DNA of 64,000 bases, taken from IMG/VR virus record IMGVR_UViG_2931133163_000005; one strand, given 5' to 3'. The notes below the pieces were generated by a model that searched no databases, had not been told where the DNA came from, and worked only from the letters and a program-made list of their open reading frames with translations. A program made the translations under genes and the position numbers. Shown here one piece after another: positions 1 through 64,000 of the stretch. The stretch is from a virus. Positions within the stretch are counted from its first letter, which is position 1, and every line of letters starts with the position of its first letter.

Positions 1-181
1 AGAGCTTTGCCGGGGCCGGGAAGCCGCAGGCCTCCAGGCTCGCGACGCTCGCGCACCACGCGCGCTTGTCCGCCTCGTCCGGTCCGACGACGGCCTCGGC
101 GATGTCCTTATCGGCCGCGAAAAGCGGCAGATCATCGAAGGTGAGGGCAGGGCGACCGGGCTTGGTGCGAGGCTTGGTCAC
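1..181 (-). CDS. Putative excisionase-like/wHTH protein, runs off the left edge
   Basis: GTG at 181 gives MTKPRTKPGRPALTFDDLPLFAADKDIAEAVVGPDEADKRAW..., resembling the DLPLFAxD proteins that flank integrases in Rhizobiales prophages. Last gene of the leftward operon. Confidence 0.45.
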   Translation of the reverse strand, partial: MTKPRTKPGRPALTFDDLPLFAADKDIAEAVVGPDEADKRAWCASVASLEACGFPAPAKL

Positions 182-183
182 GA

Positions 184-573
184 TCAGGCCCTCCACGCTC
201 GACCGGCAGCGCGGCGCATTGCTTCCTCCTGGGGTAGATCCCGCGTCGCCGGCGGCTCCGGGTCGCCGAGGGTGAGCGTCGGCGCGGATGCCTCCACGGA
301 CTGCCCGTTCCGCGCATCAGCGACCCGCGCGCGCACGTCCGGCCAGTTGCGCCGATCGGCCCACTGCGCCCAGACGTTCTGCGCGGCGTCGTGGAAGGCC
401 TCCGCCTCATCCCGCAGCTGCTCGGATCTGCGGAGCAGCGACTTCGCCTCGCGGGTCAGCATGCTGGCGCGTGTGTGCAGGTCGACCGCGCGCTTGGCGC
501 TACGGGCGGCCGCGTCGCGCATGGCGTCGGCGTAGCCGGCCGCGTAGTCGTCGCTCTCCGGCTGGCGGGTCAC
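184..573 (-). CDS. Hypothetical protein
   Basis: GTG at 573 overlaps the upstream stop (GTGA); helical sequence. Confidence 0.6.
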   Translation of the reverse strand: MTRQPESDDYAAGYADAMRDAAARSAKRAVDLHTRASMLTREAKSLLRRSEQLRDEAEAFHDAAQNVWAQWADRRNWPDVRARVADARNGQSVEASAPTLTLGDPEPPATRDLPQEEAMRRAAGRAWRA

Positions 574-842
574 GATCCGGGCCTCCCGAAGCGGAAGCCC
601 TCGATCCGGGCGATCTCGTCTCGCAGCTGGGCAAGCCTCGCGGCCTGGAGCTGGCGCGCGTAGTTCTCCGCCGCCCAGCGCTGGCGGTGCCACTGGCGCC
701 CCTCGCCGGTAAGGCAGTAGCCGAACGCGCCATAGTGGACGGTATCGCCCACGACCTTGCCCCACACCTCCAGGATCTCGCCGGCGAACAGCGGGTCGGG
801 GGTAAGGTAGACGTGCACGAGGGGCGCGGGATCTTCGGACAC
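570..842 (-). CDS. Hypothetical protein
   Basis: ORF in a tightly coupled operon. Confidence 0.7.
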   Translation of the reverse strand: MSEDPAPLVHVYLTPDPLFAGEILEVWGKVVGDTVHYGAFGYCLTGEGRQWHRQRWAAENYARQLQAARLAQLRDEIARIEGFRFGRPGS

Positions 843-845
843 TGC

Positions 846-1076
846 TTACGCCTCCGGGATCTGCGGGTGCGGGAAGGTGCGCATAGTGCCGTCGCCGGCG
901 GCCGCGCGGAGACCGTCCGAGAGCTTGCGCGCGTCCGGGCGGTCCATGACGTACCGCACGGTCACCGGCTTGGCCTGGAGCGTGAAGGCGATCGCGAGCT
1001 CGACGCCGTCGGGCAGCGGGACCGCGTCGATCGTCCAGTCGGCGCCATCGGGCGGGACGAGGCGGATTGCGGTCAT
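846..1076 (-). CDS. Hypothetical protein
   Basis: 76-aa ORF with ATGA overlap. Confidence 0.7.
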   Translation of the reverse strand: MTAIRLVPPDGADWTIDAVPLPDGVELAIAFTLQAKPVTVRYVMDRPDARKLSDGLRAAAGDGTMRTFPHPQIPEA

Positions 1077-1447
1077 GCGGGCTCTCTCCGGTGATCGTAG
1101 CTGGCCATCAGCGCATCGAAGGCACGATCGCGGGCGCCGGCGGCGCGGCGGTACGCGCGCTCGGCAGCCTCGTGAGCCTTTCGCGCGGCCTCACGGTCAG
1201 CCTGGAGCTTCGACCACGCGCGTTTGCTCATCGTGCTCGGGTCGACCCCGCGCATGAAGGGATAGTAGGCGTCGCCGGTGGCCTCCCGGCGCTCGGCGGC
1301 GACTTTCGCGCGCCGCTCCAAGACGTCGTACCGGGCGCTCCAGAGGTCGGAGGGGCGCAGGCCGTAAACCGGTCGATCCTGGAGGAGCTGCAGCAGCTCG
1401 TCGCGGTCGAGATCAGCAAGGGCGATCGGCGGCGGAGCGGTCTTCAT
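1073..1447 (-). CDS. Hypothetical protein
   Basis: 124-aa ORF with ATGA overlaps. Confidence 0.7.
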   Translation of the reverse strand: MKTAPPPIALADLDRDELLQLLQDRPVYGLRPSDLWSARYDVLERRAKVAAERREATGDAYYPFMRGVDPSTMSKRAWSKLQADREAARKAHEAAERAYRRAAGARDRAFDALMASYDHRREPA

Positions 1448-1899
1448 GCGCTCGCCCGCGAGTGACGCGTCGGATAATCGAAGACAGGCCCGTGCGAGAT
1501 CACGAGCGGCATGATACGCGCCGGTTGCCCATCCGGACGCAGGACCTGGCGCCGCGCGCGGAGACGTCGGTTTCCGGCTACGTCAAACGCATCGAAGAGG
1601 ATCACCTCGACGCGCTCCGGATCGTCCTGAGGGTCGCCTCGGCGCGGCTGGCCGTTGGCTTCCACCATCCAGCCTTCGGAGAAGAACACCCACCGCCGGA
1701 AGCCATCACGCTCGAACTTGAGCGCCATGGCCTTGCGCATCAGGTCCAGGTCAGCGCCGCCCATGCCGAGCGCCGCGATCGTAACGGCTCCGCCGGCCTC
1801 CTGGGCGACGAAGTGGGGCATCATCGCATCGTCAGGATCGAAGAGGACCTCCGCGTAGCCGGAGGCCTGGTCGACGAGGGACCGAAGCGTTCCCATCAC
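1444..1899 (-). CDS. Hypothetical protein
   Basis: 151-aa ORF with 4-nt overlaps on both sides. Confidence 0.75.
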
Positions 1900-2558
1900 G
1901 CCATCCCCAGGGCTTGGCAGTACAGCTCCAGGATCGCCTCCTGCTCCTGGCGCTCGCTGTGGTCCTGCTTGCGGATGCGCAGGATCGTCCGGACGGCCTT
2001 TGCGTCGAAGCCCCGGCCCTTCAGCTCGGCGAACACCTCCTTGATGTTGCCCATGATGCCGGCCTTCTCCTCCTCGAGGCGCTCCAGGCGCTCGATGAAG
2101 GCCTTCAGCTCGTCGGCCGCGACGCCTTCGGCGGCGGTGACGTCGCCGGCGGTGGACAGGCCCGCGGTCATGCCGGCCGCCCCAGCGCTCGAACAGTCCA
2201 CCTCTCCGGTCGTCCGAAGCGCGGGGTCGGCGCCGATCCGCTCCCGTGCGATCCGCGTCATCTCGGCGAAAACGACCGGCAAGAGTTCGAGAGCCTTTGC
2301 ATCGTCGCCGTTGGCCAGGGTGAGCGTGAGGCTCGCCACGGCGCCGGCATTGGCGCGCAAGGTCACGGCGCTGCTGAAGGCAACATCGTCGGTCAAGTCG
2401 AGCAGCTCGCTGAAGCCGATCGTCGTCGTCTCCGTGATGTCGATCAGCATCCGCCGGCCGATGGCAGAGGTCGCATCTCGGGGCGGACGGTCGGCGCTCT
2501 TGCGCCTTGCGGCCGCAGCAGTGCTGATCGCGAGATCTTTGTACTTGGTCGAGGCCAT
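1896..2558 (-). CDS. gapR: GapR/DUF2312 (UPF0335) domain protein with N-terminal extension
   Basis: C-terminus [74 protein letters not shown] is a typical DUF2312 sequence. Confidence 0.9.
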
Positions 2559-2565
2559 GGCGCCC

Positions 2566-2895
2566 TCAGCTCCACACGATGCGGTCGAAGATCACCGCCG
2601 GGCCGGCGATGCAGGGAAGCGTTTCCGGGTCGTCGGCCGGATGGTTGCGCAGCCACGCGGCGCGATAGATCGCGGTGGCCGCCTCGTTGCGGGGCAGGCC
2701 TTCGCCATGGCCGTCCTCGTGGACGAACATTTCGGTGCGGCGCCCTTCGTGGAGTACGGCCACGTGCTCGGGCCGGCCGGTCAGGATCGGCTCCAGGACG
2801 TCGCGCAGCTCGGCGAGTCCGGGATCCCCAGCCATGTCGACGGACCGGTCCTCGCGGGTGCCGTCGGCGCGCAGGATGATGAGGGCGGTCTTCAC
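2566..2895 (-). CDS. Conserved phage protein (DUF3846-like)
   Basis: [18 protein letters not shown]...IAGPAVIF pattern. Confidence 0.55.
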
Positions 2896-3257
2896 GACGC
2901 GGCCTCGGCCGGAGCGCGCTCTGCGACCTGCGGGGGCGACCAGGTGGGCCGCTCCGCCGCCTGGCGCCGAGCGAAGGCGGCCCGGATCTCGGGGACGCGG
3001 CCGAGGGCGAGCTTCGCGGCGAGGCGTCCCGGCGGGTTGTAGCGCAGGCCGGTCGGCAGTCCCTGCATCAGCGCGCGTGCCGGATCCCGGTAGGCGTGGA
3101 CCTGCGCCTCCGTGAAGCCCGCCTGGAACAGGTGGGCCATCGTGCAGGCCTCCTCGGGCCCGGTCGTCCGGTCCTGCATCACCCGCACCATGCGGATGAC
3201 ATGTTCGAGCGCGTCAGGCGCGCGGCGGGCGGCATGGATCATGGACGGCGACGTCAT
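2892..3257 (-). CDS. Hypothetical protein
   Basis: ATG at 3257 overlaps the upstream stop. Confidence 0.65.
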   Translation of the reverse strand: MTSPSMIHAARRAPDALEHVIRMVRVMQDRTTGPEEACTMAHLFQAGFTEAQVHAYRDPARALMQGLPTGLRYNPPGRLAAKLALGRVPEIRAAFARRQAAERPTWSPPQVAERAPAEAAS

Positions 3258-3913
3258 GGGCGGGCCTCCTGAGGCTGCGGGGTGGATCGACGGGGCCGGG
3301 ACGACCGGGCGGACTTCGGTTTGCGGGCCTTCTTCGGTTTGGCGGCCGCGGCTTCCTGCGGGGTGGGACCGCGCCAGGTCTGCGACCACTCAGGCCCGAA
3401 CAGACCGTCGTTGCCCGGCACGATCAGGCGGAGCGCGATCGCACGATCGGCGACGGCCACGCGTACCCGCCGGCCAGATGGCGCCAGCCGGAAACCGCGC
3501 GCGCCATCAGCGCTGACGGTCACCACCAGGACGGCGCCAGCGCTGAGCTCCGCGAGCAGATGCAACACGGGCTTCGCGGTGCGCTTCTTCGGCAGGACGA
3601 CGATCGCCGGCTCGGTCGCGACCGGTCGGGGCGCCTCCGGCTCGCCCGCGCCGTTCCATTCGGCATCCGTGGCGGTCCACGCGCGGCGGCGGGCCTCCGC
3701 ACGGACCTGCAGCTCGACCTCGGCGATCCACGCCTCGATCCGAGCAGCGACGTCGCGCCCAGTCGGGACGAGGTACGTCCAGGGCTCGACCGCAGCCTGC
3801 AGGCGCGGGAACGACTTGCGCAGCCCGACGACGAGCCAGAACTGGCGCGGCAGGCTCACGAGGAAGCCGCCGGAGATCTCCGCGACGCCGATCGGGACCG
3901 GGACGGGCTTCAC
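3254..3913 (-). CDS. Hypothetical protein with basic C-terminal tail
   Basis: GTG at 3913 overlaps the DUF5131 stop. Confidence 0.6.
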   Translation of the reverse strand: MKPVPVPIGVAEISGGFLVSLPRQFWLVVGLRKSFPRLQAAVEPWTYLVPTGRDVAARIEAWIAEVELQVRAEARRRAWTATDAEWNGAGEPEAPRPVATEPAIVVLPKKRTAKPVLHLLAELSAGAVLVVTVSADGARGFRLAPSGRRVRVAVADRAIALRLIVPGNDGLFGPEWSQTWRGPTPQEAAAAKPKKARKPKSARSSRPRRSTPQPQEARP

Positions 3914-5055
3914 GGCGAGATCTCCGGGAAGCCGTCGTACTGGCGACCGTCGAGCAGCCGACCGGCGATGCGCTTGCCGTGCCGCTCCAGCGTCAGGGCT
4001 GGCCCGAGGAGATCGTCGTCGCGCGTCGGGATGGCGAGCTTCACCAGCGGCGCGTGCGGCCGCTCCAGCGTCAGGACCTCGCCGCGGTAGGTGCGACGCG
4101 CCGACGGCTCGGCGTTGAACTCCGCGCCCGGGCCCCACTCCCCCCATTGCTTGAACAGGAACGGCACGCCGGCGCCGAGGCACTGATCCCGGACCACACG
4201 AAACCAGTCGGGATGCGCGGCAGCTGCATCGCAGCCGGACATACCGCCGGCGATCACCTGCGCGCGGCGGCCGAGCGCTAGGAAGTCCCGCGGCAGGTCG
4301 AGCGGCCCGATCGCGGGCTCGTAGGACAGGAAGATCGTGTAGCCGAGCGCGGCGAGCTCCCGCATCGCGGGCCAGCGCGTGTCGAACTCCGCTTGGCGTT
4401 CGGCTGAGAAGCCGAGCCACACGTTGATCGGACGATCGGGCCACCAGCGCGGCCCTTCCATCCAGTCGTAGGTCGGGAAGGCGGCGCCCGCCGGCGGCGC
4501 GCCCATCGTGTCGAGGAAGTCCGCGAAAAGCCGGGCCCGGCCGCTCGTGTGTGCCGCCCGCACCGCATCCGGTCCGCGCGCCATGGTGGGCCCGAGGTCC
4601 TCAGGCTCGACGTCGTGCCAGCGCCGGACGAAGTCCAGCATCACGTCCGGCCGCTTCGTGAGCAGCTGCAGGATGTGTCGGCCCTGGATGCGGTAGGCCA
4701 TCATCCAGATCCGCATCGCGTAGCCGAGCGGGCGCGCCTCGTGGAACAGGTCGCTCATGTCGCCCACGAAGATCAGCGACGGCCGGCCGACGCCGAGCCG
4801 AGGGCTGGACGCGCCGCGCCATTTCAGCGGCCATGTCCAGGTCGGGTGATCGAACGGCAGGGCCGTCAGGTGCCCGTTGAAGACAGGCTTGCCCTTCACG
4901 GGCGTCGTCGTGCCGGCGTAGAGCGGGTGCCGGGCGAGGCGTGTGCCGGCGAGCTGCTGGGCGTAGCACGGCGCACAGCCGGCGCTCCGGATCGAGCAGC
5001 CGCCGATCGGGTTCCAAGTGGCATCCGTCCACTCGATAGGGCTCGGCCCACTCAC
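3910..5055 (-). CDS. DUF5131 (phage Gp37/Gp68) three-Cys radical-SAM-like protein
   Basis: IEWTDATWNPIGGCSIRSAGCAPCYA (CX6CX2C), FVGDMSDLFH, LQLLTKRP, FLSYEPAIGP, FLFKQWGEW. Confidence 0.92.
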   Translation of the reverse strand: MSGPSPIEWTDATWNPIGGCSIRSAGCAPCYAQQLAGTRLARHPLYAGTTTPVKGKPVFNGHLTALPFDHPTWTWPLKWRGASSPRLGVGRPSLIFVGDMSDLFHEARPLGYAMRIWMMAYRIQGRHILQLLTKRPDVMLDFVRRWHDVEPEDLGPTMARGPDAVRAAHTSGRARLFADFLDTMGAPPAGAAFPTYDWMEGPRWWPDRPINVWLGFSAERQAEFDTRWPAMRELAALGYTIFLSYEPAIGPLDLPRDFLALGRRAQVIAGGMSGCDAAAAHPDWFRVVRDQCLGAGVPFLFKQWGEWGPGAEFNAEPSARRTYRGEVLTLERPHAPLVKLAIPTRDDDLLGPALTLERHGKRIAGRLLDGRQYDGFPEISP

Positions 5056-5321
5056 GACGCCACCTCGTACAGATCCTCGGCGATCACCGGGCCGTTGAGG
5101 AAGCGGATCGCCTCGTCGAGGTCGGCGCAGCGGTGGCCATCGACCGACCAGGTCACCTGCGCCGGCGAGGTCCGGGTGCCGCGGTAGTAGTGCTTCACCA
5201 GCCGCGGGTGCCGGTCGCAGCGCCACTCGAACATGGCGCCGCCGCGAGCGAGCGTCGCGTGAGAGATCATGGTCGACGGCGAGCCGCGCAGGCTGTCCCG
5301 GCTGATGGGTTGATCAGCCAT
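5052..5321 (-). CDS. Hypothetical protein
   Basis: ATG at 5321; coupled overlaps. Confidence 0.6.
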   Translation of the reverse strand: MADQPISRDSLRGSPSTMISHATLARGGAMFEWRCDRHPRLVKHYYRGTRTSPAQVTWSVDGHRCADLDEAIRFLNGPVIAEDLYEVAS

Positions 5322-5733
5322 GATCGTGCCCTCCACCGTCGACGCCGGCCGTGCACAGGTCGTCGGCCGCCCAGCTGCAACCTTCCTCGCAGGCATCGTT
5401 CTGCGAGCATCCGCAGCACCGGCAGACGCCGCCGAGGCTCGCGGGAATGCGGGGTCGATCGTCCGAGGCGTCGAGCGCATCGTCCGGCAGGACCTCGTCC
5501 ACCGCATGGCTGAGGGCCGCCTCCATCTCGTTGCAGGCCGTGAAGCCGACGCGCTCGTAGAGCTCGGGCAGATCTTCCGAGTCGGCCCGTTCGGCGAGCC
5601 GAAGGGCGCAGACCATCTCCAGGGCGGCGATGCCGACCTGCGCACGCGCATCCTCGCCGAGTTTCGACCACGCTTCAGCGCCGTCGAAGCGCTCGGGAGC
5701 TGGGCGCGCCAAGAGTTCGGAGATCTCCGGCAT
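5314..5733 (-). CDS. Hypothetical protein with C-terminal Cys-rich motif
   Basis: CRCCGCSQNDACEEGCSWAADDLCT motif, common in phage proteins. Confidence 0.7.
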   Translation of the reverse strand: MPEISELLARPAPERFDGAEAWSKLGEDARAQVGIAALEMVCALRLAERADSEDLPELYERVGFTACNEMEAALSHAVDEVLPDDALDASDDRPRIPASLGGVCRCCGCSQNDACEEGCSWAADDLCTAGVDGGGHDHG

Positions 5734-6053
5734 CAGCGCGGCTCCTCGGTCGGCTTCACGGTCAGGACCACGTCACAGCCGACGGCTGTCTTCAGCTGCT
5801 CGGCGAACTGTTCGATGCGGGCAGCGATCGCGCCCGGCTGACCGGGATCCGGGACCGTGATCTCGGCCGAGAGCTGCGGGATGTTCCACAGCGCCTTCGG
5901 CAGCCGGACCTCGACGCGCATGGCGCGCTCGTCGGGCGAGAGCCGCGGGGACTCGCGATTGAGGCGCACGTTGCCCGCCTGGTCGAACGTGAGCCAGAGC
6001 CCGAAGATGATCTCCGTCGGCGTGGACCGGTGGTGCTTGCCGGACGCGCTCAT
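5733..6053 (-). CDS. Hypothetical protein
   Basis: ATG at 6053 overlaps the upstream stop. Confidence 0.65.
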   Translation of the reverse strand: MSASGKHHRSTPTEIIFGLWLTFDQAGNVRLNRESPRLSPDERAMRVEVRLPKALWNIPQLSAEITVPDPGQPGAIAARIEQFAEQLKTAVGCDVVLTVKPTEEPR

Positions 6054-6418
6054 GCCAGGACTCCGAACAGATCCCCGGTGATCGGCTTGCCGTTCGTCGC
6101 TACAGCCGGCCGCACGCCGTGCTCGGCCAGCGCACGCAGGTCCGGGATCATCTCCAGCTCGACCTCGGCCCGGGTGTATTCCCAGCCGGGCAGGCAGGCG
6201 TGCTGGAAGCGGTCGTTGACCTGGAGGAAGCCAGGCAGGTTCGCCCAGGTGACGTGGCATTCGCCGCGGCGGGGGCTGCTGAGGGTGAGAAACACGACAT
6301 CGCGCGCGCCGCGGGTCGAGGGATCGGCGATGGCGGCGGCCAGGGCGCGAGCGGCGATCGCCGCATCGGCGCGCTCCTGCATGGTCGGCGGTGGGAGCTT
6401 TGGGGCGCGGCGGGTCAT
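6050..6418 (-). CDS. Hypothetical protein
   Basis: ATG at 6418 overlaps the upstream stop. Confidence 0.65.
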   Translation of the reverse strand: MTRRAPKLPPPTMQERADAAIAARALAAAIADPSTRGARDVVFLTLSSPRRGECHVTWANLPGFLQVNDRFQHACLPGWEYTRAEVELEMIPDLRALAEHGVRPAVATNGKPITGDLFGVLA

Positions 6419-6774
6419 GCTGCGACCTCGGCTGCCGAGGGCCGCGCGTCGGCGCGGAGCACGATGACGGGCTTGAACCGGAGGATACTGATCCGCGTCG
6501 GCACCGGCTCGCCGCGGGCCTTCATGGCCTCGATTTCGGCGTCGGAGGGCGCCGCCGGGTCGTACTGCATCACCATCCAGTACGGCTTGCCGCCAGCTCG
6601 GATGAAGGCGTGATCGAACGCGCCGTCGAGGCGCCGCCACATCTTCCCGGGGGTCGTGCCCGTCGGGTAGCTGGCGCTGTAGTCCCGCAGGTCCTCGAAC
6701 TGCTGAGGGGTGAGGCGCAGGCGGGGAAGCGTCGCGACGAAGTCGCGCGGCTGGGGTACGACGCGCTCGCTCAC
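6415..6774 (-). CDS. Hypothetical protein
   Basis: GTG at 6774 overlaps the upstream stop. Confidence 0.65.
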   Translation of the reverse strand: MSERVVPQPRDFVATLPRLRLTPQQFEDLRDYSASYPTGTTPGKMWRRLDGAFDHAFIRAGGKPYWMVMQYDPAAPSDAEIEAMKARGEPVPTRISILRFKPVIVLRADARPSAAEVAA

Positions 6775-6992
6775 AGCTCGTACCCCTTCAGGTCGTGGTA
6801 GGCCCGGATCATCCGGGTGAGATCGCCGGACTCGATCGCCTGCTGGCCGCGCTCGACCGCGGCCTCCATCAAGTCGGCGGCGATGAAGCCCATCTCGACC
6901 TGGCGGTACTGGCCAGCGATCTTGGTGACGCGGACCATCTCGCGGGGGAGCGCGGCGGCGAGGGTGTCGGACTGGGGGCGGTCGGTCGTCAT
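6771..6992 (-). CDS. Hypothetical protein
   Basis: 73-aa coupled ORF. Confidence 0.7.
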   Translation of the reverse strand: MTTDRPQSDTLAAALPREMVRVTKIAGQYRQVEMGFIAADLMEAAVERGQQAIESGDLTRMIRAYHDLKGYEL

Positions 6993-7834
6993 ACCGCCGC
7001 CTCCGCAGAGGCTTCGCGGTCGCCGACCAGCAGCTCCACGAAGGCGAACTTGTCGACCTTGCGGATGTCGATGTGGCCGAGATGGTCGAGAATGAACCGG
7101 CGCAGCTCGGCCGGCTCGATCGTCCAGACGTCACCGCCCTGCTGGATCCGCCGCTCCGTGCCGCGCCGGCCGGCCTTAAGGCGCCCATCGATGCAACGGG
7201 TCGTGACGAACTTCTCATCGACCCCCAGGATCCTCGCGGCGGCGTGCGCCGAGAGCGTCTCATGCGTGCGGCGGGACAGGTTCAGTCGCTTGGCCTTGAC
7301 CGTGATCGAGGTCGCCGATCGGCTGAAGCCGTGCTCGCGGAAGATCCGCGATGCTTTCTTGGGGTCATGCAGCGGTACACGCCGCATGAGCGCGACCTCG
7401 GCATCCGTCCAGTTCGGCTCCTTGAGGCGCGGCATCGTCAAACCGAGCTCCGCCATCCGCCGCGAGAGCTGGTGACGGCGCACGTCCAGCTCGACCGCGA
7501 GCGCCGCCACCGCGCCGCGCCGCGTCAGCGTTGGAAAGGCGTCGCGGATCCGCGCGTCCATCTCCGGGGTGAACTCGGCCGGCTTCCGCTCGAGCGGCGC
7601 CGCCGGCGCCCTGAGGCCGAGCGCGTTCGCCTTCGCGTAGATCTTCGCCAGGGAATGCCGCGGCAGGAACGGCACACAGCCGGAAGGTCCCACGGCGCCG
7701 TAGCGCGAGCGCAAGATCGCGATCTCTTCTTCGGTCCAGTACCGCTCGTGACGCTTGCCTGGGACGTACGGTGCCGAGATCCGCGGCTCGTGGGCGCGTT
7801 CCTTCTGGAAGCTGACGGGCTTGAGGGCGTTCAT
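6989..7834 (-). CDS. DNA-binding protein with three Myb/SANT-like repeats and a C-terminal HTH_17-like domain
   Basis: Repeats begin WTEEEIAILR, FTPEMDARIR and WTDAEVALMR; then TLSAHAAARILGVDEKFV...GRLKA...WTIEPAELRRF. Confidence 0.7.
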   Translation of the reverse strand: MNALKPVSFQKERAHEPRISAPYVPGKRHERYWTEEEIAILRSRYGAVGPSGCVPFLPRHSLAKIYAKANALGLRAPAAPLERKPAEFTPEMDARIRDAFPTLTRRGAVAALAVELDVRRHQLSRRMAELGLTMPRLKEPNWTDAEVALMRRVPLHDPKKASRIFREHGFSRSATSITVKAKRLNLSRRTHETLSAHAAARILGVDEKFVTTRCIDGRLKAGRRGTERRIQQGGDVWTIEPAELRRFILDHLGHIDIRKVDKFAFVELLVGDREASAEAAV

Positions 7835-9135
7835 CGGCCGAGCTCCCGGGCCAGCTTGCGCTCGACGCGCACCGCGCGATCGGCGCCGTCCCCGTCGAAT
7901 TCCAGCGCGCCCTGCGCATCGAGTAGCGCCAAGCCGCCAGCGAGCTCCGGTTCCCCTATTTCGAGGAACGCCGCGAGCTCCGCGACGCGAGCGCCTTCCG
8001 GAGCGAGTGGCAGGAGCGCGCCCCACGCCCGGCCGGCGGCGGCGAAGCCGGGGTCCCGGATGAAGGCGCGCACGGCGCGATACCCGGGTGAGCTCGTGCC
8101 ACGCGTCTCCGCGTCCATGGCGCTCGCCTCCTCAAGCGCGTCGACGTCGAGGAGGCGCGCGGCCGTCTCCGCGTCGAGGCGCGCCGGGCCGGTCAGGCGC
8201 GGCGAGGCACCTCGATGGTATGTCCGCACCGGTCCGACCCGCAGGACGCACGGCGCCCGGGAGAAGGCTGCGCCGACGGCCACGAAGTCCCCCGGCTTGA
8301 GGAGCGGCAACCGGTCCGAGGCGCGTCGGAAATCCCATCCGATCGTCTCCGCTGCCCGGCGGATGTCGAGGTCGAGCGTGCTCAGGCCGATCAGGAAGTT
8401 CTGCGCCTCGGAGACTACCGATTTGGCCAGCCGGCGGATCTGCTGTGTGGCCAAGACGCCAGCGAGCCCGCGCTTGCGGCCGCGGCTCATCAGGTCGGCG
8501 ATCGCGCCGATCGAAGCGTTGCGCACGGAGGGCGGCACGTCGGAATGACCGCCGTGCGGCGCGAGCAGGTGCGCCTCGTCGATGACGACGAGCGTCGTGT
8601 GCCAGTGCTCCGGTGCGACCTCGACCAGGCCGAAGATGAGGCCGGTCGCCATCGCCATCTGTGCCTCGCGCGGCAGATCGGAGAGATCCACGACGACGGA
8701 GAGGCGATGCTCGCGCAGGCGGCGCGCCAGCCGGGTCATCGCCGCGGCGTCGAAGCGATGCGCCTCGATCTTGAGGTGACCGAACGCGGCCGGGACGCCG
8801 GCGAACTCACCCTCAACGTCGATGATGACCTGCTGCACCCGCTCGGCGGTCTGCTCGACAAGGCGCCGCAGCGTCCACGACTTGCCGGCCCCGGACATGC
8901 CCTGGACCAGGAGCCGCCCCTCGAGGAGCTTCTGCAGGTCGACGCCGACGGCGCCGCCCGCGTCCGCCTCGCCGATGACGACGTCGTTGAGGCGCGGCGG
9001 AAGGGGAGCCGGGCGGCTCGGCATTGTCCTAGCAGCCGCCGGCGGAGCGGCAGCAACGGCGCCGGTGTGGGCGGCCTCTTCGGCCAAAAGCGCCAGGACC
9101 TCGTCGTTGACACGATCGTCGATGCGCAGGCTCAT
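7831..9135 (-). CDS. HerA/DUF87-like P-loop ATPase with C-terminal wHTH-like segment
   Basis: Walker A QGMSGAGKS, Walker B LVVIDEAH, SRGRKRGLAGVLATQ motif. Confidence 0.85.
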   Translation of the reverse strand: MSLRIDDRVNDEVLALLAEEAAHTGAVAAAPPAAARTMPSRPAPLPPRLNDVVIGEADAGGAVGVDLQKLLEGRLLVQGMSGAGKSWTLRRLVEQTAERVQQVIIDVEGEFAGVPAAFGHLKIEAHRFDAAAMTRLARRLREHRLSVVVDLSDLPREAQMAMATGLIFGLVEVAPEHWHTTLVVIDEAHLLAPHGGHSDVPPSVRNASIGAIADLMSRGRKRGLAGVLATQQIRRLAKSVVSEAQNFLIGLSTLDLDIRRAAETIGWDFRRASDRLPLLKPGDFVAVGAAFSRAPCVLRVGPVRTYHRGASPRLTGPARLDAETAARLLDVDALEEASAMDAETRGTSSPGYRAVRAFIRDPGFAAAGRAWGALLPLAPEGARVAELAAFLEIGEPELAGGLALLDAQGALEFDGDGADRAVRVERKLARELGR

Positions 9136-9323
9136 CCGATGCGCCTCCCCGTATCGCGGGCCTCGGCCCGGGCGTTGTCGTTGGCGGCTGCTTCCGCCGC
9201 GGCTTTCCGCGCCGCGCGCCTCCGCAGGCGCTCGTCCAGCACCGGGATCAGGATGATCGCGACGACGATCGACAGGACGAGGAGGCCCATAGCGATGGCG
9301 AGCGGGGCGGAGCGGCCGGTCAT
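9132..9323 (-). CDS. Small single-TM protein
   Basis: Hydrophobic LAIAMGLLVLSIVVAIILIPVL segment followed by a basic tail. Confidence 0.65.
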   Translation of the reverse strand: MTGRSAPLAIAMGLLVLSIVVAIILIPVLDERLRRRAARKAAAEAAANDNARAEARDTGRRIG

Positions 9324-9826
9324 CGTCCGGCCTCCTCCAGCAACACGGCCGCACGCTCAGACAGGTCCGGGCGGAAGTGCGCGAGGCGCAGCTGCAGCGG
9401 ATCGCGACCGCCGTCGGGCCCGGGGCCGGACAGCGTGTGCAGCGGCTCGTCGAGGATCGCGGCCAGAAGGTCAGCGAGGCGTTCCAGGAGCGGGGCGGTC
9501 GCGTTGGCGACGATGCGCGGGGTCGCGTCAGCAGGATCCGCGCTCTCTCTGAGGCTGGCGAGCAGCTCGGGCGGAACGGGCGCGGATACGCCGGCGTCGA
9601 GTGCCGCGATCCGGCAGACCTCGGCCAGCCGTACATCGAGGCCGATCTGCCGATCACCGGCCGTCGCGCCCCACCAGGCGAGCTCGCCCGTCTTGTTGTC
9701 GGTCCAAGGGGCAATCGTGCAGACGACGGCACCCCCGACCACAAGCTCGATCACCGACTCGTCGGCGGCGATCCGCCAGGAGCCGGTGCGGGCGGCTGAG
9801 GCGACGAGCTGCAGGCCCGGCTTCAT
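9320..9826 (-). CDS. Hypothetical protein
   Basis: ATG at 9826 overlaps the upstream stop. Confidence 0.6.
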   Translation of the reverse strand: MKPGLQLVASAARTGSWRIAADESVIELVVGGAVVCTIAPWTDNKTGELAWWGATAGDRQIGLDVRLAEVCRIAALDAGVSAPVPPELLASLRESADPADATPRIVANATAPLLERLADLLAAILDEPLHTLSGPGPDGGRDPLQLRLAHFRPDLSERAAVLLEEAGR

Positions 9827-10146
9827 CGCGCTGCGTCCTGGGCGAGCCGGATCCGCGCCGGCAGCGGGATCTCGGCGCGACGCAGCTTCGCGGCGTAGGC
9901 GGCGGTGCCCTGCGGGTAGAGGCGGCGCTGCTGGGCGCCAGCGTACTGGTTCGCGCGGGCCACGGCCTTGTGGCAGGGCAGATCGCGCACCCACCTCCAG
10001 ACCGTGGGCTTGCTCACGTCGAGTGCGGCCACGATCGCCGCTTCGGTGGCGCCGGCCGTGCGCATTGCCCGCGCCTTGTCGCGCAGGGCCGCGTAGCTCT
10101 CGCCGGAAACCGGGTGGTGCAGGCGCTCGCGCGAAGGCCAGGCCAT
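9823..10146 (-). CDS. HTH domain protein
   Basis: GATEAAIVAALDVSKPTVWRWV. Confidence 0.7.
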   Translation of the reverse strand: MAWPSRERLHHPVSGESYAALRDKARAMRTAGATEAAIVAALDVSKPTVWRWVRDLPCHKAVARANQYAGAQQRRLYPQGTAAYAAKLRRAEIPLPARIRLAQDAAR

Positions 10147-10430
10147 CAGCGTGGCTCACCCGTCGCGGTCGCTGCGGGCGCCGACGACAGATCGACGATC
10201 GCCTCTGCGGTGTTCGCCAGGGCGACGCGCTGGCTGCGCGGCATGCGGAAGAAGGCGGCGGCGACGCGGGCGCCCTCGGGATCGAGGAGCAGCGCAGCGA
10301 CATGCAGGCTGGGGCTCTGCTCGGCAGCCGTCGGCTCGCGACGCGGGGCGCTGAAGTGCTCGACGGGCACGTGGAGCATCGCGGCGATCTGGGTGAGATA
10401 CGCGGCGGAGCGGGGTGCAGCGGCGCTCAT
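10146..10430 (-). CDS. Hypothetical protein resembling the C-terminal half of XRE regulators
   Basis: LTQIAAMLHVPVEHF...AAAFFRMPRSQRVAL pattern. Confidence 0.5.
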   Translation of the reverse strand: MSAAAPRSAAYLTQIAAMLHVPVEHFSAPRREPTAAEQSPSLHVAALLLDPEGARVAAAFFRMPRSQRVALANTAEAIVDLSSAPAATATGEPR

Positions 10431-10834
10431 CAGGCATGTCCCCGGGTCTGCGGCTGGACATCGCCCTGTTCTTCGATCGCGGGGTTGCGGTTTTCGATCC
10501 CCCGTCGAACACGTTCCGCCAACTTGAACAGCATGGCGCGGGCGAATTTCTTTGCCTCTTCTTGCTCGCCGGCCGTCAGCGAAAGGCTGTGACTGACGAT
10601 GACGTTCGCGATCGCGTTCTCCAGGCGCGACTGGATGTCTTCGAAGGACACTTCCAAGTCCATCAGGTCTGCGCACGGCAGCAGCGCAGCTTCCATGAGG
10701 TCGAGGCAGAGGCGCCGCTCGATTTCGTCGACGGCCCCGTTCGTGGGAATGCGCTCGGACGCCGCCCGAGCCGCGGCCAGGGTACGCGTCAGGCAGTCGC
10801 GCTGCGGCGTGAGGCTCGTCATCGGATGCACCAT
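10430..10834 (-). CDS. Hypothetical protein
   Basis: 134-aa helical ORF. Confidence 0.65.
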   Translation of the reverse strand: MVHPMTSLTPQRDCLTRTLAAARAASERIPTNGAVDEIERRLCLDLMEAALLPCADLMDLEVSFEDIQSRLENAIANVIVSHSLSLTAGEQEEAKKFARAMLFKLAERVRRGIENRNPAIEEQGDVQPQTRGHA

Positions 10835-11055
10835 GGCTGAGAGGAGACAGCGGTCGGAGCCGGCTCGGCGTAGACGAGCCCGTCAGGCGAGCAGTCCTGG
10901 ATCGGGAGCTGCCCCTCGAACTTCACGCGCACGCCCCGGCAACCGGGAACGGGCTGCTGGATGCGGCCGCGGCGGCCGGTGGCGAGCTCGACGACCCACA
11001 GGCCGATGGCGCAGGGCGCGCCGGGGTGGGTCTGTTTGACCAGGTCGTAAGCCAT
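10819..11055 (-). CDS. Hypothetical protein (small SH3-like fold possible)
   Basis: ATG at 11055; GRRGRI...VRVKFEG. Confidence 0.5.
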   Translation of the reverse strand: MAYDLVKQTHPGAPCAIGLWVVELATGRRGRIQQPVPGCRGVRVKFEGQLPIQDCSPDGLVYAEPAPTAVSSQPWCIR

Positions 11056-11432
11056 CACAGACGCTCCGAAGCCGTGGCGGCCGGCGGGGCGGTGATGTCG
11101 AGGCGGCGCTTCCGTCCGGACATGCGGGCCAGCAGGTAGCTGATCTCCTGCAGCGTCTCCGGGCCGAGCCCAGCCTTGCCGGAGTCGAGCAGCCGGTTGG
11201 CCTCGCGCAGGAGCGCCAACAGCATCACGTCGGCCTCGCCGAAAGGGTGATGCGGGCTCCGGCACGGGATGACCGCCACGGAGGGGCCGATCTCCGGATC
11301 CGGAGCTCCGAAGGCCTTCACGACGGCGTCGCACTCGCCGCGCGGGAGGGCGACGGTGGCCAGCATCGTCTGACCAGGCGCGCGCGGGTCGAGATGGGCC
11401 AGCACGCCGAGGAAGGCGGTCGGGCGGCTCAC
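11055..11432 (-). CDS. Hypothetical protein
   Basis: GTG at 11432 overlaps the upstream stop. Confidence 0.55.
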   Translation of the reverse strand: MSRPTAFLGVLAHLDPRAPGQTMLATVALPRGECDAVVKAFGAPDPEIGPSVAVIPCRSPHHPFGEADVMLLALLREANRLLDSGKAGLGPETLQEISYLLARMSGRKRRLDITAPPAATASERL

Positions 11433-11720
11433 GACAGGATCGCCCAGGCGTAGGCGCCGAAGGCGGCGAGCACGGCGATCGCCACGACGTCGCGGGCGTG
11501 GCCGAGCGCCTGGATCCAGGGTCGGTCGGAGGCCGCCAGCTCGACGTAGGTCGGGACGAGGGCCATCGCCTCGGAGAGGTGCGCCTCGACGTCTTCGGCC
11601 AGGAACTCGGCCTTGAGCGCCGCGGCGGCCAGCGCCGGGCTGATGCGGGTGACGGGGTCGAGGCGGGCGAGCCGGCGCCGCCATCGGGATCGTGGTCGGG
11701 ATAAGGGTACGCTGGATCAC
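11429..11720 (-). pseudogene. Small membrane protein gene with an apparent +1 frameshift near 11684
   Basis: Start frame MIQRTLIPTTIP; the +1 frame continues WRRRLARLDPV...VAIAVLAAFGAYAWAILS* and has no start codon of its own. Confidence 0.45.
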
Positions 11721-12250
11721 TGGCCGGGCTCCTCTGTGTGGCGGTCCGCGTAGGCGCGGCCGGTGGCTCCGAGAGAGGCGCGCTCCTCGGGGGTGAGCGG
11801 TGTCGGCACCCCGTTGCGGCCCCAGCCGAACACGGTGCGGAACGGGACGACGGAGAGCGCGTGACGCTCCAGGCCGTTGGCCCAGTCGGCGATCGCCGTG
11901 GCCGGCGTGCCGGGGAGGCGCGCGTAGGTGCTGGTGGTAACCGTGCCGTCGCGGGCGACGTCGATCAGCACGACCGCCTGCGCGTCGAGGTCGAGGCCGA
12001 CGGCGGCCGCGCAGTTGATCCGGAGCTTGCTGCGGTCAGTGGGACGCTCGGTCAGGTCGGGCACGGCCGCCGCGGCCGCATCGAGCGCCGCCCGGGCATC
12101 CTCCACCACCTCGTCGAAGAGCTTGGTGGGCAGGATGTCGAGGACGTTGACGATGGCGGTCGCGCCATGGCCGCGGGCGGCGCGGTTGTTGGCGATCGCG
12201 GCAGCGGCCTCGCGTAGGCGGGCCGGGAGCAGATGCGCGGCGTTGCTCAC
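11717..12250 (-). CDS. Hypothetical protein
   Basis: 177-aa coupled ORF. Confidence 0.7.
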   Translation of the reverse strand: MSNAAHLLPARLREAAAAIANNRAARGHGATAIVNVLDILPTKLFDEVVEDARAALDAAAAAVPDLTERPTDRSKLRINCAAAVGLDLDAQAVVLIDVARDGTVTTSTYARLPGTPATAIADWANGLERHALSVVPFRTVFGWGRNGVPTPLTPEERASLGATGRAYADRHTEEPGQ

Positions 12251-12534
12251 GAGATCACTCCCACGGGCACGGGGTCGTAGGCGGGCAACTCTGCGTGGTG
12301 GACGAGCGTGAGGCCGGAGGCGGTGCGGGCGAGGACGGCGCCGGAGGCGTGGAGGTCGAGGGCCGTGACACGGCGCCGGAAGGCGCGGGCGGCGGGATGA
12401 TCCGGGTGCAACAGGCTCAGGCCGCCCGGCAGGCGATCGAGCCAGTCGATCACTCGGACCGTCTCTCCTGTCCGCGACTGTTGGTGAGGAACGACGCGGC
12501 GGCCGGCGAGCGGGTGCTCTTTGGCGTGGGGCAT
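12247..12534 (-). CDS. Hypothetical protein
   Basis: 95-aa coupled ORF. Confidence 0.6.
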   Translation of the reverse strand: MPHAKEHPLAGRRVVPHQQSRTGETVRVIDWLDRLPGGLSLLHPDHPAARAFRRRVTALDLHASGAVLARTASGLTLVHHAELPAYDPVPVGVIS

Positions 12535-12535
12535 G

Positions 12536-13018
12536 TCAGGCGGCCTCCCCGTAGCGACGATGAGCCCGGGCTCCGTCCTCCAGGACGGCGTCGATCAGGC
12601 CGTCCCGGGCGACGGTCTCAACGATGCGGCGGGCGAGCTCGCCGGCGCGGATCCCGCGCGCGGCCGCAGCCAGGCGCAGGCCCTCGGCGATCGCCGGCGC
12701 GACCCGCAGCTCGGCGCTCTCGACGTCGATCCGCCGGGCGTCGAGGAACAGCTCGCGCTGCTCGGCCGGATCGGCGCGGTGAAACACGTGGGTCAGGGCG
12801 ATCCAGCCGTGATTGCGGACCAGCACCATCGGGCCCGTCTTGCCGGCACAGCGCGCAGGCGCCTCGACTTCGGTCGCCACCGGCTGACCGTCCCGGTACT
12901 GGCCGACCCACACCAGGATCGGCGCGCCGACCGGATAGGCGGCGTTGAAGGCGGCCACGCGGGCCTGACGGAGCGTCGGGTTCGGGCCGGGCGTGAGGGT
13001 CGGGCGCGGGCGAGCCAT
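12536..13018 (-). CDS. Hypothetical protein
   Basis: 160-aa ORF in the operon. Confidence 0.65.
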   Translation of the reverse strand: MARPRPTLTPGPNPTLRQARVAAFNAAYPVGAPILVWVGQYRDGQPVATEVEAPARCAGKTGPMVLVRNHGWIALTHVFHRADPAEQRELFLDARRIDVESAELRVAPAIAEGLRLAAAARGIRAGELARRIVETVARDGLIDAVLEDGARAHRRYGEAA

Positions 13019-13019
13019 G

Positions 13020-13292
13020 TCAGACCCTCCCCGCGCGGCGCAGGACCTGGCCGCCCGGGCGCCAGGCCTCGAAGACGACGGCCAGATGCGCCGCGCACCA
13101 GCTGCTGGGCTTGCCGCTGACGCGGGGCGCGATGGGGCGCCCGCAGAAGCGGTGCGCGCCGCCGTGGCTCGAGCACGGGAAGCGGCACTGTCCGTCCTTC
13201 AGCTCCAGGCAGGCGAAGGTGCCGAAGGCGGGCAGCGGCGGCGCGGCAGGAGCCGGTTCGGGCGCGGGCTGCTGGCGGGCGCGGGCGGCCAT
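13020..13292 (-). CDS. gcrA: GcrA-family (C-terminal Cys/His domain) protein
   Basis: LELKDGQCRFP....HRFCGRP......SWCAAHLAVVF matches the GcrA motif LLELxxxxCRWP..FCG..YCxxH. Confidence 0.75.
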   Translation of the reverse strand: MAARARQQPAPEPAPAAPPLPAFGTFACLELKDGQCRFPCSSHGGAHRFCGRPIAPRVSGKPSSWCAAHLAVVFEAWRPGGQVLRRAGRV

Positions 13293-13293
13293 G

Positions 13294-13638
13294 TCAGCGG
13301 CCCTCCGCCTTGGCGACGGCGGCTTTGCTGTGCACCAAGACGACAGCGATCGGCACTTCGGCGACCGCCTCGCCGTTCATGCGGAGCACGACCTTGGTCC
13401 GGTCCGTGTCCACGTCGACAGCGTTGATGAGGAACTCGGCGAGACCGAGCATGCCCTTGAGCCGGACGAGCATCTCGGGCGCCGCCGCGACCAGCGCTCC
13501 GTGAGCTTGGGCCCGCTCTCGCGAGAACAGCCCATGATGATCGCAGTCGACCACGAGGCGGCCGTCGGCGTCGAACACCATCTCGGGACGCGCGCTGTCC
13601 TGGTGCCAGGGCGTGCGGGAGTGCTCGGCCGCCATCAC
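13294..13638 (-). CDS. Hypothetical phage protein
   Basis: TPW...ALVAAAPEML motif common in phage early proteins. Confidence 0.65.
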   Translation of the reverse strand: MMAAEHSRTPWHQDSARPEMVFDADGRLVVDCDHHGLFSRERAQAHGALVAAAPEMLVRLKGMLGLAEFLINAVDVDTDRTKVVLRMNGEAVAEVPIAVVLVHSKAAVAKAEGR

Positions 13639-14051
13639 AGGTCCCTCACGTCGATCGAGCTGAGGCGGGAGCGGACGGCGCCGGTGTCCCGGTCACGGGT
13701 GAGGCCGTCGAGGCCCCTGCTCACCCGGTCGAAGCGGCCGCCGGCCATCGGCTTGCGGGGCGCGCGCAGGCGATGGTGCGCGTCGTAGGCGCGGCGGGTG
13801 TCGGCGATCGCGGTCTGATCGGCCGCCGTCTTGGCGCGATCACAGTCCTTGCAGAGGACCTGGCAGTTATCGAGCGTGGCCCGGCCGCCGTGAAAGTCCG
13901 TGACGACGTGGTCGAAAACGTACTGGCTGGCCTGGAGCACCGCCTCGCAGCGGAGACCGGTCGGAAGCACGCCCTCGCACCGGCCGGCAGCACGCGCGAG
14001 AGCGGCCTTGCGGACGTCTGTCGGGAAGTTGGTACGGCGGCGGGCGGCCAT
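13635..14051 (-). CDS. HNH endonuclease; first gene of the leftward operon
   Basis: GRCEG..C..FDHVVTDFHGGRATLDNCQVLCKDCDRAKT; GGAG RBS before the ATG at 14051. Confidence 0.9.
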   Translation of the reverse strand: MAARRRTNFPTDVRKAALARAAGRCEGVLPTGLRCEAVLQASQYVFDHVVTDFHGGRATLDNCQVLCKDCDRAKTAADQTAIADTRRAYDAHHRLRAPRKPMAGGRFDRVSRGLDGLTRDRDTGAVRSRLSSIDVRDL

Positions 14052-14081
14052 GGGCGACTCCATCGCGAAGGGCGATGACAC

Positions 14082-14168
14082 ATCCTCCCCAAAACGGGGA
14101 ACATCGTCAACCCCGTTATGGGGAATTTCGGCGCGATGGCTTTTCAACAGCTATCCACAGCCTGGGGA
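14082..14168 (-). promoter_or_regulatory. PL-like promoter with three repressor operators
   Basis: TTGACG on the minus strand at 14105-14110; operators TCCCC-AAAAC-GGGGA 14086-14100, ACCCC-GTTAT-GGGGA 14110-14124, TCCAC-AGCCT-GGGGA 14154-14168. Confidence 0.8.
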
Positions 14169-14182
14169 GAACATGGAATTTC

Positions 14183-14197
14183 GTTCTTGCTTTGTTC
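14183..14197 (+). promoter_or_regulatory. Alphaproteobacterial LexA (SOS) box
   Basis: GTTC-TTGCTTT-GTTC, a perfect GTTC-N7-GTTC, 46 nt upstream of the ORF at 14244. Confidence 0.75.
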
Positions 14198-14243
14198 CCA
14201 TAACGGCGGTCGGATGGGCCCAACGCAGAGTTGAGGAGCGTCT

Positions 14244-14510
14244 ATGCCCCTGAAGCCAATCGTCGCCTACGGAGTGCAGTTGTTCGTCCTGCTGAAGGGC
14301 AGGCTTGCCCAGGGACGCTACATCGAATGCAACGGTGTCTCAGACGCCTGTAAAATTGCCGAGGAGAAGGTAAGAACTGGGCGTGCTGTCGGCGCGGCAG
14401 CCTTCACACGAACGGTTGTAGATCCGGACTTCGACGACGGCTCCGACCCGATCACGCTGGCGATCTTCGGAAAGGTCCCGCCTGGACTGGCAGACCAGCT
14501 TCCGTTCTAG
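14244..14510 (+). CDS. Small hypothetical protein, probably SOS-inducible
   Basis: GAGGAG RBS; upstream LexA box; GAAAFTR..DP..DD...LAIFGKVP C-terminus. Confidence 0.75.
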   Translation: MPLKPIVAYGVQLFVLLKGRLAQGRYIECNGVSDACKIAEEKVRTGRAVGAAAFTRTVVDPDFDDGSDPITLAIFGKVPPGLADQLPF

Positions 14511-14525
14511 CTCCGCAACACCCGA

Positions 14526-15068
14526 TCAGAAGGGGCGCTTCGGCTTGGCCGGCTGGCAGAAATTCTGCTGGATGAAGGCCGTTGCGCGAAGCACCTTTCG
14601 CGTCTCGTTGATGCCGCTGACGGGTGTTTCAATCGCGTTCCAACACCGCAGGCCGGCGTTGTCTTTCATGCACCACGCCGCTTCTCCTTCTAAAAGGAGG
14701 CTTGGCGTCAGGTTGTATCGGGGCGTCGAGGTCCGATACTCGCCTGTCAGCTGCGAAAAATTGTACTGCTGGACAACAGGATTGCTGTCGTTGAGCTTTC
14801 TGGACTGGAAAGAGCAGTCCCGGCCCGGCATCCGCTGAAGCTGAAGGATGAAGTTGCCGGGCATCTCGACGAGCACGGTACTGTCGTCGACCCGCGTGAA
14901 CGTTTCCTGCCCTTGGTACGGGTAGAGGACGCTCGCAACCGCATCGATCAGGCCGGGGCTGTCGAGGTTGAGTCCGTGTCCGTCCTTGGCAGAGGCACGT
15001 GCCGTCCAGCCGAACGCCATCAAGGCGATGATCGCCGCTGCGGCGTATCGCGTCACGGGCGCCTCCAC
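14526..15068 (-). CDS. Exported hypothetical protein downstream of cI
   Basis: Signal-peptide-like TRYAAAAIIALMAFGWTARASA; four Cys; visibly lower GC; overlaps the cI stop. Confidence 0.7.
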   Translation of the reverse strand: MEAPVTRYAAAAIIALMAFGWTARASAKDGHGLNLDSPGLIDAVASVLYPYQGQETFTRVDDSTVLVEMPGNFILQLQRMPGRDCSFQSRKLNDSNPVVQQYNFSQLTGEYRTSTPRYNLTPSLLLEGEAAWCMKDNAGLRCWNAIETPVSGINETRKVLRATAFIQQNFCQPAKPKRPF

Positions 15069-15832
15069 CGTTGGACCTGCCGAACCGCGCTGGCAACGAA
15101 GGCAACAATCTCCGCTTCGATCCCGCCGCCCTCTTCCTCCAGGAAGAACTCCAGTGGTGTCAGCCCTTTCGGGATGATGATCGGCTTCTGCCAGCGCTCA
15201 TGATCCGAGTCGGGCCAGAGTTCGACGTGTGTGTCCGTTCGCAGGTAGCGCTTGGCCGTGCGCTGTCGCAGCAGGCCGGCGTTCCGGCGCAGTTCGACGA
15301 TGACGAGATCGCCGTCCTTCGGCCGATAGCGGGTCGGGATAGCGGAGATGCAGACGAGCACGTCGCCATCGGCCGCGAAGCGGTTGATCGACTCACCCCG
15401 CACGACCAGGCCGTACTGGTGCTCCGACGGCCAGCGGGGATCTGAGCGAACGGGAACAGGATCGAACGCAGGCTCGTCCACAAAATCGTCGATCTCGATC
15501 CAGCGCCCAGCCGCAACCTCGCCAACCACCGAAAGAAGGTCTTCGTCCCTCTCTGCGGTAGCGGCTCGCGCGCGCTCCAGCAGCACATCCTCAAATTTCG
15601 GCGTGGTTGCAGAGGTGATGTCAGCCAGGACGTCGCTGATCTCCGAGGGCTGCACTTTGAAAATTTCGGCAGCTTTGGCGATCCGCTCGGCTTTGAGCCC
15701 TCGATCGCCGTCCTCAATCTTGATGTAGCCGCCCTTTGACATGCCGAAGGCCGCCGCAGCCTGCTCCTGCGTCATGCCGGACGCCTCGCGCAGACGTTTC
15801 AGATTGTTCCGTGGGCGGCCTATTTTCCCCAT
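15053..15832 (-). CDS. cI: CI-like repressor (XRE HTH + S24 peptidase domain)
   Basis: LKRLREASGMTQEQAAAAFGMSKGGYIKIEDG HTH; VVGEVAAG cleavage site; RGES (Ser) and TAKRY (Lys) catalytic motifs; start at 15832. Confidence 0.92.
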   Translation of the reverse strand: MGKIGRPRNNLKRLREASGMTQEQAAAAFGMSKGGYIKIEDGDRGLKAERIAKAAEIFKVQPSEISDVLADITSATTPKFEDVLLERARAATAERDEDLLSVVGEVAAGRWIEIDDFVDEPAFDPVPVRSDPRWPSEHQYGLVVRGESINRFAADGDVLVCISAIPTRYRPKDGDLVIVELRRNAGLLRQRTAKRYLRTDTHVELWPDSDHERWQKPIIIPKGLTPLEFFLEEEGGGIEAEIVAFVASAVRQVQRWRRP

Positions 15833-15922
15833 AGCGGGGACAATCGCCGAACCGCGTTCGCGCGTCGCTCCCCATGTTGGGACAGAGTCCTCTTGACGTA
15901 GATCCCCGAATTGGGGAATCGT
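15826..15922 (+). promoter_or_regulatory. OR/PR control region
   Basis: Operators TCCCC-ATAGC-GGGGA 15826-15840 and TCCCC-GAATT-GGGGA 15903-15917; imperfect site 15869-15883; TTGACG at 15893-15898. Confidence 0.8.
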
Positions 15923-15929
15923 CTGGCCC

Positions 15930-16175
15930 ATGCGGTTGCTCGACTACATGCGAGAGGAAGGACTCGACGACGAGGCGTTCGCCGAACGCCTCGGCGAGTG
16001 CGGTCCGTACGCCGTGAAAAAGTGGAAGTACGGCGAGCGCGAGCCCGACGCCTCGACGATCGTCCGTATCGAGAGGGCGACCGGAGGCCGTGTCGGTCTG
16101 TCCGATTGGGCGGCCCAGTCCGATGCCCGAAGGGCCAAGCGCTTGGCCGTTCCCACCGAGGGAGCTGCCGCCTGA
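15930..16175 (+). CDS. cro: Cro/YdaS-like HTH repressor
   Basis: LLDYMREEGLDDEAFAERLG...AVKKWKYGEREP...IERATGGRVGLSDW; divergent from cI. Confidence 0.85.
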   Translation: MRLLDYMREEGLDDEAFAERLGECGPYAVKKWKYGEREPDASTIVRIERATGGRVGLSDWAAQSDARRAKRLAVPTEGAAA

Positions 16176-16645
16176 TGTCCAACGAGAAGATGAAGCTCCC
16201 GTCCGGCGAGCAATCGTGGTCCAAAACCGAGACGACGATCGCGCAAGCGGCCATCGAGGAGCCGGCAGACGACACGCTCTTGCGTCCGGCCCGACGCGGC
16301 GTCGGCCGCGTAGTCCGCGCCGAGATGGTTCACCACTATCGGCGGGCGCTGGTGGTCCATATCCGACCGTCCCGGCTCGACGTAGCGCTGACGCAATCCT
16401 TTCATCGGTTCGACCGCCGCGCTCCCTTCCAGGAGGCGACGACCATCGGCATGTCGCCGGGCGAGGCACGCCGGATCGGCGAGTTGCTGATCGCGGCGGC
16501 CGACGAGGCTGACGCGGTCAATGAGACGAGCGAAGCGCCCACACCAGCCGCCCGAGCCGAGGGGTGCGCTCAGATCGTCGGGCCGGACGAGCGCGTCGCC
16601 GGAGTGGAGATCGCCAACGCCGTCCTCCGTCAGGTGGAGGGCTAG
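16175..16645 (+). CDS. Hypothetical protein
   Basis: TGATG overlap with cro. Confidence 0.6.
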   Translation: MSNEKMKLPSGEQSWSKTETTIAQAAIEEPADDTLLRPARRGVGRVVRAEMVHHYRRALVVHIRPSRLDVALTQSFHRFDRRAPFQEATTIGMSPGEARRIGELLIAAADEADAVNETSEAPTPAARAEGCAQIVGPDERVAGVEIANAVLRQVEG

Positions 16646-16887
16646 GCCTTGGGCGCCTGGACGATCGCATCGATGGCGGCATGCGCTTCCCGAAAGAAGT
16701 CGCCGCCGATGGAGATGGCCTTCTCGGCATCGGACAGGCGTGCGTGCGCGCGCTCGAAGACTTTGGTGCGGGCGCCGGGAAGGATGTCGTCCAGCACGTC
16801 GAGGATCGCCCGTCTGACCATGTCCTCGGCAGTCAATCGCGCTGGCGATCCGATCGGGGCAAAGTCGTCGCTCATTCTCAGCTCCAT
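16642..16887 (-). CDS. Small counter-oriented hypothetical protein
   Basis: 81-aa helical ORF with GGAGGT RBS; its stop overlaps the stop of 16175..16645. Confidence 0.6.
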   Translation of the reverse strand: MELRMSDDFAPIGSPARLTAEDMVRRAILDVLDDILPGARTKVFERAHARLSDAEKAISIGGDFFREAHAAIDAIVQAPKA

Positions 16888-17128
16888 GGTGACTAGACAC
16901 CTCCATGGTAGCCGGCCGGGTGAGGCTGTCGAGCTTCGCGCTCATGGCCTCACCCGCGCTTGGCCGATCTCGTCGACCGGGAGCGCGGCATGATGCGCAA
17001 GCTCTCGGCCTCCGAGCTCGTCTCCCAGCACCTGCCGGGGCTCTCGACCAACGGCGCCGCCATCACGGTGACGTTCGCCGATCGGGCTGTGTCGCAGGCG
17101 TTCTTCGACGCACTGCTGATGGACCGCC

Positions 17129-17704
17129 ATGCCGGATACGTGCGGCGCGCCAACGAAACGGCCCCAAAGTCCGGGGAAGGGCATCCCGCACGGCGCGACG
17201 CGGCTGATCCGCTCGATCGACCTCAAGGTCGGGCCGGAGCCGAGCCGCGCCGTGCTCGAACTGGTGGACGGCGAGCAACGCGCGCATCGCTTCTTCGTCA
17301 CCGTCAGCGACCTGCAAGAGCTCGCGACGATCTCTCTCGTCGCGCGTCGACAGGGCGGCTTCGTTGCCCAGTTCAGCCCGTGCGAGGGGGAGTCCTCGAT
17401 CGTCTATCGTGGCCCGCAGAACCAGGGCCGGACCGACCACCCACGTGCCGAGCCCCTTGATCAGTTCTTCAAGGGCGGCGCGATCGAGCGGCGTCTCTTC
17501 GACGTCGAGAGCAGCGTCAGGATCCAGCGTCGGCGCGTCAACGCGCTGATGGCCACCTACGTCGAGCGGGCACGGCTGCCAAATGGCCGTGTCCCCGCCA
17601 GCTGCTGCCAGCGCTGCGGCGCGCCGATCGGCTACCTCGGCCGCGCCTTCGAGGCGGTCGGCGTGGCGCACCATGTCTGCCGTGCCGAGCGGGAGAAGGC
17701 GTAG
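17129..17704 (+). CDS. Hypothetical protein (start uncertain)
   Basis: C-terminal CCQRCG..HHVC; abuts the next ATG; overlapped by an upstream ORF starting at 16990. Confidence 0.5.
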   Translation: MPDTCGAPTKRPQSPGKGIPHGATRLIRSIDLKVGPEPSRAVLELVDGEQRAHRFFVTVSDLQELATISLVARRQGGFVAQFSPCEGESSIVYRGPQNQGRTDHPRAEPLDQFFKGGAIERRLFDVESSVRIQRRRVNALMATYVERARLPNGRVPASCCQRCGAPIGYLGRAFEAVGVAHHVCRAEREKA

Positions 17705-18181
17705 ATGGCGACCGATCCCGTCCTCACCGCCGCGATCGGCGAGCTGGCCGACGCCGTCCTCTACGCCGCCGCCGGCCTCGCGGCGGTGATCCTGGTCATG
17801 GGCGCGGTGATCACCGTCGTGGCCTCCGGCGTCCTGCATCAGCTCCAGGACCTGAACGACCACGTCGCCAAGGTTCGGGACGAGGGCGTCGACATCAACG
17901 TCGACGCCGGAGCGATCGGCCGCTCGCCCTTCGACGCCGAGCAGCTCGTCCGGCTCTACGGCTTCATCCTCGGCCTCTGGCACAAGCGCACCAAGCTGAA
18001 GGGCGAGCAGATCCCGTCCACCGAGCGGGTGACGCTCGACCTCGCCGAGGCCGTGGGCATCGAACTGCCGACCCGCCAGGACGTCGTCGGCATCCGGCCG
18101 AACGGCACCACCGTCCAGACGTCGCTGCTGCCCTACGGCGCGGAGCCGATCCCCGCCGCCCTCGATCCGGAGACCGCGTAG
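17705..18181 (+). CDS. Membrane-anchored hypothetical protein
   Basis: N-terminal TM LYAAAGLAAVILVMGAVITVVASGVL. Confidence 0.7.
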   Translation: MATDPVLTAAIGELADAVLYAAAGLAAVILVMGAVITVVASGVLHQLQDLNDHVAKVRDEGVDINVDAGAIGRSPFDAEQLVRLYGFILGLWHKRTKLKGEQIPSTERVTLDLAEAVGIELPTRQDVVGIRPNGTTVQTSLLPYGAEPIPAALDPETA

Positions 18182-18815
18182 ATGCGCTCGCGCCCTATCA
18201 GAACCCTCGCCGATCGCGTGGCCGCGCTGGAAGACCAGATCGACGGTCTGGCCTCGTCGACGGAGGATAGATCGGACGGCAGCGATTGCCGCGACGAAGA
18301 CATCCCCGAGCGCGATCCCGCCGATCAATCGGCGAAGATCTCGGCGAGGCCGGTCCGGGGTATGGGGGTGAGCGTGCGGTCTGATCTCACGAGCTTCGTC
18401 GGGCTTGAGATCATCGACTACGCGGGCAAGCCGCACCGCTTCCTCGTCGAGCCGGGTGATTTGGCGTTGCTCCTGCCGCCCCGGACGCAAGCGCTCGCGC
18501 CGTCCGCACCCACTGTGCCCGCCGTGGACCCGGACGAAGAGCTGACCCGGGCCCGAGCCCGGCTGACCAATGCCGAGGCCGAGCTGAAGGAGCGGGAGCT
18601 GCAGGCAAGGGCCCTCGTCCCGCCGCGCGAGGGTTACCTCCGCGCTGATAAGCTGACCGTCGGGTTTGACGAGAAGCGCCGGCGTCACGACGCTCGCCGT
18701 CACGGCCCTGGGCTTTCACTCCGAGCTCGCGATCGGCATCGACCCGAGCCGGGTCCCCTGGCTGATCGAGAAGCTGGCCTGGGCCATGGGCCAAGCCAAA
18801 TCGGACGAGGGCTGA
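18182..18815 (+). pseudogene. Hypothetical protein with an apparent +1 frameshift at GGGTTTG (~18665)
   Basis: The +1 frame LTRSAGVTTLAVTALGFHSELAIGIDP...DEG* stops at 18815, one base before the next ATG at 18817. Confidence 0.5.
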
Positions 18816-18816
18816 C

Positions 18817-19074
18817 ATGCCCTCCCGCCGCAGCATCCTCGCCTTCTTCGGGCTCGGCCCAGTCGCCGCTCCGGTCGCGATCGCCGCGATCTCCGCGCCT
18901 GCGCCGGAGATCTTCGGCGCCGACGTCACGGCGGACGGTGTCGCGGTCGTGCGGGCCGGGGCGATCCGCGCGCACGGCTCGTGGGAGGATGTCCTTCGCG
19001 AGCAGGACGCCTTCTTCGCGCGCTGCGACGCCTGCAAGCTCGTGCTGCCCTGTGACCCGGTCGGAGACGCCTGA
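18817..19074 (+). CDS. Hypothetical protein with twin-arginine-like N-terminus
   Basis: MPSRRSILAFFGLGPVAAPVAIAA. Confidence 0.6.
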   Translation: MPSRRSILAFFGLGPVAAPVAIAAISAPAPEIFGADVTADGVAVVRAGAIRAHGSWEDVLREQDAFFARCDACKLVLPCDPVGDA

Positions 19075-19149
19075 TGCGCTCTCGACAGCTGGTCCCCGCC
19101 CGCGCATCTGTGTCCGTCCCTCGCGCTCAAGCCCAAGGCGCCGCCTCCC

Positions 19150-19341
19150 GTGTTCCTGCGTATCGCCGCGCTCCTGTTGGCCGTGCTCCTGCTGCTGGGC
19201 GCGCTGCCGGCGTTTCGGCGAGCGGACAGGGCCAGGGCAGAGGGGCGACCGCCCCTGACGCGGCTCTACGAGTCCTCCCGGCCTTGGCTGGCGATCCTCG
19301 CCGCGGCCGCGATCGGCCTCTGGCTCCTGTCGAGCCGGTAG
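19150..19341 (+). CDS. Small two-TM protein
   Basis: Two hydrophobic segments. Confidence 0.55.
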   Translation: MFLRIAALLLAVLLLLGALPAFRRADRARAEGRPPLTRLYESSRPWLAILAAAAIGLWLLSSR

Positions 19342-19410
19342 CCACAAAGATCCGGCCGCTCCCGGCCGCCCGAGGTTCGACCGGTGCTTGGGCAAGCGCC
19401 GGCCGGGCAT

Positions 19411-19471
19411 GCCCCTTCGTGGGCGTTTCCTCCCTAGACTCCGCCGGGGCCTGCGGGCTCCGGCGCCTTTT
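19411..19471 (+). ncRNA. Candidate sRNA: hairpin, anti-SD seed (TTTCCTCCCT), terminator hairpin
   Basis: GCCC-cttcgt-GGGC, GTTTCCTCCCTAGACT, GCCGGGGCC-tgcg-GGCTCCGGC, then ccTTTT, in a 450-nt intergenic gap. Confidence 0.45.
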
Positions 19472-19794
19472 GGGAGACGACAGAGCTACGCGCGATGGCG
19501 CGGACAGAGCGGCCCGAGGCGACCAGGGCGACGGTGGGATGGCGGCGACGGCCCCATCGAGCCAGTCCGTTGAGAAGGTCGTGCCGGGGGCGACGGGTGA
19601 TGGCGACGGCCTGACCTCGGCCACCGGTCCCGGCGTCATGCCGGGCAGTGATTCGCCCGAACGGGCACCCGACAGCAGAAGGGCGGCCGCGTGATGCGAA
19701 CCGCCCCTGCTCACCTCCACGCGCCTTCCAGCCTGCCAGCCCTGGCGCGTGTTCTCGACCATCGTTGCGGCGACCTCCTCGCGAGGGCTGATCA

Positions 19795-20238
19795 ATGACC
19801 GCCTCGCTCTTCCCAACCGGGCCGCTGACCCAGCTCACCTCGATGCCCACAGCATCGAGGAAGTCCATGCGAAGGTCAGAGGTGGCCGTGCGAAGGACTG
19901 GGGTAATAGCACCTCAGATTTTCGCCGAGCGGATCGCAGCGTTCCTGCGGTTGATCCATCCGCAGAAGACGGCGGCGTGCGTCGAAGCCGACACGCGCAT
20001 CCCGGCCAAGACGGTGTCGAAGTGGTTGGAAGGCGCCTCGTCTCCGTCCGGCAAAGCCTACCACCAGCTGCTCGCCGTCTACGGGATGGAGCTGTTCTAC
20101 TACGTCGACCCCGACGCCTCGACGGCCGAAGTGCGAGAGGCCGCGCGCATCTGCCAGCAGGCTCGGCTGGAGCGACAGAACGCGGAGCTGCAACGCCGGC
20201 TCGCCGGCCAGATGGCAGAGATCTGGGGCCCACGATGA
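19795..20238 (+). CDS. HTH protein (possible CII-like regulator)
   Basis: KTAACVEADTRIPAKTVSKWLEGASSPSG HTH plus coiled C-terminus. Confidence 0.65.
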   Translation: MTASLFPTGPLTQLTSMPTASRKSMRRSEVAVRRTGVIAPQIFAERIAAFLRLIHPQKTAACVEADTRIPAKTVSKWLEGASSPSGKAYHQLLAVYGMELFYYVDPDASTAEVREAARICQQARLERQNAELQRRLAGQMAEIWGPR

Positions 20239-20444
20239 CCCTGATCCCAACCCTGCTCCGCGCCCTGGCGGTCTGCCTCCAGGGTCTGGCCTTCCCATTC
20301 ACCTCGCTCGGGCTCGCCTGCGCGTGGGTGGCCGCCCCGATCCTAGTCACCGCCGGCTGGCTCCAGGAGCGCGCCCGTGAATGGGAGCGCCGCCTGTCGT
20401 CACGCGGTGGCCACACCGACCTTCATCCCCCTCCTGGAGCCTGA
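20235..20444 (+). CDS. Small membrane protein
   Basis: ATGA overlap; hydrophobic N-terminal half. Confidence 0.55.
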   Translation: MTLIPTLLRALAVCLQGLAFPFTSLGLACAWVAAPILVTAGWLQERAREWERRLSSRGGHTDLHPPPGA

Positions 20445-20453
20445 GACCCGTCC

Positions 20454-21341
20454 ATGCGCGCCCCGCTCGCAGCCCTCGCCCTTGTCCTCGCCAGCAGTTC
20501 GGCCGCGCTCGCGGCCGAGCCCCCGACCTTCCGTCTGTGCACCGGCTCCGAATCCGGCAACTACTTCCGGGCCGGCCACATGCTGAAGAGCAAGGCCGGA
20601 GGCCTGAAGATCGAGGTCGTGCCGACGCAGGGTTCGCTCGACAACCTGGACAAGCTCTCGGCCGGGCAGTGCGACGGCGCCTTCGTCCAGTCGGACGCGC
20701 TCCTGGTCTACTCGTCGAAGAACGCGGCCGCGCTCTCGACGATCGAGCGCGCCGGCGTGCTCTACCAGGAGCAGGTGCACCTCATCTGCAACCGCGGCGC
20801 GGGGATCTCCCGCATCACGGACCTGGGCAAGGCCAACACCGTCGCGGTGGGCCCGGACGGCTCAGGCGGCCGCACCACCTGGGACGCCTTCGCGCTCGCC
20901 GACAAGAAGCGCTTCGGGCCGGTGAACGTCGACACCCGCTCGGGCGTGCGCGCCCTGTCCGCCGTGGCCGACGGCAGTCAGGTGCAGTGCGCGCTCTGGG
21001 TCGGGGCGCTCAACGCGTCCTTCATCAAGAACGATGCGCAGGCGCAGGGCGACCGCGTCGTGCTGGTCCGCTCCGACGATCAGGAGATGGTGGGAGCGGC
21101 GAAGGATGCCCGGGGCCAGCCGGTCTACAGCTACGGCTCGATACCGGCTGGCACGTACCCGCGGGTCCAGCCGGGCGGCCTCGTGTTCGGCACCAAGGCC
21201 CTCGACACGATCGCGGTCGACGCGCTGTTCGTCACGGCGATCCCGTGGGTGAACGCCAACGAGCGCGCCTACGACGGTCTGCTGCGCGCCTTCACGGCCG
21301 CCAAGCCGCAGATCCAGGCGATCGCGCAGCCGCAGGACTGA
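20454..21341 (+). CDS. TAXI-family TRAP solute-binding protein
   Basis: Signal peptide; LCTGSESGNYF, PTQGSLDNL, DGAFVQSDA, LYQEQVHL, VAVGPDGSGG. Confidence 0.88.
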   Translation: MRAPLAALALVLASSSAALAAEPPTFRLCTGSESGNYFRAGHMLKSKAGGLKIEVVPTQGSLDNLDKLSAGQCDGAFVQSDALLVYSSKNAAALSTIERAGVLYQEQVHLICNRGAGISRITDLGKANTVAVGPDGSGGRTTWDAFALADKKRFGPVNVDTRSGVRALSAVADGSQVQCALWVGALNASFIKNDAQAQGDRVVLVRSDDQEMVGAAKDARGQPVYSYGSIPAGTYPRVQPGGLVFGTKALDTIAVDALFVTAIPWVNANERAYDGLLRAFTAAKPQIQAIAQPQD

Positions 21342-21345
21342 CGCC

Positions 21346-21546
21346 GTGGCTGCCCGCTCTCCCTCCCTCTGGGTCCTGATCGCCGCCGCCATCGCGACGG
21401 CGATCATGGTGCACCCGAGCTTCGCGGCGCTGCTCACCCTGCCGATACAGCTCGGGTTGCTCGTCGTCCTGCGCTGGACGGCGCGGCGGGAGGGGCGGCT
21501 CGAGGAGCGGTCACTGCATCCTTCAACGAAGCGGGGATTCGTCTGA
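21346..21546 (+). CDS. Small two-TM protein
   Basis: LWVLIAAAIATAIMV / LLTLPIQLGLLVVL. Confidence 0.65.
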   Translation: MAARSPSLWVLIAAAIATAIMVHPSFAALLTLPIQLGLLVVLRWTARREGRLEERSLHPSTKRGFV

Positions 21547-21773
21547 TGGCTGCCCTCGATCGGAATAGGCTCACCGAGCTGACGCCCTCGCTGTTGAGCA
21601 TGTTCGGCAGCCGCGAGGCCGCGCTGGTCGAATACATCGGCCTCATGGGTGAGCTGAGCGGGCTCGCCGCCTCTGTCGATCTCGACGAAGGTGAGCGGCT
21701 GATCGCGCAGGGCTGCGAGCTCGTGCGGCAGGCGATCACACGCGCCGCCGCGCAGGGCTCTTCCGCGTCGTGA
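21546..21773 (+). CDS. Hypothetical protein
   Basis: 75-aa coupled ORF. Confidence 0.65.
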   Translation: MAALDRNRLTELTPSLLSMFGSREAALVEYIGLMGELSGLAASVDLDEGERLIAQGCELVRQAITRAAAQGSSAS

Positions 21774-23074
21774 CAACCTGGTGCGCCATACCGCGCGCCC
21801 TCCCCAGTCCAAGTCTGAGTTCGCAAGGGCGCGTGATGCGTGGTCCGAGGCCGTGGCTGTTGAGCGAGGTGGCGACCGCTGCCCGTCCGATTCTGGCCGT
21901 CGAGCGCGACGATGCGAGGGCGAGAGAATTGGGCGGAACCCTTGTCAAAATTAGACAAGGGTCGAGGGCAACGGGTGCAACGGCAGCGCGATGGGGTAAG
22001 AGCCATCAGTGGCTCGACTGGCTGCTGAAGGTCAGCGACGCAGCCGTTGCAGATCCCATCCGGCTCGGCGCGGCGCTGAACTTCCTCGATGCCGGCGGCG
22101 CTCCGAACGTCGCATGGTCCTGCATCTCGTCGGCGCGCGATTCAGAGGCTACGATCACGCTGCCGGCGCTGAAGCGTCAGGGCCGGCAGCTGCTCACGGA
22201 TGCTTGGAAGGGCCGTTGGAGCCTCGTCGACATCAACCTGGCGGCGCGCGCGCTCCTTGAGGCCCGGCTCGGCCACGCGCCTGTCATCGGCGGCACCTTC
22301 GACGCCGCTCAGCGGCGCGCGCTCGCCGACCTCGGCAAGCTCTGGGACGAGAGCGCCGACTTTCTGCTGCGCACCTTCGAGGTCTGCGAGGCCGCCGCGG
22401 TCGATCCGGACCGTTTCGGCTTCCTCGTCCCGGTCATGTGCAAGGCCGACAACCCGACAGCCGCCTGGAATCGCATGCGGGCGGTGGGCGACGAGCAACG
22501 CTGCCTGGAGCTGATCCCGTACGATGGATCCGTCCAGACTGCGGTGCTCGACCCGCCCTGGAAGGAAGTGAACGTGTCTGCGGCGGCCGGACACGCCTAC
22601 GCGAAGATGTCGCTCGACGAGATCCGCGCACTGCCGTTGCAGCGGTGGACCTGGGAGGATTCCCACCTCTACCTGTGGTTCATCAACGGCGTCTGGGGCG
22701 ACATCCCATCGATTGTTCAGGAGTGGGGCTTCGAGGTCAAAACAGTCCACACTTGGGTCAAAGAGGTCAGCGACCTCAGCCGCAACGATCCGAAGTTCAG
22801 CCTCGGACACGAGATGCGGAATACCACTGAGCATTTCGTCTTTGCTCGTCGTGGATCCAAGCTTCGCATGCCTCGGCGCTCCGCGACGTATTCAACGGCG
22901 ACCCATCACCGTTGGCCGCTGGGCGCCAACAGTGAAAAGCCGGACGCCTTCTACGATCTCGTGAGGCAGTGCTCCTACGGACCGTTCGGGGAAGCGTTTC
23001 AGCGCAAGCCGCGCGAGGACTTCATCAACCTCTACCGGCAGGCCGAGCCGCCTCGGCTGGAGGCCGCCGAATGA
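21770..23074 (+). CDS. MT-A70-family adenine methyltransferase with a large N-terminal domain
   Basis: VLDPPW, YAKMSLDEIRALP, LYLWF, WGFEVKT..TWVK, RNTTEHFVFARRG, SEKPDAFY. Confidence 0.9.
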   Translation: MTTWCAIPRALPSPSLSSQGRVMRGPRPWLLSEVATAARPILAVERDDARARELGGTLVKIRQGSRATGATAARWGKSHQWLDWLLKVSDAAVADPIRLGAALNFLDAGGAPNVAWSCISSARDSEATITLPALKRQGRQLLTDAWKGRWSLVDINLAARALLEARLGHAPVIGGTFDAAQRRALADLGKLWDESADFLLRTFEVCEAAAVDPDRFGFLVPVMCKADNPTAAWNRMRAVGDEQRCLELIPYDGSVQTAVLDPPWKEVNVSAAAGHAYAKMSLDEIRALPLQRWTWEDSHLYLWFINGVWGDIPSIVQEWGFEVKTVHTWVKEVSDLSRNDPKFSLGHEMRNTTEHFVFARRGSKLRMPRRSATYSTATHHRWPLGANSEKPDAFYDLVRQCSYGPFGEAFQRKPREDFINLYRQAEPPRLEAAE

Positions 23075-23235
23075 CGGCCGCCACGCTCCTCATGGCGATC
23101 GCCGCCCTCGAATCCGAAGCGCTGCATCGGCGCGCGCGACGCGGAGGCTTCGTCCCGCAGCTGGCGGCGCTCCATGCGTCCCGCTTTGCGGTGGCCGGCC
23201 TGCTGCTCGCCTTCATCTGGGCGGTCGGACGATGA
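23071..23235 (+). CDS. Small membrane protein
   Basis: ATGA overlaps; C-terminal hydrophobic segment. Confidence 0.5.
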   Translation: MTAATLLMAIAALESEALHRRARRGGFVPQLAALHASRFAVAGLLLAFIWAVGR

Positions 23236-23726
23236 GCGCGAATCCGAACCGCCGCGGGCTTCTGGGCCTGTTCGCCGCCGCGCCGATCGCGGCCGCCGCC
23301 AGCGTCCAGCCGGCCTCGGTGCTGGGCCGCGTCCGCATGATGGCGGCGGCCGGTCGCTTCGACGCGCTAGCGCCGGCGGCGCTGGGCCGGCTCGCCGATG
23401 GCACGCGAGGCGCAGGCCTGCCCGGGATTGGCGCCGCGCTCGAGCGCGCGCACCCGCTGGACGCGTCGACGCCGCCCGATCTCCTGGAGCTCGTCGCCGG
23501 CATCGGATCCGAGCCCGCGCGGATCGAGGCGCAGCTCACGGCCGAGGCCCGCGCGATCGCCGCGGTGGCGCTGGTCTATCCGCCCGAGATCGCGGCCTTC
23601 CGCTCGTTCGGAGCTCCGATGCGCCGCCGGCTCTACGCCGAGCTGCTGACGCGAGAATACGCGCGCTTGGCCGCCGCGAGCGAACCACCGCCGATGCCGG
23701 CGGCATCGTCCGGACCGGACGCCTAG
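23232..23726 (+). CDS. Hypothetical protein with twin-arginine-like N-terminus
   Basis: MSANPNRRGLLGLFAAAPIAAAA. Confidence 0.65.
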   Translation: MSANPNRRGLLGLFAAAPIAAAASVQPASVLGRVRMMAAAGRFDALAPAALGRLADGTRGAGLPGIGAALERAHPLDASTPPDLLELVAGIGSEPARIEAQLTAEARAIAAVALVYPPEIAAFRSFGAPMRRRLYAELLTREYARLAAASEPPPMPAASSGPDA

Positions 23727-23760
23727 CGTGGCGACCGGGAGCAGGCCGCGTAGCGGCCCC

Positions 23761-23788
23761 GACTCCCACCAGACTCGGACTCTGAATC
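23761..23788. promoter_or_regulatory. Intergenic cluster of four GANTC (CcrM) sites
   Basis: GACTC 23761, GACTC 23772, GACTC 23778, GAATC 23784. Confidence 0.6.
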
Positions 23789-23849
23789 CGCTCCCGGCCC
23801 ACCCGGGCCGCCCCACCGCGCACGCGCGGCAACCCTCCCGAGGTCAGTG

Positions 23850-24242
23850 ATGAGCACGCCCACCACCAAGGTGTTGATGTCGGCCGGCAACCCGGCCGGC
23901 CGGAAGCTCGAGGAGCTGCTGGTCGAGATCGCCGAGGACCTGCGCATCAAGAACGATGCCCTCGAGGCGGATCCCTCGCCGACTTCGCGCGCGGTCCGGA
24001 TCAACAACCTCGGCATCCTCGACTGCCTGGCGCTCGCCGGGGTTCGCCAGCTCGACACGCTCCGGCGGCTCGACCTGATCGGCCCCGACCGGGGCCCGGG
24101 CGGCGCGCCGCGCATCGGCGCCGGCGCGGCCGACGTGCCTGCGTCCACTGCCGGCATCGCCCCCGAGCCCGTCGCTGCACCGACCGTGACGTCCGGCCCC
24201 GACCAGGTCGTGCCGGCCCCGACTGTCCTGCCCGCCACCTGA
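23850..24242 (+). CDS. Conserved hypothetical protein
   Basis: LMSAGNPAGRKLEELLVEIAEDLRIKN globular N-terminus. Confidence 0.7.
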   Translation: MSTPTTKVLMSAGNPAGRKLEELLVEIAEDLRIKNDALEADPSPTSRAVRINNLGILDCLALAGVRQLDTLRRLDLIGPDRGPGGAPRIGAGAADVPASTAGIAPEPVAAPTVTSGPDQVVPAPTVLPAT

Positions 24243-24591
24243 AGCGCGGAGCCGCCCAGCCATGAACCCGCAGCTCTGGCCTCTCCCTCGCGGTCCCCCG
24301 TGCCCGGCCTCCCAGATCCTCGCGCGCCCTGCATCGGGACTACAGCGCCGGCTTGAGGACTGATGCCGCCCGGTCCGGCCGCGCCATCCCGCCCGACCCG
24401 CAGGCCCGTTCCCACGATCCCAGACGCCTCTTCTTGGCGGGGTCGTGCAGACGGCCCGCGCCGCGAGCTTCCCACCCGCCACACCGACCCGACCGGCATT
24501 CGCGACCAGCGATTCAGCCGACGGGTTTCTGCGTGCCCGGAGCCGGACTGGCTTCGCGGTCGGACGATGAAGCCTTGCCCGGACCACGACC

Positions 24592-25671
24592 ATGAGCGTC
24601 GAAGCCATCAGCCACATCATGCGGACGCACATCCCCGATGGCGTCGCCAAGCTCGTCGCCATGGTGCTCGCCGACTATGCCGACCCGGTGAGCGGCCGCT
24701 GTTGGCCGAAGATCCCGACCCTCGCGATCCAGTGCTCGCAGTCCGAACGCACCGTGCAGCGCAAGCTCAAGCTGCTCGAGGAACTCGACGTTCTCCACGT
24801 CGAGCCGAACACGTCGGGCGACCGCAAAGGCAACGTCTACGTCCTGCACCTGCGCGGCGTGCCCCGGGCGGGTCCCGGCCCCGGCGAGCGCCGGCCCAAG
24901 ACGAGCGACCGGTCGACGGATCGCAGGGTCGGCGCCAGCCACGACGCCGGCGCGGATACGGGTGACACACAGTCACCCGTTCGAGGCGCGGACGAAGCCG
25001 CGTCTGTCACCCCAACGGGTGACACCGCTGACACCCGACGGGTGACACTGCTGTCACCCCCAAAGGAATCCCCCAGAGAATCCACCAGGGAATCCATCAA
25101 GGGGGAATCCCCCGAGAGAGATTCACCTGGCACCGGACGCCCCCCCGCGTCCGCTGACGCGGCCACGGCCCCCAAGGGGGCTCCCTCTCCCCGAGCGGTT
25201 TTGTGTCCCGATGGATTCGCGCCGGAGGGGCGCCACTACGCGGCTGCCGAAGCCATCGGCTTCGACGCCGCCTTCGTCCGGCAGATCGCCGCCAGCATGC
25301 ACCGCTGGTCACACGCCAACGCCCATCGCCCGATCGCCCGGAAGTCCGACTGGGCGCTGGCCTTCGACAGCTTCCTCGACACCGCCCTCCGCGAGGCCGC
25401 CGAGCGTGCCGCCCGCGAGACCCGCCGATCCGCCCCCGCATCCGCTTCGCCCCGCCGCTCCACGAACGGCGGACTCGCCCTCGTCGCCGAGATGATTGGA
25501 TTGCCCCATGACCCTGCCGACCTCCTCGATGTCCTCGGCCTACAGTCGGGCCGTGCTCCCGCTGCTCCCGACGCGGGAGTCGGATCGCTTCATCGCGCAG
25601 TTCACGAACCGGTTGGAGGACACGCCGGGCTCCTTCCGGCGCAAGCGCCTGCCCGTCGCTTCGGCGCCTAA
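24592..25671 (+). CDS. Replication initiator (HTH_36-type, lambda O-like)
   Basis: AKLVAMVLADYAD...CWPKIPTLAIQCSQSERTVQRKLKLLEE..NVYVL; internal iterons. Confidence 0.85.
   Translation: MSVEAISHIMRTHIPDGVAKLVAMVLADYADPVSGRCWPKIPTLAIQCSQSERTVQRKLKLLEELDVLHVEPNTSGDRKGNVYVLHLRGVPRAGPGPGERRPKTSDRSTDRRVGASHDAGADTGDTQSPVRGADEAASVTPTGDTADTRRVTLLSPPKESPRESTRESIKGESPERDSPGTGRPPASADAATAPKGAPSPRAVLCPDGFAPEGRHYAAAEAIGFDAAFVRQIAASMHRWSHANAHRPIARKSDWALAFDSFLDTALREAAERAARETRRSAPASASPRRSTNGGLALVAEMIGLPHDPADLLDVLGLQSGRAPAAPDAGVGSLHRAVHEPVGGHAGLLPAQAPARRFGA
24960..25124. repeat. Putative replication origin: GGGTGAC-N5/6-GTCACCC iterons followed by five GANTC sites
   Basis: Palindromes 24960-24978, 25017-25036 (1 mismatch), 25040-25059, half-site 25006-25012; GANTC at 25066, 25078, 25090, 25105, 25120. 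Confidence 0.75.
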
Positions 25672-26326
25672 CCGGGCGCAGCAGGACTGGCTGGAGCAAC
25701 GGCGGGACGAGCTGCGGCGCGCGCTCGTGCCGACGCCGGGCCCGGAGGCGAACCGCGAGATCATGCTCCTGATCGCCAGCAAGGCGAACTTCGGTGCCGA
25801 CGCACAGGAGCTCACCACCAAGGTCGGGTTCTACGCGCAAGCGCTCGCCGGCGAGCCGACATGGGCGATCGAGCGCGCTCGGCTCCGGTTCCGCCAGCCC
25901 GGCTGGCGCTGCCTCTGGGACGGCAAGGGTTGCCCGTCCGACACCGACGTCGTCGCCGAGTGCCGGTACGAGACCCTGCCAATCGAGACGGAGCTGGCGC
26001 GGATCGAGGCGATCCTTGGCGCCGAGCTCTACGACACCGGCGCCACCGACGACGATCGCGCCAACGCGGTCGCTCACTGGGAGACGGTGAAGGCGGAGAT
26101 GCGCGGCGAGTCCGTGATCACCGAGCAGACGGAGGACGAGATCTCCGCCGAGCGCGCCTCCATGGCGCGCGCCAACGACCGCTTCCGCGAGCGAGCCCGG
26201 GCCGAGGCCGAAGCGCAGTGCCGCGGCCAGGCCATGTGGGGTCGCCTGCCGATCAGCGACGAGCTCGCCCGCCAGATCGGCCTGCGCGTGCCGATCCCCG
26301 CCGACCACGAAGAGGAGGTCCACTGA
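25508..26326 (+). CDS. Replication-associated protein (lambda P position)
   Basis: Directly follows and overlaps the initiator; PTWAIERA..RF..W..P motif. Confidence 0.65.
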   Translation: MTLPTSSMSSAYSRAVLPLLPTRESDRFIAQFTNRLEDTPGSFRRKRLPVASAPNRAQQDWLEQRRDELRRALVPTPGPEANREIMLLIASKANFGADAQELTTKVGFYAQALAGEPTWAIERARLRFRQPGWRCLWDGKGCPSDTDVVAECRYETLPIETELARIEAILGAELYDTGATDDDRANAVAHWETVKAEMRGESVITEQTEDEISAERASMARANDRFRERARAEAEAQCRGQAMWGRLPISDELARQIGLRVPIPADHEEEVH

Positions 26327-26382
26327 GCCGACGGCCCCGGCCGGCGCGCGAACCCACCAGCATCACCAGCACAGGATCATCC

Positions 26383-26817
26383 ATGTCCAACACCCAATAC
26401 GACGTCATCGCCCTCACCGCCGGCATCGTGGCGGCCTACGTCGGCCGGCAGGCCGTGTCCGCGACCGATCTGCCCGGCCTGATGCGCACGGTTCGCGACG
26501 GCCTGGTCGCGCTCCAGGAGCCGGCGCCGGCGGCGGCGGCGGCCAAGCCCGAGGGCTTCCGCCTGACGGCCACCGAGATCCGCAAGTCGATGAAGCCCGA
26601 CGCGCTGATCAGCTTCATCGACGGCAAGCCGTACAAGACGCTGAAGCGGCACCTGACGTCCCACGGCCTGACGCCGGACAGCTACCGCACCCGCTTCGGC
26701 CTGCCTGGCGACTATCCCATGGTCGCAGCAGGCTACGCCGCGCAGCGCTCTGCGCTGGCGAAGGCGATCGGGCTGGGCGTGCCCGGCGCCCAGGCCGCAC
26801 GGCAGGCAGCGGAGTAG
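26383..26817 (+). CDS. mucR: MucR/Ros-family transcriptional silencer
   Basis: LTAGIVAAYV, IRKS..PDALISFIDGKPYKTLKRHLTSHGLTPDSYRTRFGLPGDYPMVAAGYAAQRSALAKAIGLG. Confidence 0.95.
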   Translation: MSNTQYDVIALTAGIVAAYVGRQAVSATDLPGLMRTVRDGLVALQEPAPAAAAAKPEGFRLTATEIRKSMKPDALISFIDGKPYKTLKRHLTSHGLTPDSYRTRFGLPGDYPMVAAGYAAQRSALAKAIGLGVPGAQAARQAAE

Positions 26818-26821
26818 CGCG

Positions 26822-28303
26822 GTGAGCAGGGATCGCAGGCCGCCGGGCTCCCGCAGCCCCTTCGAGAACATCGGTCGCAGCCTCGGAAAGCGCGAGCGCG
26901 AGATCTTCGACATCAAGTTCGACAGCGCGACGGTCACGAACGCCGTCGCGCCGCCCGACAGCAGCTGGCGGGACAAGACTGCCACGGAGGTGATGCGCGA
27001 TATGGAAAAGGTGATCCGGGAGATGACGGAGAAGGCGATCTTCGGTGACTTCACCGTAACGCTCAACGGCGAGGACATCGGCCGTTCGAAGGTCCGCTTC
27101 GTCACCCCCAACCTCGACGGCTCACGGCGCCACTCCGATCCGGAGCGTGAACGCCTTGAGGCGGAGGAACGCCGCCTGCGCGAACCGATTGCCAAGTACC
27201 TGCTGAAGGCCGCGCCAGGCGTCGCCTGGAATGATGTCATCGGCAACGACACGGCGCGCACCCACCTGGTGGAGGCGATCGAGCATCCGGTCCGCCACGC
27301 CGAGCTCTACCGCCACTACGGCAAAAAGCCGACGAAGGGCGTGCTGCTGTACGGGCCGCCCGGCTGCGGCAAGACGATGTTCGGCAAGGCGGCCGCCTCG
27401 ACGCTGGCAGCGCTGCACGGCGCGAAATCCGCGTCGTTCATGTCGATCAAGGCGCCCGAGCTGCAGAGCGGCTGGGTCGGCGAAACCGAGCGCACGATCC
27501 GGGACATCTTCGCCTATGCCCGGGCCTACAAGGCGCTGCACGCTCACCCGCTGGTCGTGTTCATCGACGAGGCCGACGCGATCCTGCCGAGCCGTGACGG
27601 CGGCGCCACGTGGTTTCAGGCGTCGAATGTCGCGACCTTCCTGACCGAGATGGATGGGATCGAGGACTCGGGCGCGCTCGTGATCCTGGCGACCAACCGC
27701 CCGGACGCCATCGACGCTGCGATCCTGCGCGACGGCCGCTGCGATCGGAAGATCCGGGTCGAGCGGCCGACCCGGGGCGCTGCCGGGATGATCCTGCAGC
27801 GCGCGCTCCTCAAGGTGCCGCTCGCGCCCGAGACGCTGACGGCTTTCGGCGAGCCGACCCTGGGCGAGATGAGCGGGAGCGGCGAGCCGTACATGCCGAC
27901 GCTGCAGGAGCATGCTCTCGGCGAGCTCGCGCACCACGTGGCCCAGGCCGTTTTTGCCTCCGAGCAGATCATCGTCCAACTCGCCACCGATCAGGGCCCG
28001 CGCTTCATCCGCCTGTCGGACATCGTCAACGGCGCCATGCTGATCGGCATCGTTGAGCAGGCCAAGGGCAACGCCTTCCGTCGGGATCTCACCGCCGGCG
28101 GGAAGCCGACGGGGCTGACGCGCCAAGACCTCGACCAGGCCGTGCTCGCCGTCGTCGCGCAGAACCGCGGGCTCAACCACACGGGCGTGCTGCAGGAGAT
28201 CGCGACGCGCGAGGGCTTCAGCGTGGCGAAGGTCATCCCCGAGGGCGCGGGGCCGCCCCGCTACACGGTGGATGCGGACGACAACGTCGTGCGGCTCCAG
28301 TGA
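26822..28303 (+). CDS. AAA+ ATPase, ARC/Mpa (proteasome-ATPase)-like
   Basis: GVLLYGPPGCGKT, WVGETERTIRDIF, VVFIDEAD, LTEMDG, ATNRPDAIDAAILRDGRCDRKIRVERP, DIVNGAMLIGIVEQAK. Confidence 0.9.
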   Translation: MSRDRRPPGSRSPFENIGRSLGKREREIFDIKFDSATVTNAVAPPDSSWRDKTATEVMRDMEKVIREMTEKAIFGDFTVTLNGEDIGRSKVRFVTPNLDGSRRHSDPERERLEAEERRLREPIAKYLLKAAPGVAWNDVIGNDTARTHLVEAIEHPVRHAELYRHYGKKPTKGVLLYGPPGCGKTMFGKAAASTLAALHGAKSASFMSIKAPELQSGWVGETERTIRDIFAYARAYKALHAHPLVVFIDEADAILPSRDGGATWFQASNVATFLTEMDGIEDSGALVILATNRPDAIDAAILRDGRCDRKIRVERPTRGAAGMILQRALLKVPLAPETLTAFGEPTLGEMSGSGEPYMPTLQEHALGELAHHVAQAVFASEQIIVQLATDQGPRFIRLSDIVNGAMLIGIVEQAKGNAFRRDLTAGGKPTGLTRQDLDQAVLAVVAQNRGLNHTGVLQEIATREGFSVAKVIPEGAGPPRYTVDADDNVVRLQ

Positions 28304-28471
28304 GCGACTGCCCGCCTCACCTCATCCGCCTCGGCCTCCACCGGCCGGGCGTCCCCGGTCTACCGATCATGCCGCCCAAGCACGTTTGGATGGTGCGGTG
28401 GACCCGGGACATGCCGCGGCAGATGCGACTGTCGCGGGCGAAGATCTACCAGCGCAACCGGAGGAAATACC

Positions 28472-28894
28472 GTGCAGAACAAACCTCACCTCACGACGAC
28501 CGAAGGTAAGCCCTTCGGCGCCACCTGGCTCATCACCGCGCCCTGGGCGCATCCCGTCTGGAGCCAGTACGCGCTCGCGCTTTACGACCTGACGACGCCG
28601 ACCGATCAGCCGGCAGTCATCCACCTCGACGGCGCCACGCACGAGTTGCTCCTCGTCGCCCTTGATCCGGCCCACCCGGCCACGAGCGCCCAGTCCCTGG
28701 TCGAGGGCGGGCAAGTCCAGGCGCTCAGTCCGCCGAACCACGGGTACCAGTTCAAAGCCGAGAGCCACGCCGCGGCGATGTCGCGCCTTCAGCAGATCGT
28801 CGACGAGATCGAAGCGCGGCGCCTGTCCCCCGACACTGACTTCCGGGCGGAGTGGGACGCGATGTTCCGAGACGCGCATTCCTTGCGAAGATAG
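28472..28894 (+). CDS. Conserved phage protein
   Basis: APWAHPVWSQY..DGATHE..LSPDTDFRAEW; GTG start after AGGA. Confidence 0.7.
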   Translation: MQNKPHLTTTEGKPFGATWLITAPWAHPVWSQYALALYDLTTPTDQPAVIHLDGATHELLLVALDPAHPATSAQSLVEGGQVQALSPPNHGYQFKAESHAAAMSRLQQIVDEIEARRLSPDTDFRAEWDAMFRDAHSLRR

Positions 28895-28973
28895 CCAAGA
28901 TAGTAGGCAGCGGGCGGGCGCCGCCGAGGGGCGATGCCTCGCGCTGAGATTGGCGGAGAGGGCAAGGACCAAG

Positions 28974-29225
28974 ATGACGACGCAACAGATCCGATTTCAC
29001 GTACCGCTTATACCAAGCATCACATACTTGGGCGGGACCGTTCGGGAGAACATGCCGGTCAACATGGGGCTCGTTGAAGCGATCAGTAAATCGCGGATGC
29101 GCTGGTACCCTGACAACGAGGGTAAACCATCAATTCTGTTTCACGGCACGAAGGTCGAATGGGCGTTCGATACTGAGGAGGACCGCGACTGCGAGTATGC
29201 ACGGATCATGCATAAATTCGCATAA
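28974..29225 (+). CDS. Hypothetical protein (lower GC)
   Basis: ATG at 28974; AT-richer codons. Confidence 0.6.
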   Translation: MTTQQIRFHVPLIPSITYLGGTVRENMPVNMGLVEAISKSRMRWYPDNEGKPSILFHGTKVEWAFDTEEDRDCEYARIMHKFA

Positions 29226-29245
29226 TCGGCGGAAGGGCAGCGGCC

Positions 29246-29437
29246 ATGGACCGAATGATCAAGGAGAAGCGCCCGTGCCCATTCTGCGGGAGCACCAAGT
29301 TAGAGGTGAGCGAGCGTTACGGCGCGCCCGGCTGCTACCTCACTGTGAACTGCCTCAATCTAACCTGTGAGGCGATCGGCCCGAGGGGTGAAGACGATGC
29401 CGCAGCCGTCGCGGCATGGAACCGAGCGATCCGCTAG
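29246..29437 (+). CDS. lar: Lar-family restriction alleviation protein
   Basis: PCPFCGS...VNC..CEAIGP....AVAAWNRA. Confidence 0.8.
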   Translation: MDRMIKEKRPCPFCGSTKLEVSERYGAPGCYLTVNCLNLTCEAIGPRGEDDAAAVAAWNRAIR

Positions 29438-29626
29438 CGAGTAGCGCCGGACCTTGACCGCGAGGGCCGTTACGGCCTTGCGAGCGGACTATTCGCTGCG
29501 GCGATCACGCCGGAGCTTCGGGCGGAGACTGAAAAGCCGCAGCGCGATTGCAGGCCGGCCACGGTTTCGTGAGCGCGCACATGCTAGAAACAACGGGCGG
29601 CAGTTTCGGCCGCGTTTCCACGTTCG

Positions 29627-29998
29627 ATGCTGCCCACCAGGACGAGTCCGGCAACTCCTCGCTCAGCAGACAGTCCGGTGTGGAACCGCCGTCGGGTCGC
29701 GCTCTGGATGATCGGCGCATGGCGGGAAGGTCGGCGTCCGGCCTACCAGGGGGCACTGTCTACCGTGCGCAGCGCGCTCGACTGGCCGGCGCTGTTTCTG
29801 CCGCGCGTAGATCCGGGGCACGAAGAAGCGCACGATCTTCTGATGCTGTTTCTATGGTCTCAGGCCGAAGGCGCAAGCTTCCGTGACCTGTGTGTGCGGC
29901 GCGGGAAGTCGCGCTCCACGGCGATGCGAAGGGTCAACTGGGCCCTCGACAGGATCGTCGCTGGCCTGAATGCGGATCACGCTCAGGCCGCAGAATAA
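29627..29998 (+). CDS. DUF6362-like HTH protein
   Basis: ALDWPALFL....LWSQAEGASFRDLCVRRGKSRSTAMRRVNWALDRIVAGLN. Confidence 0.55.
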   Translation: MLPTRTSPATPRSADSPVWNRRRVALWMIGAWREGRRPAYQGALSTVRSALDWPALFLPRVDPGHEEAHDLLMLFLWSQAEGASFRDLCVRRGKSRSTAMRRVNWALDRIVAGLNADHAQAAE

Positions 29999-30132
29999 CC
30001 ACTTGACAGTGGTTCCAAGCGCGCCCGACCCAGGCGCCGTTGCCGCTTTGTTTCGAAACGGCACAGCATTGGGGACCAACCGTGCCGGCAACGACGCAGA
30101 GCACCACCCAGAGCGCACCCAAGCGCCGCAGG

Positions 30133-31065
30133 ATGACGATCGAGGAGGCGCTGCGGTGGGCGATCCGCGACGAACTGCCGAAGCGCCGCGCCGACGCCCC
30201 GATCCGCGGTCCGATGCCGCCGGCGATGCACGCCATGTGGCGCGCGGGCGCGTTCGGGGGCCCGATCGACAACTGGTCCCGTGAGCCCGGCATGCCGCCG
30301 GCGATGGGCGACCCTCATCCCGACGCGATCACGATCGAGGCGCACCTCCAGGTCCTCAGCGAGACGCTGCAGCGCGCCGCCGCCGGATCGGCCGTGTGCC
30401 CGCTCGACCTGTCGCCCTATCCGATGCAGGTCGAGTTGCGCGGCCGGGCGAGCCTCGATGTGCTGATCTCGACCGCGATGCACGCCACGCCGGCGTGGCT
30501 CGTGACCAGCGCGATCCGCGGCACGCGCCCCGACGTAGGGGGGCGGCCCGAGTGCGAGCCCTCGAAGTCGGAGAACGGCAAGATCACCCTCTGGCACAAG
30601 GTCAGCAAGGTCGCCGGCTTCGGCCCTGATGGCGAGCCGTGGCACGTGACGCACGAGGAGCGCACGGCCCCCCTGCGTGCCGGCCAGTATCCGACGGGCA
30701 CATACTGCAAGCTCGCCTGGACGCGGGAGGGCGTGGAGGTGCTCGAAGAGCAGCTGCGCTACGCCTACTGGCGCGCGGCGCTCGTCTACCTCGTCCCGTC
30801 GCTTCAGTTCCTCACCAGCATCGAGGTCCTGCCGCCGCGGGCGCCGATCGCGCCTTGGTTGGGTGATGTGGTTGAGGAGATCGCGCCGCTGCCGAACACG
30901 CGGGCTGCGCGTCGCGAGCGCCTCGAGGATCGGCTCCGGCCGGGTGTCCGGAGCGCCCTGGCGGAGCGCCGACCGGCCGGTCGCCGGGCCGCGCCGAAGC
31001 GCGCCTCGGAGGTCCGCAGGATCGACCCGCGCGACTGGACGCCTCCGAGCGAGCGGTCCGCATGA
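30133..31065 (+). CDS. Conserved hypothetical protein in the lambda Q position
   Basis: MTIEEALRWAIRDELPK..DPHPDA..YAYWRAAL; followed by a promoter and hairpin. Confidence 0.7.
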   Translation: MTIEEALRWAIRDELPKRRADAPIRGPMPPAMHAMWRAGAFGGPIDNWSREPGMPPAMGDPHPDAITIEAHLQVLSETLQRAAAGSAVCPLDLSPYPMQVELRGRASLDVLISTAMHATPAWLVTSAIRGTRPDVGGRPECEPSKSENGKITLWHKVSKVAGFGPDGEPWHVTHEERTAPLRAGQYPTGTYCKLAWTREGVEVLEEQLRYAYWRAALVYLVPSLQFLTSIEVLPPRAPIAPWLGDVVEEIAPLPNTRAARRERLEDRLRPGVRSALAERRPAGRRAAPKRASEVRRIDPRDWTPPSERSA

Positions 31066-31074
31066 ACTGGAAGC

Positions 31075-31103
31075 TTGACGCCAAGAACGGCTTGGCGTAG
31101 TTC
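31075..31103 (+). promoter_or_regulatory. Putative late promoter (PR'-like) with internal inverted repeat
   Basis: TTGACG 31075-31080, 17-nt spacer, TAGTTC; ACGCCAAG-N5-CTTGGCGT 31078-31098. Confidence 0.5.
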
Positions 31104-31121
31104 GGATCCTGCAGAAATTTA

Positions 31122-31153
31122 GAAGGCCTCGGCGGACCCCCGCCGGGGCCTTC
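31122..31153 (+). terminator. Strong hairpin (tR'-like)
   Basis: GAAGGCCTCGGCGG-accc-CCGCCGGGGCCTTC. Confidence 0.6.
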
Positions 31154-31363
31154 GTCGTTACGGGCCCCGCCCGAGCGAACGGTGCGGCGTGCGACAGCGC
31201 GTGAAAAAGGCATCTCAGTAAGCCGGCCAGCCAGGACGCCCGAAAGACCCGCAGCCGTCCCGAGGACGGTGGTTGAAGCTGTAGCCCCGGCCCGCACCTC
31301 CCTAATTCGCTGACAAAGCAGACCATTCCTTGATAGGGTCGCCCCGATGACGGATCCGCGGCC

Positions 31364-31642
31364 GTGACCGAACGCGACATCGTCGAGCGCCTCCACGGCC
31401 TCTGCCTCCTGGCGGACCGCCTGCGCGCGCCGGGCCACCGGCACACGCCGGAGGACTACGTCGCCGATCGCGACGAGATCCGCGACCACGCGCGGCGCTT
31501 CTACCGGGACCTGACCGGCAGCTGGCCCGGCCACGAGGCCGGCGGCACGGCTGGCCCGGAGCGCAGGCCTCGGCCGCCAGTCCCGGCGGCGGTCCTTCGC
31601 CACCGCGAGCGCACCAAGGCTGCCCGCGCCGCTCGCGCCTGA
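31364..31642 (+). CDS. Hypothetical protein
   Basis: 92-aa ORF followed by a terminator. Confidence 0.6.
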   Translation: MTERDIVERLHGLCLLADRLRAPGHRHTPEDYVADRDEIRDHARRFYRDLTGSWPGHEAGGTAGPERRPRPPVPAAVLRHRERTKAARAARA

Positions 31643-31668
31643 CGCGCGGCCCGGCCCACCGACCCACG

Positions 31669-31692
31669 CCCCGCCCTCGCGCGGGGTTTTTT
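31669..31692 (+). terminator. Rho-independent terminator
   Basis: CCCCGC-cctcgc-GCGGGG-TTTTTT. Confidence 0.75.
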
Positions 31693-31866
31693 CGTTGAGA
31701 GCCCCGATGACGCTTCGAGAGCGCATGGCCACGGTCGCGCTGTGCGACGCCGTGCTCGCCTGCTCGGCCTGCACGCCGAGCCTGCGCCGCCGCGCGGAGC
31801 GCCTGCGCGCCCACGCCGCCCGGGACTACTCCCGGGTGAGTTACCTCGTGATCGTGGTGGCCTGAC

Positions 31867-32247
31867 GTGACGTTCGAGGACACCACCCTGCGCGTCGGCG
31901 TCGCCGCCGATGCGAAAGGCTACTCGGCCGCCGAGCGGCTCGGCGCCGGCAAGCCGAGCGCCGGCGAGAAGCGCCGCGCCGGTCGCACGCGCCGGATGAT
32001 CATGGACCTGCCGAAGGACGGCGCGGTCGTGATCGTCCACTCGCCCTCGGTGATCGGCATTTTCCGCGACCTGATCCGCTCGGTGCGGGGCGACGCGGTC
32101 GCCGATGCCACTCGGGTTGTGGCCGCGCCGACCGTCCTCGACGAGATCGCCGTCGTGCGCCGCCTCAGCCTGCCCGTGTTCCGCGACCACTTCGTCGAGG
32201 AGCAGCGCGAGCACGCCCGCGGCGTCCTTCACGCGTGGCGGCAGTGA
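31867..32247 (+). CDS. Hypothetical protein
   Basis: 126-aa ORF. Confidence 0.6.
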   Translation: MTFEDTTLRVGVAADAKGYSAAERLGAGKPSAGEKRRAGRTRRMIMDLPKDGAVVIVHSPSVIGIFRDLIRSVRGDAVADATRVVAAPTVLDEIAVVRRLSLPVFRDHFVEEQREHARGVLHAWRQ

Positions 32248-32400
32248 TGCCCCGCGTGCTCCGGAGCCTCGCGCTCCTCATCCGTCTCCGCCGCGCCGCG
32301 CCGCCGCCAGTCCGCTCCTGGCGCGATCCCGCGCCGAAGCTCTGCGTCGGCCGACCCGTTCACTCCGGCCGGGCTCTGTCCGCCGGCGGGGCTCCCTGAC

Positions 32401-32592
32401 ATGGACGCCGCGCCGCTGCCGTTCATCGCGTGCGCCTTCGTGCTTCTGATCGCGATCGCCGGGATCGACGCCCATCACGGCGGCCGCAGCGCCGAGCGCG
32501 CCATCCGGGACGTGCTCCTGATCGGTGCCCTGCACTTCGCGCTCGCGGCCTGCGTCCTGATCGCAGCCATCTGCATGGGACACGCGGCATGA
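32401..32592 (+). CDS. Small two-TM protein
   Basis: Two hydrophobic helices. Confidence 0.6.
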   Translation: MDAAPLPFIACAFVLLIAIAGIDAHHGGRSAERAIRDVLLIGALHFALAACVLIAAICMGHAA

Positions 32593-32798
32593 ACACCGTC
32601 GTCGCCTTCGCCATGCTCTGCTCGGCGGCGATCGCCGGTTCGGATTGCGACCGCGCTAACGCGCTCGACGTCCTCGAGCAGCCCTCCGCCTCGGTGGAGG
32701 CGTGCAAGCTGCTCGGCCAGGTCATGGCCGCCGAGGCCTTCGGCGATGCGCGCGCGGGTCGCTACGTGAAGGTCGGCTGCAGCCGCCAGAAACGCTGA
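32589..32798 (+). CDS. Small Cys-containing exported-type protein
   Basis: MNTVVAFAMLCSAAIAGSDCDRANA..C..YVKVGC; ATGA overlap. Confidence 0.6.
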   Translation: MNTVVAFAMLCSAAIAGSDCDRANALDVLEQPSASVEACKLLGQVMAAEAFGDARAGRYVKVGCSRQKR

Positions 32799-33202
32799 TG
32801 TCGTCCAACCGCCGCGTCGCATGGGGCGCCGCCTTCAGCAGGGCCCGAGGGGATCGCATGGTACGCCGTGAGATCCGCGAGGAGCGTCTGAAGACGAAGC
32901 GCTGCTCGACGCTCGACCTCTCCGCGTGGCGCGGCCAATCGGGCAACCGCTACGTCGTGGCCGTCTACACGCTGGCCCAGGCCGGCGCGGTCAGCGCCCC
33001 TGGCGCCGTCCTTATCGGTGTCCGCCGCGGCTCTGACGGGCCTGCCCGCATCGTCGGCGTCGGCTGGCGCGGGACGATGGCCGAGGCCGTCGAGTTCGCC
33101 AGGGCCGACGGCGCGACGGAGATCCACGTGCACCGCCTCGCCGACTCCGACGAGGACCGCGAAGCGATCGTCGAGGACCTGGTGGGTGACGATGCGCTCT
33201 GA
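32798..33202 (+). CDS. Hypothetical protein
   Basis: LSAWRGQSGNRYVVAVY..ATEIHVHRLA. Confidence 0.65.
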   Translation: MSSNRRVAWGAAFSRARGDRMVRREIREERLKTKRCSTLDLSAWRGQSGNRYVVAVYTLAQAGAVSAPGAVLIGVRRGSDGPARIVGVGWRGTMAEAVEFARADGATEIHVHRLADSDEDREAIVEDLVGDDAL

Positions 33203-33562
33203 GCCCCGCCCACACCTCGACCTCTGGTCGCTCGTCGCGATCTACGCGGCCTCGGCGACGATCGTCGTCGAGGCGAGCTATCAGCTGCCGATGGCCCTGC
33301 TCGACGAGTGAGGCCGGATCCTGCGGGACCGATGATGTTCCGCGCCTGGTACCGTCGCTTCGCGCTGGGCTTCGCCCGGGCGCTGGCCGAGCCGACCGGT
33401 TCGGCCTAGACTGATCTCGCTCTGAAAAGAGGCGGGAGCCGAGGTGCTGCTACACCTCGAACCGCGTGCTAGGGACACGCATGACCGCAGACAGCCGCTC
33501 CGGAAACGGATCGGCGACCACCCCGCCACCGCTCGAGCGGCCGGGGCACACTGCATCAGGTT

Positions 33563-34417
33563 ATGCCCGAACACCATTCCGAGGCGGCCACAGCGCCGCC
33601 GCACCGTGCCGCGCCAGCTCCCGGCGCGCTCGCAGACCCCGCATCGAGCGATCGGTGCGGGGTCTTGCGCTTCTCCTTCCCGGAGACCGTCCAGATCGGA
33701 TCGGCGACGCTGATCCGCGCGGACAGCCTGTTCGACGTGCTCGCGGCCCTCGTGCCGGGCTCGATCGGCGGCGTGCTGACCGATCCGCCCTATTCGAGCG
33801 GCGGCCTCCACGCCGGCGACCGCATCCGCGCGCCGAGCCAGAAGTACCAGTCGAGCGAGTACCGGCACCTCCAGGCCGAGTTCGTCGGCGACAACCGCGA
33901 TCAGCGGTCGTTCCTGGCGTGGTCCGGTCTGTGGATGCACCGGGCCCGGCTCGGCATGCGCCCCGGCGCGATCCTCGGCGCGTTCACCGACTGGCGACAA
34001 CTGCCGGTGACCACGGACGCGTTGCAGACCGCCGGCCTCGTCTGGCGGGGCATCGTGCCCTGGGACAAGACCGAGGCGGTCCGGCCTCAGCTCGGGCGCT
34101 ACCGCAATCAGGCTGAGTTCCTGGTGTGGGGCACGAACGGCCACCGCGCTTCGGTCGGTCGGATCGCGCCCGGTGCCTATCGGGCCTCGGTCCCGCGGGC
34201 GAAGCTGCACATGGCGGCCAAGCCCGTGTCGCTGATGCGCGAGCTGCTCGCGATTATCGACGGCCCGGTGCTGGACCCGTTCATGGGCTCGTCGCCGATC
34301 GGCGAGGCCTGTGCCGAGCTCGGGCTTCCGTACCTCGGGGTCGAGGCCGACCCGCGCCACTTCGACACCGCCTGCCGGCGGCTCGAGGCGTTCGCCGAGC
34401 GCGGCGCCGCGGCCTGA
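33563..34417 (+). CDS. DNA N4-cytosine/N6-adenine methyltransferase (beta class)
   Basis: Catalytic LTDPPY before the SAM motif VLDPFMGS; HMAAKPVSLM. Confidence 0.92.
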   Translation: MPEHHSEAATAPPHRAAPAPGALADPASSDRCGVLRFSFPETVQIGSATLIRADSLFDVLAALVPGSIGGVLTDPPYSSGGLHAGDRIRAPSQKYQSSEYRHLQAEFVGDNRDQRSFLAWSGLWMHRARLGMRPGAILGAFTDWRQLPVTTDALQTAGLVWRGIVPWDKTEAVRPQLGRYRNQAEFLVWGTNGHRASVGRIAPGAYRASVPRAKLHMAAKPVSLMRELLAIIDGPVLDPFMGSSPIGEACAELGLPYLGVEADPRHFDTACRRLEAFAERGAAA

Positions 34418-34461
34418 TTTAACCGGGTTTTGATCCTGTCATCCGCAGGCCGAAACGGGCG

Positions 34462-34491
34462 ATTTCCAAGGTCTTAAAAGACCTTGGAAAT
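34462..34491. repeat. Perfect 30-bp palindrome, probable serine recombinase site
   Basis: ATTTCCAAGGTCTT-AA-AAGACCTTGGAAAT: 14-bp arms and a 2-bp centre, 35 nt upstream of the recombinase ATG. Confidence 0.8.
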
Positions 34492-34526
34492 TTCGGGTCG
34501 TTGAGGGCGAAAAGCGTAGTAAAAAC

Positions 34527-35393
34527 ATGAGCTTGCAGGCGGTTTCGGGCTCGCGCCGCGTGGCCCGTCTGCGGGCACGGAATAAAGTCCAGGCAGAGGC
34601 GAAGGCCACGGCCTCGACCCGCGCGGTGATCTACACCCGGGTCAGCACGGACGAGCAGGTCACGGGCCACGGGCTCGAGGCGCAAGAGCGCGCGGTCCGC
34701 GCGTTCGCCGAGAGCCAGAGCTACGAGGTCGTCGGGATCGTCTCCGATCCGGGCGTCTCCGGCGCGGTTCGCCCCGCGGATCGCCCGGGGTTCGCGACGA
34801 TCCTGCAGATGGCCGAGGCGCGCAGCTTCGAGATCCTGCTGGTCGCCAAGATCGACCGCCTGTCGCGCGATGTGCGGCACGCGCTGATGACGGTCTCCGA
34901 TCTGGCCGAGTTGCACGGCGTGGCCTTCCGGTCCGTGACCGAGGCCGTGATCGACACGTCCAACTCGATCGGGCGGATGTTCTTCACCTTCTTCGCCGGC
35001 ATGGCGGAGCAGGAGCGCTACCTGATCCGCGACCGCACCGCGGGCGGGCGCACCACCAAGGCTCGGAAGGGCGGCTTCGCCGGCGGCCAGGCGCCCTACG
35101 GCTATGAACGCGACCTGGAGGGCGGCCTCCGGATCGTCCCGGCCCAAGCGAAGGTCGTCCGCCGCATCTTCGAGGCCCGGAAGCGCAAGACGACGCTGAA
35201 GGCGATCGCCGAAGCGCTGAACGCCGACGGCATCCCGGCGCCGAAGGGCGGCCGCTGGTCCATCTCGACGGTCGCCTACGTGACCGACAACATGAAGTAC
35301 CGCGGCGCCATCGAGTACCTGTTCCGCTGGAACGGGCAGGAAACCCACGTGCTCGCCGACGGCGACCATGAAGCCATCGTGAAGTCGCCATGA
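34527..35393 (+). CDS. Serine recombinase (resolvase domain + recombinase domain)
   Basis: AVIYTRVSTDEQ, DPGVSG, RPGF, KIDRLSRD, MAEQER..IRDRTAGG, GGQAPYGY. Confidence 0.95.
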   Translation: MSLQAVSGSRRVARLRARNKVQAEAKATASTRAVIYTRVSTDEQVTGHGLEAQERAVRAFAESQSYEVVGIVSDPGVSGAVRPADRPGFATILQMAEARSFEILLVAKIDRLSRDVRHALMTVSDLAELHGVAFRSVTEAVIDTSNSIGRMFFTFFAGMAEQERYLIRDRTAGGRTTKARKGGFAGGQAPYGYERDLEGGLRIVPAQAKVVRRIFEARKRKTTLKAIAEALNADGIPAPKGGRWSISTVAYVTDNMKYRGAIEYLFRWNGQETHVLADGDHEAIVKSP

Positions 35394-35812
35394 CCTGTCC
35401 GAACTGCCCCGCCAGCCGCGCCGGTGCCTGCGGCCGCCAGGGCTGCCGCGAGCGCCTCGCGGAACTCCGCGTGGCGACCGTCGTCGGTCCCGCCCGGGAC
35501 GAGATGCTGCAGGCCGCCCGCGCAGAGCTTGGCCTCTTTCGCCTCTTGCTGCCCGAGGATGACTTCGCCCCACAGCTCGCCCGCCTCGACCTCCAAGAGG
35601 GCGACATCGTCACGGTGCGCACCCGCTCCAAGCTCGACGCCGACAAGGCCAAGCGATGGCAGGACGGCTTGGAGAAGCTGATCCGCGCGCAGGGCTGGCG
35701 CGACGTCGGGGTGCTCATCCTCGATGACTGCACCGACCTGACGGTCGACCGGCCGACCACGCGCCCCGCGCAGCAGCGCCGGGAGTTTCCGCAACCGATG
35801 CAGGGCTGCTGA
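35390..35812 (+). CDS. Hypothetical protein
   Basis: ATGA overlap; N-terminal CPNC..CG..GC. Confidence 0.6.
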   Translation: MTCPNCPASRAGACGRQGCRERLAELRVATVVGPARDEMLQAARAELGLFRLLLPEDDFAPQLARLDLQEGDIVTVRTRSKLDADKAKRWQDGLEKLIRAQGWRDVGVLILDDCTDLTVDRPTTRPAQQRREFPQPMQGC

Positions 35813-35814
35813 TC

Positions 35815-36033
35815 ATGCCGAAGGCAACGGACCAAGAGATCCTGGCAGCCTCGTACGCTCTCCGCGTGGCGCGCGCCGATCTCAATGTCGCGTTCGATGC
35901 CGAAATGGCGGCGGAGCGGGAACTCGTCGCCCGGCGTCAGGCCCGTGACGAGGCTCGGAGCGTCGCGGATCGGGCCCACCGCGAGTTCGATCGTCTGCTC
36001 GAGCTGCGCGATCATCCGTCCGAACAGGCATGA
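35815..36033 (+). CDS. Small helical protein
   Basis: 72-aa ORF. Confidence 0.6.
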   Translation: MPKATDQEILAASYALRVARADLNVAFDAEMAAERELVARRQARDEARSVADRAHREFDRLLELRDHPSEQA

Positions 36034-36110
36034 CATGGCCGCGCAGACGCTGACGATCCTCGATCCGGTCTCGGGCGAGCTGAAGACGATCACGGTCGGG
36101 CGCTGATCCC

Positions 36111-36840
36111 ATGCTGAAGCTCGACGCCAGCGAGTTCGGCCTCAAGGCCGAGGCCGTTGGCCGAGCTGGCCCGGCAGGTGCCGTTCGTCGCCGCGGTCGC
36201 ACTGACCAACGCGATGAAGGACGCACGGGAGGCCGAGCGCGAGACCATGCGGTCCGTGTTCGACCAGCCGTCGAGGTTCACGCTCAACAGCCTGATGGTC
36301 CGGCCGGCCACGAAGCAACGCCTCCAGGCAGAGCTCGGCTTCAAGGAAGGCAGCGGGTCGATCCCGGCCTGGAAGTTCCTCGGGCCTCAGGTCGCCGGCG
36401 GCACGCGCCGCCACAAGCGGTTCGAGGTCCTGCTGATCCGCAAGGGTCTGATGCTTGCGGGCGAGTTCGCGGTGCCCAGCACGCGCTGTCCGCGGGACGG
36501 CAACGGCAACGTGTCGGGCGCCTTCATCACCCGCATGCTCTCGGCGCTCGGGGCACAGTCGGACCGGTACCAGAACACCACGGCGCGCTCGAAGCGCCGC
36601 AACGTCGGGCGGAACGTCGAGTACATCGTCTTCCGCAACCACGGTAAGGCACCGGACGGGATCTACCTTCAGAAGGAGAAGTGGGCGGTGCCCATCTTCC
36701 TGTTCGTGAAGGGCGTCAGCTACTCCAAGCGCTTCCCCTACTACGAGAAGGCGGGCGCCGTGGTGCCGGCCGCGTACCGGAAGCACTTCCGGGCGGCCTG
36801 GGAGCGCTTCGTCGTCAACGACGTGCGCCGGAAGAGCTGA
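36111..36840 (+). CDS. Conserved pre-terminase phage protein with an apparent +1 frameshift near 36155
   Basis: MLKLDASEFGLKAEA joins in +1 to LAELARQVPFVAAVALT..VFDQPSRFTLNSL. Confidence 0.6.
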
Positions 36841-36951
36841 CCGGACGGCGGCCGCCAGCGGCCCGCGAAGGCCACGGGAGGGCCATCCGGGCGCCCGAGG
36901 GGCGGGCCGGAGGGCCGAGGGGTGCCTCACCCCCCTCCCCGGCCAAATCCA

Positions 36952-36996
36952 GGGTCCTTCCGGGAGGGGGGTGCCGGTGAGGGGAATTCGGACCCC
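36952..36996 (+). other. Putative cos region (cosQ + cosN)
   Basis: GGGTCCT at 36952-36958 equals lambda cosQ; GGGGTGCCG-[12 nt]-CGGACCCC follows; directly upstream of the nu1-like gene. Confidence 0.55.
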
Positions 36997-37041
36997 ATCG
37001 GTTCACCCTCTGAGAAATTTTGAAAACAGGGGTTGTTGTTG

Positions 37042-37620
37042 ATGTCCGGCGCCATCGACGGCCGGCTCGTAAACCGCGCCGACCTCGCCGGGATCTTCGG
37101 CGTCAGCGTCAACACGGTGACGAGCTGGATCGAGAAGGGCTGCCCCTACGTCGAGCGCGGCAGCAACGGCGTGGAGTGGCAGTTCGACACAGCCGCCGTG
37201 ATCGACTGGAAGGTTCAGCGCGCCGTCGAGAACGTGGCGATGAGCGCCAGCGACGACGGCACGAGGGACAGCAGCAAGGCTCGGCGCGAGGACGCGGATT
37301 GCCGCCGCGCGGTGGCCAATGCGATCGTCGCCGAGATCAGCGCCGACGAGGCGCTGAAGGCGGTGGTGTCCCGCCATGACGCGGTCGCCGACATGGCGAC
37401 CTTCTGCCAGGTCCTCCGGACCGGCCTCTCGAACATGGCCTCCAAGGTCGCCGGACGGGCGGCCACGATGACCAACGCCTCCGAGATCGAGGCGATGGCC
37501 AAGGCCGAGATGAACCGAGCCTTCACGGCCGCCCGCGAGGAAATCGCCCGGCGGTGGTTTGCAGGACGCGAACCCGACGATGACGCTGGCGGAGCGGATA
37601 GGAACCCACCGGCGGGGTGA
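37042..37620 (+). CDS. nu1: Terminase small subunit (Nu1-like)
   Basis: VNRADLAGIFGVSVNTVTSWIEKGCP..G.EWQFDTAAVIDW resembles the lambda gpNu1 wHTH. Confidence 0.92.
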   Translation: MSGAIDGRLVNRADLAGIFGVSVNTVTSWIEKGCPYVERGSNGVEWQFDTAAVIDWKVQRAVENVAMSASDDGTRDSSKARREDADCRRAVANAIVAEISADEALKAVVSRHDAVADMATFCQVLRTGLSNMASKVAGRAATMTNASEIEAMAKAEMNRAFTAAREEIARRWFAGREPDDDAGGADRNPPAG

Positions 37621-39640
37621 GTACCCGGCCGGTCGCGACGCGACGCGCACCGAGCTGGACCAGCTTTTCGACGAGGCCCTCGTCTTCAAGCCGCATATGT
37701 CCGGCTCGGAGTGGGCGGAGGAGCACGGCCGGATCCCGAAGAGCACGGGCTCCGAGAGCGGGCCGGTCACCCTCTACGGGTACCAGCGCGGCCTCATGGA
37801 CGCGATGTGCGATCCGACGCTGCCGCTGGTCACTGTCCTGAAGGCGGCCCGCGTCGGCTACACCCGACTCGCCACCCTGGCGATCGGCTACCACCTGCAT
37901 CAGGACCCGACGCTCTGCGCGGTCGCGCAGCCGGTCGAGGACGACGCGGAGGAGTTCGGCGCCACCGAGATCGCGCCGATGCTGCGCGAGACCCCGGTGC
38001 TCGCGAAGATGCTACGGCCCGTCCGCAAGGGCGAGAAGCAGGACTCGGCGACCTTCTACCAGCTGTCGAACGGCGCCCTCGTGCGCGTCGTCGGCGCGGC
38101 TTCGGACGACGCGTTCCGACGCTACTCGGCCCGGTTCCTATTCGCCGACGAGATCGACGGCGACGGCTGGACGCCCGGTGCCAAGACGCAGGGCGACAAG
38201 CTCAAGCTGTTCTGGACCCGCGGTGAGACCTTCTACAACCGAAAGCAGGTCCGAGGCTCGACCCCGCTCCTCGAGGAGACGAGCCGGGTCTGGAAGCTCT
38301 GGCTGGTCTCGGACCAGCGGCGCTACTTCGTGCCCTGCCCGCAATGCTCGGAGGCCGCCGGCGAGCTCGACGGCTGGCAGTATCTGGACTGGGGCGGAAA
38401 GGACACGCCGCACGGTCTGAAGTGGGATCTGAACGAGGACCGCTCGCTCAAGTCCGTCTGGTACCAAGGCACCTGCGGCTGCATCATCGATGAGGGCAGC
38501 AAGGCCTGGATGGACGCCCACGGCGAATGGCGGGCGACCGCGACGCCGAAGACGCCCGGGCACGCCGGCTTCCATCTCTGGACCGGCATGTCGCTCAACG
38601 TGAACGCCGCCTGGCCGGTGATCGTGCAGGAATGGCTGGAAGCCCAGGACGATCCCGCGAACCTCGTCCAGCCGTTCGTGAACCTGCGCCTCGGCCGGCC
38701 GTACCGGCAGACCTACGGCCAGGAGATCAAGCCGACGGCGTTCCTGGAGCGCTGCGAGGAATACGGCGCCGAGGTCCCGGACTTCGTCACCACCCTAACG
38801 CTGGGGGGCGACGTCCAGTCCGGCGCCAACGCCCGCATCGAGGGCGGCATCTGGGGCTGGGGCCCCGGCCTGGAGAGTGCCCTGATCGGCCATTTCGTCC
38901 TGATGGGCGATCCGGCCGAGCCCGGCGTCTGGCAGTCCCTCGACGCCCTGCTGAAGCGGACCTTCCGCAAGGCCGACGGCACCGAGCTGCGCGTGAGAGC
39001 GGCCGCCATCGACTCCGGCGGCCACCACACGGCTGAGACCTACGCCTTCTGCACCGAGCGCCGGAAGCGCAAGGTCTGGGCGATCAAGGGCAAGTCAGAG
39101 GCGCGGGGCGCTCGCACCAAGGTGTGGCCGCGGCTCGCGTCCACGAAGCTCGGCTCGTCCTGGTACATGATCGGCGGCAACGCCGCCCGCGACTTCGCCT
39201 ACGGCTCGCTGCCGCTGGTCGATCCCGGCCCGCGCTACGTCCACTTCCCGCTGGTGCCGGCGCGCGGCTCCCGGCCGATCGACGCCGAGTACTTCGAGCA
39301 GCTGACCCGCGAGAAGCTCGTGGTGCGACGGCAGGGCTTCACCGAGTGGGACAAGCCGAAGGTCCCGCGCGAGGCCGGCGTGTGCTTCGTCTACGCCTAC
39401 GTGGCGATGTGCGGGCTTCAGAGCCTGTCCCGCCGCTACGTGGCGCTGGGCAAGATGCCCGAACGCGAAGAGCCTGAGGAGCCGCTGGACGACGAGCCGG
39501 CGGCCGAGCCGGGTCAGGCCGTCGTCGTGGCGCCGCCGGCCGAACGACCGGCGCCCCGCCCCGTGGTGGTGCAGCGCGCCGAACCCAAGAAATCGTCGGC
39601 GCCCAAGCCGCCCGGGAAAAGGCCGTCGACATGGCTGTAG
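37559..39640 (+). CDS. Terminase large subunit (GpA family)
   Basis: LKAARVGYT, DEIDG, GSTP, RRYFVPCPQC, GGDVQ, AIDSGG, WAIKG. Confidence 0.97.
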   Translation: MQDANPTMTLAERIGTHRRGEYPAGRDATRTELDQLFDEALVFKPHMSGSEWAEEHGRIPKSTGSESGPVTLYGYQRGLMDAMCDPTLPLVTVLKAARVGYTRLATLAIGYHLHQDPTLCAVAQPVEDDAEEFGATEIAPMLRETPVLAKMLRPVRKGEKQDSATFYQLSNGALVRVVGAASDDAFRRYSARFLFADEIDGDGWTPGAKTQGDKLKLFWTRGETFYNRKQVRGSTPLLEETSRVWKLWLVSDQRRYFVPCPQCSEAAGELDGWQYLDWGGKDTPHGLKWDLNEDRSLKSVWYQGTCGCIIDEGSKAWMDAHGEWRATATPKTPGHAGFHLWTGMSLNVNAAWPVIVQEWLEAQDDPANLVQPFVNLRLGRPYRQTYGQEIKPTAFLERCEEYGAEVPDFVTTLTLGGDVQSGANARIEGGIWGWGPGLESALIGHFVLMGDPAEPGVWQSLDALLKRTFRKADGTELRVRAAAIDSGGHHTAETYAFCTERRKRKVWAIKGKSEARGARTKVWPRLASTKLGSSWYMIGGNAARDFAYGSLPLVDPGPRYVHFPLVPARGSRPIDAEYFEQLTREKLVVRRQGFTEWDKPKVPREAGVCFVYAYVAMCGLQSLSRRYVALGKMPEREEPEEPLDDEPAAEPGQAVVVAPPAERPAPRPVVVQRAEPKKSSAPKPPGKRPSTWL

Positions 39641-39861
39641 ACTACGCGGCCCGGATCACGGCGATCGAGGACGCGCTCGCGCAGGGCGTCCTCACCGTCA
39701 GCTACGAGGGCAAGTCGGCGAGCTATCGCTCGTTCGAGGAGATGCTGAAGATCCTGGGCTATCTGCGTCGCCAGCTCGCGCGGGCGAACGGGCAGCGCGT
39801 GTCGAACGTCGGCCTAGCGAGCTTCGATCGCGGCTACACCCGTCGCGGGTGGCGCTGCTGA
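39631..39861 (+). CDS. Head-tail joining protein gpW-like
   Basis: GVLTVSYEGKSASYRSFEEM; lies between terL and portal. Confidence 0.85.
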   Translation: MAVDYAARITAIEDALAQGVLTVSYEGKSASYRSFEEMLKILGYLRRQLARANGQRVSNVGLASFDRGYTRRGWRC

Positions 39862-41537
39862 TGGCCGGCGAGGTCAAGGTCGCGGGCCCGAAACCGGACC
39901 GCGCAGGCGCTCCCTGCGCGCGGCGGCGCTCCTACGAGGCCGCGCAGCGCAGCCGCAACGGCGATACCTGGCTCGGCGCCGTCCGCTCGGCCGACGCAGA
40001 GCTCTACAACGAGGCCCGGACCCTGCGCGACAAGTCGCGCTGGCTCGTGCGCAACAACCCCTATGCCGCGAAGGCCACCGCGAGCCTCGTGTCGAACGTC
40101 GTCGGCGAGGGCATCGTGCCCCGGCCGGTCACCGGCTCGCCCTCGCGGGATCGCAAGATCTGGGAGGCCTTCCAGCGCTGGTCGTTTCGCTGCGATCACG
40201 CCGGGCAGCTCGATTTCTACGGCCTGCAGGCGCTGCTGTTCCGGGAGATGGTCGAGGGCGGCGACTCCCTGATCCGCCGCCGGTACGTGAAGAAGCGCGG
40301 CAAGGGAGACGTGCCGCTGGAGCTTCAGCTCCTCGAGGCCGATTTTCTCGACCCGATGCGCAACGGCGTGCTGCGCGAGGGCGGCCTGACGATCCAGGGC
40401 GTCGAGATCGACATGGCGAGCCAGAAGCGGCGCGCCTACTGGCTCTACCCCTACCACCCGGGCAACCTGCCGTACTTCTACGGCGGCGAGCCGATGATCT
40501 CCGCGCCCGTGCCGGCCGAGGAGGTTCTGCACGTCTACGAGCTGCAGCGGACCCAGACGCGCGGTGTCCCGTGGGGCACGCCGGCGATGGAGCCGACGAA
40601 CCTGCTCTCGGACTACGAACTCGCCGAGAGCGTTCGGAAGAAAACCGAGGCGTGCGTCGTCGGCTTCGTGCTCGGCGCCGATGACGACGACGAGGACAAC
40701 CTCGGCCTGCGGGTCCAGGACTCCGACGGACGCGAGGTTGAGCGCTTCGAACCGGGCATGATCCCGCGGCTGCACGGCGCGAAGGACGTGAAGTTCAACG
40801 CGCCGACCGCCGTCGGCGGCTATGGCGAGTACAAAACGAAGCGCCTCCAGGAGATCGCGGCCGGCTGGCGAATGCCCGCTGAGTTGATCTCGGGCGACCT
40901 GTCCGAGGTGAACTTCTCCTCGATGCGGGGCGGCCTGGTCGAGTTCCGGCGCCTCGTCGGCACGATCCAGTGGCAGATCCTGATCCAGATGGCGCTCCAG
41001 CCGATCTGGGAATGGTGGTGCGAGGCCGCCTACCTCGCGGGCGTAATCGACCTTCCGTACGTGCCGGTCGAGTGGTCGCCGCCCGAGTTCGCCTGGGTCG
41101 ACCCGCTGGCCGACGCCCAGACCGCGGCCATCGAGGTCCGCAACGGTTTCCGCACCTGGCAGGACGTCGTGGCCGAGAAGGGGCGCAACCCCGACGACGT
41201 CCTCGACGGCATCCGCGCCTTCAACGTGAAGGTCGACGACCTTGGCATCATCCTCGACTCGGACCCGCGGCGCACCAATGCCAAGGGGGTCCAGCAACCC
41301 GAACAGGACGAGGCCGCGGGCGAAGAGCCCGAGCTCTCCCGCCCGAACCGGGGCGCCACCCGCGGCCGAAGGGGTCGTGCAGCTTCCGCAATTCGACCGC
41401 CTGGCGGCCGTGCGCGCGGAGAGCTTCGACGCGGACAGCAACACGATCGAGATCGTCTGGACCACGGGCGCGAGCGTCCGTCGCTACGACTGGTGGGACG
41501 GGACCGAGTACGACGAGGTCCTGTCGGTCGACCCTAA
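39861..41537 (+). CDS. Portal protein, lambda family
   Basis: LRDKSRWLVRNNPYA, QLLEADFLD, QTRGVPW, GDLSEVNFSSMRGG, WVDPLAD. Confidence 0.95.
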   Translation: MAGEVKVAGPKPDRAGAPCARRRSYEAAQRSRNGDTWLGAVRSADAELYNEARTLRDKSRWLVRNNPYAAKATASLVSNVVGEGIVPRPVTGSPSRDRKIWEAFQRWSFRCDHAGQLDFYGLQALLFREMVEGGDSLIRRRYVKKRGKGDVPLELQLLEADFLDPMRNGVLREGGLTIQGVEIDMASQKRRAYWLYPYHPGNLPYFYGGEPMISAPVPAEEVLHVYELQRTQTRGVPWGTPAMEPTNLLSDYELAESVRKKTEACVVGFVLGADDDDEDNLGLRVQDSDGREVERFEPGMIPRLHGAKDVKFNAPTAVGGYGEYKTKRLQEIAAGWRMPAELISGDLSEVNFSSMRGGLVEFRRLVGTIQWQILIQMALQPIWEWWCEAAYLAGVIDLPYVPVEWSPPEFAWVDPLADAQTAAIEVRNGFRTWQDVVAEKGRNPDDVLDGIRAFNVKVDDLGIILDSDPRRTNAKGVQQPEQDEAAGEEPELSRPNRGATRGRRGRAASAIRPPGGRARGELRRGQQHDRDRLDHGRERPSLRLVGRDRVRRGPVGRP

Positions 41538-42660
41538 GGCGATCAGGCTGGAGCGCCTCAACCTCGGCGCGCCCTTCCTCGACAGCCACTGCTCCTACGG
41601 CTGCGACAACGTCATCGGCGCGGTCGTGCCCGGCTCGGCCAAGATCGAGGATGGCCGCGGGCTCGCCCGCATCCAGCTCTCGAAGGCGCCGGGCGTCGCC
41701 GACACGGTCCAGAAGATCCGCGAAGGCGTCATCCGCAACGTCAGCGTCGGCTACTGGGTCCACAAGGTCGAGAAGACCGAGGCCGACGACGGCACGGTCG
41801 CCCGCTGGGACGTCGTGGACTGGGAGCCGCTGGAGATCTCCGCGGTCCCGATCCCGGCCGACGCCGCCTCTCAGATCCGTTCCGACCAGGCCGAAGGCGA
41901 GAGCCCGAAGCTCCGCGCCTGCCTGGTCGTCACCCGCAACCCGGCCTCCGGGCCATCCCCGAAGACCCGAGGAGACAAGTCCATGGCCGGTAAGCCCAGC
42001 AAGCCCAAGTCCCAGCGCGCCAAGACCCCGGCCGAACTCGAGGCCGAGAAGAAGCGCCTCGCCGCGGCCCGCAGCGCCGCCGCCCGGAAGGCGGCGGCCC
42101 GGGCCGCGCGCGAGGACGAGTGCGACACCGACGAGGATGCGGACGGCGATGCCGAGCGCGACGAGGACCAGGACGAGGAGCGCGATTGCGACGACGGCGA
42201 GGATGGCGATGCCTGCTCGGACGACGAGCGCGACTGCGACGACGACGATGCCGAGGACGATGAGGATCGTGACGGCGAAGACGACGAGGACGACGGAGAA
42301 TGCGAGCGCGCCGCGCCGAAGCCCGGCAAGCGCAAGGCCCTGACCGCCGCCGAGGTCCGCAAGGCGGCCGAGGTCGCGGTGCGCGCCGATCGCGTCCGCG
42401 GCGCCAAGATCCGCGAGATCGCCAAGCAGTTCGGCTTCCCGAACCTCGGCGAGCGACACGCCAACGGCGAGACCTCGGTGCGCGCCTTCAAGGATCTCGT
42501 GCTCGAGCGCCTGGCCGATCGCCAGAAGAAGCGCGGCAATACCACCTTCGCGGCCGCCTCGGCGGCCGGCGTGGGCGAGGAATACCGCGGCGCGGTGCCC
42601 GCCGCCCGCGACTTCGAGAAGGGTGCCGCCGAGGCACGCGCCCTGCTCGGCAAGAAGTAA
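41278..42660 (+). CDS. Prohead protease (HK97-like) fused to an acidic scaffold-like region
   Basis: PFLDSH, IRNVSVGY, WEPLEISAVPIPAD; long D/E/C tract. Start may be GTG ~41376. Confidence 0.88.
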   Translation: MPRGSSNPNRTRPRAKSPSSPARTGAPPAAEGVVQLPQFDRLAAVRAESFDADSNTIEIVWTTGASVRRYDWWDGTEYDEVLSVDPKAIRLERLNLGAPFLDSHCSYGCDNVIGAVVPGSAKIEDGRGLARIQLSKAPGVADTVQKIREGVIRNVSVGYWVHKVEKTEADDGTVARWDVVDWEPLEISAVPIPADAASQIRSDQAEGESPKLRACLVVTRNPASGPSPKTRGDKSMAGKPSKPKSQRAKTPAELEAEKKRLAAARSAAARKAAARAAREDECDTDEDADGDAERDEDQDEERDCDDGEDGDACSDDERDCDDDDAEDDEDRDGEDDEDDGECERAAPKPGKRKALTAAEVRKAAEVAVRADRVRGAKIREIAKQFGFPNLGERHANGETSVRAFKDLVLERLADRQKKRGNTTFAAASAAGVGEEYRGAVPAARDFEKGAAEARALLGKK

Positions 42661-42696
42661 TCGGCGCCCACAGCGCACAGCGAAGGATCCCCCGCG

Positions 42697-43089
42697 ATGG
42701 GCACCAGCAACGTTTACGCCTCCTACGACCCGACGGCGCTCTTCGCGGGCGCCTTCCCGGTCCGCCACCGCCCGGTCACCGTCGCCAGCGGCTCCAACGC
42801 CGCCGGCGCGCCGCTGAAGCGCGGCACCCTGCTCGGCCGCGTCACCGCGACCGATAAGTACGTCCCCTGCGTCGCCACCGTGAACGACGGTAGCCAGGTC
42901 CCGGCCGCGGTCCTGGCCGCCGACCTCGACGCGTCGGTCGCCGACGCCGTCGGCCCCGCCTACTTCGAGGGTGAGTTCGCCGGCGAGATCATGACGATCG
43001 ACGCGTCCTGGACGATCCAGACGCTGCAGGCGTCCCTCCGGCAGAACAAGGCCGACCTCTACGTCCGCACCGTGGGCGTCCTCGGCTGA
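42697..43089 (+). CDS. Head decoration protein (gpD-like)
   Basis: LKRGTLLGRVTATDKY..DGSQVPAAVLA..YFEGEF. Confidence 0.88.
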   Translation: MGTSNVYASYDPTALFAGAFPVRHRPVTVASGSNAAGAPLKRGTLLGRVTATDKYVPCVATVNDGSQVPAAVLAADLDASVADAVGPAYFEGEFAGEIMTIDASWTIQTLQASLRQNKADLYVRTVGVLG

Positions 43090-43118
43090 TCCGCTTCCAC
43101 CCATCCCGGTAGATCGCA

Positions 43119-43144
43119 GGGCCCCGTCGCGGGCCCTTTTCTTT
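43119..43144 (+). terminator. Intra-operon terminator hairpin
   Basis: GGGCCC-cgtcgc-GGGCCC-TTTTCTTTT. Confidence 0.6.
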
Positions 43145-43158
43145 TGGAGCCCGCGATC

Positions 43159-44199
43159 ATGGCGATCGACTACAATTCCACCGCCCAGCTGCTCGGCGCC
43201 TTCGGCGTCCTCGACAAGGCCAAGCCCGTCCTCCTGAACCTGTTCTTCACGATGGAACAGGTGTTCGATACCGAGGAGGTCTACTTCGACAAGGTGCAGC
43301 GCGCCCGGCGCTTGGCCCCCTTCGTGGTGCCGACCGTCGAGGGCAAACCGCAGCGCTCGCGCGGCTACACCACGATGGGCTTCCGTCCGCCCTACGTGAA
43401 GCCGCTCCACATGATCGAGCCGCAGAAGATGCTGAAGCGCCGCGTCGGCGAACAGCTGCTCGGCAATATGACCCCGACCCAGCGGTTCGAGCTCGCGCTC
43501 TACGACAACATGCTGATCGAGGACGACGAGATCACCCGGACCGAGGAGTGGATGGCCGCGCAGCTGCTGCTCAACGGCGCCATGACCTGTCAGGGTGAGG
43601 ATCACCCGCCGGTGCTGGTCGACCTCAACCGCAACGCCGCCCACACCGTCGCGCTCACTGGCGCGCTGCGCTGGAACCAGACGGGCGTCGACCCGTACCA
43701 GAACATGCGCACCTGGGCGAAGACGGTGCAGCGCAACTCGGGCTTCCACCCGGGCGTGGTCGTGTTCGACCCGCTGGCGGCCGATTACTTCCTCAACAGC
43801 CCGGGCGTCACCCGGGTGATGAACACCTACCGGCAGACCTCCGGCAACGTCGACCTCGCCGGCAAGGTGACGGGCGGCGGCCTCGGCGAGGAGGTGAAGT
43901 ACCTCGGCTCGATCGGCGAGTTCGACTGCTTCCAGTACCAGCAGCTCTACACGGATGCCGCGGGCAACGTGCAGCAGTTCATGCCGGACAACACGGTGAT
44001 CATGGGCAACACGGTCGGCTGCCAGGGCATCCGTACCTACGGCGCGATCATGGACGCCGATGCCGGCCTCGCCCCGCTCGCCCGCTTCCCGAGCGTGTGG
44101 AAGGAGAAGAACCCCTCCGCGTGGTTCTCGATGATGCAGTCGGCGCCCCTGCCGCTGCTCGGCTGGGTCGACGCGACCTTCTCCGCGACCGTCGCCTGA
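43159..44199 (+). CDS. Major capsid protein (lambda gpE family)
   Basis: FDTEEVYFD, LAPFV.P.VEG, FRPPYVKP, EEWMAAQLL, MMQSAPLP. Confidence 0.95.
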   Translation: MAIDYNSTAQLLGAFGVLDKAKPVLLNLFFTMEQVFDTEEVYFDKVQRARRLAPFVVPTVEGKPQRSRGYTTMGFRPPYVKPLHMIEPQKMLKRRVGEQLLGNMTPTQRFELALYDNMLIEDDEITRTEEWMAAQLLLNGAMTCQGEDHPPVLVDLNRNAAHTVALTGALRWNQTGVDPYQNMRTWAKTVQRNSGFHPGVVVFDPLAADYFLNSPGVTRVMNTYRQTSGNVDLAGKVTGGGLGEEVKYLGSIGEFDCFQYQQLYTDAAGNVQQFMPDNTVIMGNTVGCQGIRTYGAIMDADAGLAPLARFPSVWKEKNPSAWFSMMQSAPLPLLGWVDATFSATVA

Positions 44200-44279
44200 C
44201 GCCTCCGCGCCCCTGATCCGGCGGCGCCCCTGACGGCGCCGCCTCGCCTGCAACCCTGAGATCGCGAGGGCCTCGACCC

Positions 44280-44531
44280 ATGGCCACCAAGAAGATCGTC
44301 ACCTCCGTGACGCTGCACATCCCGGCGAAGGGGCATACGCCCTTCGAGTTCGACGCCTTCTCGAACCGCATCGGCGGGAAGTACGCCATCGACGAGGTCC
44401 CGCCCGGTTCGGTGGTCGAGCTCGATGCCGATGAGGCCGACGCGCTGATCGCCGCCGAGCGGGCGACCGCGTTCGAGGACAAGGCCGCCCCCGCGGCTGA
44501 GAAGACCGCCGCGAAGCCGGCCGCCGCGTGA
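44280..44531 (+). CDS. Small virion assembly protein (gpFI position)
   Basis: PPGSVVELDADEADALIA; position after the MCP. Confidence 0.65.
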   Translation: MATKKIVTSVTLHIPAKGHTPFEFDAFSNRIGGKYAIDEVPPGSVVELDADEADALIAAERATAFEDKAAPAAEKTAAKPAAA

Positions 44532-44884
44532 TCGACTTCGCCGCCCTGGCACTCGGGCCCGGCATCACCGCGTTCGGGCGCCCGGTTACGGTGACGCCGC
44601 TGGCCTCGTCGCCGGTCCGCCAGCCGTTCGACGCCACCGGCGTCTGGACGGTGAAGAACACCAACATCCAGCTCGAGGGCGACCAGAGTCTGAACACCAC
44701 GGTGCTCACGCTCGGGATCCGCCTCCCGGACTGGAAGTACGAGCCTGAGCAGTTCGCCCTCGTGCGCATCCCCGCCGCCGGCTTTTACCCGGACGAGGGC
44801 ACGCTCTGGATCGACGACATCGATCCGGACGGCCAGGGCGGCGCCACCCTCACCCTGAAGCGCGGCTTGCCGCCGGAGCTGTGA
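44528..44884 (+). CDS. Head-tail joining protein (FII-like)
   Basis: Size and position; DGQGGATLTL end. Confidence 0.65.
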   Translation: MIDFAALALGPGITAFGRPVTVTPLASSPVRQPFDATGVWTVKNTNIQLEGDQSLNTTVLTLGIRLPDWKYEPEQFALVRIPAAGFYPDEGTLWIDDIDPDGQGGATLTLKRGLPPEL

Positions 44885-45474
44885 TGCCGTCACCGTCGAC
44901 GCAGATCCGGGAGGCGATCATCGAGCGCCTCCAGGGTCAGGACTGGCTGGCGGTCAAGGCAATCCGCCGGCAGCCGCGACCGCAGATCCAGCACACGAAC
45001 CTCCCCGCGCTCCTGGTCATCCTCGTCGACGAGCTCGAGACGCCGGAGGACGAGGCCAACACTGGGCCGCCGCGCTTCATCAGCGAGGTGACGATCGGCA
45101 TCTCGGTGGTGATCGGGCATCAGCCGCCCGAGCAGCTCGACGCCGACCTCGACGACATCGTCGACCGGATCCGCTCGCATCTCCTGACCGACCCGACGTT
45201 CGTGCGCGGGGTCGACCCGGGCAAGGCCGAGGACGATCCGGAGCGCTTCCCGCTGTTCGAGGCGGTGAGCAAGGTCCGCCGCGGCCGCGTCTTCCCGCAG
45301 GACGGCGAGACGTACTTCGCGGAGGGGCGGCTGGAGATCACCTTCCTGGCGCGCACGAATTACGACCCGGTGATCCCGGACGTCCTCGAACACGTCGTCA
45401 TCACCGCCCGCCCGGCCGGCGCCGGCCCGGGCACGCCCCCGATCGGGCTCACGATCGACCTTCCCACTACCTGA
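44884..45474 (+). CDS. Tail completion/terminator-like protein
   Basis: QIREAIIERL..LPALLV; position before the sheath. Confidence 0.6.
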   Translation: MPSPSTQIREAIIERLQGQDWLAVKAIRRQPRPQIQHTNLPALLVILVDELETPEDEANTGPPRFISEVTIGISVVIGHQPPEQLDADLDDIVDRIRSHLLTDPTFVRGVDPGKAEDDPERFPLFEAVSKVRRGRVFPQDGETYFAEGRLEITFLARTNYDPVIPDVLEHVVITARPAGAGPGTPPIGLTIDLPTT

Positions 45475-45510
45475 GCCGGCCCGCGCCGCTCCCAATCCGA
45501 GGACATCGCC

Positions 45511-45774
45511 ATGGCCGGATCAGCCACGGTCGCCGTCAGGGCGACCGAGGAGCGCTACCGCGCGCTCAAGCACATGCCGTCGCAGACCGGCTTCGAGGCG
45601 GACGGCACAGCCCGCTGGCCGGCCGACCAGTTCACGTTCCGCCTGCGGGACGAGGGCGCCATCGAGCTCCTGGAGGATCTGCACGACGCCGGCGGCCCCA
45701 CCGCCGCGCCGACCTCCGCCAAGCCCGCCACCAGCGCGAGCGCCGCCGCGCCCGCCGCCGCTTCGCAGGAGTAA
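45511..45774 (+). CDS. Small protein preceding the sheath (Mu gp38 position)
   Basis: FTFRLRDEGAIEL; position. Confidence 0.55.
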   Translation: MAGSATVAVRATEERYRALKHMPSQTGFEADGTARWPADQFTFRLRDEGAIELLEDLHDAGGPTAAPTSAKPATSASAAAPAAASQE

Positions 45775-45780
45775 GCCGCG

Positions 45781-47307
45781 ATGGGCATCACGCGCGTTCC
45801 GGACAACTACAAGATCCCGGGCCCGAACACCCAGATCGACCCCTCGCAGGCCGGCACCCCAACCTCGCTGAAATGGGCGCTGCTCCCCGGCATCCTGACG
45901 TCGGCCGGCTCGGCCACGCCGAACCAGGTCGTCGCCTGCGGCACGAACGCGGACGCCGACGCCCTGTTCGGCCCGGGCTCGATGCTCGCACGCATGTTCA
46001 AGACGTTCTTCAAGGGCGTCACGAGCGTGCCGATCTACTGCCTGCCGGTGCCGGAGCCGGCCGCCGGCGTCGCGGCGACAGGCACGATCACGGTCACGGC
46101 TGCCCCGACCGTCGCGGGCACCTATCCGCTCTACATCGCGGGCCAGCTCGTGCCGATCGCCATCGTCTCGGCGGACACCACGGCGACGGTGGCCACCAAG
46201 ATCGCAGCCGCGATCACCGCGACCCCGGACCTGCCGGTCACCGCCTCCGCGGCGGCCGCCGTCGTCACCCTGACGGCCAAGTGGAAGGGCCTGACCGGCA
46301 ACGACATCAACGTGCAGGACTGCTACCTCGGCCGCTACGGCGGCGAGCAGCTGCCGGCCGGCCTCGCGGTGACCTACCCGACGGGCAATCAGCTCTCGGG
46401 CGGTACCGGCACGCCGGACTTCACCTCGGCGATCGCGGGCCTGGGCGATGCGCCCTACAAGTTCGTCGCCCTGCCGGTGAACGACTCGGGCTCCTACACC
46501 GTCTGGGACGCCGAGTACGGCTTCACCGACAGCGGTCGCTGGGGTCCGTACCGCCAGAGCTACGGCCAGATCTTCTCGGCGCGCCGCGGCGCCTACGCTG
46601 ATCAGGCCACCTGGGGCCCGTCGAACAACTCGGCGGTCATCTCCCCGATGGCCTTCGAGCCGCAGAGCCCGTCGCCGGTCTGGGAGTGGGCCGCCGCCTA
46701 CACCGCCGCCGCCGCGTTCTCGATCAACGCCTACGCGGCCCAGCCGCTGCAGACGCTCCCGCTGGTCGGCGTGCTGCCGGCGCAGAAGGCCTATCGCTGG
46801 AACAAGACCCAGCTGAACGCCCTCGCGCAGGTCGGCCTCGCGATCCAGGGAACCGACCTCTACGGCGGCACCACCAATCAGCCGGTGATCCTGCGCGAGC
46901 AGACTTCCTACCAGAAGAACGCCTACGGGCAGGCCGACAACGCCTTCGAGCTGGTGACGACGCTCGCTACCCTCGACGAGCGCTACACCCGGGTGCGGCA
47001 GCGGCTCACCAACGCCTTCCCGCGGATGGCTCTGGCCAACGACGGGACCAAGTTCGCCACCGGCAAGCCGATCGTCACGCCGCTGATGATCAAGGCGGAG
47101 ATGGTCTCGGAGTACCGGGACATGGAGTACGACGGTCTCGTCGAGAACGCCGCGCTCTACATCGCGAACCTCTCGGTGGCGCGCTCGAACACCGAGCCGA
47201 ACACCGTCGAGATCCTCGATCCGCCGGACATCGTGAACCAGCTGCGGCGGCTCAACATCCTCGCGCAGTTCCGCCTGCAGTTCCCGCTCAGCGCCTCCGG
47301 CACCTGA
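45781..47307 (+). CDS. Contractile tail sheath (Mu gpL-like)
   Basis: ADALFGPGSMLARM, LTAKWKGLTGNDI, QLSGGTGTPD, TSYQKNAYGQAD, PPDIVNQLR. Confidence 0.95.
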   Translation: MGITRVPDNYKIPGPNTQIDPSQAGTPTSLKWALLPGILTSAGSATPNQVVACGTNADADALFGPGSMLARMFKTFFKGVTSVPIYCLPVPEPAAGVAATGTITVTAAPTVAGTYPLYIAGQLVPIAIVSADTTATVATKIAAAITATPDLPVTASAAAAVVTLTAKWKGLTGNDINVQDCYLGRYGGEQLPAGLAVTYPTGNQLSGGTGTPDFTSAIAGLGDAPYKFVALPVNDSGSYTVWDAEYGFTDSGRWGPYRQSYGQIFSARRGAYADQATWGPSNNSAVISPMAFEPQSPSPVWEWAAAYTAAAAFSINAYAAQPLQTLPLVGVLPAQKAYRWNKTQLNALAQVGLAIQGTDLYGGTTNQPVILREQTSYQKNAYGQADNAFELVTTLATLDERYTRVRQRLTNAFPRMALANDGTKFATGKPIVTPLMIKAEMVSEYRDMEYDGLVENAALYIANLSVARSNTEPNTVEILDPPDIVNQLRRLNILAQFRLQFPLSASGT

Positions 47308-47334
47308 TCGGTCCTCCACGCCTTCCCGCAATCC

Positions 47335-47363
47335 AACCCGCCCTCTGAGGCGGGTTTTTCTTT
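47335..47363 (+). terminator. Hairpin + T tract between sheath and tube
   Basis: AACCCGCC-ctctga-GGCGGGTT-TTTCTTT. Confidence 0.65.
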
Positions 47364-47375
47364 GGAGCACCGGCC

Positions 47376-47735
47376 ATGGGCCAGAGGATCGCCGGCACCG
47401 CCTTCGTGAAGGCCGGCAACAAGCAGTACGACCTGCGCGGCTCGTTCATCGTGTCGCCCTCGCCGTCGAAGCGCGAGGGGGTCGCCGGCCAGGACGGCGT
47501 GCACGGTTTCATCGAGACGCCGCGCGTGCCCTTCATCAAGGGCGACCTCTCGACCACGGCCGGCCTGACCATCGCCGAGCTCGACGCCATGACGGACATC
47601 ACCGTCACCGCCGAGCTCGCGAACGGCAAGACCTACGTCCTGTCGGGCGCCTGGACCGAGTCCGCGCACGAGATCGACACCGGCGCCGGCAAGGTGTCGG
47701 TGAACTGGATGGGCCTCACCTGCGACGAGATCTGA
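47376..47735 (+). CDS. Tail tube protein (Mu gpM-like)
   Basis: RIAGTAFVK..KREGVAGQDGVHGFIETPRVPFI..TAELANGKTYVL. Confidence 0.92.
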   Translation: MGQRIAGTAFVKAGNKQYDLRGSFIVSPSPSKREGVAGQDGVHGFIETPRVPFIKGDLSTTAGLTIAELDAMTDITVTAELANGKTYVLSGAWTESAHEIDTGAGKVSVNWMGLTCDEI

Positions 47736-47737
47736 TC

Positions 47738-48201
47738 ATGGCGGACACCATCGAGGCCCCGGCGCGGGACCCGCGCGAGATCACCTGGCCGTACGAGCAC
47801 CAGCTCGCGGCCGCGGTCCGCGCGCACGACGAGATGGTCAAGGTGCTCGTGCTGCGCGAGCCGACCGGCGAGGAGGTCCTGGAGTTCGGTCTCCTGGAGG
47901 GTCTGTCGGCCGACCAGTTCTTCCCGCTGGTGAGCAAGCTCGCGAGCGTGCCGACGTCGACGCTGAAGAAGATCGGCGCGCGCGACATCCTCTCGCTGGG
48001 GACCGTCCTCAGCCGTTTTTTCGTGTGGGCGGCCCTGCCGCCGGCGCCGTCCACGACAGTCTCCGCCTAGGCCTCGCTTTCCACGCGTGGCCGTTCTCGC
48101 GGCCGATCGGCACCTATCCGCCGGCGACCGTGGCTCACCTGATGGCCCACACCCTGGCGCTGATGCCGCGGCACGCCCCACGCGAGGACCAGGATGGCTG
48201 A
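47738..48201 (+). CDS. Tail assembly chaperone (stop 48070) with -1 frameshift extension to 48201
   Basis: LVLREPTG motif; slippery T TTT TTC at 48016-48022; the -1 frame is open to a TGA overlapping the TMP start. Confidence 0.85.
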
Positions 48202-50786
48202 CGACAAGCTCAGGATCGTCGCCACCGTCGAGGATCAGTTCACCGGGCCGCTGACCAAGCTCCAGAAGGGGCTGAAGGGTGTCGGCGACGAGACGTCCAA
48301 GCAGGGGGCGACCTGGAAGAAGGACTGGGCCGGCGTCCGCGAGGAGGCCAGCAAGTTCCAGGGCGTCCTGCGCGGGTTCGACCCGATCTTCTCGGCCGTG
48401 GGTGTGACGGGGTTCGGGGCGGCCATGTCGATCACCGGCATGGTGTCGGCGATGCGCGGCTTCGCGGGATCGACGCAGCAGCTCTCGATGCTGTCCCGGG
48501 AAACCGGCGTGGCGGTAGACAAGCTGCGCGCGTTCGGGGCGCTCGGCGAGCGGTTCGGCGTGTCGGCCGACAGCATGAAGAGCTCGGTCGGATCCTTCGC
48601 GACCGTGATGTTCGACCTGCGCCGGCGGTGGGGCGAGGCTTACTCCAGCCTCCAGGCGATGAACCTCGGCAAGCTCGCCGAGGATGTGATTGGTGCGCCC
48701 AACATGGACGAGGCGCTCAAGCGCGCGATCGACGGCATCCAGGCGATCCCGGAACCGGAGGTGCGTCGGCGTGTATCCCGGTTGTTCTTCGGGACCGACG
48801 ACATTGCGCGGGTGGTGGGCTCGATTTCGGGCAAGGCCAGCGAGGCACTGGCCCAGGTTCAGAAAGAGGTCGGACACCTCGACAAGCAGACCGAGGAGGC
48901 CGCCGCCCGCTTCGAGCAGAGCATGGGCCGGATCGGCGCCGCGGCCGAGCGGCTGAAGCTGAAAGTCCTCGGGCCGATGCTGAAGGGCACGGCCGACGTG
49001 ATCGAGGACGCCGAGAAGAACGGCCTGCGCGGCAACGATGGCGAGCAGGCGCTCCGCAATCAGCTGTCCCCGTTCGGCGGCCCCGAGGCCACCCCGCGGG
49101 AGAAGCTGGAAGGCCGCCGCGCGCAGGTCGAGAGCCAACTCAAGCTCCTGGAGGCCGGCCCGCGCGGCGGCAGACTACCAGCGCAAGCACGACCGGATGA
49201 TCGAGGAGCTGAAGCGCGTCGCGGACGAGCTGCAGAAGGTCCGCGAGAACGGCGGGGCGAGCGTCAGCCCGTCGAGCTTCGGCGGGTCCACAGGCGGCGG
49301 ATCGTTGATCCAGAAGGCGGCCTGGGGCGGCGGTGGGTTCGGTGGCGGTGGCCCGCTCAGCGGTGGTGGCGGGTTCGGCGGTAGTGGTGGAAGTGGCTAC
49401 TCCGGCGGAACTTCACCACGCGCGCCGGTTCCGAACGCCGGGGCGATCCAGCGCAGCAGCGGCCCGATCACGCCCGGCACCGGCCCGTTGGGCGAGGCTC
49501 CTCAAGCGCAGGAGCCAAAGGAATACTTCGGGCAGGACGTCGACGTCTCCCGCCTGCCGGCCGGCATGCGCAACAACAACCCCGGGAACCTGAAGTACTC
49601 GGGCTCTGAGTGGCAGCGTCGCAACTTCCCCGGCATGGTCGGGCCGTCGCAGAACACCGATCAGGGCTCGCCTCAGATTGTGTTCAACAGCCCCGAAGCG
49701 GGCATGCGCGCGGCAGCCCGCCTCGCCCTGACGAAGTTCGACGGCGGAGCCGACACGCTCCAGAAAATCATCGCCGGGGCCAACGGCTGGACACCGGGGC
49801 ATCCGACCGCCCCGGCCAACATCGCCAAGACGATGGGGATCGGCCCGAACGACAGGCTCGACCTGCGCGACCCTGCTCAGATGCAGAAGTTCCTCCGCGG
49901 CCTGCTGTGGCAGGAGCACGGACCGTCGAACCTGCTGTACAAGGACGACACGCTGCAGCGTGCCGCCGAGGCGGCGCTCGGTCGTGGGGGCGAGGCGGGT
50001 TCCGGCCCGCTGTCGCGCAGCGGCAAGGACGTCGAGCCGGTCGACGGCGTCGGCGGTGTCGACCAACGCCAGGGCGGGGGCATTCGCCGGCAGGCCATCA
50101 CGGACGAGCTGCGCGACCAGTTGGCGAAGGCCGCCAAGAATGCGGCCGTCAACGCGGAGGTCTACTCCGGAGGCCAGGATGACCACGGCCGCCACCGGAC
50201 GGGGAGCCATCGGCACGATGGCGGCCGCTCGGCCGACGTGAGGCTCTACACCACCGGGCCCGACGGCCAGCGGCGCTACCTGTCGATGAACGACCCCGCC
50301 GACCGCAAGGTCATGGAGGGTTTCATCCGCGGGACGGTCCGCAACGGCGCCACCGGCGTCGGCGCGGGCCCCGGCTACATGGGCGAGCACGGCATCCACA
50401 TCGGCGGTGGCCCGTCGATGGCTTGGGGGGCTGGCGGGCGTTCCGCGAATGCGCCCGATTGGGTGCGGCGTGCTCACCGGGACGGCACGGTCGATCGGGC
50501 CAACGCGAGCAGGCAGGCTGACGCGGCCAAAGAGGCAAGCGCGACGCCGCCGAAGGCGAAAGCCCCGGTCGGGGACGCCTTGATGGACCGCTTCTACGGC
50601 CGCGGCGCGCCGGGCGCCGGGCCGGGCATGCAGATGCCGGGCGCGCCGGCCGATCCCAAAGGCACCCTGCACATCAAGTTCGACAACCCCCCTGCCGGGA
50701 TGACGCACCGGGCCGATACGGGCGGTCTGTTCCGCGAGACGACCGTGTCGAAGGGTCGATCGCAGATGGACATGGACCGGGCGTAG
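48194..50786 (+). CDS. Tape measure protein with peptidoglycan-hydrolase-like domains; +1 frameshift near 49170
   Basis: Helical N-terminus (48194-49384 frame); downstream frame holds GMRNNNPGNLK and SHRHDGGRSAD..HGIH motifs. Confidence 0.85.
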
Positions 50787-50821
50787 CGGCTCGCGCCGAG
50801 CCACGATCCGAGGCTTTACGC

Positions 50822-51298
50822 ATGAATTGGCGCGACGAGCTCCGCCCGCCGTCGTTCCGCGGCGTGCCGTTCAAGATCGAGGCAAACACCCGCTTCGGTG
50901 GGCGGCGCGGCTTCACCTACGAGTTCGCCAAGTCCGAGCGCAGCTCGGACGAGGACCTCGGGCGCCGCGTCACGCGCGTGGCGATCTCCGGCTACGTCAT
51001 CGGCGAGGATTACCTCGATCAGGCCGACGACCTGGAGGCGGCGCTGCAGCGGGAGGGCGCCGGCCTCCTCGTCCTGTCCACGATGGGACAGGCGACGATG
51101 CGCTGCGAGACCTACCAGCGCATCGAGACGAAGGATCAGGGCGGCTTGGCCCGCTTCGAGATGGCCTTTGTGCGCTCTCAGGTCGGGGTCGCCGCCCCGT
51201 CCGGGCGGGAGAACACCCAGGCCGCCGCGCGCGCGGCGGCCGCGCAGAACGCGACCGCGGCCGAGCTGTCCGCCGGCAGCGACGACGACTGGAGCTAG
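50822..51298 (+). CDS. DNA circularisation N-terminal domain protein (Mu gpN-like)
   Basis: WRDELRPPSFRGVPF..GRR..EF..EDLGR. Confidence 0.9.
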   Translation: MNWRDELRPPSFRGVPFKIEANTRFGGRRGFTYEFAKSERSSDEDLGRRVTRVAISGYVIGEDYLDQADDLEAALQREGAGLLVLSTMGQATMRCETYQRIETKDQGGLARFEMAFVRSQVGVAAPSGRENTQAAARAAAAQNATAAELSAGSDDDWS

Positions 51299-51304
51299 GA
51301 CCGG

Positions 51305-51979
51305 ATGACCTTCGCCCAGCGCCGCGTCGCTGTCGCGGCGCTGAAGGCCGTGCTCGATGCGCTGCTCACGTCGGGCGTCGACGCCACGAGCCAGGAAGGG
51401 GCGACGCTCCGGCAGCTCTGCGGTGCGCTCTCGGCTGATGCCGTCGGCCAAGTCCAGGCCGGCACCTTCGGGCCGCCGCTGCGCGCGTGCTTCACGGCCG
51501 CCACCGCCGCCGGCGCCACGTTCGTCGGCATGGACCAGGTTCGACAGGCGGCGCAGGCCGTCACGGCTCCGGATCTGCCGGTGCAGCGCGTCGCCCAGAT
51601 CGCGGCGCGTTTCGCGCTCACCGAGATGGTCAACATTCTGGCCGGGACCGTCTTCGTGTCGCGGCAGGATATCGACGCGGCGCTGGCGCGGGTGAACCTC
51701 GCCTTCGCCCCGGCCGAGGACTTCGCCGCCGGGCGCTTCGACAATACTGCGTGGCGTGCGCTCACCGCACTGCACGCGGCCTGTGTCCGCGATCTGACCG
51801 CCCGGGGCAGGCCGCTGCCGCGGCTCGTGCCCTACAGCTTCGGCACTCGCATGCCGCTCCTCACCCTCGCCAACCGCCTGTTCGGCGATGCGGGCCGCGC
51901 CGAGCAGCTGCTCGCGGAGAACCGCGACGTGGTTCACCCCCTGTTCATGCCGGCCTCCGGCAACGCCTTCTCCGGCTGA
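51305..51979 (+). CDS. Mu gpN-like C-terminal part
   Basis: MPLLTLANRLFGDAGRAEQLLAENRDVVHPLFMP. Confidence 0.75.
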   Translation: MTFAQRRVAVAALKAVLDALLTSGVDATSQEGATLRQLCGALSADAVGQVQAGTFGPPLRACFTAATAAGATFVGMDQVRQAAQAVTAPDLPVQRVAQIAARFALTEMVNILAGTVFVSRQDIDAALARVNLAFAPAEDFAAGRFDNTAWRALTALHAACVRDLTARGRPLPRLVPYSFGTRMPLLTLANRLFGDAGRAEQLLAENRDVVHPLFMPASGNAFSG

Positions 51980-51988
51980 GAGCGACCG

Positions 51989-53152
51989 GTGCCCAATCCC
52001 GACCTGATCTGCGAGGTCCGCACCGAGGGCGGCGTCTATCAGGACTGGCTGACCGTCCAGGTGTCCCAGTCCTTCGACGCCGCGTGGCAGCGCACCTTCC
52101 GCCTCACCTGCGCCGAGCCGGAGGATCCGAACAGCCGCCGCCAGACGACATCGGGCTCCTCGTGGGGCGAGGCCGCTCAGATCGCGGCCCAGCGCCTCCT
52201 GCCCGGTATGCGCGTGGACATCGCGCTCGCGGGCGAGGTCGTCATTCAAGAGGGCTACATCGGCAACCGGCAGACCGCCTTCGACGCCAATCGGCACGGC
52301 GTCCAGGTGTCGGGCTTCTCGAAGGCCGAGCTCACCCGCAAGGCGTCGGCTGACGGCGGCACGGGGCAGTTCCGCGGCTACAAGCTCGACGCGATCGCCA
52401 ACCGGCTGCTGAAGCCGCACGGCCTCAAGTTCCGGGTCGAGGGCGGTCCGGACGGCTGGGACACCCCGTTCCCGAACTTCACGATCCGGCACGGCGAGAC
52501 GCCCTTTGACGCGATCTCGCGCGGCTGCCGACAGCGCGGCCTGTGGCTGCGGGCCGATGCCAACGGGGATATTGTCGCCGGCGCACGACAGGGCGGCAAG
52601 GGTGCGATGTTCGAGGAGGGGGTCAACATCCTCTCGGCGAACTGCTCGATCGACATGCCCTCGGTCCAGGAGATCGTCGCGCGCTCGCAGGTCGCGGGCT
52701 CCGACAGCCTGTTCGGGCGCCAGGCCGCGGAGATCTCCGCCAAGGCGCAGATGAGCAATGGCGTGCCCGGTCTCGCCCGCAAGGTGCTGGCCGAGATGCC
52801 GCTCGGCCAGAAAGAGCTGCAGCTGCGCACCAACATGGAGGCGCAGGCGATCGAGGCCGACCTCCTGCGGGTGACGCTGGCCTATCAGGGCTGGCTCAAC
52901 CCGAACGGTGAGCTCTGGGCGCTGTCCGACTTCGTCAGCGTGCGCTCCGGGATGCTGTTCCCCCTCGCCGACCCGCTGATGGACCTAAAGCTCTGGGCTT
53001 ACACCTACGGGCAGACGCCGGAGGGTCAGACGACGACGGCGATCGAGCTCGTGAACGCCAAGGCCTTCCAGCAGAAGAACCCCGACGGCCAGTCGTCCGA
53101 CGGCTTCTACAACCAACCCGTGACGCAGGCGCAGCCCGAGGCGCGCACATGA
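51989..53152 (+). CDS. Baseplate hub (Mu gpP/gp44-like)
   Basis: YQDWLTVQVSQS, GETPFDAISR, ADANGDIV, EEGVNILSA. Confidence 0.9.
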   Translation: MPNPDLICEVRTEGGVYQDWLTVQVSQSFDAAWQRTFRLTCAEPEDPNSRRQTTSGSSWGEAAQIAAQRLLPGMRVDIALAGEVVIQEGYIGNRQTAFDANRHGVQVSGFSKAELTRKASADGGTGQFRGYKLDAIANRLLKPHGLKFRVEGGPDGWDTPFPNFTIRHGETPFDAISRGCRQRGLWLRADANGDIVAGARQGGKGAMFEEGVNILSANCSIDMPSVQEIVARSQVAGSDSLFGRQAAEISAKAQMSNGVPGLARKVLAEMPLGQKELQLRTNMEAQAIEADLLRVTLAYQGWLNPNGELWALSDFVSVRSGMLFPLADPLMDLKLWAYTYGQTPEGQTTTAIELVNAKAFQQKNPDGQSSDGFYNQPVTQAQPEART

Positions 53153-53165
53153 CCGGAGGCGGCGC

Positions 53166-54257
53166 ATGAGCACGTTGCGCGCCGGAGGTGACGACGGCGC
53201 CCGCCGCGCCTACCTCGGCATCGCCCGCGGCACCCTCGTCGCGGTCGATGACTCGACCAAGCTCCAGGAGCACACGGTCCGGGCTTGGTTCGGGGACCAG
53301 TTCACCAACGTCGAGCACTGGCACCCCTACGGCTTCAGCAGCGTCCCGCTTAAGCCGACCGATCAGCAGCAGGGTCAGGCTGAGGTCCTTGTGGCCGCAG
53401 TGGGTGGCAACCCCGACCATCCGGTCGTGATCGCCACCGCTGACCGCCGCCACCGCCCGAAGAACCTCAAGCCGGGCGAGAGTTCGCACCACGACGATCA
53501 GCGCCAGCACACGCACCTGACCCGGGATGGCGTCAACCAGACCGGCAAGAAGGTCACGATCACGGGCGGAGACGACGGTGCGGGCCGGGCGGTGAAACCC
53601 GCCACCGACAATTTCGAGCTCAACGAGCAGCTGAAGGGGCTGGCGGCCCGCCTGTCGCAGGTGGAGGACTCGCACCACGCCCTCTTCGACGTGGTGTCCA
53701 AGTTTCGCCAGAACGCGGAGCAGGTCATCCCGGCGCTCGCCCCGGTCAACGCCGCGACCCAGGTCACGAACGCCCTCAGCGGCGCGCCGGGCGGCCTGGA
53801 CGCCATGAAGGCGCTCGCGGAGGGAAAGCTCACTGGCTACCTCCAGAACGCCCTCCAGCGCGGCCTGAAGTCGTTTCTCGACCCCGGCCGGCTCATGGGC
53901 ATGGCGAGCCTGCTGTCGGGCAACGTCGAGGGCCTGATCGCCGGCCTGGAGGCGCAGATCGCCGGCCTGATCGCCAACAACCCGGTGATCGGGATCGTGG
54001 ACGACCTCGTCGACGAGCTGGAGGCGCTGAACGCGAGCGGCGGGCCCGAGGCGGCGATCGCCGCGAAGGCTGCCGAGCTGACCGGCCAGATCGAGCAGCT
54101 GACCGGCGCTAACCCGGTGATCGGCCAGATCGCCAACCTGCGGGGCCGGCTCCTGCAGCTCGCCGACCAGGCCGGGCCGGCGATGAACTTCCTGGAGCCG
54201 CAGAAGCGGCTCGTGCAGGGCCAGACGAAGTCGATGCGCTTCGGCGGCCCGGGCTGA
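53166..54257 (+). CDS. Baseplate spike (Mu gp45/gpV-like) with long helical C-terminal extension
   Basis: VEHWHPYGFSSVP, AVGGNPDHPVVIATADRRHRPKNLKPGES..DDQ. Confidence 0.85.
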   Translation: MSTLRAGGDDGARRAYLGIARGTLVAVDDSTKLQEHTVRAWFGDQFTNVEHWHPYGFSSVPLKPTDQQQGQAEVLVAAVGGNPDHPVVIATADRRHRPKNLKPGESSHHDDQRQHTHLTRDGVNQTGKKVTITGGDDGAGRAVKPATDNFELNEQLKGLAARLSQVEDSHHALFDVVSKFRQNAEQVIPALAPVNAATQVTNALSGAPGGLDAMKALAEGKLTGYLQNALQRGLKSFLDPGRLMGMASLLSGNVEGLIAGLEAQIAGLIANNPVIGIVDDLVDELEALNASGGPEAAIAAKAAELTGQIEQLTGANPVIGQIANLRGRLLQLADQAGPAMNFLEPQKRLVQGQTKSMRFGGPG

Positions 54258-54267
54258 GAGACGCGCC

Positions 54268-54792
54268 ATGACGGATGTCCGGATCGCGCCGACGGGCACC
54301 GCCCCGGGCCAGCCCTTCCAGGCCGTCGACCTCGACCTGCTGCTCACGCCGGCGGGTCAGCTCGACACCTCGGACGAGCTGGCGACCGCCGTCGTCGTCG
54401 CCCTGATGACCGACGCGCTCGCCGGCCCGGACGACGACCTGCCGGACTCGCGCGACACCGACCGCCGCGGCTGGTGGGGCGACGTCGATGCCGAGGAGAT
54501 CTGGGACGGCTGGCCAATCGGCTCGAAGCTCTGGCTCCTGTCCCGGACCACGATCACCGGGGCGGCCGCCCGCAAGGGCACCACCACCATCCAGATCGAA
54601 GACTACATCCGCGAGGCCCTCCAGCCCTTCCTCGACCGGAAGATCGCGACCCGCCTCGACGTCACCGTGGTCCGCGCCGGCATCGAGCGGATCGAGGCGC
54701 GCGTCGTGATGTACCGCGGCGACGAGCTGCTGCTCGACCTTCGCTTCAGTGACCTCTGGGCCGGGATCGTCGTCTCCGCGCCGACCGGCTGA
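54268..54792 (+). CDS. Baseplate protein Mu gp46-like
   Basis: LATAVVVALMTDALA..RRGWWGD..IGSKLWLLSR. Confidence 0.92.
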   Translation: MTDVRIAPTGTAPGQPFQAVDLDLLLTPAGQLDTSDELATAVVVALMTDALAGPDDDLPDSRDTDRRGWWGDVDAEEIWDGWPIGSKLWLLSRTTITGAAARKGTTTIQIEDYIREALQPFLDRKIATRLDVTVVRAGIERIEARVVMYRGDELLLDLRFSDLWAGIVVSAPTG

Positions 54793-54865
54793 CCGGCCTC
54801 CCACCACCGCCACCGCCCGAGCCGACCCGCTGGAAGCCGCCCTGCGGCGCGCCTGAGGCTGCCCC

Positions 54866-55939
54866 ATGCCGTTCAACCTGCCGGACCTGCCGAGCATGCG
54901 CCGGCAGAACCGCGACAATCTCGCGGCCTACCTGAAGGGCGCCGACGCGAGCGTCCCGAACAACGCCCTGCGCGTGCTCTCGGATCAGAACGCCGGCGGC
55001 GCGTTCCTGAACCTGAAGTACCTCGCCTACATCGCCAAGAACGCCCTGCCGGACAAATCCGAGGGCGACTGGCTGCTGCGCTGGGCCTACATCCTGTTCG
55101 GCGGCCCGAAGGCGGCGACCTTCGCCTCCGGCACGATCGCGCTCACCGGCGTGAAGGGCACGCTCCTGACGGCCGGGTCGATCCTGGCGACCTCGGACGG
55201 TGTCCAGTACCAGACCGCGGCCGACGTCTACCTCTCGGCCACCGCGACACTCGCCGCTGTCACGTGTCTGACCGCGGGCGCGATCGGCAACCGGGACGCC
55301 GGCGCGCCGCTGTCGCTGACGGTGGCGGTCTCCAGCGTCGACGCGCAGGCCACGGTCGTCCTGATCGACGGCGGCGCCGACACTGAGAGCGACGACGATC
55401 TGCGCACCCGGGTGCTGCTGCGCCTGCGCCGGCCCCCGATGGGCGGCGACGCCGACGACTACATCCAGTGGACGCTGGCCGTCCCCGGCGTCACCCGCGC
55501 CTGGTCGAGCCCGAACGGCATGGGCATCGGCACCGTGGTGGTGCGGTTCCTGTGCGACGCGCTGCGCGCCGGCAACGCCGGCCTGCCGACCGACGACGAC
55601 ATCGCCCAGGTCCGCGCCTATCTCGACACGGTCCGACCCGTCTGCGTGAAGGACTTCTTCGTGGTCGCCCCGATCCCGCAGGGGCTCGGGATCGCGATCC
55701 GCAACCTGTCGGACGACACGCCGTCGATGCGGCTCGCCATTGAGACGGCGCTTCAGCTGCTGCTCCTGGAGCGCGCCGCCCCCGGGCAGACGATCTACGC
55801 GGCCTGGGTGTCGGCGGCGATCTCCGAGGTCGTGGGCGAGGGCTACTTCGATCTCGACTTCGAGGACGCCGTGATGGCTTCGCCCGGGCACATGGCGAGC
55901 CTCTCGGCCGCGGCCGGCGGCGGGATCTCCTACCCATGA
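54866..55939 (+). CDS. Baseplate J/gp47-like wedge protein
   Basis: GGADTESDDDLRTRVL..PPMGGDADDYIQWTLAVPGVTRAW. Confidence 0.95.
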   Translation: MPFNLPDLPSMRRQNRDNLAAYLKGADASVPNNALRVLSDQNAGGAFLNLKYLAYIAKNALPDKSEGDWLLRWAYILFGGPKAATFASGTIALTGVKGTLLTAGSILATSDGVQYQTAADVYLSATATLAAVTCLTAGAIGNRDAGAPLSLTVAVSSVDAQATVVLIDGGADTESDDDLRTRVLLRLRRPPMGGDADDYIQWTLAVPGVTRAWSSPNGMGIGTVVVRFLCDALRAGNAGLPTDDDIAQVRAYLDTVRPVCVKDFFVVAPIPQGLGIAIRNLSDDTPSMRLAIETALQLLLLERAAPGQTIYAAWVSAAISEVVGEGYFDLDFEDAVMASPGHMASLSAAAGGGISYP

Positions 55940-56718
55940 GCGACGGCTTCATCCGCCGCGACGGCGACGACTACGCCGAGGCCTTCGCGCGCCTGCTGCC
56001 GCGCGGCGAGGCGTGGTCGCGCGACCCCGACGGCGACCTGATGCGGCTCGTGCGGGGCCAAGCCGAGATCTGGGGCGCGGTGGTCGACCCGCGGGCCGCC
56101 GACCTTCTGGAGCTCGAACTCGACCCGCGCTTCACGACCGAGCTGCTGCCGGACTGGGAGCGCGCCTTCGGTCTGCCCGACCCGTGCGTCCAGGAGCAGT
56201 ACACCCTGGAGGAGCGGCGCCTCGCCCTCATCGAGCGGATCACGACCGAGGGCGGCCAGAGCCGGGCGTTCTTCTACAACGTCGCCTCGCGCCTCGGGTA
56301 CGTGATCCGGATCGTCGAGTACTCGCCGTTCATGGCCGGGATCTCCCGGTGCGGCGACACGCGGGCGACCGGCACCAACGGCGAGCAGTACCGCTGGCAG
56401 GTCGGACCGCCTGAGATCCGGTTCTACTGGACGGTGCGGGTCTACGGTTCGCGCGTGTCGTGGTTCCGGGCCGGCGCTGGCCAGTGCGGCATCGATCCGA
56501 TGGTGCGCTTCAGCATGGCCATGGACCTCGAATGCCTGTTCCGGCGCTACAAGCCGGCGCACACCGAGATCCTGTTCGACTACGCCAACGTCACGCCGAA
56601 GTACCAGGAATACGTGCCCTTCCGGGCAGGCGTGAACCACTGCGGGACCGACCCGCTGCTGACGATCATCGAGCACGGCGGCGACCCGCTGCCGGCCGAG
56701 AGCGTGCCGCTCTACTAG
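55936..56718 (+). CDS. YmfQ/DUF2313 (Mu gp48-like) baseplate protein
   Basis: LLPRGEAW, ELLPDWER.FGLPD, LECLFRRYKPAHT. Confidence 0.92.
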   Translation: MSDGFIRRDGDDYAEAFARLLPRGEAWSRDPDGDLMRLVRGQAEIWGAVVDPRAADLLELELDPRFTTELLPDWERAFGLPDPCVQEQYTLEERRLALIERITTEGGQSRAFFYNVASRLGYVIRIVEYSPFMAGISRCGDTRATGTNGEQYRWQVGPPEIRFYWTVRVYGSRVSWFRAGAGQCGIDPMVRFSMAMDLECLFRRYKPAHTEILFDYANVTPKYQEYVPFRAGVNHCGTDPLLTIIEHGGDPLPAESVPLY

Positions 56719-56801
56719 CCCCGCCCCTCAACCGATCGCTTGGCCGACGCTGACCCGCCCCGCGGGCCGGGCGCGGTCGCGCGCGTCCGGAGCGCCCGCC
56801 C

Positions 56802-57776
56802 GTGCAGTACAATAAACCCTTCGATCAGACGAACCCGGCGGCCGGCTACGTCAACGGCAACCCGGCGACCAACACGGCGGGCTCGATCCCCTGCGCCGAG
56901 GGTCTGGAGTACCCGCAGCGCGAGATCGTCAACGCGATCACCGCTGCCGGCCTCACGCCGACGAACGGCGATCTGACTCAGCTCGCCCAGGCGATCAAGG
57001 CGCTCATCGCCTCGACCGCGATCACGCCGGTCGTGGCGGCCGTCACGCTCTACGTCGACAGCTCCACGGGCAGCGACGCGACCGGGGACGGATCGCAGGC
57101 CAAGCCGTTCCGAACCAACGCGCGGGCCATCCGGTATGCCGCCTCGCGCTACGCGTTCGGCGGCTACGGGCTCCTGGTGCAGATGCTCTCGGCCGGTGCC
57201 TACGATCTGCCGGCGGTGGTCACCGGTGTCCCGAACCTCACGATCCTGGGCGCTCCGGCCAATCGCGGCAACTACCTCCTCACCGGTGCGGGCACGAAGG
57301 ATGCCCAGACGCAGGTTACGGGAACGGTCTGCACCATCAGCGGGGCGACGCTGCGCAACACCAATCCGGCGCTGAATACGATCGCGGCCGGCAGCAACGT
57401 GACGATCGACAACTGCGATTTCACCGGCGACACGGCGCTGAACGCCAGCCACCTCTTCGCCGGACCGGGCGGCTCCGTCACCCTCAGCGGGACGATTGGC
57501 ATCGCGCAGAGCGCGGGCGCGATCCTCGACGCGCAGGGCGGCACGATCACCTCGTTCGGCACGATCAACGTGCCGTCGGCCGGCGTCTTCACCAACGTCG
57601 TCAACTGCATCAACGGCCGCGTCGCCTTCGGCACGGGCGCGGCGTGGGGTGGCACGACTTCGGGACGGCGGTTCTACGCCGGGCTCAACGGCGTGATCCA
57701 GCTCTACGGCCGCGGCGTCAACTTCATTCCGGGCACGACGGCCGGCACTTCGGACACGGGAGGTCAGGTTGCGTAA
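56802..57776 (+). CDS. Tail fibre protein
   Basis: QREIVNAITAAGLTP..DLTQLAQAI anchor; LYVDSSTGSDATGDGSQAKPFRT; Gly/Thr-rich body. Confidence 0.85.
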   Translation: MQYNKPFDQTNPAAGYVNGNPATNTAGSIPCAEGLEYPQREIVNAITAAGLTPTNGDLTQLAQAIKALIASTAITPVVAAVTLYVDSSTGSDATGDGSQAKPFRTNARAIRYAASRYAFGGYGLLVQMLSAGAYDLPAVVTGVPNLTILGAPANRGNYLLTGAGTKDAQTQVTGTVCTISGATLRNTNPALNTIAAGSNVTIDNCDFTGDTALNASHLFAGPGGSVTLSGTIGIAQSAGAILDAQGGTITSFGTINVPSAGVFTNVVNCINGRVAFGTGAAWGGTTSGRRFYAGLNGVIQLYGRGVNFIPGTTAGTSDTGGQVA

Positions 57777-58368
57777 CTTCAACGCCTCGGACTGGTACTG
57801 GCGCCTGCCGAACGGCACCGACATCTTCGCCTCGGCGCGCGGGGCGATCGTCGGCGCCGACGACGCCGCCCTGAAGGCGTGGAGCGCGCCCGACGATTGG
57901 GAGCCGACGCCCTGTCCGGTCGACGCCAGCGGCGCGCCGACGCTGGTCGCGCTTCGCGAGGAGCTGGCACGCTGGGGACTGGCGCTCCCCGATGCTCTGG
58001 CGGCGGCGCCCTCCGCGGCCGATCTCGTCGCCTACGCAGCGGCCCGGCGCTTCGCGGTGGAGACCGGCGGAGTGGTGGTCAACGGCGTGACGGTCGCCAC
58101 CGACCGGGACAGCCAGTCGATGGTCGCCAATGCCTACGCCGGGATGCAGGCGGGCGCCGTCGCCTCCGTCAAGTTCAAGGCCGCCTCCGGCTGGATCGAG
58201 CTGACGGCCGACCAGATGAAGGCGGTGGCGCTCGCCGTCTTCGCCCACGTCCAGGCGTGCTTTGCCGCCGAGGACGGGTGCGACGCCGGCATCAACGCCA
58301 GCCCGCCCACGATCACGACCCTCGCGGAGGTCAACGCCGCCTTCGCAGGACTCGCGCCCGCGGCCTGA
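57769..58368 (+). CDS. Tail fibre assembly chaperone (DUF4376-like)
   Basis: RRFAVETGG..VATDRDSQ..ELTADQMKAVA.AV.AHVQACFAAE. Confidence 0.85.
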   Translation: MRNFNASDWYWRLPNGTDIFASARGAIVGADDAALKAWSAPDDWEPTPCPVDASGAPTLVALREELARWGLALPDALAAAPSAADLVAYAAARRFAVETGGVVVNGVTVATDRDSQSMVANAYAGMQAGAVASVKFKAASGWIELTADQMKAVALAVFAHVQACFAAEDGCDAGINASPPTITTLAEVNAAFAGLAPAA

Positions 58369-58398
58369 TTGCCAGCACCCCGTACCGGTCTGTCCCGC

Positions 58399-58419
58399 GC
58401 CGCCTCCGGGCGGCTTTTT
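58399..58419 (+). terminator. Rho-independent terminator
   Basis: GCCGCC-tccg-GGCGGC-TTTTT. Confidence 0.65.
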
Positions 58420-58446
58420 GCTGCCCACTCGCCTGAGGTCCGGTGC

Positions 58447-59130
58447 ATGTCGAGCCTCGCCCCGATCCAGCTGATCCAGCCGCAGCGCGTCGACTTCGAC
58501 ACGACGCAGGCGACCGACTGGCTCGATGGCTTGCCGCTGATCGGCTCGCCGAGCTTGGGCGGGGTGATCGCCGGGCCATCCAACGTTGGCCAAGCGAGCT
58601 TCACGGCCTCCGTCGCGCCCGGCACCGCGCTTGGCGTCCACAGGGTCACCGTGGCGGCCCTCGTGAATGGGCTGGTTGACCTGACCGTTTTGGATCCGTC
58701 GGGGACGATCACGGGCTTCGGGATCGCCGGCCTGCCCTTCTACGCCGGCGGCCTCACGATCAACCTGACCCAGCTCACCGGGCAAGCTGCGCTGGCGGTC
58801 GACGACACCTTCGCGGTGTCAGTTGTGCCCACGCCGGTCGACCTCACCGGCCTCGTGTTCGACCTCGATGCGCGCCAGTCGCTTGGGGCGGCGACCATCG
58901 CGCTCCAGGCCACCAGCGGCGGCGCGAACCCGAGCATCGCCAACGGTGGCCCGCTCGGCGTGATCGCCATGGCGGTCGCCCGCGCGACCATGGCCCGGCT
59001 GCCGGTCAAGCCCGAGGGCTACCCCTACGGCATCACCGCCACCGACCCGGCGACGGGCCTCCGGGTCCCGACCTTCTACGGCCTCATCCACCACACCGCC
59101 GTCCCCGCACAGATCGGACAGGGAGCCTGA
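58447..59130 (+). CDS. Beta-rich virion protein, possible spike adaptor
   Basis: PVDLTGLVFDLDARQS..GVIAMAV..YPYGI pattern with an inserted Ig-like module. Confidence 0.6.
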   Translation: MSSLAPIQLIQPQRVDFDTTQATDWLDGLPLIGSPSLGGVIAGPSNVGQASFTASVAPGTALGVHRVTVAALVNGLVDLTVLDPSGTITGFGIAGLPFYAGGLTINLTQLTGQAALAVDDTFAVSVVPTPVDLTGLVFDLDARQSLGAATIALQATSGGANPSIANGGPLGVIAMAVARATMARLPVKPEGYPYGITATDPATGLRVPTFYGLIHHTAVPAQIGQGA

Positions 59131-59134
59131 GAGC

Positions 59135-61237
59135 ATGGCGATCCGAGGTTCTTCGCTCGCCCGTGCCTATGTGCCGGTCGGCGGGCCGGCCGGCCTGCCC
59201 GGGCAGAGCACCTACGCGGCGTGGCTGGCCCTGGGCAACACCGGCGAGCTTGCCGACTTCGTGGCGGCCCAGAAGGGTGCGCCGGGTGGCGTCACGACGC
59301 TCGCCGGCAAGGTTGGCGCTCTGGGTCTGGACGATATCGGGGCGCTGGCCAAGACCGGCGACGCCTCCGGGACCAAGGTCCGACTTGCCATCGCCGCGGC
59401 GGTCGCGCGAGCCGTCACCGATCGGGCGACCGACCATGGTGTGACCCCGCAGGATTTTGGCGCCGTCGGCGATGGTGTGGCCGATGACACGACGGCCCTT
59501 CGCTCGTGGCTGGCGGCGCTCGGGCTCGGCCGGCGCGGTGCCATGCCGCCCGGGCTTTACCGGTTTACTCAGCCGCTCCAGTTCCCGATCGTCAGCAATC
59601 TGTCGCTCGCCGGCTCCGGCAGCCATTCGAGCGTGTTCTGGTACGACGGACCAGACGCCGCCAAAGACATCATCACGATTGGAGACACGACCAGTTCAAT
59701 CTCTCAGGTCCGGCAATGCAACCTGTCCGGCTTTCGAGTTGCCTCTAATCTGAAGATGACGGCCGGCGCCGGGCTTCGGATGCGCGGTCTGGTTCGGTCC
59801 GTGCTGCGAGATATCATTGCAGACGGTCAGGACGGCAACGGCAACCTGTTCCACGGCCTATGGTTCGACCAGGTCGATATGGTCGTGCTGGGGCAATACG
59901 AAGCGCGCGCTCAAGGCGATGCGGTTCGGCTCAACGGCGCGCTGGGGAATGGCGCCAAGGCCGGACTTTTCCTGCATCAAGGCAAGATCGCCGGCAGCGG
60001 CGTCGGCATCCGCGTCGGGGGCGCGTTCGGCGGCTTCAGTCTGGAACAGACGGACGTCATTGCCAACGGCACCAACATGATCGTCGATACAACTCTGACT
60101 GCTGAAGGCAACAGAGAGGTATTCATCGGTGCCACCGTATCTTTCGACAGCGCTCAGGACGCCAGCTCCGCGTCGATCGTCCTCGACGATAGCTTGATCG
60201 CCAACGGCATCATCGCGTTCACCGGCACTTGGAACACATCCGGCCCCGGCCACGGCTTGTGGGTCAAGAACTGGCGCGGTTCCGACCTCATCTGGACTGG
60301 CGGTACGATCGGCGCATTCACCGACAACGTCCGGGTCGATGATGCCTCGGCGAGGGCGACCTTTTCAGGAGGGTTGGCGATCCGGGCAGCGCGAGCATAC
60401 GGCGTCAACCCGACCGTCGCTGGCCACGCCGTGGTTGTTTCCAATGTCCGCGGCGTTGGGAATGCGCTCGGGACCTTGAATGCAACCTATCAGGCTGGGC
60501 GGCTTCTCACCTCTAGCGAGCTTGTTCCCGCCGTCGCGACGACGGGGCTGACCCTCTCGAACGACGTTACGACCCCAGCAAGCGTCATCAACATCGGTCC
60601 GGGATCCGCGACATCTTCTCCCCGGTCCGGGGTGATGGCGATGTTCGGCGTGCTGAACAAATCCATCCTCAGTACTTGGGTGGCGGGCACGGGTGGCGGG
60701 CTGGACACAGGCGCCGTAGCGTCTTCGACTTGGTATCACGTGTTCCTGATCAGCAACCCGTCAACGGGCGCTGTGGACGCGCTGTTTTCGCTCTCGCCCA
60801 GTACGCCCACGCTGCCGGCTGGATATCTGCTGTATCGGCGCATCGGTTCCGTTCGCACTGATGCGAGCAGCAACATTCTACCGTTCAAGCAAACCGGGTC
60901 CACCTTCGTCTGGACTGCGAGCGTGACCGATTTGAACGGGGGCGCATCGACGACAGCGTCGCTCGTGCCGTTGACTGTCCCGACGGGGGTCCAAGTCGAG
61001 GCGCTGTTCCGAGCGGGGGCCTCCAGCAGTTCCCCGAACGGCCTCATGATTTCCTCTCCAGATGCCGCGGATGAGGTGCCAACGTTCCCAAACTACTCGC
61101 TGACATGGGCGGCAAATACCAACGCCTTCGGGGAGTTTCGCGTCCGAACGGATACGTTCGGGCGGATCCGTGCTCGCTCGTCCGTCGACAGCACGATTTT
61201 CGGCGTACGCACCTACGGCTGGGTCGACCCTCGCTGA
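59135..61237 (+). CDS. Tailspike / polysaccharide depolymerase (pectate-lyase-3-like beta-helix)
   Basis: VTPQDFGAVGDGVADDTTAL, beta-helix repeats, C-terminal GGLDTGAVASSTWYHVFLI..GYLLYRRIGSVRTD. Confidence 0.85.
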   Translation: MAIRGSSLARAYVPVGGPAGLPGQSTYAAWLALGNTGELADFVAAQKGAPGGVTTLAGKVGALGLDDIGALAKTGDASGTKVRLAIAAAVARAVTDRATDHGVTPQDFGAVGDGVADDTTALRSWLAALGLGRRGAMPPGLYRFTQPLQFPIVSNLSLAGSGSHSSVFWYDGPDAAKDIITIGDTTSSISQVRQCNLSGFRVASNLKMTAGAGLRMRGLVRSVLRDIIADGQDGNGNLFHGLWFDQVDMVVLGQYEARAQGDAVRLNGALGNGAKAGLFLHQGKIAGSGVGIRVGGAFGGFSLEQTDVIANGTNMIVDTTLTAEGNREVFIGATVSFDSAQDASSASIVLDDSLIANGIIAFTGTWNTSGPGHGLWVKNWRGSDLIWTGGTIGAFTDNVRVDDASARATFSGGLAIRAARAYGVNPTVAGHAVVVSNVRGVGNALGTLNATYQAGRLLTSSELVPAVATTGLTLSNDVTTPASVINIGPGSATSSPRSGVMAMFGVLNKSILSTWVAGTGGGLDTGAVASSTWYHVFLISNPSTGAVDALFSLSPSTPTLPAGYLLYRRIGSVRTDASSNILPFKQTGSTFVWTASVTDLNGGASTTASLVPLTVPTGVQVEALFRAGASSSSPNGLMISSPDAADEVPTFPNYSLTWAANTNAFGEFRVRTDTFGRIRARSSVDSTIFGVRTYGWVDPR

Positions 61238-61336
61238 CCTGACGCCCACGGCGCCCCGCGGATCCCACCCGCGGGGCGCCGACCTGATGCCGCGCGGCTG
61301 ATCGCCCGGCCCCAACCCGACACCTTGGATCCCGCC

Positions 61337-61741
61337 ATGCTCCTGCAGCGCCTCGCGCTACGGGCCGCAGTCGCTTGCGCGCTGCTGTTCGCGCCTGCCC
61401 ACGCCCGAGCCTGGGAAGGCATTGCCTCGACCTACGGCCGCGAGATCTTCCGCATCAACCCGAAGGGGCTGACCGCCAACGGGGAGCGGTTCAAGCCGAT
61501 GGGGCTCACGGCGGCGATGTGGGACGTCCCGTTCAATACGCGCGTTCGCGTGACGAACCTCGCCAACGGCTGCAGCGTGATCGCCCGGATCAACGACCGA
61601 GGGCCACACAGGCGGCTGCGCCGCGCGATCGACATGTCCACCGGCGCGGCCCGCGCGCTGTGCTTCGACGGCCTCGCTCGCGTCCGGATTGAGATCCTGG
61701 ACCGGGCCGGGTCGGGACGCCGCTTGGCGGACGCGCGCTGA
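61337..61741 (+). CDS. rlpA: RlpA-family (DPBB) lytic transglycosylase with signal peptide
   Basis: GIASTYG, TANGERF..GLTAA..PFNTRVRVTNLANGCSVIARINDRGP..RAIDMSTGAARAL. Confidence 0.92.
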   Translation: MLLQRLALRAAVACALLFAPAHARAWEGIASTYGREIFRINPKGLTANGERFKPMGLTAAMWDVPFNTRVRVTNLANGCSVIARINDRGPHRRLRRAIDMSTGAARALCFDGLARVRIEILDRAGSGRRLADAR

Positions 61742-61974
61742 TGCGGGCCCGGATCCTGGCGGCGTTGCTGGCCGTCCTTGTGTCCGGCGCGCCGGCAGCG
61801 GCCACCGCCCGGCCGCGCATCCCGCACCTGCCGCCCCGGCCGAGCGCGGCGAGCCTTCTGGCCGCGGCGCCGATCGCGCCGAACGGCCTGCTCATCCACG
61901 ACGCCGGGCGCCTGCGCACCCTTGAGCTCGACGAGATCGCGCCGCTGCGCCTGCGCCTCTCCATCCCCTTCTGA
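61741..61974 (+). CDS. Small exported-type protein
   Basis: Signal-like N-terminus; TGATG overlap. Confidence 0.55.
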   Translation: MRARILAALLAVLVSGAPAAATARPRIPHLPPRPSAASLLAAAPIAPNGLLIHDAGRLRTLELDEIAPLRLRLSIPF

Positions 61975-61985
61975 GGACCTGACCC

Positions 61986-62924
61986 ATGGCGAAGGACGGT
62001 TTCGCACGAGCCTACGCGCGCGTGCGCGTCTACGAGGGCGGCAACGTCGACGATCCGCGCGATCCCGGCGGCCGCACGTCGCGCGGCGTCACGCAGCGCG
62101 TCTACACCGCGTGGCTGCGCCGACAGGGCCTGCCGAACGCGGACGTCTGGACCGCGACCGACGCGCAGGTCGCCGCGATCTATCGCGCGCTCTACTGGGA
62201 TAAGGCCGCCTGCGACGAGCTGCCGGCCGGCGTCGACTTCGTCGTCTTCGACGGAGGGGTGAACAGCGGAGTCGGGCAGTCGATCCGGTGGCTGCAGCGC
62301 AGCCTCGTCGGCTACCCGGGCGCGATCGACGGCGCGATCGGCGACGTCACGCTGCACGCGGTCGGCCAGGACGAGGACAACGACGCCCTGATCGCGCGCT
62401 ACTGCGCAGCCCGCCTCGGAACGCTGCGGGGGCTCAAGACCTGGCGGGCCTACGGCAAGGGCTGGTCGGCCCGCATCGCCAACGCGCAGAAGATCGGCCA
62501 GGGCTGGGCCTCGGGCAGCGTCGGGCCCGCGCCGGTCGCCGTCGACCAGGTCGGCGGACACCGTAAGGCGGTAGTTTCACCGGAAACGATCGCCCGGCCG
62601 CTGCTCTCGACGGCCTCGACCACGGTGGTGACCTCGGCCTCCGCGGTCGCCGCGCCCGTGTCCGAGCTCGGGCAGCAGCTCGAGGTGATGCGCGATTGGT
62701 TCGCGTGGATGCCCTACGTGCTCGGTGGACTCGCGGTCGTCGCCGGCGTCGCCGGCATCATCGTGAAGTACGGGCACGCGGTGGCCGACAAGGTCCAGGC
62801 GGGCTCCGCCACCGAAGCGGTGGACACGAGCGCCGACGAGGACCTGCCCGCAGTCGCGGTCGAGGATCCCGCCGCTCCGCAGGCCGCACCCGTATCGCCG
62901 GTCCCCGCGGCGGAGGCGGCCTGA
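61986..62924 (+). CDS. Endolysin, glycoside hydrolase 108 + PG-binding, with C-terminal TM
   Basis: YEGGNVDDPRDPGGRTSRGVTQ, IYRALYWD, GVDFVVFDGGVNSG, YGKGWSARI. Confidence 0.95.
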   Translation: MAKDGFARAYARVRVYEGGNVDDPRDPGGRTSRGVTQRVYTAWLRRQGLPNADVWTATDAQVAAIYRALYWDKAACDELPAGVDFVVFDGGVNSGVGQSIRWLQRSLVGYPGAIDGAIGDVTLHAVGQDEDNDALIARYCAARLGTLRGLKTWRAYGKGWSARIANAQKIGQGWASGSVGPAPVAVDQVGGHRKAVVSPETIARPLLSTASTTVVTSASAVAAPVSELGQQLEVMRDWFAWMPYVLGGLAVVAGVAGIIVKYGHAVADKVQAGSATEAVDTSADEDLPAVAVEDPAAPQAAPVSPVPAAEAA

Positions 62925-62925
62925 C

Positions 62926-63375
62926 ATGCGCGCCCTCCTGGATCGCATCAAGGCCCTCGCCGAGCGCGGGGCCGGCCTCCTGGGCGTCGGCGCCGTCGCC
63001 TTCGCTCTGCTCTCCGGCCTCACGCTGGGGTCGCTGCCCAGCGCCGGGCTGTCCTTCCTGATCGGTAAGGCGGCCGGCTACCGCGCCGCGGACCGGCAGG
63101 CCGAGATCAATCGCCTCGCCCGCGACGCCGCCGAGGCGCGCGTCGACGCGGCTGCCGCTCGGGTCGCCGAGCAGGCTGCCCGGGCGGGTGAGGCCCGCAA
63201 CGCGAGCGCCCAAGCGGCGGCGGAGAAACGCAATGTCGAATACGCGAAGGCTCTTCGGTCGCTCGGCCCGATGGGCGCTTGCGGGCTGTCTGACGCTGAC
63301 ATCGGCCGCCTGCGGGACAACGCGTGGGCTGTTCAGCGCGGCGCCCGGCGTCCGCACGCTCCCGCCAGTCGCTGA
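62926..63375 (+). CDS. Inner-membrane spanin (Rz-like)
   Basis: N-terminal TM, Ala-rich coiled coil, ACGLSDADIGRL. Confidence 0.75.
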   Translation: MRALLDRIKALAERGAGLLGVGAVAFALLSGLTLGSLPSAGLSFLIGKAAGYRAADRQAEINRLARDAAEARVDAAAARVAEQAARAGEARNASAQAAAEKRNVEYAKALRSLGPMGACGLSDADIGRLRDNAWAVQRGARRPHAPASR

Positions 63376-63562
63376 CATCGTCCCAGCGCCGGCGCCAAGG
63401 CCGGTGCCGAAGTGGGGCGAGGATGCGCGGCTCTACGCGCGGCGCGCCCTCGACTACGGCGACGCCAACGCGGCCGGCCTCGCCGATGCCGCAAACCGGT
63501 ACGGAGCGCTCGCCGACGCGATGAAGCATCCCGCGCCGGCGCCGGAAACGGCCGCGCCGTAG
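63233..63562 (+). CDS. Outer-membrane spanin lipoprotein (Rz1-like), overlapped
   Basis: Lipobox LTSAAC, Pro-rich segment; starts inside the Rz-like gene. Confidence 0.75.
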   Translation: MSNTRRLFGRSARWALAGCLTLTSAACGTTRGLFSAAPGVRTLPPVADIVPAPAPRPVPKWGEDARLYARRALDYGDANAAGLADAANRYGALADAMKHPAPAPETAAP

Positions 63563-63568
63563 CCCCGC

Positions 63569-63593
63569 AAGCCTGTGAAAGTTTCACGGGCTT
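63569..63593. terminator. Hairpin after the spanins
   Basis: AAGCCTGTGAA-agt-TTCACGGGCTT. Confidence 0.45.
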
Positions 63594-63721
63594 CCTGGCC
63601 GGCTGCTGCCTCTCACCCACCGAACGCAAGCCGGTTTGTCTCTCACGAGAGGCCGGCCCGCTTAACACAACGCGCGACCGGAACACCGGCGCGCGGTTCT
63701 CCGGCCTTGGGGGCCAGGATC

Positions 63722-64000
63722 ATGACGCAGCAGCTCCAGCAGACCCAGCAGATGCAGATGCAGCCGCGGGACACGGATACGCGTCTCGGGATCCTGGAGA
63801 CGGCCGTCTCCGACATCCGCTCAGTGATGCAAGACATCCGTAGCGACCTGAAGACCCGCAGCTCGATCAACTGGGCGCCGGTGAACATCATGCTCGCCGT
63901 CTGCACGGTCGCCGGCGGCATGTTCTTCACGTGGGTCAATTCGAACAACGGTCGCCTCGAGGGCGCGATCGCCAAGGTGGAGGCGCGCACCGAGGCCTAC
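63722..64000 (+). CDS. Coiled-coil + TM protein (XhlA/holin-like), truncated by the window edge
   Basis: RLGILETAVSDIRSVMQDIRSDL then WAPVNIMLAVCTVAGGMFFTW. Confidence 0.55.
   Translation, partial: MTQQLQQTQQMQMQPRDTDTRLGILETAVSDIRSVMQDIRSDLKTRSSINWAPVNIMLAVCTVAGGMFFTWVNSNNGRLEGAIAKVEARTEAY

Follow-up and report, generated by a model that had tools for sequence, protein, structure and literature searches.

Why should a temperate phage that is strongly depleted of GANTC keep two dense clusters of this site beside its replication genes? GANTC is the cell-cycle methylation site of the host, and the activity of the host enzyme CcrM is cell-cycle-restricted. The preliminary description of the 64,000-nt stretch of DNA analyzed here (the window) had combined the clusters with three regulator homologues into a single system. 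Our analysis identified a different conserved unit. It is a cassette consisting of an MT-A70 methyltransferase, a GANTC array in front of the initiator unit (array A) and a second array in the origin behind the iterons (array B).

Gene content and immunity region

The window represents a temperate lambdoid phage, a prophage of the Methylobacterium type. Its gene set comprises a CI/Cro switch, an O-like initiator, a gpA terminase, a lambda-family portal, capsid E and a tail sheath. A CI-type repressor with HTH_3 and S24 autopeptidase domains (15053..15775, minus strand) and a Cro-like HTH protein (15930..16175, plus strand), the first gene of the rightward operon, enclose the OR region (15826..15920). 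Here, two operators of the form TCCCC-N5-GGGGA were found at positions 15826 and 15903, together with a TTGACG -35-like hexamer; a third operator copy (OL) is located at 14086. GANTC sites at PR had been reported before and were confirmed at 15885 and 15916, on either side of the hexamer and touching the right-hand CI-type operator. The homoimmune relative G002 retains the OR operators and both PR sites, one of them as GACTC where the window has GAGTC.

Depletion and clustering of GANTC

In total, the window contained 59 GANTC sites, compared with 319 +/- 17 expected from dinucleotide shuffles. The resulting ratio of 0.19 was the lowest among the 16 interrupted palindromes of the same form in the window. 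Sites were denser in the immunity and replication region (2.3-2.8 per kb) than among the early-left and late genes (approximately 0.5 per kb).

Both clusters lie exactly where they had been described, four sites in 28 bp at 23761 (array A, 23761..23788) and five sites in 59 bp at 25066 (array B, 25066..25124). When 59 sites are placed at random in 64 kb, the chance of at least four in 28 bp is 1.5e-4 and that of at least five in 59 bp is 3.5e-5. In three whole Methylobacterium genomes (4.5-6.4 Mb) tandem triple GANTC occurred only at related prophages, and the reversed-pattern control gave 0 matches. Since GANTC has been purged approximately five-fold elsewhere, nine sites within 87 bp could not have been kept without positive selection for GANTC as such.

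The origin and array B

The lambda O-like replication initiator (24592..25671, plus strand) carries an N-terminal HTH_36 domain and contains the origin. It matched phrog_1032 'replication initiation protein' (E 1.5e-20), phrog_391 'O-like' and PF13730 (E 7e-11). The iterons (24958..25060) are three direct copies of ACGGGTGACAC, each representing half of a GGGTGAC-N5/6-GTCACCC palindrome, and iterons of this type were also found in relatives.

Array B follows directly 3' of the iterons, still inside the initiator gene, with sites at 25066, 25078, 25090, 25105 and 25120 (spacing 12, 12, 15 and 15 bp). Its GC content of 0.57, versus 0.70 for the whole initiator gene, was the lowest among the stretches measured there; in the relative L022 the value was 0.48.

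This arrangement resembles the lambda ori within gene O, where an O-like initiator likewise carries the iterons within its gene, with the segment of lowest GC behind them. The unwinding element of lambda-type origins holds the position that corresponds to array B. In contrast to lambda, the iterons of the window are palindromic (GGGTGAC/GTCACCC) and the presumed unwinding segment consists of methylation sites.

Array A and its transcription unit

Array A is intergenic. Its four sites are located at 23761, 23772, 23778 and 23784, three of them in a 6-bp register, and a hairpin with 2 compensatory pairs (23744-23758) precedes them. The array heads the unit g49 -> O-like initiator. No recognisable promoter was found at array A. 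Among the four sites of array A only one fits the extended GcrA motif, and array B contains no such match.

The array is kept in the W-type relatives, where it lies approximately 700 bp downstream of the methylase gene and not before it, whereas in a diverged clade its equivalent is found about 20 nt upstream of the methyltransferase start codon. In W-type phages the first gene after array A encodes a 130-aa protein of unassigned function (23850..24242, plus strand; phrog_26726). A homologue follows array A in L048 and L050 as well, despite another initiator type downstream.

Conservation across relatives and hosts

The comparison set consisted of eleven related proviruses. Both arrays were present in all of them except two partly different records. 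Lack of conservation of the clusters had been named by the preliminary description as a finding that would speak against it; both arrays have kept their locations in relatives with initiators only 41-43% identical to that of the window. All relatives with the same initiator carried four or five array B sites at the same position, with varying flanks, spacing and orientation. Across clades only the GANTC cores were common to the arrays.

On the host side, CcrM and GcrA had been assumed, and three other Methylobacterium genomes with related prophages indeed each encoded one CcrM-like enzyme (~400 aa) and one true GcrA.

Methyltransferases

The MT-A70-family (DPPW) N6-adenine DNA methyltransferase gene (21929..23074, plus strand; alternative GTG start at 21770) is located just upstream of the arrays. 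It was assigned by PF05063 (E 1.4e-15), phrog_359 'DNA methyltransferase' (E 2.8e-26) and the DPPW motif in its translation. Orthologues sharing 36-43% identity were found first in 5/5 relatives and then in every array-bearing relative, which makes this gene the sole constant companion of the arrays. None of the eleven proviruses lacked the methylase. More distant homologues (L052-L055, L059-L061) occurred without GANTC arrays.

A prokaryotic MT-A70 phage methylase has been described as a mimic of host Dam recognising GATC (PMC7556043). GANTC methylation has been demonstrated for unrelated enzymes from alphaproteobacterial phages, whose genes all directly precede those for replication (PMC5537653). 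The enzyme of the window presumably has GANTC specificity as well. Equipped with this methyltransferase, the phage is more likely to set a methylation mark of its own than to follow the methylation cycle of the host.

A second methyltransferase of the beta class (DPPY, N6/N4; 33563..34417, plus strand; PF01555 E 2.8e-13) has DPPY in its translation and is 23% identical to a Methylobacterium CcrM-like enzyme. It was missing from G001 and G002, both array-bearing, and is a variable accessory unlinked to the arrays.

The arrays at the origin and at the replication operon, always accompanied by a phage methylase, suggest methylation-gated phage replication. We give an even chance to the reading that they belong to a replication module coupled to methylation, which would be the alphaproteobacterial counterpart of P1 oriR/Dam, with the three regulators separate from it and optional.

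Alternatively, the arrays could be ordinary protein-binding repeats, bound by the initiator as accessory sites, by g49 or by a host factor, with GANTC incidental and MT-A70 serving anti-restriction or another target. Array B of the window indeed also consists of tandem units of 12-15 bp that end in GGAATCC, and W-type phages always have the same small gene after array A. However, repeat units, spacings and orientations differ between clades while GANTC alone survives, and it is the sole feature that arrays A and B have in common. Changes from GAGTC to GACTC preserve the site, and both the five-fold purge in the rest of the phage and the co-conservation of the methylase likewise speak against incidental GANTC. 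We regard protein-binding repeats as an unlikely explanation.

Regulator homologues

Of the three regulator homologues described before, GapR and MucR were borne out by Pfam and the GcrA-like protein for its sigma-interacting domain only. The latter is a stand-alone sigma70-interacting domain of 90 aa, encoded by the third gene of the early-left operon (13020..13292, minus strand). Its match to PF07750 was below threshold (18.6 bits vs a cut-off of 26.9) and covered only profile positions 99-145 of 155, the C-terminal part; the profile was sub-threshold in 14 of the 15 members of this family. Alignment by hhalign placed the protein on the C-terminus of Methylobacterium GcrA (E 1.6e-4), and the two best PDB matches of its AF2 model, 5yix_B and 7ye2_G, are both the GcrA SID, a CCCH zinc domain from Caulobacter that docks on sigma70 region 2 (PMC5887438).

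All four zinc ligands of the CCCH motif (C36, C50, C66, H69) are kept, with Cys spacings of X13/X15 versus X14/X9 in Caulobacter GcrA. The positions of W120, F132, Y142 and Y151 are occupied by aromatic or hydrophobic residues, and an invariant His stands at F130, the residue essential for sigma binding in Caulobacter. Unlike Caulobacter GcrA, the phage protein has neither the N-terminal methyl-DNA-binding domain nor the linker. It is thus the GcrA sigma70-interacting zinc domain alone, and since the methyl-DNA-reading domain is missing it cannot read GANTC; binding to sigma70 is probable. The gene order HNH, 113 aa, GcrA-like gene, 160 aa was found again elsewhere. Phage phiCbK gp222, a GcrA homologue (PMC3556154), provides a precedent for a phage-borne relative.

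The GapR-domain protein of 220 aa (1896..2558, minus strand) is encoded in the distal early-left operon. PF10073 GapR_DNA-bd matched at residues 147-218 (E 2.8e-31) and phrog_4212 with E 4.5e-33; the 146-aa N-terminal extension was without a family match. A full-length Ros/MucR-family protein of 144 aa (26383..26817, plus strand) matched PF05443 ROS_MUCR over positions 2-123 of 123 (E 2.3e-39). It contains zero Cys in the copies of the window and of G002. The gene lies 56 nt past the replication genes.

In the preliminary description these proteins and the arrays were one phage copy of the host cell-cycle/epigenetic circuit, which would couple the timing of replication or of the lysis decision to the CcrM cycle and tune that cycle by decoys. 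All four parts are present in the window, MucR occludes GANTC from CcrM (PMC5172544) and GcrA reads methylated GANTC (PMC5887438), and the host genes and the PR sites mentioned above fit as well. However, the three genes are spread over three positions and two operons, and each comes and goes independently of the others in array-bearing relatives (MucR in 4/11 and GapR in 6/11 related proviruses, the GcrA-like gene in 2/6 tested). Additionally, the GcrA-like protein lacks the DNA-binding domain, and the phage's own conserved adenine methylase argues for independence from host timing. The proteins are variable optional accessories and not one circuit, their decoy roles are conjecture, and the circuit as a whole appears quite improbable to us. 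What stands of the earlier proposal, as the best reading, is its link between replication and GANTC methylation, and not the regulators as fixed parts.

It is very unlikely that the arrays silence the origin and the replication operon in the lysogen, with GANTC methylated once per cycle by CcrM or hypomethylated under MucR and the phage methylase only protecting virion DNA: MucR-dependent hypomethylation does alter promoter activity in Caulobacter and Sinorhizobium (PMC5172544) and W-type phages encode MucR two genes past the origin, but phage MucR is missing from most array-bearing relatives and the operon is already silenced through CI repression of PR.

A proposed model of methylation-coupled replication

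For the methylation-coupled module we infer that the origin or a promoter depends on methylation. Induction would start rightward transcription and thus expression of the MT-A70 methylase, which would methylate GANTC without dependence on the cell-cycle-restricted CcrM. Full methylation of array B could then favour opening or licensing of the origin, as the duplex must open there. Hemimethylated daughter origins would be quickly re-methylated by the phage enzyme, making repeated initiations possible. Expression of the replication unit may be tied to this mark through array A, which could for instance recruit GcrA in complex with sigma70-RNA polymerase.

The accessories would act beside this module. 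The early GcrA-like protein probably fills the GcrA groove on sigma70 region 2, and the GapR-domain fusion probably deals with overtwisted DNA in phage replication or transcription. Binding and shielding of DNA, perhaps at GANTC sites too, may be the role of the cysteine-free MucR.

Comparison with known methylation-linked replicons

P1 oriR and E. coli oriC (GATC, Dam, SeqA) share with the window a cluster of adenine-methylation sites beside initiator-binding repeats in a region that must open. They differ in that the site of the window is GANTC instead of GATC, the activity of the host methylase is limited by the cell cycle, and Alphaproteobacteria are not known to have a SeqA-like reader of hemimethylated DNA. 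Furthermore, the replicon of the window carries its own methylase in the same operon. A requirement of replication for methylated DNA has a precedent (Abeles & Austin 1987, cited in PMC2865523).

Phage and prophage enzymes with CcrM-like (GANTC) specificity include PhiLM21_p027, Phi2LM21_p21, Phi3LM21_p21 and Paracoccus prophage enzymes (PMC5537653). These, too, come from alphaproteobacterial temperate phages and bear no relation to CcrM; their genes immediately precede those for replication, and an involvement in its control has been proposed. The MT-A70/DPPW enzyme of the window, however, showed no similarity to the characterised GANTC enzyme PhiLM21_p027, and the passages of PMC5537653 consulted describe no GANTC arrays at an origin. 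PhiLM21 itself had no GANTC cluster near its replication genes; thus methylases that mimic CcrM are not generally accompanied by such arrays.

The origins of alphaproteobacterial repABC replicons are GANTC-rich and lie inside the initiator gene (repC), and coupling to the cell cycle has been proposed (PMC6090056). In contrast, the window is a phage and not a plasmid or chromid, has another initiator family, and combines its own methylase with tight phased arrays in place of scattered sites.

Organisation of the prophage and its host

The window (64 kb, ~70% GC) is phage DNA over its full length. The early genes at 1-14051 (-) run leftward and are followed by an immunity region with a CI-type repressor (15053-15775; HTH_3 and peptidase S24 domains) and a Cro-like HTH protein (15930-16175). 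Operators of the type TCCCC-N5-GGGGA were located at 14086, 15826 and 15903. From ~17.1 kb onwards there is a rightward operon, and the late gene products include a gpA-type large terminase, a lambda-family portal, capsid protein E, a tail sheath and a GH108 endolysin. At 3910-5055 and 7831-9135 the early-left operon carries genes for a DUF5131 protein (E 2e-54) and a HerA/FtsK-like P-loop ATPase; the other ~30 leftward genes are mostly without a family match.

The nearest record is the IMG/VR provirus G001 (64,130 bp), and none of 50,697 phage records matched in a megablast with the segments 14-27 kb and 37-60 kb. Since relatives of the initiator protein reside in the genomes of Methylobacterium sp. 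UNC378MF, M. gossipiicola and Methylobacterium sp. Leaf123, the sequence identifies the host as Methylobacterium. A host without the GANTC methylase CcrM would have spoken against the reading put forward in the preliminary description; in each of three Methylobacterium genomes standing in for the host, one strong CcrM-like PF01555 enzyme (~400 aa, DPPY) was found together with one true GcrA.

Two further features of the early regions were recorded. The interval between OL and a small ORF (14244-14510, +) contains a near-consensus DnaA box, CTATCCACA, at ~14150 and, at ~14183-14197, GTTC-N7-GTTC, a motif of the kind found in alphaproteobacterial SOS boxes. The rightward early operon encodes a periplasmic solute-binding protein (20454-21341; PF16868, NMT1_3/TAXI-like) with a signal-peptide-like N-terminus and no transporter partner in the operon, which is kept in the close relative G002 (locus L008, 6190-7077).

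GANTC depletion and location of the two arrays

GANTC is the most depleted of the 16 XYNY'X' palindromes in the window, with 59 sites observed against 319 +/- 17 expected (obs/exp 0.19). GATC is over-represented (668 vs 420 expected). The immunity/replication region has 2.3-2.8 GANTC per kb, compared with ~0.5 per kb in the early-left and late genes, and all 18 GAATC/GATTC sites of the window fall within 15.9-25.2 kb. Host density, sampled from ~30 kb of other Methylobacterium DNA, was ~2 per kb.

The two clusters singled out earlier were recovered at exactly the same positions, here named array A (sites at 23761, 23772, 23778 and 23784) and array B (25066, 25078, 25090, 25105 and 25120). They are non-random: with 59 sites placed at random, the chance of at least four GANTC in 28 bp is P = 1.5e-4 and that of at least five in 59 bp is P = 3.5e-5.

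Array B (25066-25124) is internal to the ORF of a lambda O-like replication initiator (24592-25671; phrog_1032 E 1.5e-20, phrog_391 'O-like', HTH_36). Just upstream of it are three direct iterons, ACGGGTGACAC, each representing half of a GGGTGAC-N5/6-GTCACCC palindrome. The GC content is 0.70 in the initiator gene, 0.66 in the iterons and 0.57 in the 70-bp array B stretch, the equivalent stretch of the related locus L022 having 0.48. An O-like initiator, iterons within coding sequence and an adjoining segment of lower GC together describe a lambda-type origin, predicted here from sequence, in which array B appears to occupy the position of the unwinding element. DnaA boxes were also considered for array B and discarded, because the orientation of the sites flips between clades and the palindromic GANTC core alone persists.

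Array A (23761-23788) is intergenic, with a 164-aa gene upstream and a 130-aa gene (phrog_26726) downstream, after which the initiator follows. Just before it lies a hairpin, GGCCGC-gta-GCGGCC (23744-23758), whose pairing is kept in G002 by two compensatory double changes. A structured leader RNA was nevertheless rejected as an explanation of the array: although the hairpin is conserved, the consensus fold leaves most of the array unpaired, and the five close sequences compared show minimal covariation. A distal CGGGAGC segment may base-pair with the ribosome-binding region of the following gene (alignment A3). Scanning 13.9-26.5 kb for consensus sigma70 promoters and terminators gave nothing usable at either array.

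Conservation of the arrays in related prophages

Relatives of the initiator were found in 13 viral and 4 genomic loci. Conservation of the clusters in related prophages, which the preliminary description had named as its own test, was observed for both arrays in close and distant clades. In the close clade (G001 and G002, 67-70% identity) both are present at identical offsets. The distant clade (41-43% identity; eight loci, including two genomic copies of viral contigs) also carries both, with 3-4 and 4 sites, and here array A is located ~20 nt upstream of the methyltransferase start codon.

Three GANTC in tandem occur in three whole Methylobacterium genomes (4.5-6.4 Mb) at these prophages only, and a reversed-pattern control in the same genomes found none. 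Based on this restriction and on the clade-wide conservation we regard the arrays as a selected, phage-specific cis-element and not as a common host promoter motif. Such an element could in principle consist of plain protein-binding repeats in which GANTC is incidental, the main rival to the reading developed below; the window would then amount to an unremarkable prophage that has captured a few host regulators. Between the clades the flanks are unalignable, the units differ in length, spacing and orientation, and the GANTC cores alone are in common, and we consider this rival unlikely.

The methyltransferase of the replication region

The gene at 21929-23074, for which a start at 21770 would give a longer product, encodes an MT-A70-family adenine methyltransferase (PF05063 E 1.4e-15, 58 bits vs a threshold of 23.9; phrog_359) with a DPPW motif that is invariant in four orthologues. 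A Pfam search found the family in all five relatives ascertained through the initiator, the orthologues of relatives having 36-43% identity. After further proviruses had been added by a search with the methylase alignment, both the MT-A70 gene and at least one of the two arrays were present in 11 of 11 related proviruses (window included). Two of the added proviruses (L048 and L050) kept array A and the 130-aa gene and had an initiator of another type without array B, while in a third (L051) the initiator was retained together with array B. No arrays accompanied the six more distant MT-A70 homologues, which lie on lower-GC contigs. Directly upstream of the MT-A70 gene of L051, an 80-aa ORF (5555-5797) with a CxxC...C-x2-H pattern was noticed, which may be a small zinc protein similar to the GcrA-domain protein described below.

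Homology to PhiLM21_p027, a characterised GANTC phage methylase, was rejected, as BLASTP gave no significant alignment between the two enzymes and a search of PhiLM21_p027 for the MT-A70 domain gave no match. The MT-A70 enzymes found in phages by tblastn were all uncharacterised. From the co-conservation with the arrays and the position of the gene upstream of the replication genes we infer, by analogy, that GANTC is the target. Several mutually dissimilar methylases of alphaproteobacterial phages are GANTC-specific and their genes all lie just upstream of replication genes, from which a role in replication was proposed (PMC5537653). Additionally, a prokaryotic MT-A70 phage enzyme copies the Dam specificity of its host (PMC7556043).

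A second, beta-class methyltransferase (33563-34417; PF01555, DPPY, 284 aa) is not the partner of the arrays, because G001 and G002 keep the arrays and lack this gene. It immediately precedes a serine recombinase (34560-35393; Resolvase and Recombinase domains) between the early and late genes.

A putative methylation-coupled replication module

How adenine methylation controls replication has been worked out mainly for the Dam/GATC systems of oriC, P1 and Vibrio chromosome 2. The window combines arrays of methylation sites at a predicted replicon origin with a phage methylase encoded in the replication region. In function this arrangement comes closest to P1 oriR with Dam, and within the Alphaproteobacteria to the GANTC-rich origins located inside repC (PMC6090056) and to the CcrM-mimic phage methylases (PMC5537653). 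PhiLM21 was searched for similar GANTC arrays and, unlike the window, has none.

We favour the reading that replication of this phage is coupled to methylation, and hold it with about even confidence. After induction, the MT-A70 enzyme would methylate GANTC, and a fully methylated array B would favour opening of the origin beside the initiator-bound iterons. Hemimethylated daughters would be reset by the phage enzyme with no wait for CcrM, and through array A the replication unit's expression would depend on this methyl mark as well. As part of this mechanism the phage would avoid GANTC except where it is used.

The proposed replicon, which diverged phages have kept, is compact (~3.5 kb) and comprises the methylase, a four-site array, the initiator and a predicted origin that carries the five-site array. 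It thus offers a small, portable system to ask whether m6A at GANTC licenses origin opening, which target a bacterial MT-A70 methylase has and why in so many alphaproteobacterial phages a methylase precedes the replication genes.

GapR and MucR as variable accessories

The assignment of GapR to 1896-2558 (-) was borne out by a PF10073 match at residues 147-218 (E 2.8e-31; 107 bits vs a threshold of 22.6; profile positions 1-72 of 72). The phage protein is not of the ~90-aa stand-alone type: its 220 aa include an N-terminal extension of 146 aa without a family match, and within the long phage family phrog_4212 it matches the C-terminal end. GapR has been reported from a phage before (PMC12185513).

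MucR at 26383-26817 (+) was likewise recovered, with PF05443 matching over the whole profile (positions 2-123 of 123; E 2.3e-39, 134.7 bits vs 25.4); a PHROG search with the protein matched no family. Neither this protein nor the G002 copy (L008, 11746-12180) contains a cysteine, which leaves the phage MucR unable to build the Cys2His2 zinc site known from the prototype Ros. Zinc-free members of the Ros/MucR family are known from Mesorhizobium. MucR occludes GANTC from CcrM (PMC5172544). The next gene (26822-28303), starting 4 nt past the MucR stop codon, encodes a 493-aa classic AAA ATPase (PF00004, E 1.6e-35).

Among the 11 related proviruses (window included), GapR was found in six and MucR in four, and the GcrA-domain gene was present in two of six tested records. 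Several of the records are 46-80% complete, and some absences are therefore soft. However, loci that reach 10 kb past the corresponding site, immediately behind the replication genes, have no MucR there. Given this uneven presence, the three regulators appear from gene content to be variable accessories distributed over two operons and no conserved circuit. The preliminary description had combined them with the GANTC clusters into one phage-borne cell-cycle circuit; the conserved arrays uphold part of that interpretation, whereas the regulators vary independently, and an integrated three-regulator circuit is accordingly improbable.

A GcrA-domain protein without a GANTC-reading domain

The product of 13020-13292 (-) had been described as GcrA-like, and a relation to GcrA is supported by a weak profile match and by the fold. 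The PF07750 score (18.6 bits) is below the gathering threshold of 26.9 and covers profile positions 99-145 only, the C-terminal third. The family has 15 members, confined to Methylobacterium and all annotated as hypothetical; for 14 of them GcrA was the sole Pfam family matched, always sub-threshold (best E 1.1e-4). In hhalign the family aligned to residues 167-214 only of the 228-aa Methylobacterium GcrA (E 1.6e-4, probability 51%).

Sequence searches of the PDB with phmmer and the family profile did not find GcrA; the fold search alone did. For the AF2 model (core pLDDT 74-81; the Ala/Pro-rich N-terminal 24 residues are of low confidence) the top PDB match was 5yix_B, the sigma70-interacting domain (SID) of Caulobacter GcrA (probability 0.96, TM 0.72 target-normalised, rmsd 2.5 A), followed by 7ye2_G, GcrA in a transcription complex. 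The very small size of the domain accounts for the weak Foldseek E-value (0.14). The SID is a CCCH zinc domain with the pattern C-X14-C-X9-C-X2-H (PMC5887438). In the phage family C36, C50, C66 and H69 are invariant with spacings of X13/X15/X2; by these residues and by the model, both the zinc motif and the fold of the SID are present. For the residues through which GcrA binds sigma70 region 2, the alignment gives the equivalents W120=F38, G129=G45/A46, F130=H47, F132=F49, Y142=W65 and Y151=F74, the position of Caulobacter F130 being an invariant His in the phage family.

The N-terminal domain that reads m6A-GANTC (Caulobacter residues 1-45) had no counterpart by Pfam or hhalign. A protein without this DNA-binding domain is unable to read GANTC. 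Should it bind sigma70 region 2, it would be a GcrA competitor or a DNA-blind cofactor. As a GcrA relative reduced to the sigma-docking domain, it is an obvious candidate for a natural GcrA inhibitor or mimic.

A more far-reaching version of the methylation-coupled module would be a self-contained epigenetic replication switch of alphaproteobacterial phages. Here, the MT-A70 writer would license an origin with an unwinding element built of GANTC and, via the second array, feed back on the operon it belongs to, and in some members a GcrA fragment without DNA-binding domain displacing host GcrA from sigma70 and a zinc-free MucR shielding the arrays would be added. We regard this version as doubtful; if true, it would provide the first phage origin shown to be m6A-gated outside Dam/GATC and the first natural anti-GcrA protein.

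The GcrA-domain gene is the third in the leftward early operon, and the gene order HNH, 113 aa, GcrA-domain gene, 160 aa recurs on an unrelated contig. Besides the true gcrA, three Methylobacterium genomes (L037, L038 and L039) contain a small ORF matching only the C-terminal, sigma-interacting part of GcrA; GcrA relatives without a DNA-binding domain may therefore form a family that extends beyond this phage. In L037 the ORF (1378-1656, 92 aa) is located beside the gene of a large multi-pass membrane protein.

Follow-up and report, generated by a model that had tools for sequence, protein, structure and literature searches.

The gene and its prophage setting

On the plus strand of the window, by which we mean the whole 64,000-nucleotide stretch of DNA that was analysed, positions 26822..28303 hold the gene for a 493-amino-acid ARC/Mpa-like single-ring classic AAA ATPase, which begins with a GTG start codon and ends with a stop codon at 28301-28303. 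The initial annotation was right that this open reading frame is real, and the motifs quoted in it were all recovered; the GC3 of the frame is 0.90, and a full-length database protein that is 100% identical to its product exists (P0001). A ribosome-binding site, GGAG, could be read from the sequence at 26811..26814 on the same strand, 7 nt 5' of the GTG. The upstream neighbour encodes a MucR/Ros-type regulator (26377..26817, plus strand; PF05443, 134.6 bits), and since its stop codon is located at 26815-26817, the two genes are tightly coupled. The sister prophage L254 retains the MucR gene yet has no ATPase; the MucR gene is context and not a dedicated partner of the ATPase.

The window is a prophage with genes for a gpA terminase, a lambda-type portal, an S78 protease, capsid protein E and a tail sheath. 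The carrier is a temperate Methylobacterium prophage of the myovirus type, and the ATPase gene lies within its early operon, 3' of the gene for an O-like initiator (phrog_1032) and 4 nt from early lytic genes of the same direction. An MT-A70 gene is also found among its neighbours, and about 1 kb downstream a Lar-like restriction-alleviation gene (29246..29437, plus strand; PF14354, 40.5 bits; phrog_599) hints at an accessory or counter-defence stretch in the early operon. The scan for promoters and terminators at the ATPase gene gave nothing above chance, and a separate promoter-like site was not found there.

The sister provirus L254 follows the window at about 89% identity up to nucleotide 26824 and again from 28309. 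In the place of the ATPase gene it holds a 106-amino-acid ORF together with RtcB, and no match to the ATPase family was obtained anywhere in this provirus. The ATPase gene and the RtcB cassette are thus exactly swapped between the two prophages, and therefore the ATPase gene is accessory.

The protein encoded downstream, a conserved hypothetical protein of 140 amino acids (28472..28894, plus strand; 39 homologue clusters), had been suggested as a possible adaptor of the ATPase, and the neighbourhood check did not bear out this partnership. None of the 11 other family ATPase loci contained a homologue of the 140-amino-acid protein, and no family ATPase was located within 4 kb of its homologues (0/7 loci), and the adaptor idea was rejected on these grounds. 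Additionally, BLASTP comparison (E up to 10) between the ORFs standing just downstream of the ATPase at nine family loci gave no likeness, and the 140-amino-acid gene is retained in the ATPase-less L254 with 89% nucleotide identity. It is an independent module.

Motor motifs, fold and phylogenetic placement of the ATPase

The ATPase matches PF00004 with 122.9 bits (Pfam cut-off 21.2). Its linker helix and AAA large domain occupy 27140..27811 on the plus strand, according to the motif positions and the alignment to ARC, and every feature of membership in the classic AAA group is present on that strand: the Walker A motif GPPGCGKT (27353-27376), the aromatic-hydrophobic-Gly pore loop 1 (W218-V219-G220, 27473-27481), the Walker B motif FIDEAD (inside 27551-27577), the sensor-1 residue N292 (inside 27677-27703) and the two SRH arginines, with the arginine fingers R303/R306 inside 27719-27751. 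The catalytic and pore residues (Walker A, Walker B, N292, R303/R306 and WVG) were invariant in the 61 relatives compared, and the aromatic pore loop is intact, as it had been described. The three segments by which the likeness to ARC/Mpa was originally recognized are AELYRHYGKKPTKGVLLYGPPGCGKT at residues 160-185, WVGETERTIRDIF, which includes the pore loop, and DIVNGAMLIGIVEQAKGNA...GKPTGL at residues 400-432. The WVG pore-loop segment aligns with [FY]VGETER of ARC.

Among the NCBIfam models TIGR03689 (pup_AAA) gave the best match, 234.9 bits over residues 119-458 and model positions 164-492 of 512, a score far under the curated equivalog cut-off of 504.75. The other models scored lower, with 164 bits for CDC48 (TIGR01243, cut-off 803; only one AAA domain is present in the window protein), 148 bits for PAN and 123 bits for FtsH. 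An HMM of the family reached 226-262 bits against ARCs, where the match spans the C-terminal domain, and 120-205 bits against CDC48 domains and 131-149 bits against PAN and FtsH, where the AAA core alone was matched. On Mpa the family profile covered residues 231-571 in a single stretch (245 bits). Mpa was also the best per-domain match of the ATPase in the PDB, whereas the highest whole-protein scores belonged to two-domain CDC48 proteins. When the C-terminal 164 residues alone were compared with the PDB, Mpa was the sole AAA match, with an E value of about 0.75 that became significant with the family profile only; the hairpin and helix motifs common to the ATPase and ARC are visible in the alignment. 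The PHROGs matches were confined to the AAA core and to generic AAA families without an assigned function, and for the C-terminal part the ESM Atlas gave short unannotated actinobacterial clusters only, a lead at best.

The predicted model was superposed on Mpa by VIA-align with a Z score of 31.3 and an rmsd of 2.4 Å over 334 aligned residues; for Rpt, PAN and p97 a Z of 25 was obtained, with about 250-290 well-superposed residues. In Foldseek the Mpa chains filled all top ranks to about rank 27. The structural alignment with Mpa starts at model residue 112 (Mpa 212-235) and ends at 474-478 (Mpa 587-598). The beta-grasp domain of Mpa has been defined as a lid hairpin with a helix and a third strand (PMC9599533), and it has been described as unique to Mpa homologues (PMC8142254, PMC9599533). 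According to the model and the ARC alignment the helical lid of the window protein carries a beta-hairpin (residues 383-397), after which comes the D-IVNGAM-IGIVEQAKGNA helix (27968..28075, plus strand); both hairpin strands (383-389 and 392-397) are predicted with a block-mean pLDDT of at least 95, and helix 454-464 and strand 469-472 form further parts of the domain. In the model, the hairpin and the next helix correspond to hairpin beta16-17 of the Mpa beta-grasp and the helix behind it, and a beta-grasp domain of the Mpa type (lid hairpin, helix, third strand) is present in the predicted structure of the window protein.

A comparison with the AAA domains of ARC, CDC48 and FtsH had been proposed as a check of this relationship. 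In the AAA-core tree the family and ARC were placed together, apart from CDC48 D1/D2, PAN and FtsH (UFboot 98, SH-aLRT 96); ARC (100/100) and the family (100/98) each formed a clade, with the family beside ARC and not inside it. The window protein fell outside both the D1 and the D2 clades of CDC48, and PAN joined FtsH and CDC48 rather than the side of ARC and the viral proteins. A quick tree with 28 added viral members, for which SH-aLRT is the only support given, separated ARC and the viral members from the rest (98) and recovered the viral clade (95) with the window subfamily (99) nested within it. Left out of every alignment and tree were L226 and L232, two loci of the genomes G024 and G007, on which no claim depends. 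The AU test of a grouping of the family with CDC48-D2 on the AAA core alone was borderline (p 0.053) and the grouping was not formally rejected, so that the placement does not follow from the AAA core by itself. Since the NCBIfam models, the HMM comparison, the structure, the tree and the pore-loop alignment agree, the original view that the protein is ARC/Mpa-like and not a generic CDC48/SpoVK ATPase is supported.

Terminal regions and the wider viral clade

The N-terminal region of the window protein (residues 1-105; 26822..27136, plus strand) is predicted as a low-confidence fold (pLDDT 38-72), and its identity to relatives is 14-50%, versus 68-90% in the AAA module. Judged from these identities it is fast-evolving. 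The region is a candidate target-recognition part. It contains a conserved peptide, DRRPPGSRSPFENIGR (residues 4-19; 26831-26878, plus strand), and a loose form of this N-terminal motif, described by a regular expression that was written post hoc, occurs in 56 of 101 members versus 2.9 expected from shuffles. Most relatives have a zinc knuckle, H/C-x-GCGDPxCxxC, which the window protein does not have; its N-terminal region contains zero cysteines versus 3-4 in most relatives. No sequence match of the N-terminal 120 residues was found in the PDB. The initial annotation had also noted that the OB-fold N-domains and the GQYL tail are missing, and both absences were corroborated: PF16450 and PF17758, which would indicate the OB and coiled-coil domains, gave no match, the HMM of the ARC N-domain misses the whole window subfamily, and the protein ends in VRLQ. 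In the window subfamily the OB domains have been lost and the zinc knuckle was gained, but the clade to which the window protein itself belongs has since lost the knuckle.

Another variable part is a 28-residue insert, TLTAFGEPTLGE..., at residues 338-365 (27833..27916, plus strand), which is confined to part of the window's own subclade. This site is a gap in more than half of the family, and the insert is missing in P0003, P0009 and P0012; ARC also has an insert at the same site (..LAEFGGD..).

In the predicted model the C-terminal part (28181..28300, plus strand) consists of the helix and the third beta-grasp strand (454-472), followed by strands 480-483 and 489-492. GQYL is the C-terminal motif that opens the 20S gate, and 21 of the 23 ARC frames compared end with it, the other two being one with GRSL and one cut at a contig end. 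The tail of the window protein is V-R-L-Q (28289-28300, plus strand). Among 101 relatives the tail ends in Q, H or N in 93 and this residue is preceded by L, V, M or I in 87, so that the extreme C-terminus is strongly conserved and the preceding 20-30 residues are variable. A conserved hydrophobic-Q/H/N tail replaces GQYL in the window subfamily. The family's own conserved tail had been overlooked in the initial annotation.

Parts of a proteasome system were searched for in the phage and in hosts. The absence of Pup and 20S genes from the window, which had been noted before, was reproduced: no 20S, Pup or Dop/PafA was detected among the scanned window ORFs, and none of the three was found in the related host genomes searched. 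Five genomes with a family member gave no match to PF03136 (Pup-ligase family). In each of the four related host genomes from alphaproteobacteria, one HslV-like gene was the only clear PF00227 match, and a Gemmataceae genome with a family member had no PF00227 match. At the loci compared, no peptidase gene was linked to the family.

The protein had been called an orphan, a description which can no longer be kept, as clustering at 50% identity divides its clade into at least 270 clusters, largely on viral contigs. These range from temperate phages of alphaproteobacteria up to contigs of 180-600 kb, and the family is also found on lytic and jumbo phage contigs. The HMM of the ARC N-terminal region is matched by 19 deeper viral members and by none of the window subfamily; in two of the deeper viral members the OB domain is backed by Pfam PF16450. 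A DUF1360 membrane protein accompanies the ATPase in 10 of 55 viral loci, usually with a small protein ending in CxC. These two were the only recurrent partners among the 55 loci, and they were seen only in distant members; a conserved neighbour gene of the window subfamily was not found. The CxC/DUF1360 cassette is absent downstream of the window ATPase, where the 140- and 81-amino-acid ORFs have neither a Pfam match nor a CxC end. A published study of phage ARC-like ATPases was not found in the literature. The clade is a large phage-borne branch of the ARC family, and the searches of the window and of related hosts brought no proteasome to light.

Possible function and comparison with known systems

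We propose, with a probability of roughly 0.6, that the window protein is a phage-encoded, substrate-threading AAA unfoldase, sister to ARC/Mpa, which dismantles one host or phage protein early in lytic growth. The ATPase would most likely be made early in lytic growth from its accessory, swappable early-operon gene, and it would probably act as a hexamer. Its short N-terminal region, standing in place of the coiled-coil and double-OB Pup receptor, might recognize a single specific protein of the host or the phage, and the ring would then draw the bound protein through its pore in an ATP-driven way. Such threading could dismantle or inactivate the target in the service of host takeover or counter-defence. 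The ARC-type motor is kept together with the predicted ARC-type beta-grasp, which lies at the exit side of the ring. The initial annotation had considered the enzyme a stand-alone machine; however, the retained beta-grasp and the conserved tail are the counterparts of the parts by which Mpa contacts the 20S, therefore a partner ring may exist and this description may be wrong.

A cap coupled to a peptidase is accordingly the first alternative to be weighed: the ring would dock through its beta-grasp face and its tail onto a compartmental peptidase of the host, such as HslV or ClpP, or else onto a ring of phage protein, and substrates chosen by the phage would be degraded in the manner of a proteasome. 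The conservation of the extreme C-terminus described above is in favour of this, as are the docking of proteasomal ATPases by their C-terminal tails (GQYL in ARCs, HbYX-like in archaeal CDC48s), the contact of the Mpa beta-grasp hairpin with the 20S alpha ring (PMC9599533) and the HslV-like gene in each of the four alphaproteobacterial host genomes searched. However, the tail has no sequence likeness to GQYL or HbYX, in the AlphaFold model the extreme C-terminus is part of a domain beta-strand instead of a free tail, and the tail is missing in the Brevundimonas phage homologue and in most deeper viral members. As the loci compared show no linked peptidase gene, and the Gemmataceae genome has a member without PF00227, we consider a peptidase-coupled cap possible though unlikely.

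The ATPase could also remodel the replication complex, activating or recycling the O-like initiator, the helicase or the sliding clamp of the phage. Host chaperones and ClpX act on lambda, Mu and plasmid initiators, and the surroundings of the gene would fit such a role: it stands 3' of the O-like initiator gene in the window, and in other phages it lies among replication genes, with relatives that adjoin a beta clamp (L002, L003), an SF1 helicase or a PDDEXK nuclease. The sister provirus speaks against it, since L254 keeps the initiator and the flanks at about 89% identity with RtcB instead of the ATPase, so that this replication module can do without the ATPase. Furthermore, no one replication gene was consistently adjacent among the 55 viral loci, and such a remodelling role is decidedly improbable.

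The slot of the gene varies between sister prophages, and PADLOC reported weak matches to the ATPases IetA and TRIP13 (55-70 bits), both of which could suggest a prophage defence or superinfection-exclusion gene in a variable hotspot, aimed at other phages. These matches are to the generic AAA core only and far under the ARC match; that to IetA is 70 bits, and the IetA/IteA model NF042959, with its cut-off of 510, gave 62.9 bits. No IetS-type protease or effector partner was found among the window neighbours, the gene is co-directional with the early lytic genes next to it, with no separate promoter-like site found, and the family occurs in lytic and jumbo phages as well, all of which makes a defence function very improbable. 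That the protein is a generic CDC48/SpoVK-like AAA ATPase with a superficial likeness to ARC, as the JGI label of its relatives ('SpoVK/Ycf46/Vps4 family'), the whole-protein PDB scores of CDC48 and the borderline AU test might suggest, can hardly be maintained, since per domain ARC/Mpa was on top in every comparison, the C-terminal beta-grasp region aligns with ARC/Mpa only, the trees support the ARC side with and without the added viral members, and ARC-type OB domains are retained by deeper relatives within this clade.

A further-reaching proposal, quite unlikely as a whole, combines two statements: that a proteasome-cap ATPase docks, by its Mpa-type beta-grasp face and a C-terminal docking tail that is new, onto host HslV, ClpP or another ring, and that the viral clade is a reservoir exchanged with ARC. 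If the docking were true, it would be a phage-programmed degradation machine in hosts where the search had detected no proteasome; if the reservoir were true, the actinobacterial ARC would have been exchanged from, or into, the viral clade with its OB domains, AAA motor and beta-grasp. The clade is a natural set of ARC variants that bears on the role of the beta-grasp beyond 20S contact, on the use of an unfoldase by phages and on the origin of ARC. Should the preferred reading be correct, and the phage enzyme remove a specific host protein, it would be a new kind of tool for host takeover or counter-defence and possibly a reagent for targeted unfolding.

Compared with known systems, PAN and Rpt have a single AAA ring in common with the window protein and are its next-best structural matches (Z about 24-25), but PAN lacks a beta-grasp and differs further by its coiled coil, its OB domain and its HbYX tail. 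CDC48, VAT and p97 belong to the classic AAA clade too and have similar motor motifs, and archaeal CDC48 forms carry C-terminal docking tails; CDC48 differs in having two AAA domains instead of one, together with an N-domain, and in lacking a beta-grasp insert.

Nearer relatives are the proteins of the Brevundimonas phages vB_BpoS-Strzyga and vB_BpoS-Polewnik (ON529867, ON529863), which belong to the same family, with 42% identity over residues 123-460. Their coding sequences are labelled 'proteasome-associated ATPase' and are known from this database label only; the literature search covered this label as well and no study was found. The Polewnik protein has the zinc knuckle and, like the window protein, belongs to a phage with an alphaproteobacterial host, but it ends in ANARG, without the hydrophobic-Q/H/N tail. 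The OB-retaining ARC-like ATPases of viral contigs and of CPR (candidate-phyla-radiation) bacteria (loci L273-L311) are members of the same clade, with the AAA module and the beta-grasp and no GQYL. The viral members among them differ by an ARC-type N-terminal region, matched in 19 of them, and, at some of the loci, by DUF1360 and CxC partners, all of which are absent in the window subfamily; its own traits, in turn, are the N-terminal peptide motif, the zinc knuckle (lost again in the window clade) and the C-terminal tail.

The closest known system is ARC/Mpa itself (TIGR03689; PDB 5KWA, 7PX9). Both have a motor of the classic AAA clade with an [aromatic]-VGETER pore loop, and they share the elements of which the Mpa beta-grasp domain is built: the lid beta-hairpin, the SGAM..AK..A helix behind it and the GL / EN-dL-h segment. 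The window protein differs in having no coiled coil, double-OB domain or GQYL tail, it adds two C-terminal strands and a T/R/A-hydrophobic-Q/H/N end, and its gene is carried by a phage with an alphaproteobacterial host.

The ATPase gene and its place in the prophage

An ARC/Mpa-like ATPase gene is present in the window: a 493-aa open reading frame at 26822-28303 on the plus strand, with the codon bias of a genuine gene (GC3 0.90). On reading the sequence it starts with GTG and has GGAG at -7, and the stop of a MucR/Ros gene lies four bases ahead of this start. All motifs quoted in the initial annotation were found in the protein where it had placed them, and 61 relatives show no variation in Walker A, Walker B, sensor-1, the two arginines or the glycine of the pore loop. 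An identical 493-aa protein exists in the database, and near relatives are named from Methylobacterium. The unpublished genomes G007 and G024 were left out of all analyses.

Its gene content identifies the window as a temperate prophage of the myovirus type, with early and DNA genes (O-like initiator, MT-A70, N6/N4 methylases, Lar) as well as structural and packaging genes (gpA terminase, lambda-type portal, S78 protease, capsid protein E, tail sheath). The Lar-like restriction-alleviation gene (29246-29437; PF14354 at 40.5 bits) lies some 1 kb past the ATPase in the same early operon. In the sister provirus L254 (IMGVR_UViG_2931049572_000002), the closest record to the window, about 89% identity extends to window nt 26824 and resumes at nt 28309; these breakpoints coincide with the start and the stop of the ATPase gene. 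In place of window 26825-28308, L254 (2071-3811) carries a 106-aa ORF and an RtcB-type RNA ligase (PF01139 at 83 bits), and no match to the ATPase family was detected in the whole L254 provirus. This exact swap marks the ATPase as an exchangeable accessory gene within the early operon. The slot just after the MucR gene resembles a cargo hotspot.

The downstream 140-aa protein (28472-28894) is a real conserved protein, nevertheless its proposed role as an adaptor of the ATPase had to be rejected, since the two were unlinked in both directions of search: no homologue occurs near other loci of the ATPase family, and the ATPase is absent from all seven loci of the homologues. The 140-aa family has no annotation and occurs in Methylobacterium and Rhizobium prophages; one homologue (46% identical) lies on L260, a contig binned in a Patescibacteria MAG, where misbinning or a phage origin of the contig may be the explanation. 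Neighbours of the ATPase family elsewhere are genes of DNA metabolism and include beta clamp, SF1 helicase, PDDEXK nuclease, TerB, DUF2303 and MT-A70. Prophages with ATPase relatives have a DNA polymerase III beta clamp of their own, whose gene immediately follows that of the ATPase on contig L002 (7186-8310) and stands one gene upstream of it on L003 (3830-4945), with all three DnaN domains at 97-99 bits.

Relationship to ARC/Mpa

In the PDB the two-domain CDC48 proteins score best against the window ATPase on a whole-protein basis, because both of their AAA domains are counted; per domain, the best match is Mpa (164.5 bits, residues 116-455), compared with 137.6 bits for VAT D2. The top NCBIfam model is pup_AAA (234.9 bits, residues 119-458, which is less than half of the equivalog cut-off), and CDC48, PAN and FtsH score 164, 148 and 123, respectively. 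A family HMM was built from about 100 relatives and compared with ARCs from actinobacterial genomes and with archaeal and bacterial PAN, CDC48 and FtsH. It matched ARCs at 226-262 bits in an alignment extending through the C-terminal domain, whereas CDC48 domains (120-205 bits), PAN and FtsH (131-149 bits) were aligned in the AAA core only. Mpa itself was matched by the family profile in a single stretch (231-571, 245 bits). In the sequence alignment the window segment IVQLATDQGPR-FIRLSDIVNGAMLIGIVEQAKGNA pairs with its ARC counterpart, and both are followed by GL, then EN.dL.[HN]T.

The AlphaFold model made from the family alignment has a mean pLDDT of 83.6, poor definition being confined to residues 1-105. 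Every Foldseek match from rank 1 to about 27 was an Mpa chain. VIA-align superposed 334 residues on Mpa (model 112-478 versus Mpa 212-598; Z 31, rmsd 2.4 A), while for Rpt, PAN and p97 Z was about 25, with roughly 250-290 residues well superposed. The additional matched residues in the model form a beta-hairpin insertion in the lid (383-397) together with the next helix, and further on a helix and a strand. This predicted arrangement corresponds to the architecture described for the beta-grasp domain of Mpa, a domain described as unique to Mpa homologues (PMC8142254, PMC9599533).

Trees were calculated from the AAA core only, thus the beta-grasp columns contribute nothing to them. In a quick tree of 93 rows the family and ARC were each monophyletic, and a branch of SH-aLRT 81 had both on the same side; in a careful tree of 47 rows the branch uniting the family with the ARC side reached UFboot 98 / SH-aLRT 96, which places the family beside ARC in the comparison with CDC48 and FtsH AAA domains that the initial annotation had proposed. 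With a further 28 distant viral relatives in the tree, by which the long stem is broken, SH-aLRT was 98 for the split of ARC and viral proteins from CDC48, PAN and FtsH, 95 for the viral clade and 99 for the window's subfamily nested within it. The alternative of the family grouping with CDC48 D2 was borderline in the AU test (p 0.053), therefore it is not formally excluded by the AAA core alone; the beta-grasp and the OB domains of the deeper members are independent evidence that excludes it. The per-domain scores, the beta-grasp match and the trees bear out the initial assignment as ARC/Mpa-like, and a generic AAA ATPase has little support.

The viral clade and its diverged ends

IMG/VR was scanned with the family alignment, and loci were kept where the match spans the ARC-type C-terminal domain. 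The 55 viral loci so found (GC 0.27 to 0.73, contigs up to 607 kb), together with 270 representatives at 50% identity retrieved from 1.84 billion proteins by the C-terminal 164 residues alone, mean that the ATPase is not the orphan it had been called. The ARC N-terminal (OB) HMM matches 19 of the 55 loci, two of which have the Pfam proteasomal OB domain; of the listed representatives, 103 have a length of 380 aa or more, and among these it matches 46 and none ends in GQYL. Many deeper viral members end in AA or TA. Ten of the 55 loci (L273, L275, L276, L290, L291, L292, L297, L303, L310 and L311; about 5950-6900 in each) encode a DUF1360 membrane protein no more than three genes downstream of the ATPase, and in most of these a hydrophilic protein of 64-75 aa with a C-x-C end (e.g. 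GCTCW, CTPCE, DCKC, GCVC) lies between the two genes. The DUF1360 protein of these ten contigs bears an SCPYCxSHW motif.

Within this clade the window's subfamily forms a derived branch. The ARC N-terminal HMM finds no OB domain in it, in agreement with the absence noted initially. Identity among relatives is 14-50% in the N-terminal region versus 68-90% in the motor. Most relatives have a zinc knuckle (H/C-x-GCGDPxCxxC); in P0010-P0100 and P0123 a knuckle-like motif, H/C-x(3-7)-GCGDPxCxxC, stands some 25-60 residues into the protein. The window's own clade (P0001-P0009, P0014, P0019) has lost it and has zero N-terminal cysteines (26822-27136). At the extreme N-terminus there is a conserved peptide, DRRPPGSRSPFENIGR (26831-26878), which from its sequence looks like a short linear binding motif; a loose regular expression written post hoc found it in 56 of 101 relatives versus 2.9 expected in shuffles. 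In looser form (P..., then S/N, P/K, F/Y, D/E) the peptide recurs in roughly half the relatives, whether these have the knuckle or not.

Complete ARCs that were fetched end in GQYL, all but one, whereas the window's subfamily ends in T, R or A (71 of 101 relatives), then L, V, M or I (87/101), then Q, H or N (93/101). In this tail (window 28289-28300; C-termini of P0001-P0100) conservation covers the final three residues, and the 20-30 before them vary. For it and for the AA or TA ends of deeper members docking, degron or structural roles are possible. The homologue from a Brevundimonas phage, annotated in GenBank as 'proteasome-associated ATPase', carries the knuckle and lacks the subfamily tail.

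Possible function

The window ATPase combines an intact classic-clade motor, an ARC-type pore loop and a beta-grasp in an accessory early phage gene. It would assemble as a hexamer, and its small, fast-evolving N-terminal region might recognise one particular protein. Threading of this protein through the ring pore could then serve to take over the host or to counter its defence.

In the main rival reading, which is also the most interesting one, the protein would use its beta-grasp face and conserved tail, the two parts by which Mpa engages the 20S particle, to dock onto a peptidase ring already present in the host. In genomes with family members the clear matches to PF00227, the proteasome fold, were one HslV-like gene each, with none in the Gemmataceae genome, and the Pup-ligase family was absent from the searched genomes carrying family members. 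Besides HslV, Azorhizobium and Ancylobacter have a second, weak PF00227 match (20-22 bits; G052:C1:17621-18178 and G053:C1:181251-181805), each in an open reading frame about 297 aa long that is not close to the prophage locus and may be Anbu-like. Remodelling of replication by the ATPase is weakened by its replacement with RtcB in the sister provirus, and a role in defence has little support.

No paper on phage ARC-like ATPases was found in the literature. The family keeps the motor and beta-grasp of the ARC type with two ends that differ, and it is carried by phages of hosts for which the genome searches gave no proteasome.

Follow-up and report, generated by a model that had tools for sequence, protein, structure and literature searches.

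Phage annotations commonly place a second 'integrase' or 'resolvase' beside the terminase genes, and the presence of such enzymes at this position is unexplained. The question is raised by a stretch of 64,000 nucleotides of viral DNA (IMG/VR record IMGVR_UViG_2931133163_000005; in the following, the window means this whole stretch), in which the gene for a serine recombinase lies between a perfect palindrome and the genes for packaging. On which DNA does this enzyme act, and what does the phage gain from it?

Prophage setting of the recombinase gene

The window is a prophage of Methylobacterium: over the 20.9 kb that were compared, it matches the chromosome JBEPNW010000002.1 at 100%, and close homologs are named from this genus. 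The prophage has a lambda-type head and Mu-like baseplate genes, and the features around the recombinase gene are given in Table 1. At the prophage end, 0.1-1.3 kb outside the left border of the window, there is a tyrosine integrase, and tyrosine-integrase-like genes are also found near the ends of related proviruses (two above the Pfam cut-off, the rest weak), so that the serine recombinase is not the integrase of this prophage. A 15-bp direct repeat at both prophage ends (L338:14458 and L339:14700 regions; E 0.07) is a candidate att core, which would give the prophage a length of about 68.6 kb and place it directly before the flgB flagellar operon, with an ISL3 element inside its right end. 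A second prophage, the sibling, resides in the same chromosome about 240 kb away and in inverted orientation, and carries an identical recombinase and a site that differs by one base. Where the window prophage has an AAA-family ATPase (26822-28303, 493 aa; late-early region, with a MucR/Ros regulator at 26383-26817), the sibling has an RtcB-like ligase.

Table 1. Coordinates of features at the recombinase and packaging locus, as positions in the window
Feature	Position	Strand	Basis
N6/N4 DNA methyltransferase, accessory neighbour	33563..34417	+	PF01555
Probable crossover site, 14-2-14 (family geometry 13-2-13)	34462..34491		Sequence, uniqueness, covariation across the family
Tract identical to sibling prophage	34467..37011		Sequence comparison; sole difference a 1-base indel at 36168
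Central dinucleotide AA, asymmetric	34476..34477	+	Centre variation across the family (putative 2-bp overhang, which would set exchange orientation)
A-tract and IHF-consensus-like element	34510..34535	+	Overlaps start region; 2 mismatches in the window copy
Serine recombinase, 288 aa, intact	34527..35393	+	Pfam, invariant residues, AlphaFold model
cosQ-like heptamer	36952..36958	+	Same motif precedes the annotated cohesive end of Serratia phage BZS1
Putative cosN, 12-base cohesive end	36983..36994	+	Spacing from the motif in BZS1
Nu1-like small terminase	37042..37620	+	PF07471
Lambda gpA-like large terminase	37580..39640	+	PF05876, PF20454

The heptamer is called cosQ-like after the cosQ of lambda. 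When isolated phages were searched at the DNA level for the cos region, chance matches were all that came back. At 36168 the window has an extra G that is absent from the loci L002, L005, L006 and L007 and from four sequencing runs; it shifts the frame of a 242-aa gene (36111-36840; PHROG 'minor tail protein') and is probably an assembly error in the window copy.

A serine recombinase that ends after its recombinase domain

Pfam analysis of the recombinase revealed two domains only, Resolvase (PF00239, residues 33-183, E 9e-37) and Recombinase (PF07508, residues 205-286, E 2e-14), with no match to a zinc-ribbon family and likewise no coiled coil. The initial annotation had judged the enzyme too short for a large serine integrase and had noted a recombinase domain, and both statements hold. 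In an AlphaFold model (pLDDT 87), a basic N-terminal helix (residues 5-28) precedes catalytic domain, helix E and recombinase domain. The model fits best to the N-terminal half of the SPbeta integrase (9dxh, TM 0.73), and the chain stops where large serine integrases go on to zinc ribbon and coiled coil. The catalytic motifs comprise Ser40 and DRLSR at residues 110-114, and R38, S40, D110, R111 and R114 are invariant across the family.

Within the length range searched, 895 proteins match the recombinase, the best 120 being mostly 275-300 aa long, and the family set used here consists of 98 distinct proteins at ≥44% identity. Both catalytic motifs are kept in all 98, 80 of them end at most 9 residues past the last motif of the recombinase domain, and a zinc-ribbon motif after this domain was found in none. 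The short form is a stable architecture and not a truncation. Two candidates for a partner protein were rejected: an overlapping 140-aa ORF that might have encoded a split-off zinc ribbon has no family match and is not conserved downstream of the gene in relatives, and upstream genes of 80-95 aa vary by lineage and sit 0.4-3.3 kb away. In serine integrases the recombinase domain contacts 13 bp and the central dinucleotide decides on productive alignment (PMC3783163), and both properties fit an enzyme that has the recombinase domain alone. Deletion of the coiled coil leaves an integrase promiscuous but poor at intermolecular recombination (PMC5499577); the enzyme of the window appears to be a recombinase without directionality module and lacks the coiled coil, the part from which integrases derive their direction.

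The palindrome as probable crossover site

The 14-2-14 palindrome described in the initial annotation is real and present as a single copy with centre AA: two perfect arms of 14 bp (34462-34475 and 34478-34491) form the longest perfect inverted repeat within the 64 kb. Allowing up to three mismatches, one match was obtained in the window and none in 100 shuffles, and further half-site matches in the window occur at chance level only. As neither the window nor the record of the sibling prophage contains a second copy, tail-fibre inversion, already considered unlikely in the initial annotation, was rejected. The palindrome ends 35 bp before the start of the recombinase gene; it had been assigned to a promoter region, of which the upstream position stands, but a consensus scan found no sigma-70 promoter nearby, so that the term is positional only.

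Comparison across the family revealed that such sites accompany most of these genes. In an unbiased upstream scan, an inverted repeat with an even axis and at least 11 of 13 pairs was found in 48 of 109 regions; odd axes gave 2 such repeats and the interior of the gene gave 0. A profile search located a 13-2-13 site at a clade-typical distance upstream of the gene in 88 of the 98 members. The two arms covary (10.05 of 13 pairs, versus 7.18 ± 0.19 when arms are swapped between sites), and the sequence of the site tracks the protein tree. At the centre, 11 of the 12 asymmetric dinucleotides were seen but none of the 4 self-complementary ones, and with at least 21 changes of centre class on the protein tree this absence has a probability of about 2e-4 to 2e-3, as is expected for a crossover core. 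The family-wide covariation and the exclusively asymmetric centres lend good support to the earlier reading of the palindrome, which is very probably the crossover site that the adjoining recombinase binds and cuts.

A scan of 146 Methylobacterium genomes for related sites, as had been recommended, found this site type beside its own gene only. Among family members no second copy was present in 734 kb of flanks, and in two Acidobacteria genomes one weak extra match was seen. An extra half-site was detected at -64 from the centre in one clade (L097, L103, L168, L170, L331, L333 and L334), where it is a possible accessory site, and at +66 in two members; most members have no accessory recombinase half-site. 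In several clades the centre is AA in some and TT in other close relatives (L273/L274, L169/L177, L193/L275), a flip that may reflect either antiparallel recombination with repair or template switching inside the palindrome. The IHF-like element is found with at most one mismatch in 35 of 58 members, where 2.5 would be expected; its distances to the site cluster one helical turn apart, and it overlaps the ribosome-binding region. It is possibly an accessory bend, or else a promoter or RBS element.

Linkage to packaging genes across the family

Among the genomes of 146 Methylobacterium species, 36 carry the recombinase family. Flanking sequence was sufficient for 54 members, and in 40 of these, terminase or portal genes follow downstream, on the same strand and at most 6 kb away. 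The 40 comprise 25 P22-like, 12 lambda-like and 3 members of a third type. The initial annotation had placed the locus next to cos; the link to packaging is real, but with 25 of the 40 being P22-like it is not specific to cos. Two distant short homologs (35-38% identity) also lie just upstream of terL and portal genes, and no clear 13-2-13 site was found at these two. Other members stem from sludge and sediment metagenomes and from Acidobacteria genomes, in elements that could not be classified. Isolated phages and plasmids yielded no homolog above 40% identity, and identity to phage integrases reaches up to 40%. Short proteins of the same domain make-up form several clusters in public data, and our literature search, which covered few subscription journals, found no description of the family. 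Serine recombinases of this short make-up also occur in genomes of Thermoplasmata/Methanomassiliicoccales (L016, L019, L025, L028, L031, L032, L046, L048, L051, L052, L075 and L086), with 33-35% identity and without obvious 13-2-13 site. Contig Ga0134101_1001270 harbors two family members about 12 kb apart with differing sites (L219 and L224), and upstream of the recombinase in L224, L201 and L212, genes for an excisionase-like HTH protein and a RelE-like protein are oriented divergently to it.

Among phages with a lambda-type head, the recombinase gene is absent from more distant relatives (terminase about 70% identical), and in eight further relatives the slot is occupied by alleles of 48-100% identity, most of them with a recognisable site of their own. 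The distribution of these sequences indicates that enzyme and site move as an exchangeable pair.

In acetic-acid-bacteria prophages the same slot holds a recombinase of different chemistry. Acetobacter phage phiAP1 encodes there a 291-aa XerC/D-like tyrosine recombinase (PhiAP1_290) with an 11-6-11 palindrome about 60 bp upstream of its gene, and this gene is followed by a homolog of the gene at 36111-36840 in the window and by a cos-like sequence. The true integrase of phiAP1 is separate and located at the genome start; the tests that we found in the report on this phage (PMC8566455) concern only this att-linked integrase. The same tyrosine layout, with covarying arms, was found in most of 28 related loci. 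XerC/D-like genes of this kind before the terminase (L347:1240-2279, L350-L378) are annotated merely as 'integrase'. The occurrence of two unrelated chemistries in one slot points to a selected function between phage genome copies.

Hybrid tracts that begin at the site

Comparison of the two prophages of the chromosome revealed a tract of identity that starts 9 bp left of the site centre and ends 17 bp right of the putative cosN. Upstream of this tract the similarity of the two prophages is about 92%, and in the terminase genes it is mostly 86-95%. Informative sites match in 263 of 263 cases inside the tract, and outside it 25 of 117 and 47 of 89 follow a third phage. The same tract lies under both upstream types in samples of other projects (L005, L006, L007). 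If two phage circles fuse at the site and the product is packaged from cos to cos, exactly such a site-to-cos hybrid is expected. The chance of such a tract, in a rough estimate with assumed window sizes, amounts to 1e-4 for uniform ends, 2e-3 if the left end is tied to block borders and 3e-2 if the left end is granted, and the tract represents one event.

Three other long (near-)identical stretches are shared by the two prophages (16844-19503, 20571-23611 and 59014-62071); they reflect ongoing exchange between the two, for which no site-specific explanation is needed. The last one covers a gene for a 700-aa tail fibre-like protein. The left end of the site-to-cos tract is only 68 bp away from a homology break. 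In L007 the tract continues to 37080-37172, an extension that is most simply later because the sibling alleles there follow the third phage. In genome G526, two P22-like prophages are identical for 872 bp from the left edge of the site, and in L279 the parent changes within the interval from -5 to +4 of the site. Close relatives often cease to be homologous at the left edge of the site, although these pairs are not independent. General triplet scans showed no excess of mosaic breakpoints at the site centre, linkage inside the recombinase gene was too scrambled for breakpoint testing, and contigs of four DNA sequencing runs contained no joint at the site, which is uninformative either way. RNA sequencing runs covered small parts of the region only. 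In genome G409, two copies with the same centre lie 2.5 Mb from each other in direct orientation, an arrangement that suggests a silent enzyme in the lysogen.

Proposed function and alternatives

Terminases of the lambda and P22 types need multimeric DNA. Our preferred reading, to which we give about an even chance of being right, is that enzyme and site form a non-directional Cre/lox-like system that fuses phage circles into packageable multimers. Its sole substrate would be the palindrome before its own gene, and two such sites would be converted into two such sites. A dimer would bind each site via the recombinase domains, two dimers would synapse, cuts would flank the 2-bp centre, and after strand exchange the asymmetric centre would allow head-to-tail joining only. 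With one site per genome, the reaction would take place between genome copies, either sister copies of a replicating circle or two circles. During lytic growth monomer and multimer circles would interconvert, and a terminase that uses only multimers would turn this into a net supply of head-to-tail DNA. Since the terminases need multimers, even a balanced reaction would be pulled toward fusion. A co-resident phage with the same site would give rise, as a by-product, to a hybrid in which the site-to-cos segment is swapped. Expression is presumably late, and the benefit would presumably lie in the fusion direction.

In favour of fusion, the half-site is just as long as the 13 bp that the recombinase domain contacts (PMC3783163). 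A search of four relatives for ParA gave nothing, and the sibling prophage and another relative with lambda-type head showed no gene of the RecT, Erf, Rad52 or Sak4 type; against fusion, two other carriers do have an Erf or Sak4-type gene, and the more distant relatives with lambda-type head lack the recombinase gene. As an integrase without coiled coil is weak between molecules (PMC5499577), another aid to synapsis would be needed, for which the extra N-terminal helix is a candidate. The hybrid shows that fusion can happen, not that selection maintains it. In the wider form that temperate, integrating phages from several lineages employ a dedicated terminase-side recombinase, serine or Xer-like tyrosine, for fusing monomer circles into multimers, the proposal is more tentative, and we hold it at somewhat less than even confidence.

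The main rival is dimer resolution in the manner of Cre and Xer, by which dimer circles would be converted to monomers, aiding lysogenisation or a carrier state, and in which the IHF-like element and the N-terminal helix would impose a topological filter. A site linked to the gene is the hallmark of single-recombinase Xer systems, for which dimer resolution has been shown (PMC5357621), such enzymes of plasmid prophages are assumed to act on dimers in this way (PMC8026635), the tyrosine recombinase in the same slot resembles XerC/D, and loss of the coiled coil favours the intramolecular reaction in an integrase (PMC5499577). The IHF-like element, conserved and at a fixed helical phase to the site, could serve such a resolution filter instead of fusion. 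However, the carriers are integrating prophages with their own integrase and no ParA found, no close homolog occurs on plasmids, and most members lack an accessory half-site. Also, the gene sits next to the packaging genes, and conversion to monomers there would take away the DNA form that phages like lambda and P22 package, and the site-to-cos hybrid requires an intermolecular event. Resolution is therefore rather unlikely in our view; of the multimer resolution suggested in the initial annotation, action between copies of the phage circle is retained as the best reading, but the evidence leans toward fusion.

Resolvases commonly repress their own promoter, and the palindrome might be an operator only, for autoregulation or control of late genes, with the identical tract resulting from homologous recombination. 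The distance of 35 bp to the start, the existence of other identical tracts and the lack of a breakpoint hotspot would agree with this, but the avoidance of self-complementary centres and the conservation of all catalytic residues are not explained by an operator, which also leaves unaccounted for that a tyrosine recombinase with tyrosine-type 11-6-11 geometry occupies the same slot. We consider this improbable. A system kept for swaps of modules between co-resident or co-infecting phages, as a joint between early and late regions and without a role in single infection, is slightly less probable still. The hybrid tracts that begin at the site in two genomes, the switch in L279 and the stop of homology at the left edge of the site speak for it; near-identical phages, however, carry alleles of 46-64% identity with different sites, and swaps between these are blocked because exchange needs the same specificity and centre. 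Moreover, there is no general hotspot, the pairs with homology stop are not independent, and gene borders are the usual joints of mosaics.

In phage P1, loxP is located near pac. Circularisation of terminally redundant virion DNA after injection, as by Cre of P1, would suit the 25 P22-like carriers, which are presumably headful packagers, but 12 carriers, including the window, have a lambda-type terminase and a cos-like site and need no recombinase for this purpose, and the site upstream of terS would lie outside the redundancy if packaging follows the direction of terminase transcription, which makes this function very improbable. We think just as little of a second integration system using a host site, a possibility raised in the initial annotation: the closest characterised relatives are integrases, and some non-alphaproteobacterial members have an excisionase-like HTH gene divergently upstream, but all prophages examined have an intact site in a central position, a tyrosine integrase is present at the prophage end, a directionality domain is lacking, and neither the 734 kb of flanks nor the 146 genomes hold a copy away from the gene. 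The least credible alternative is a small mobile element made of methyltransferase and recombinase, an earlier suggestion that is refuted: the two genes adjoin each other in the window, L379 and L099, but each occurs without the other (L002 and L004 have the identical recombinase and no methyltransferase, and L379 combines a methyltransferase and a downstream gene of 97% identity with a recombinase of only 46% identity and another site), and there are no flanking hybrid sites. A telomere resolvase was rejected, as the enzyme family is wrong and the prophage is integrated.

Comparison with known recombinases

Enzyme and site are now paired for about 90 family members, and a multimer-fusing job is not described for such enzymes. 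If the fusion reading is true, it adds an undescribed site-specific route to the multimeric DNA needed by terminases and accounts for a fixed joint at which co-resident phages exchange segments. In mechanistic terms the enzyme represents a natural serine integrase minus its directionality module. Enzymes of 280 aa with divergent 28-bp sites and changeable 2-bp cores could serve as small orthogonal recombinases; again if the fusion reading is true, nature would offer a collection of dozens of such compact Cre-like serine enzymes, orthogonal to one another and with 28-bp sites already known.

With the large serine integrases (SPbeta SprA, A118/LI, Bxb1, TP901-1) the enzyme shares catalytic domain, helix E and recombinase domain, and the site shares the asymmetric 2-bp core and the 13-bp inner half-site. 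In contrast to these, the enzyme has neither zinc ribbon nor coiled coil, one symmetric site of 28-30 bp takes the place of the attP/attB pair, and the gene lies in mid-prophage beside the terminase and is not the integrase of the phage. Integration by attP x attB leaves attL and attR at the ends of an element, but here the single site is intact in mid-prophage and a tyrosine integrase lies at the end. Small resolvases and invertases (Tn3/gamma-delta, Sin, Gin, Hin, Pin) resemble it in the catalytic domain and in an upstream crossover site of about 28 bp, but they measure only about 190 aa as compared to 288 aa. The enriched IHF-like match may be a counterpart of the architectural-protein site that Sin-type enzymes have beside the crossover site, although it overlaps the ribosome-binding region. 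Further, here the recombinase domain replaces the C-terminal HTH, most members lack accessory subsites (res), and there is no inverted pair of sites. IS607-family transposases have an N-terminal winged HTH for DNA binding and no recombinase domain; they differ in that the N terminus of the window enzyme is a single helix (score 43 versus a cut-off of 110).

PhiAP1_290 and its relatives occupy the same slot before cos and terminase, with an upstream palindrome of their own and a separate integrase at the genome end, but belong to the tyrosine family and use an 11-6-11 site. Like P1 Cre/loxP and the Xer modules (XerS/difSL, XerH/difH), the system consists of one enzyme and a gene-adjacent site with inverted arms and asymmetric core and, judging from genomic traces, would act between identical sites; unlike them, it uses serine chemistry, is found in integrating prophages without partition genes, and has fusion as its proposed net direction. 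The enzyme is thus a serine recombinase that is neither a large integrase nor a small resolvase/invertase and that appears to work in a Cre/lox-like manner.
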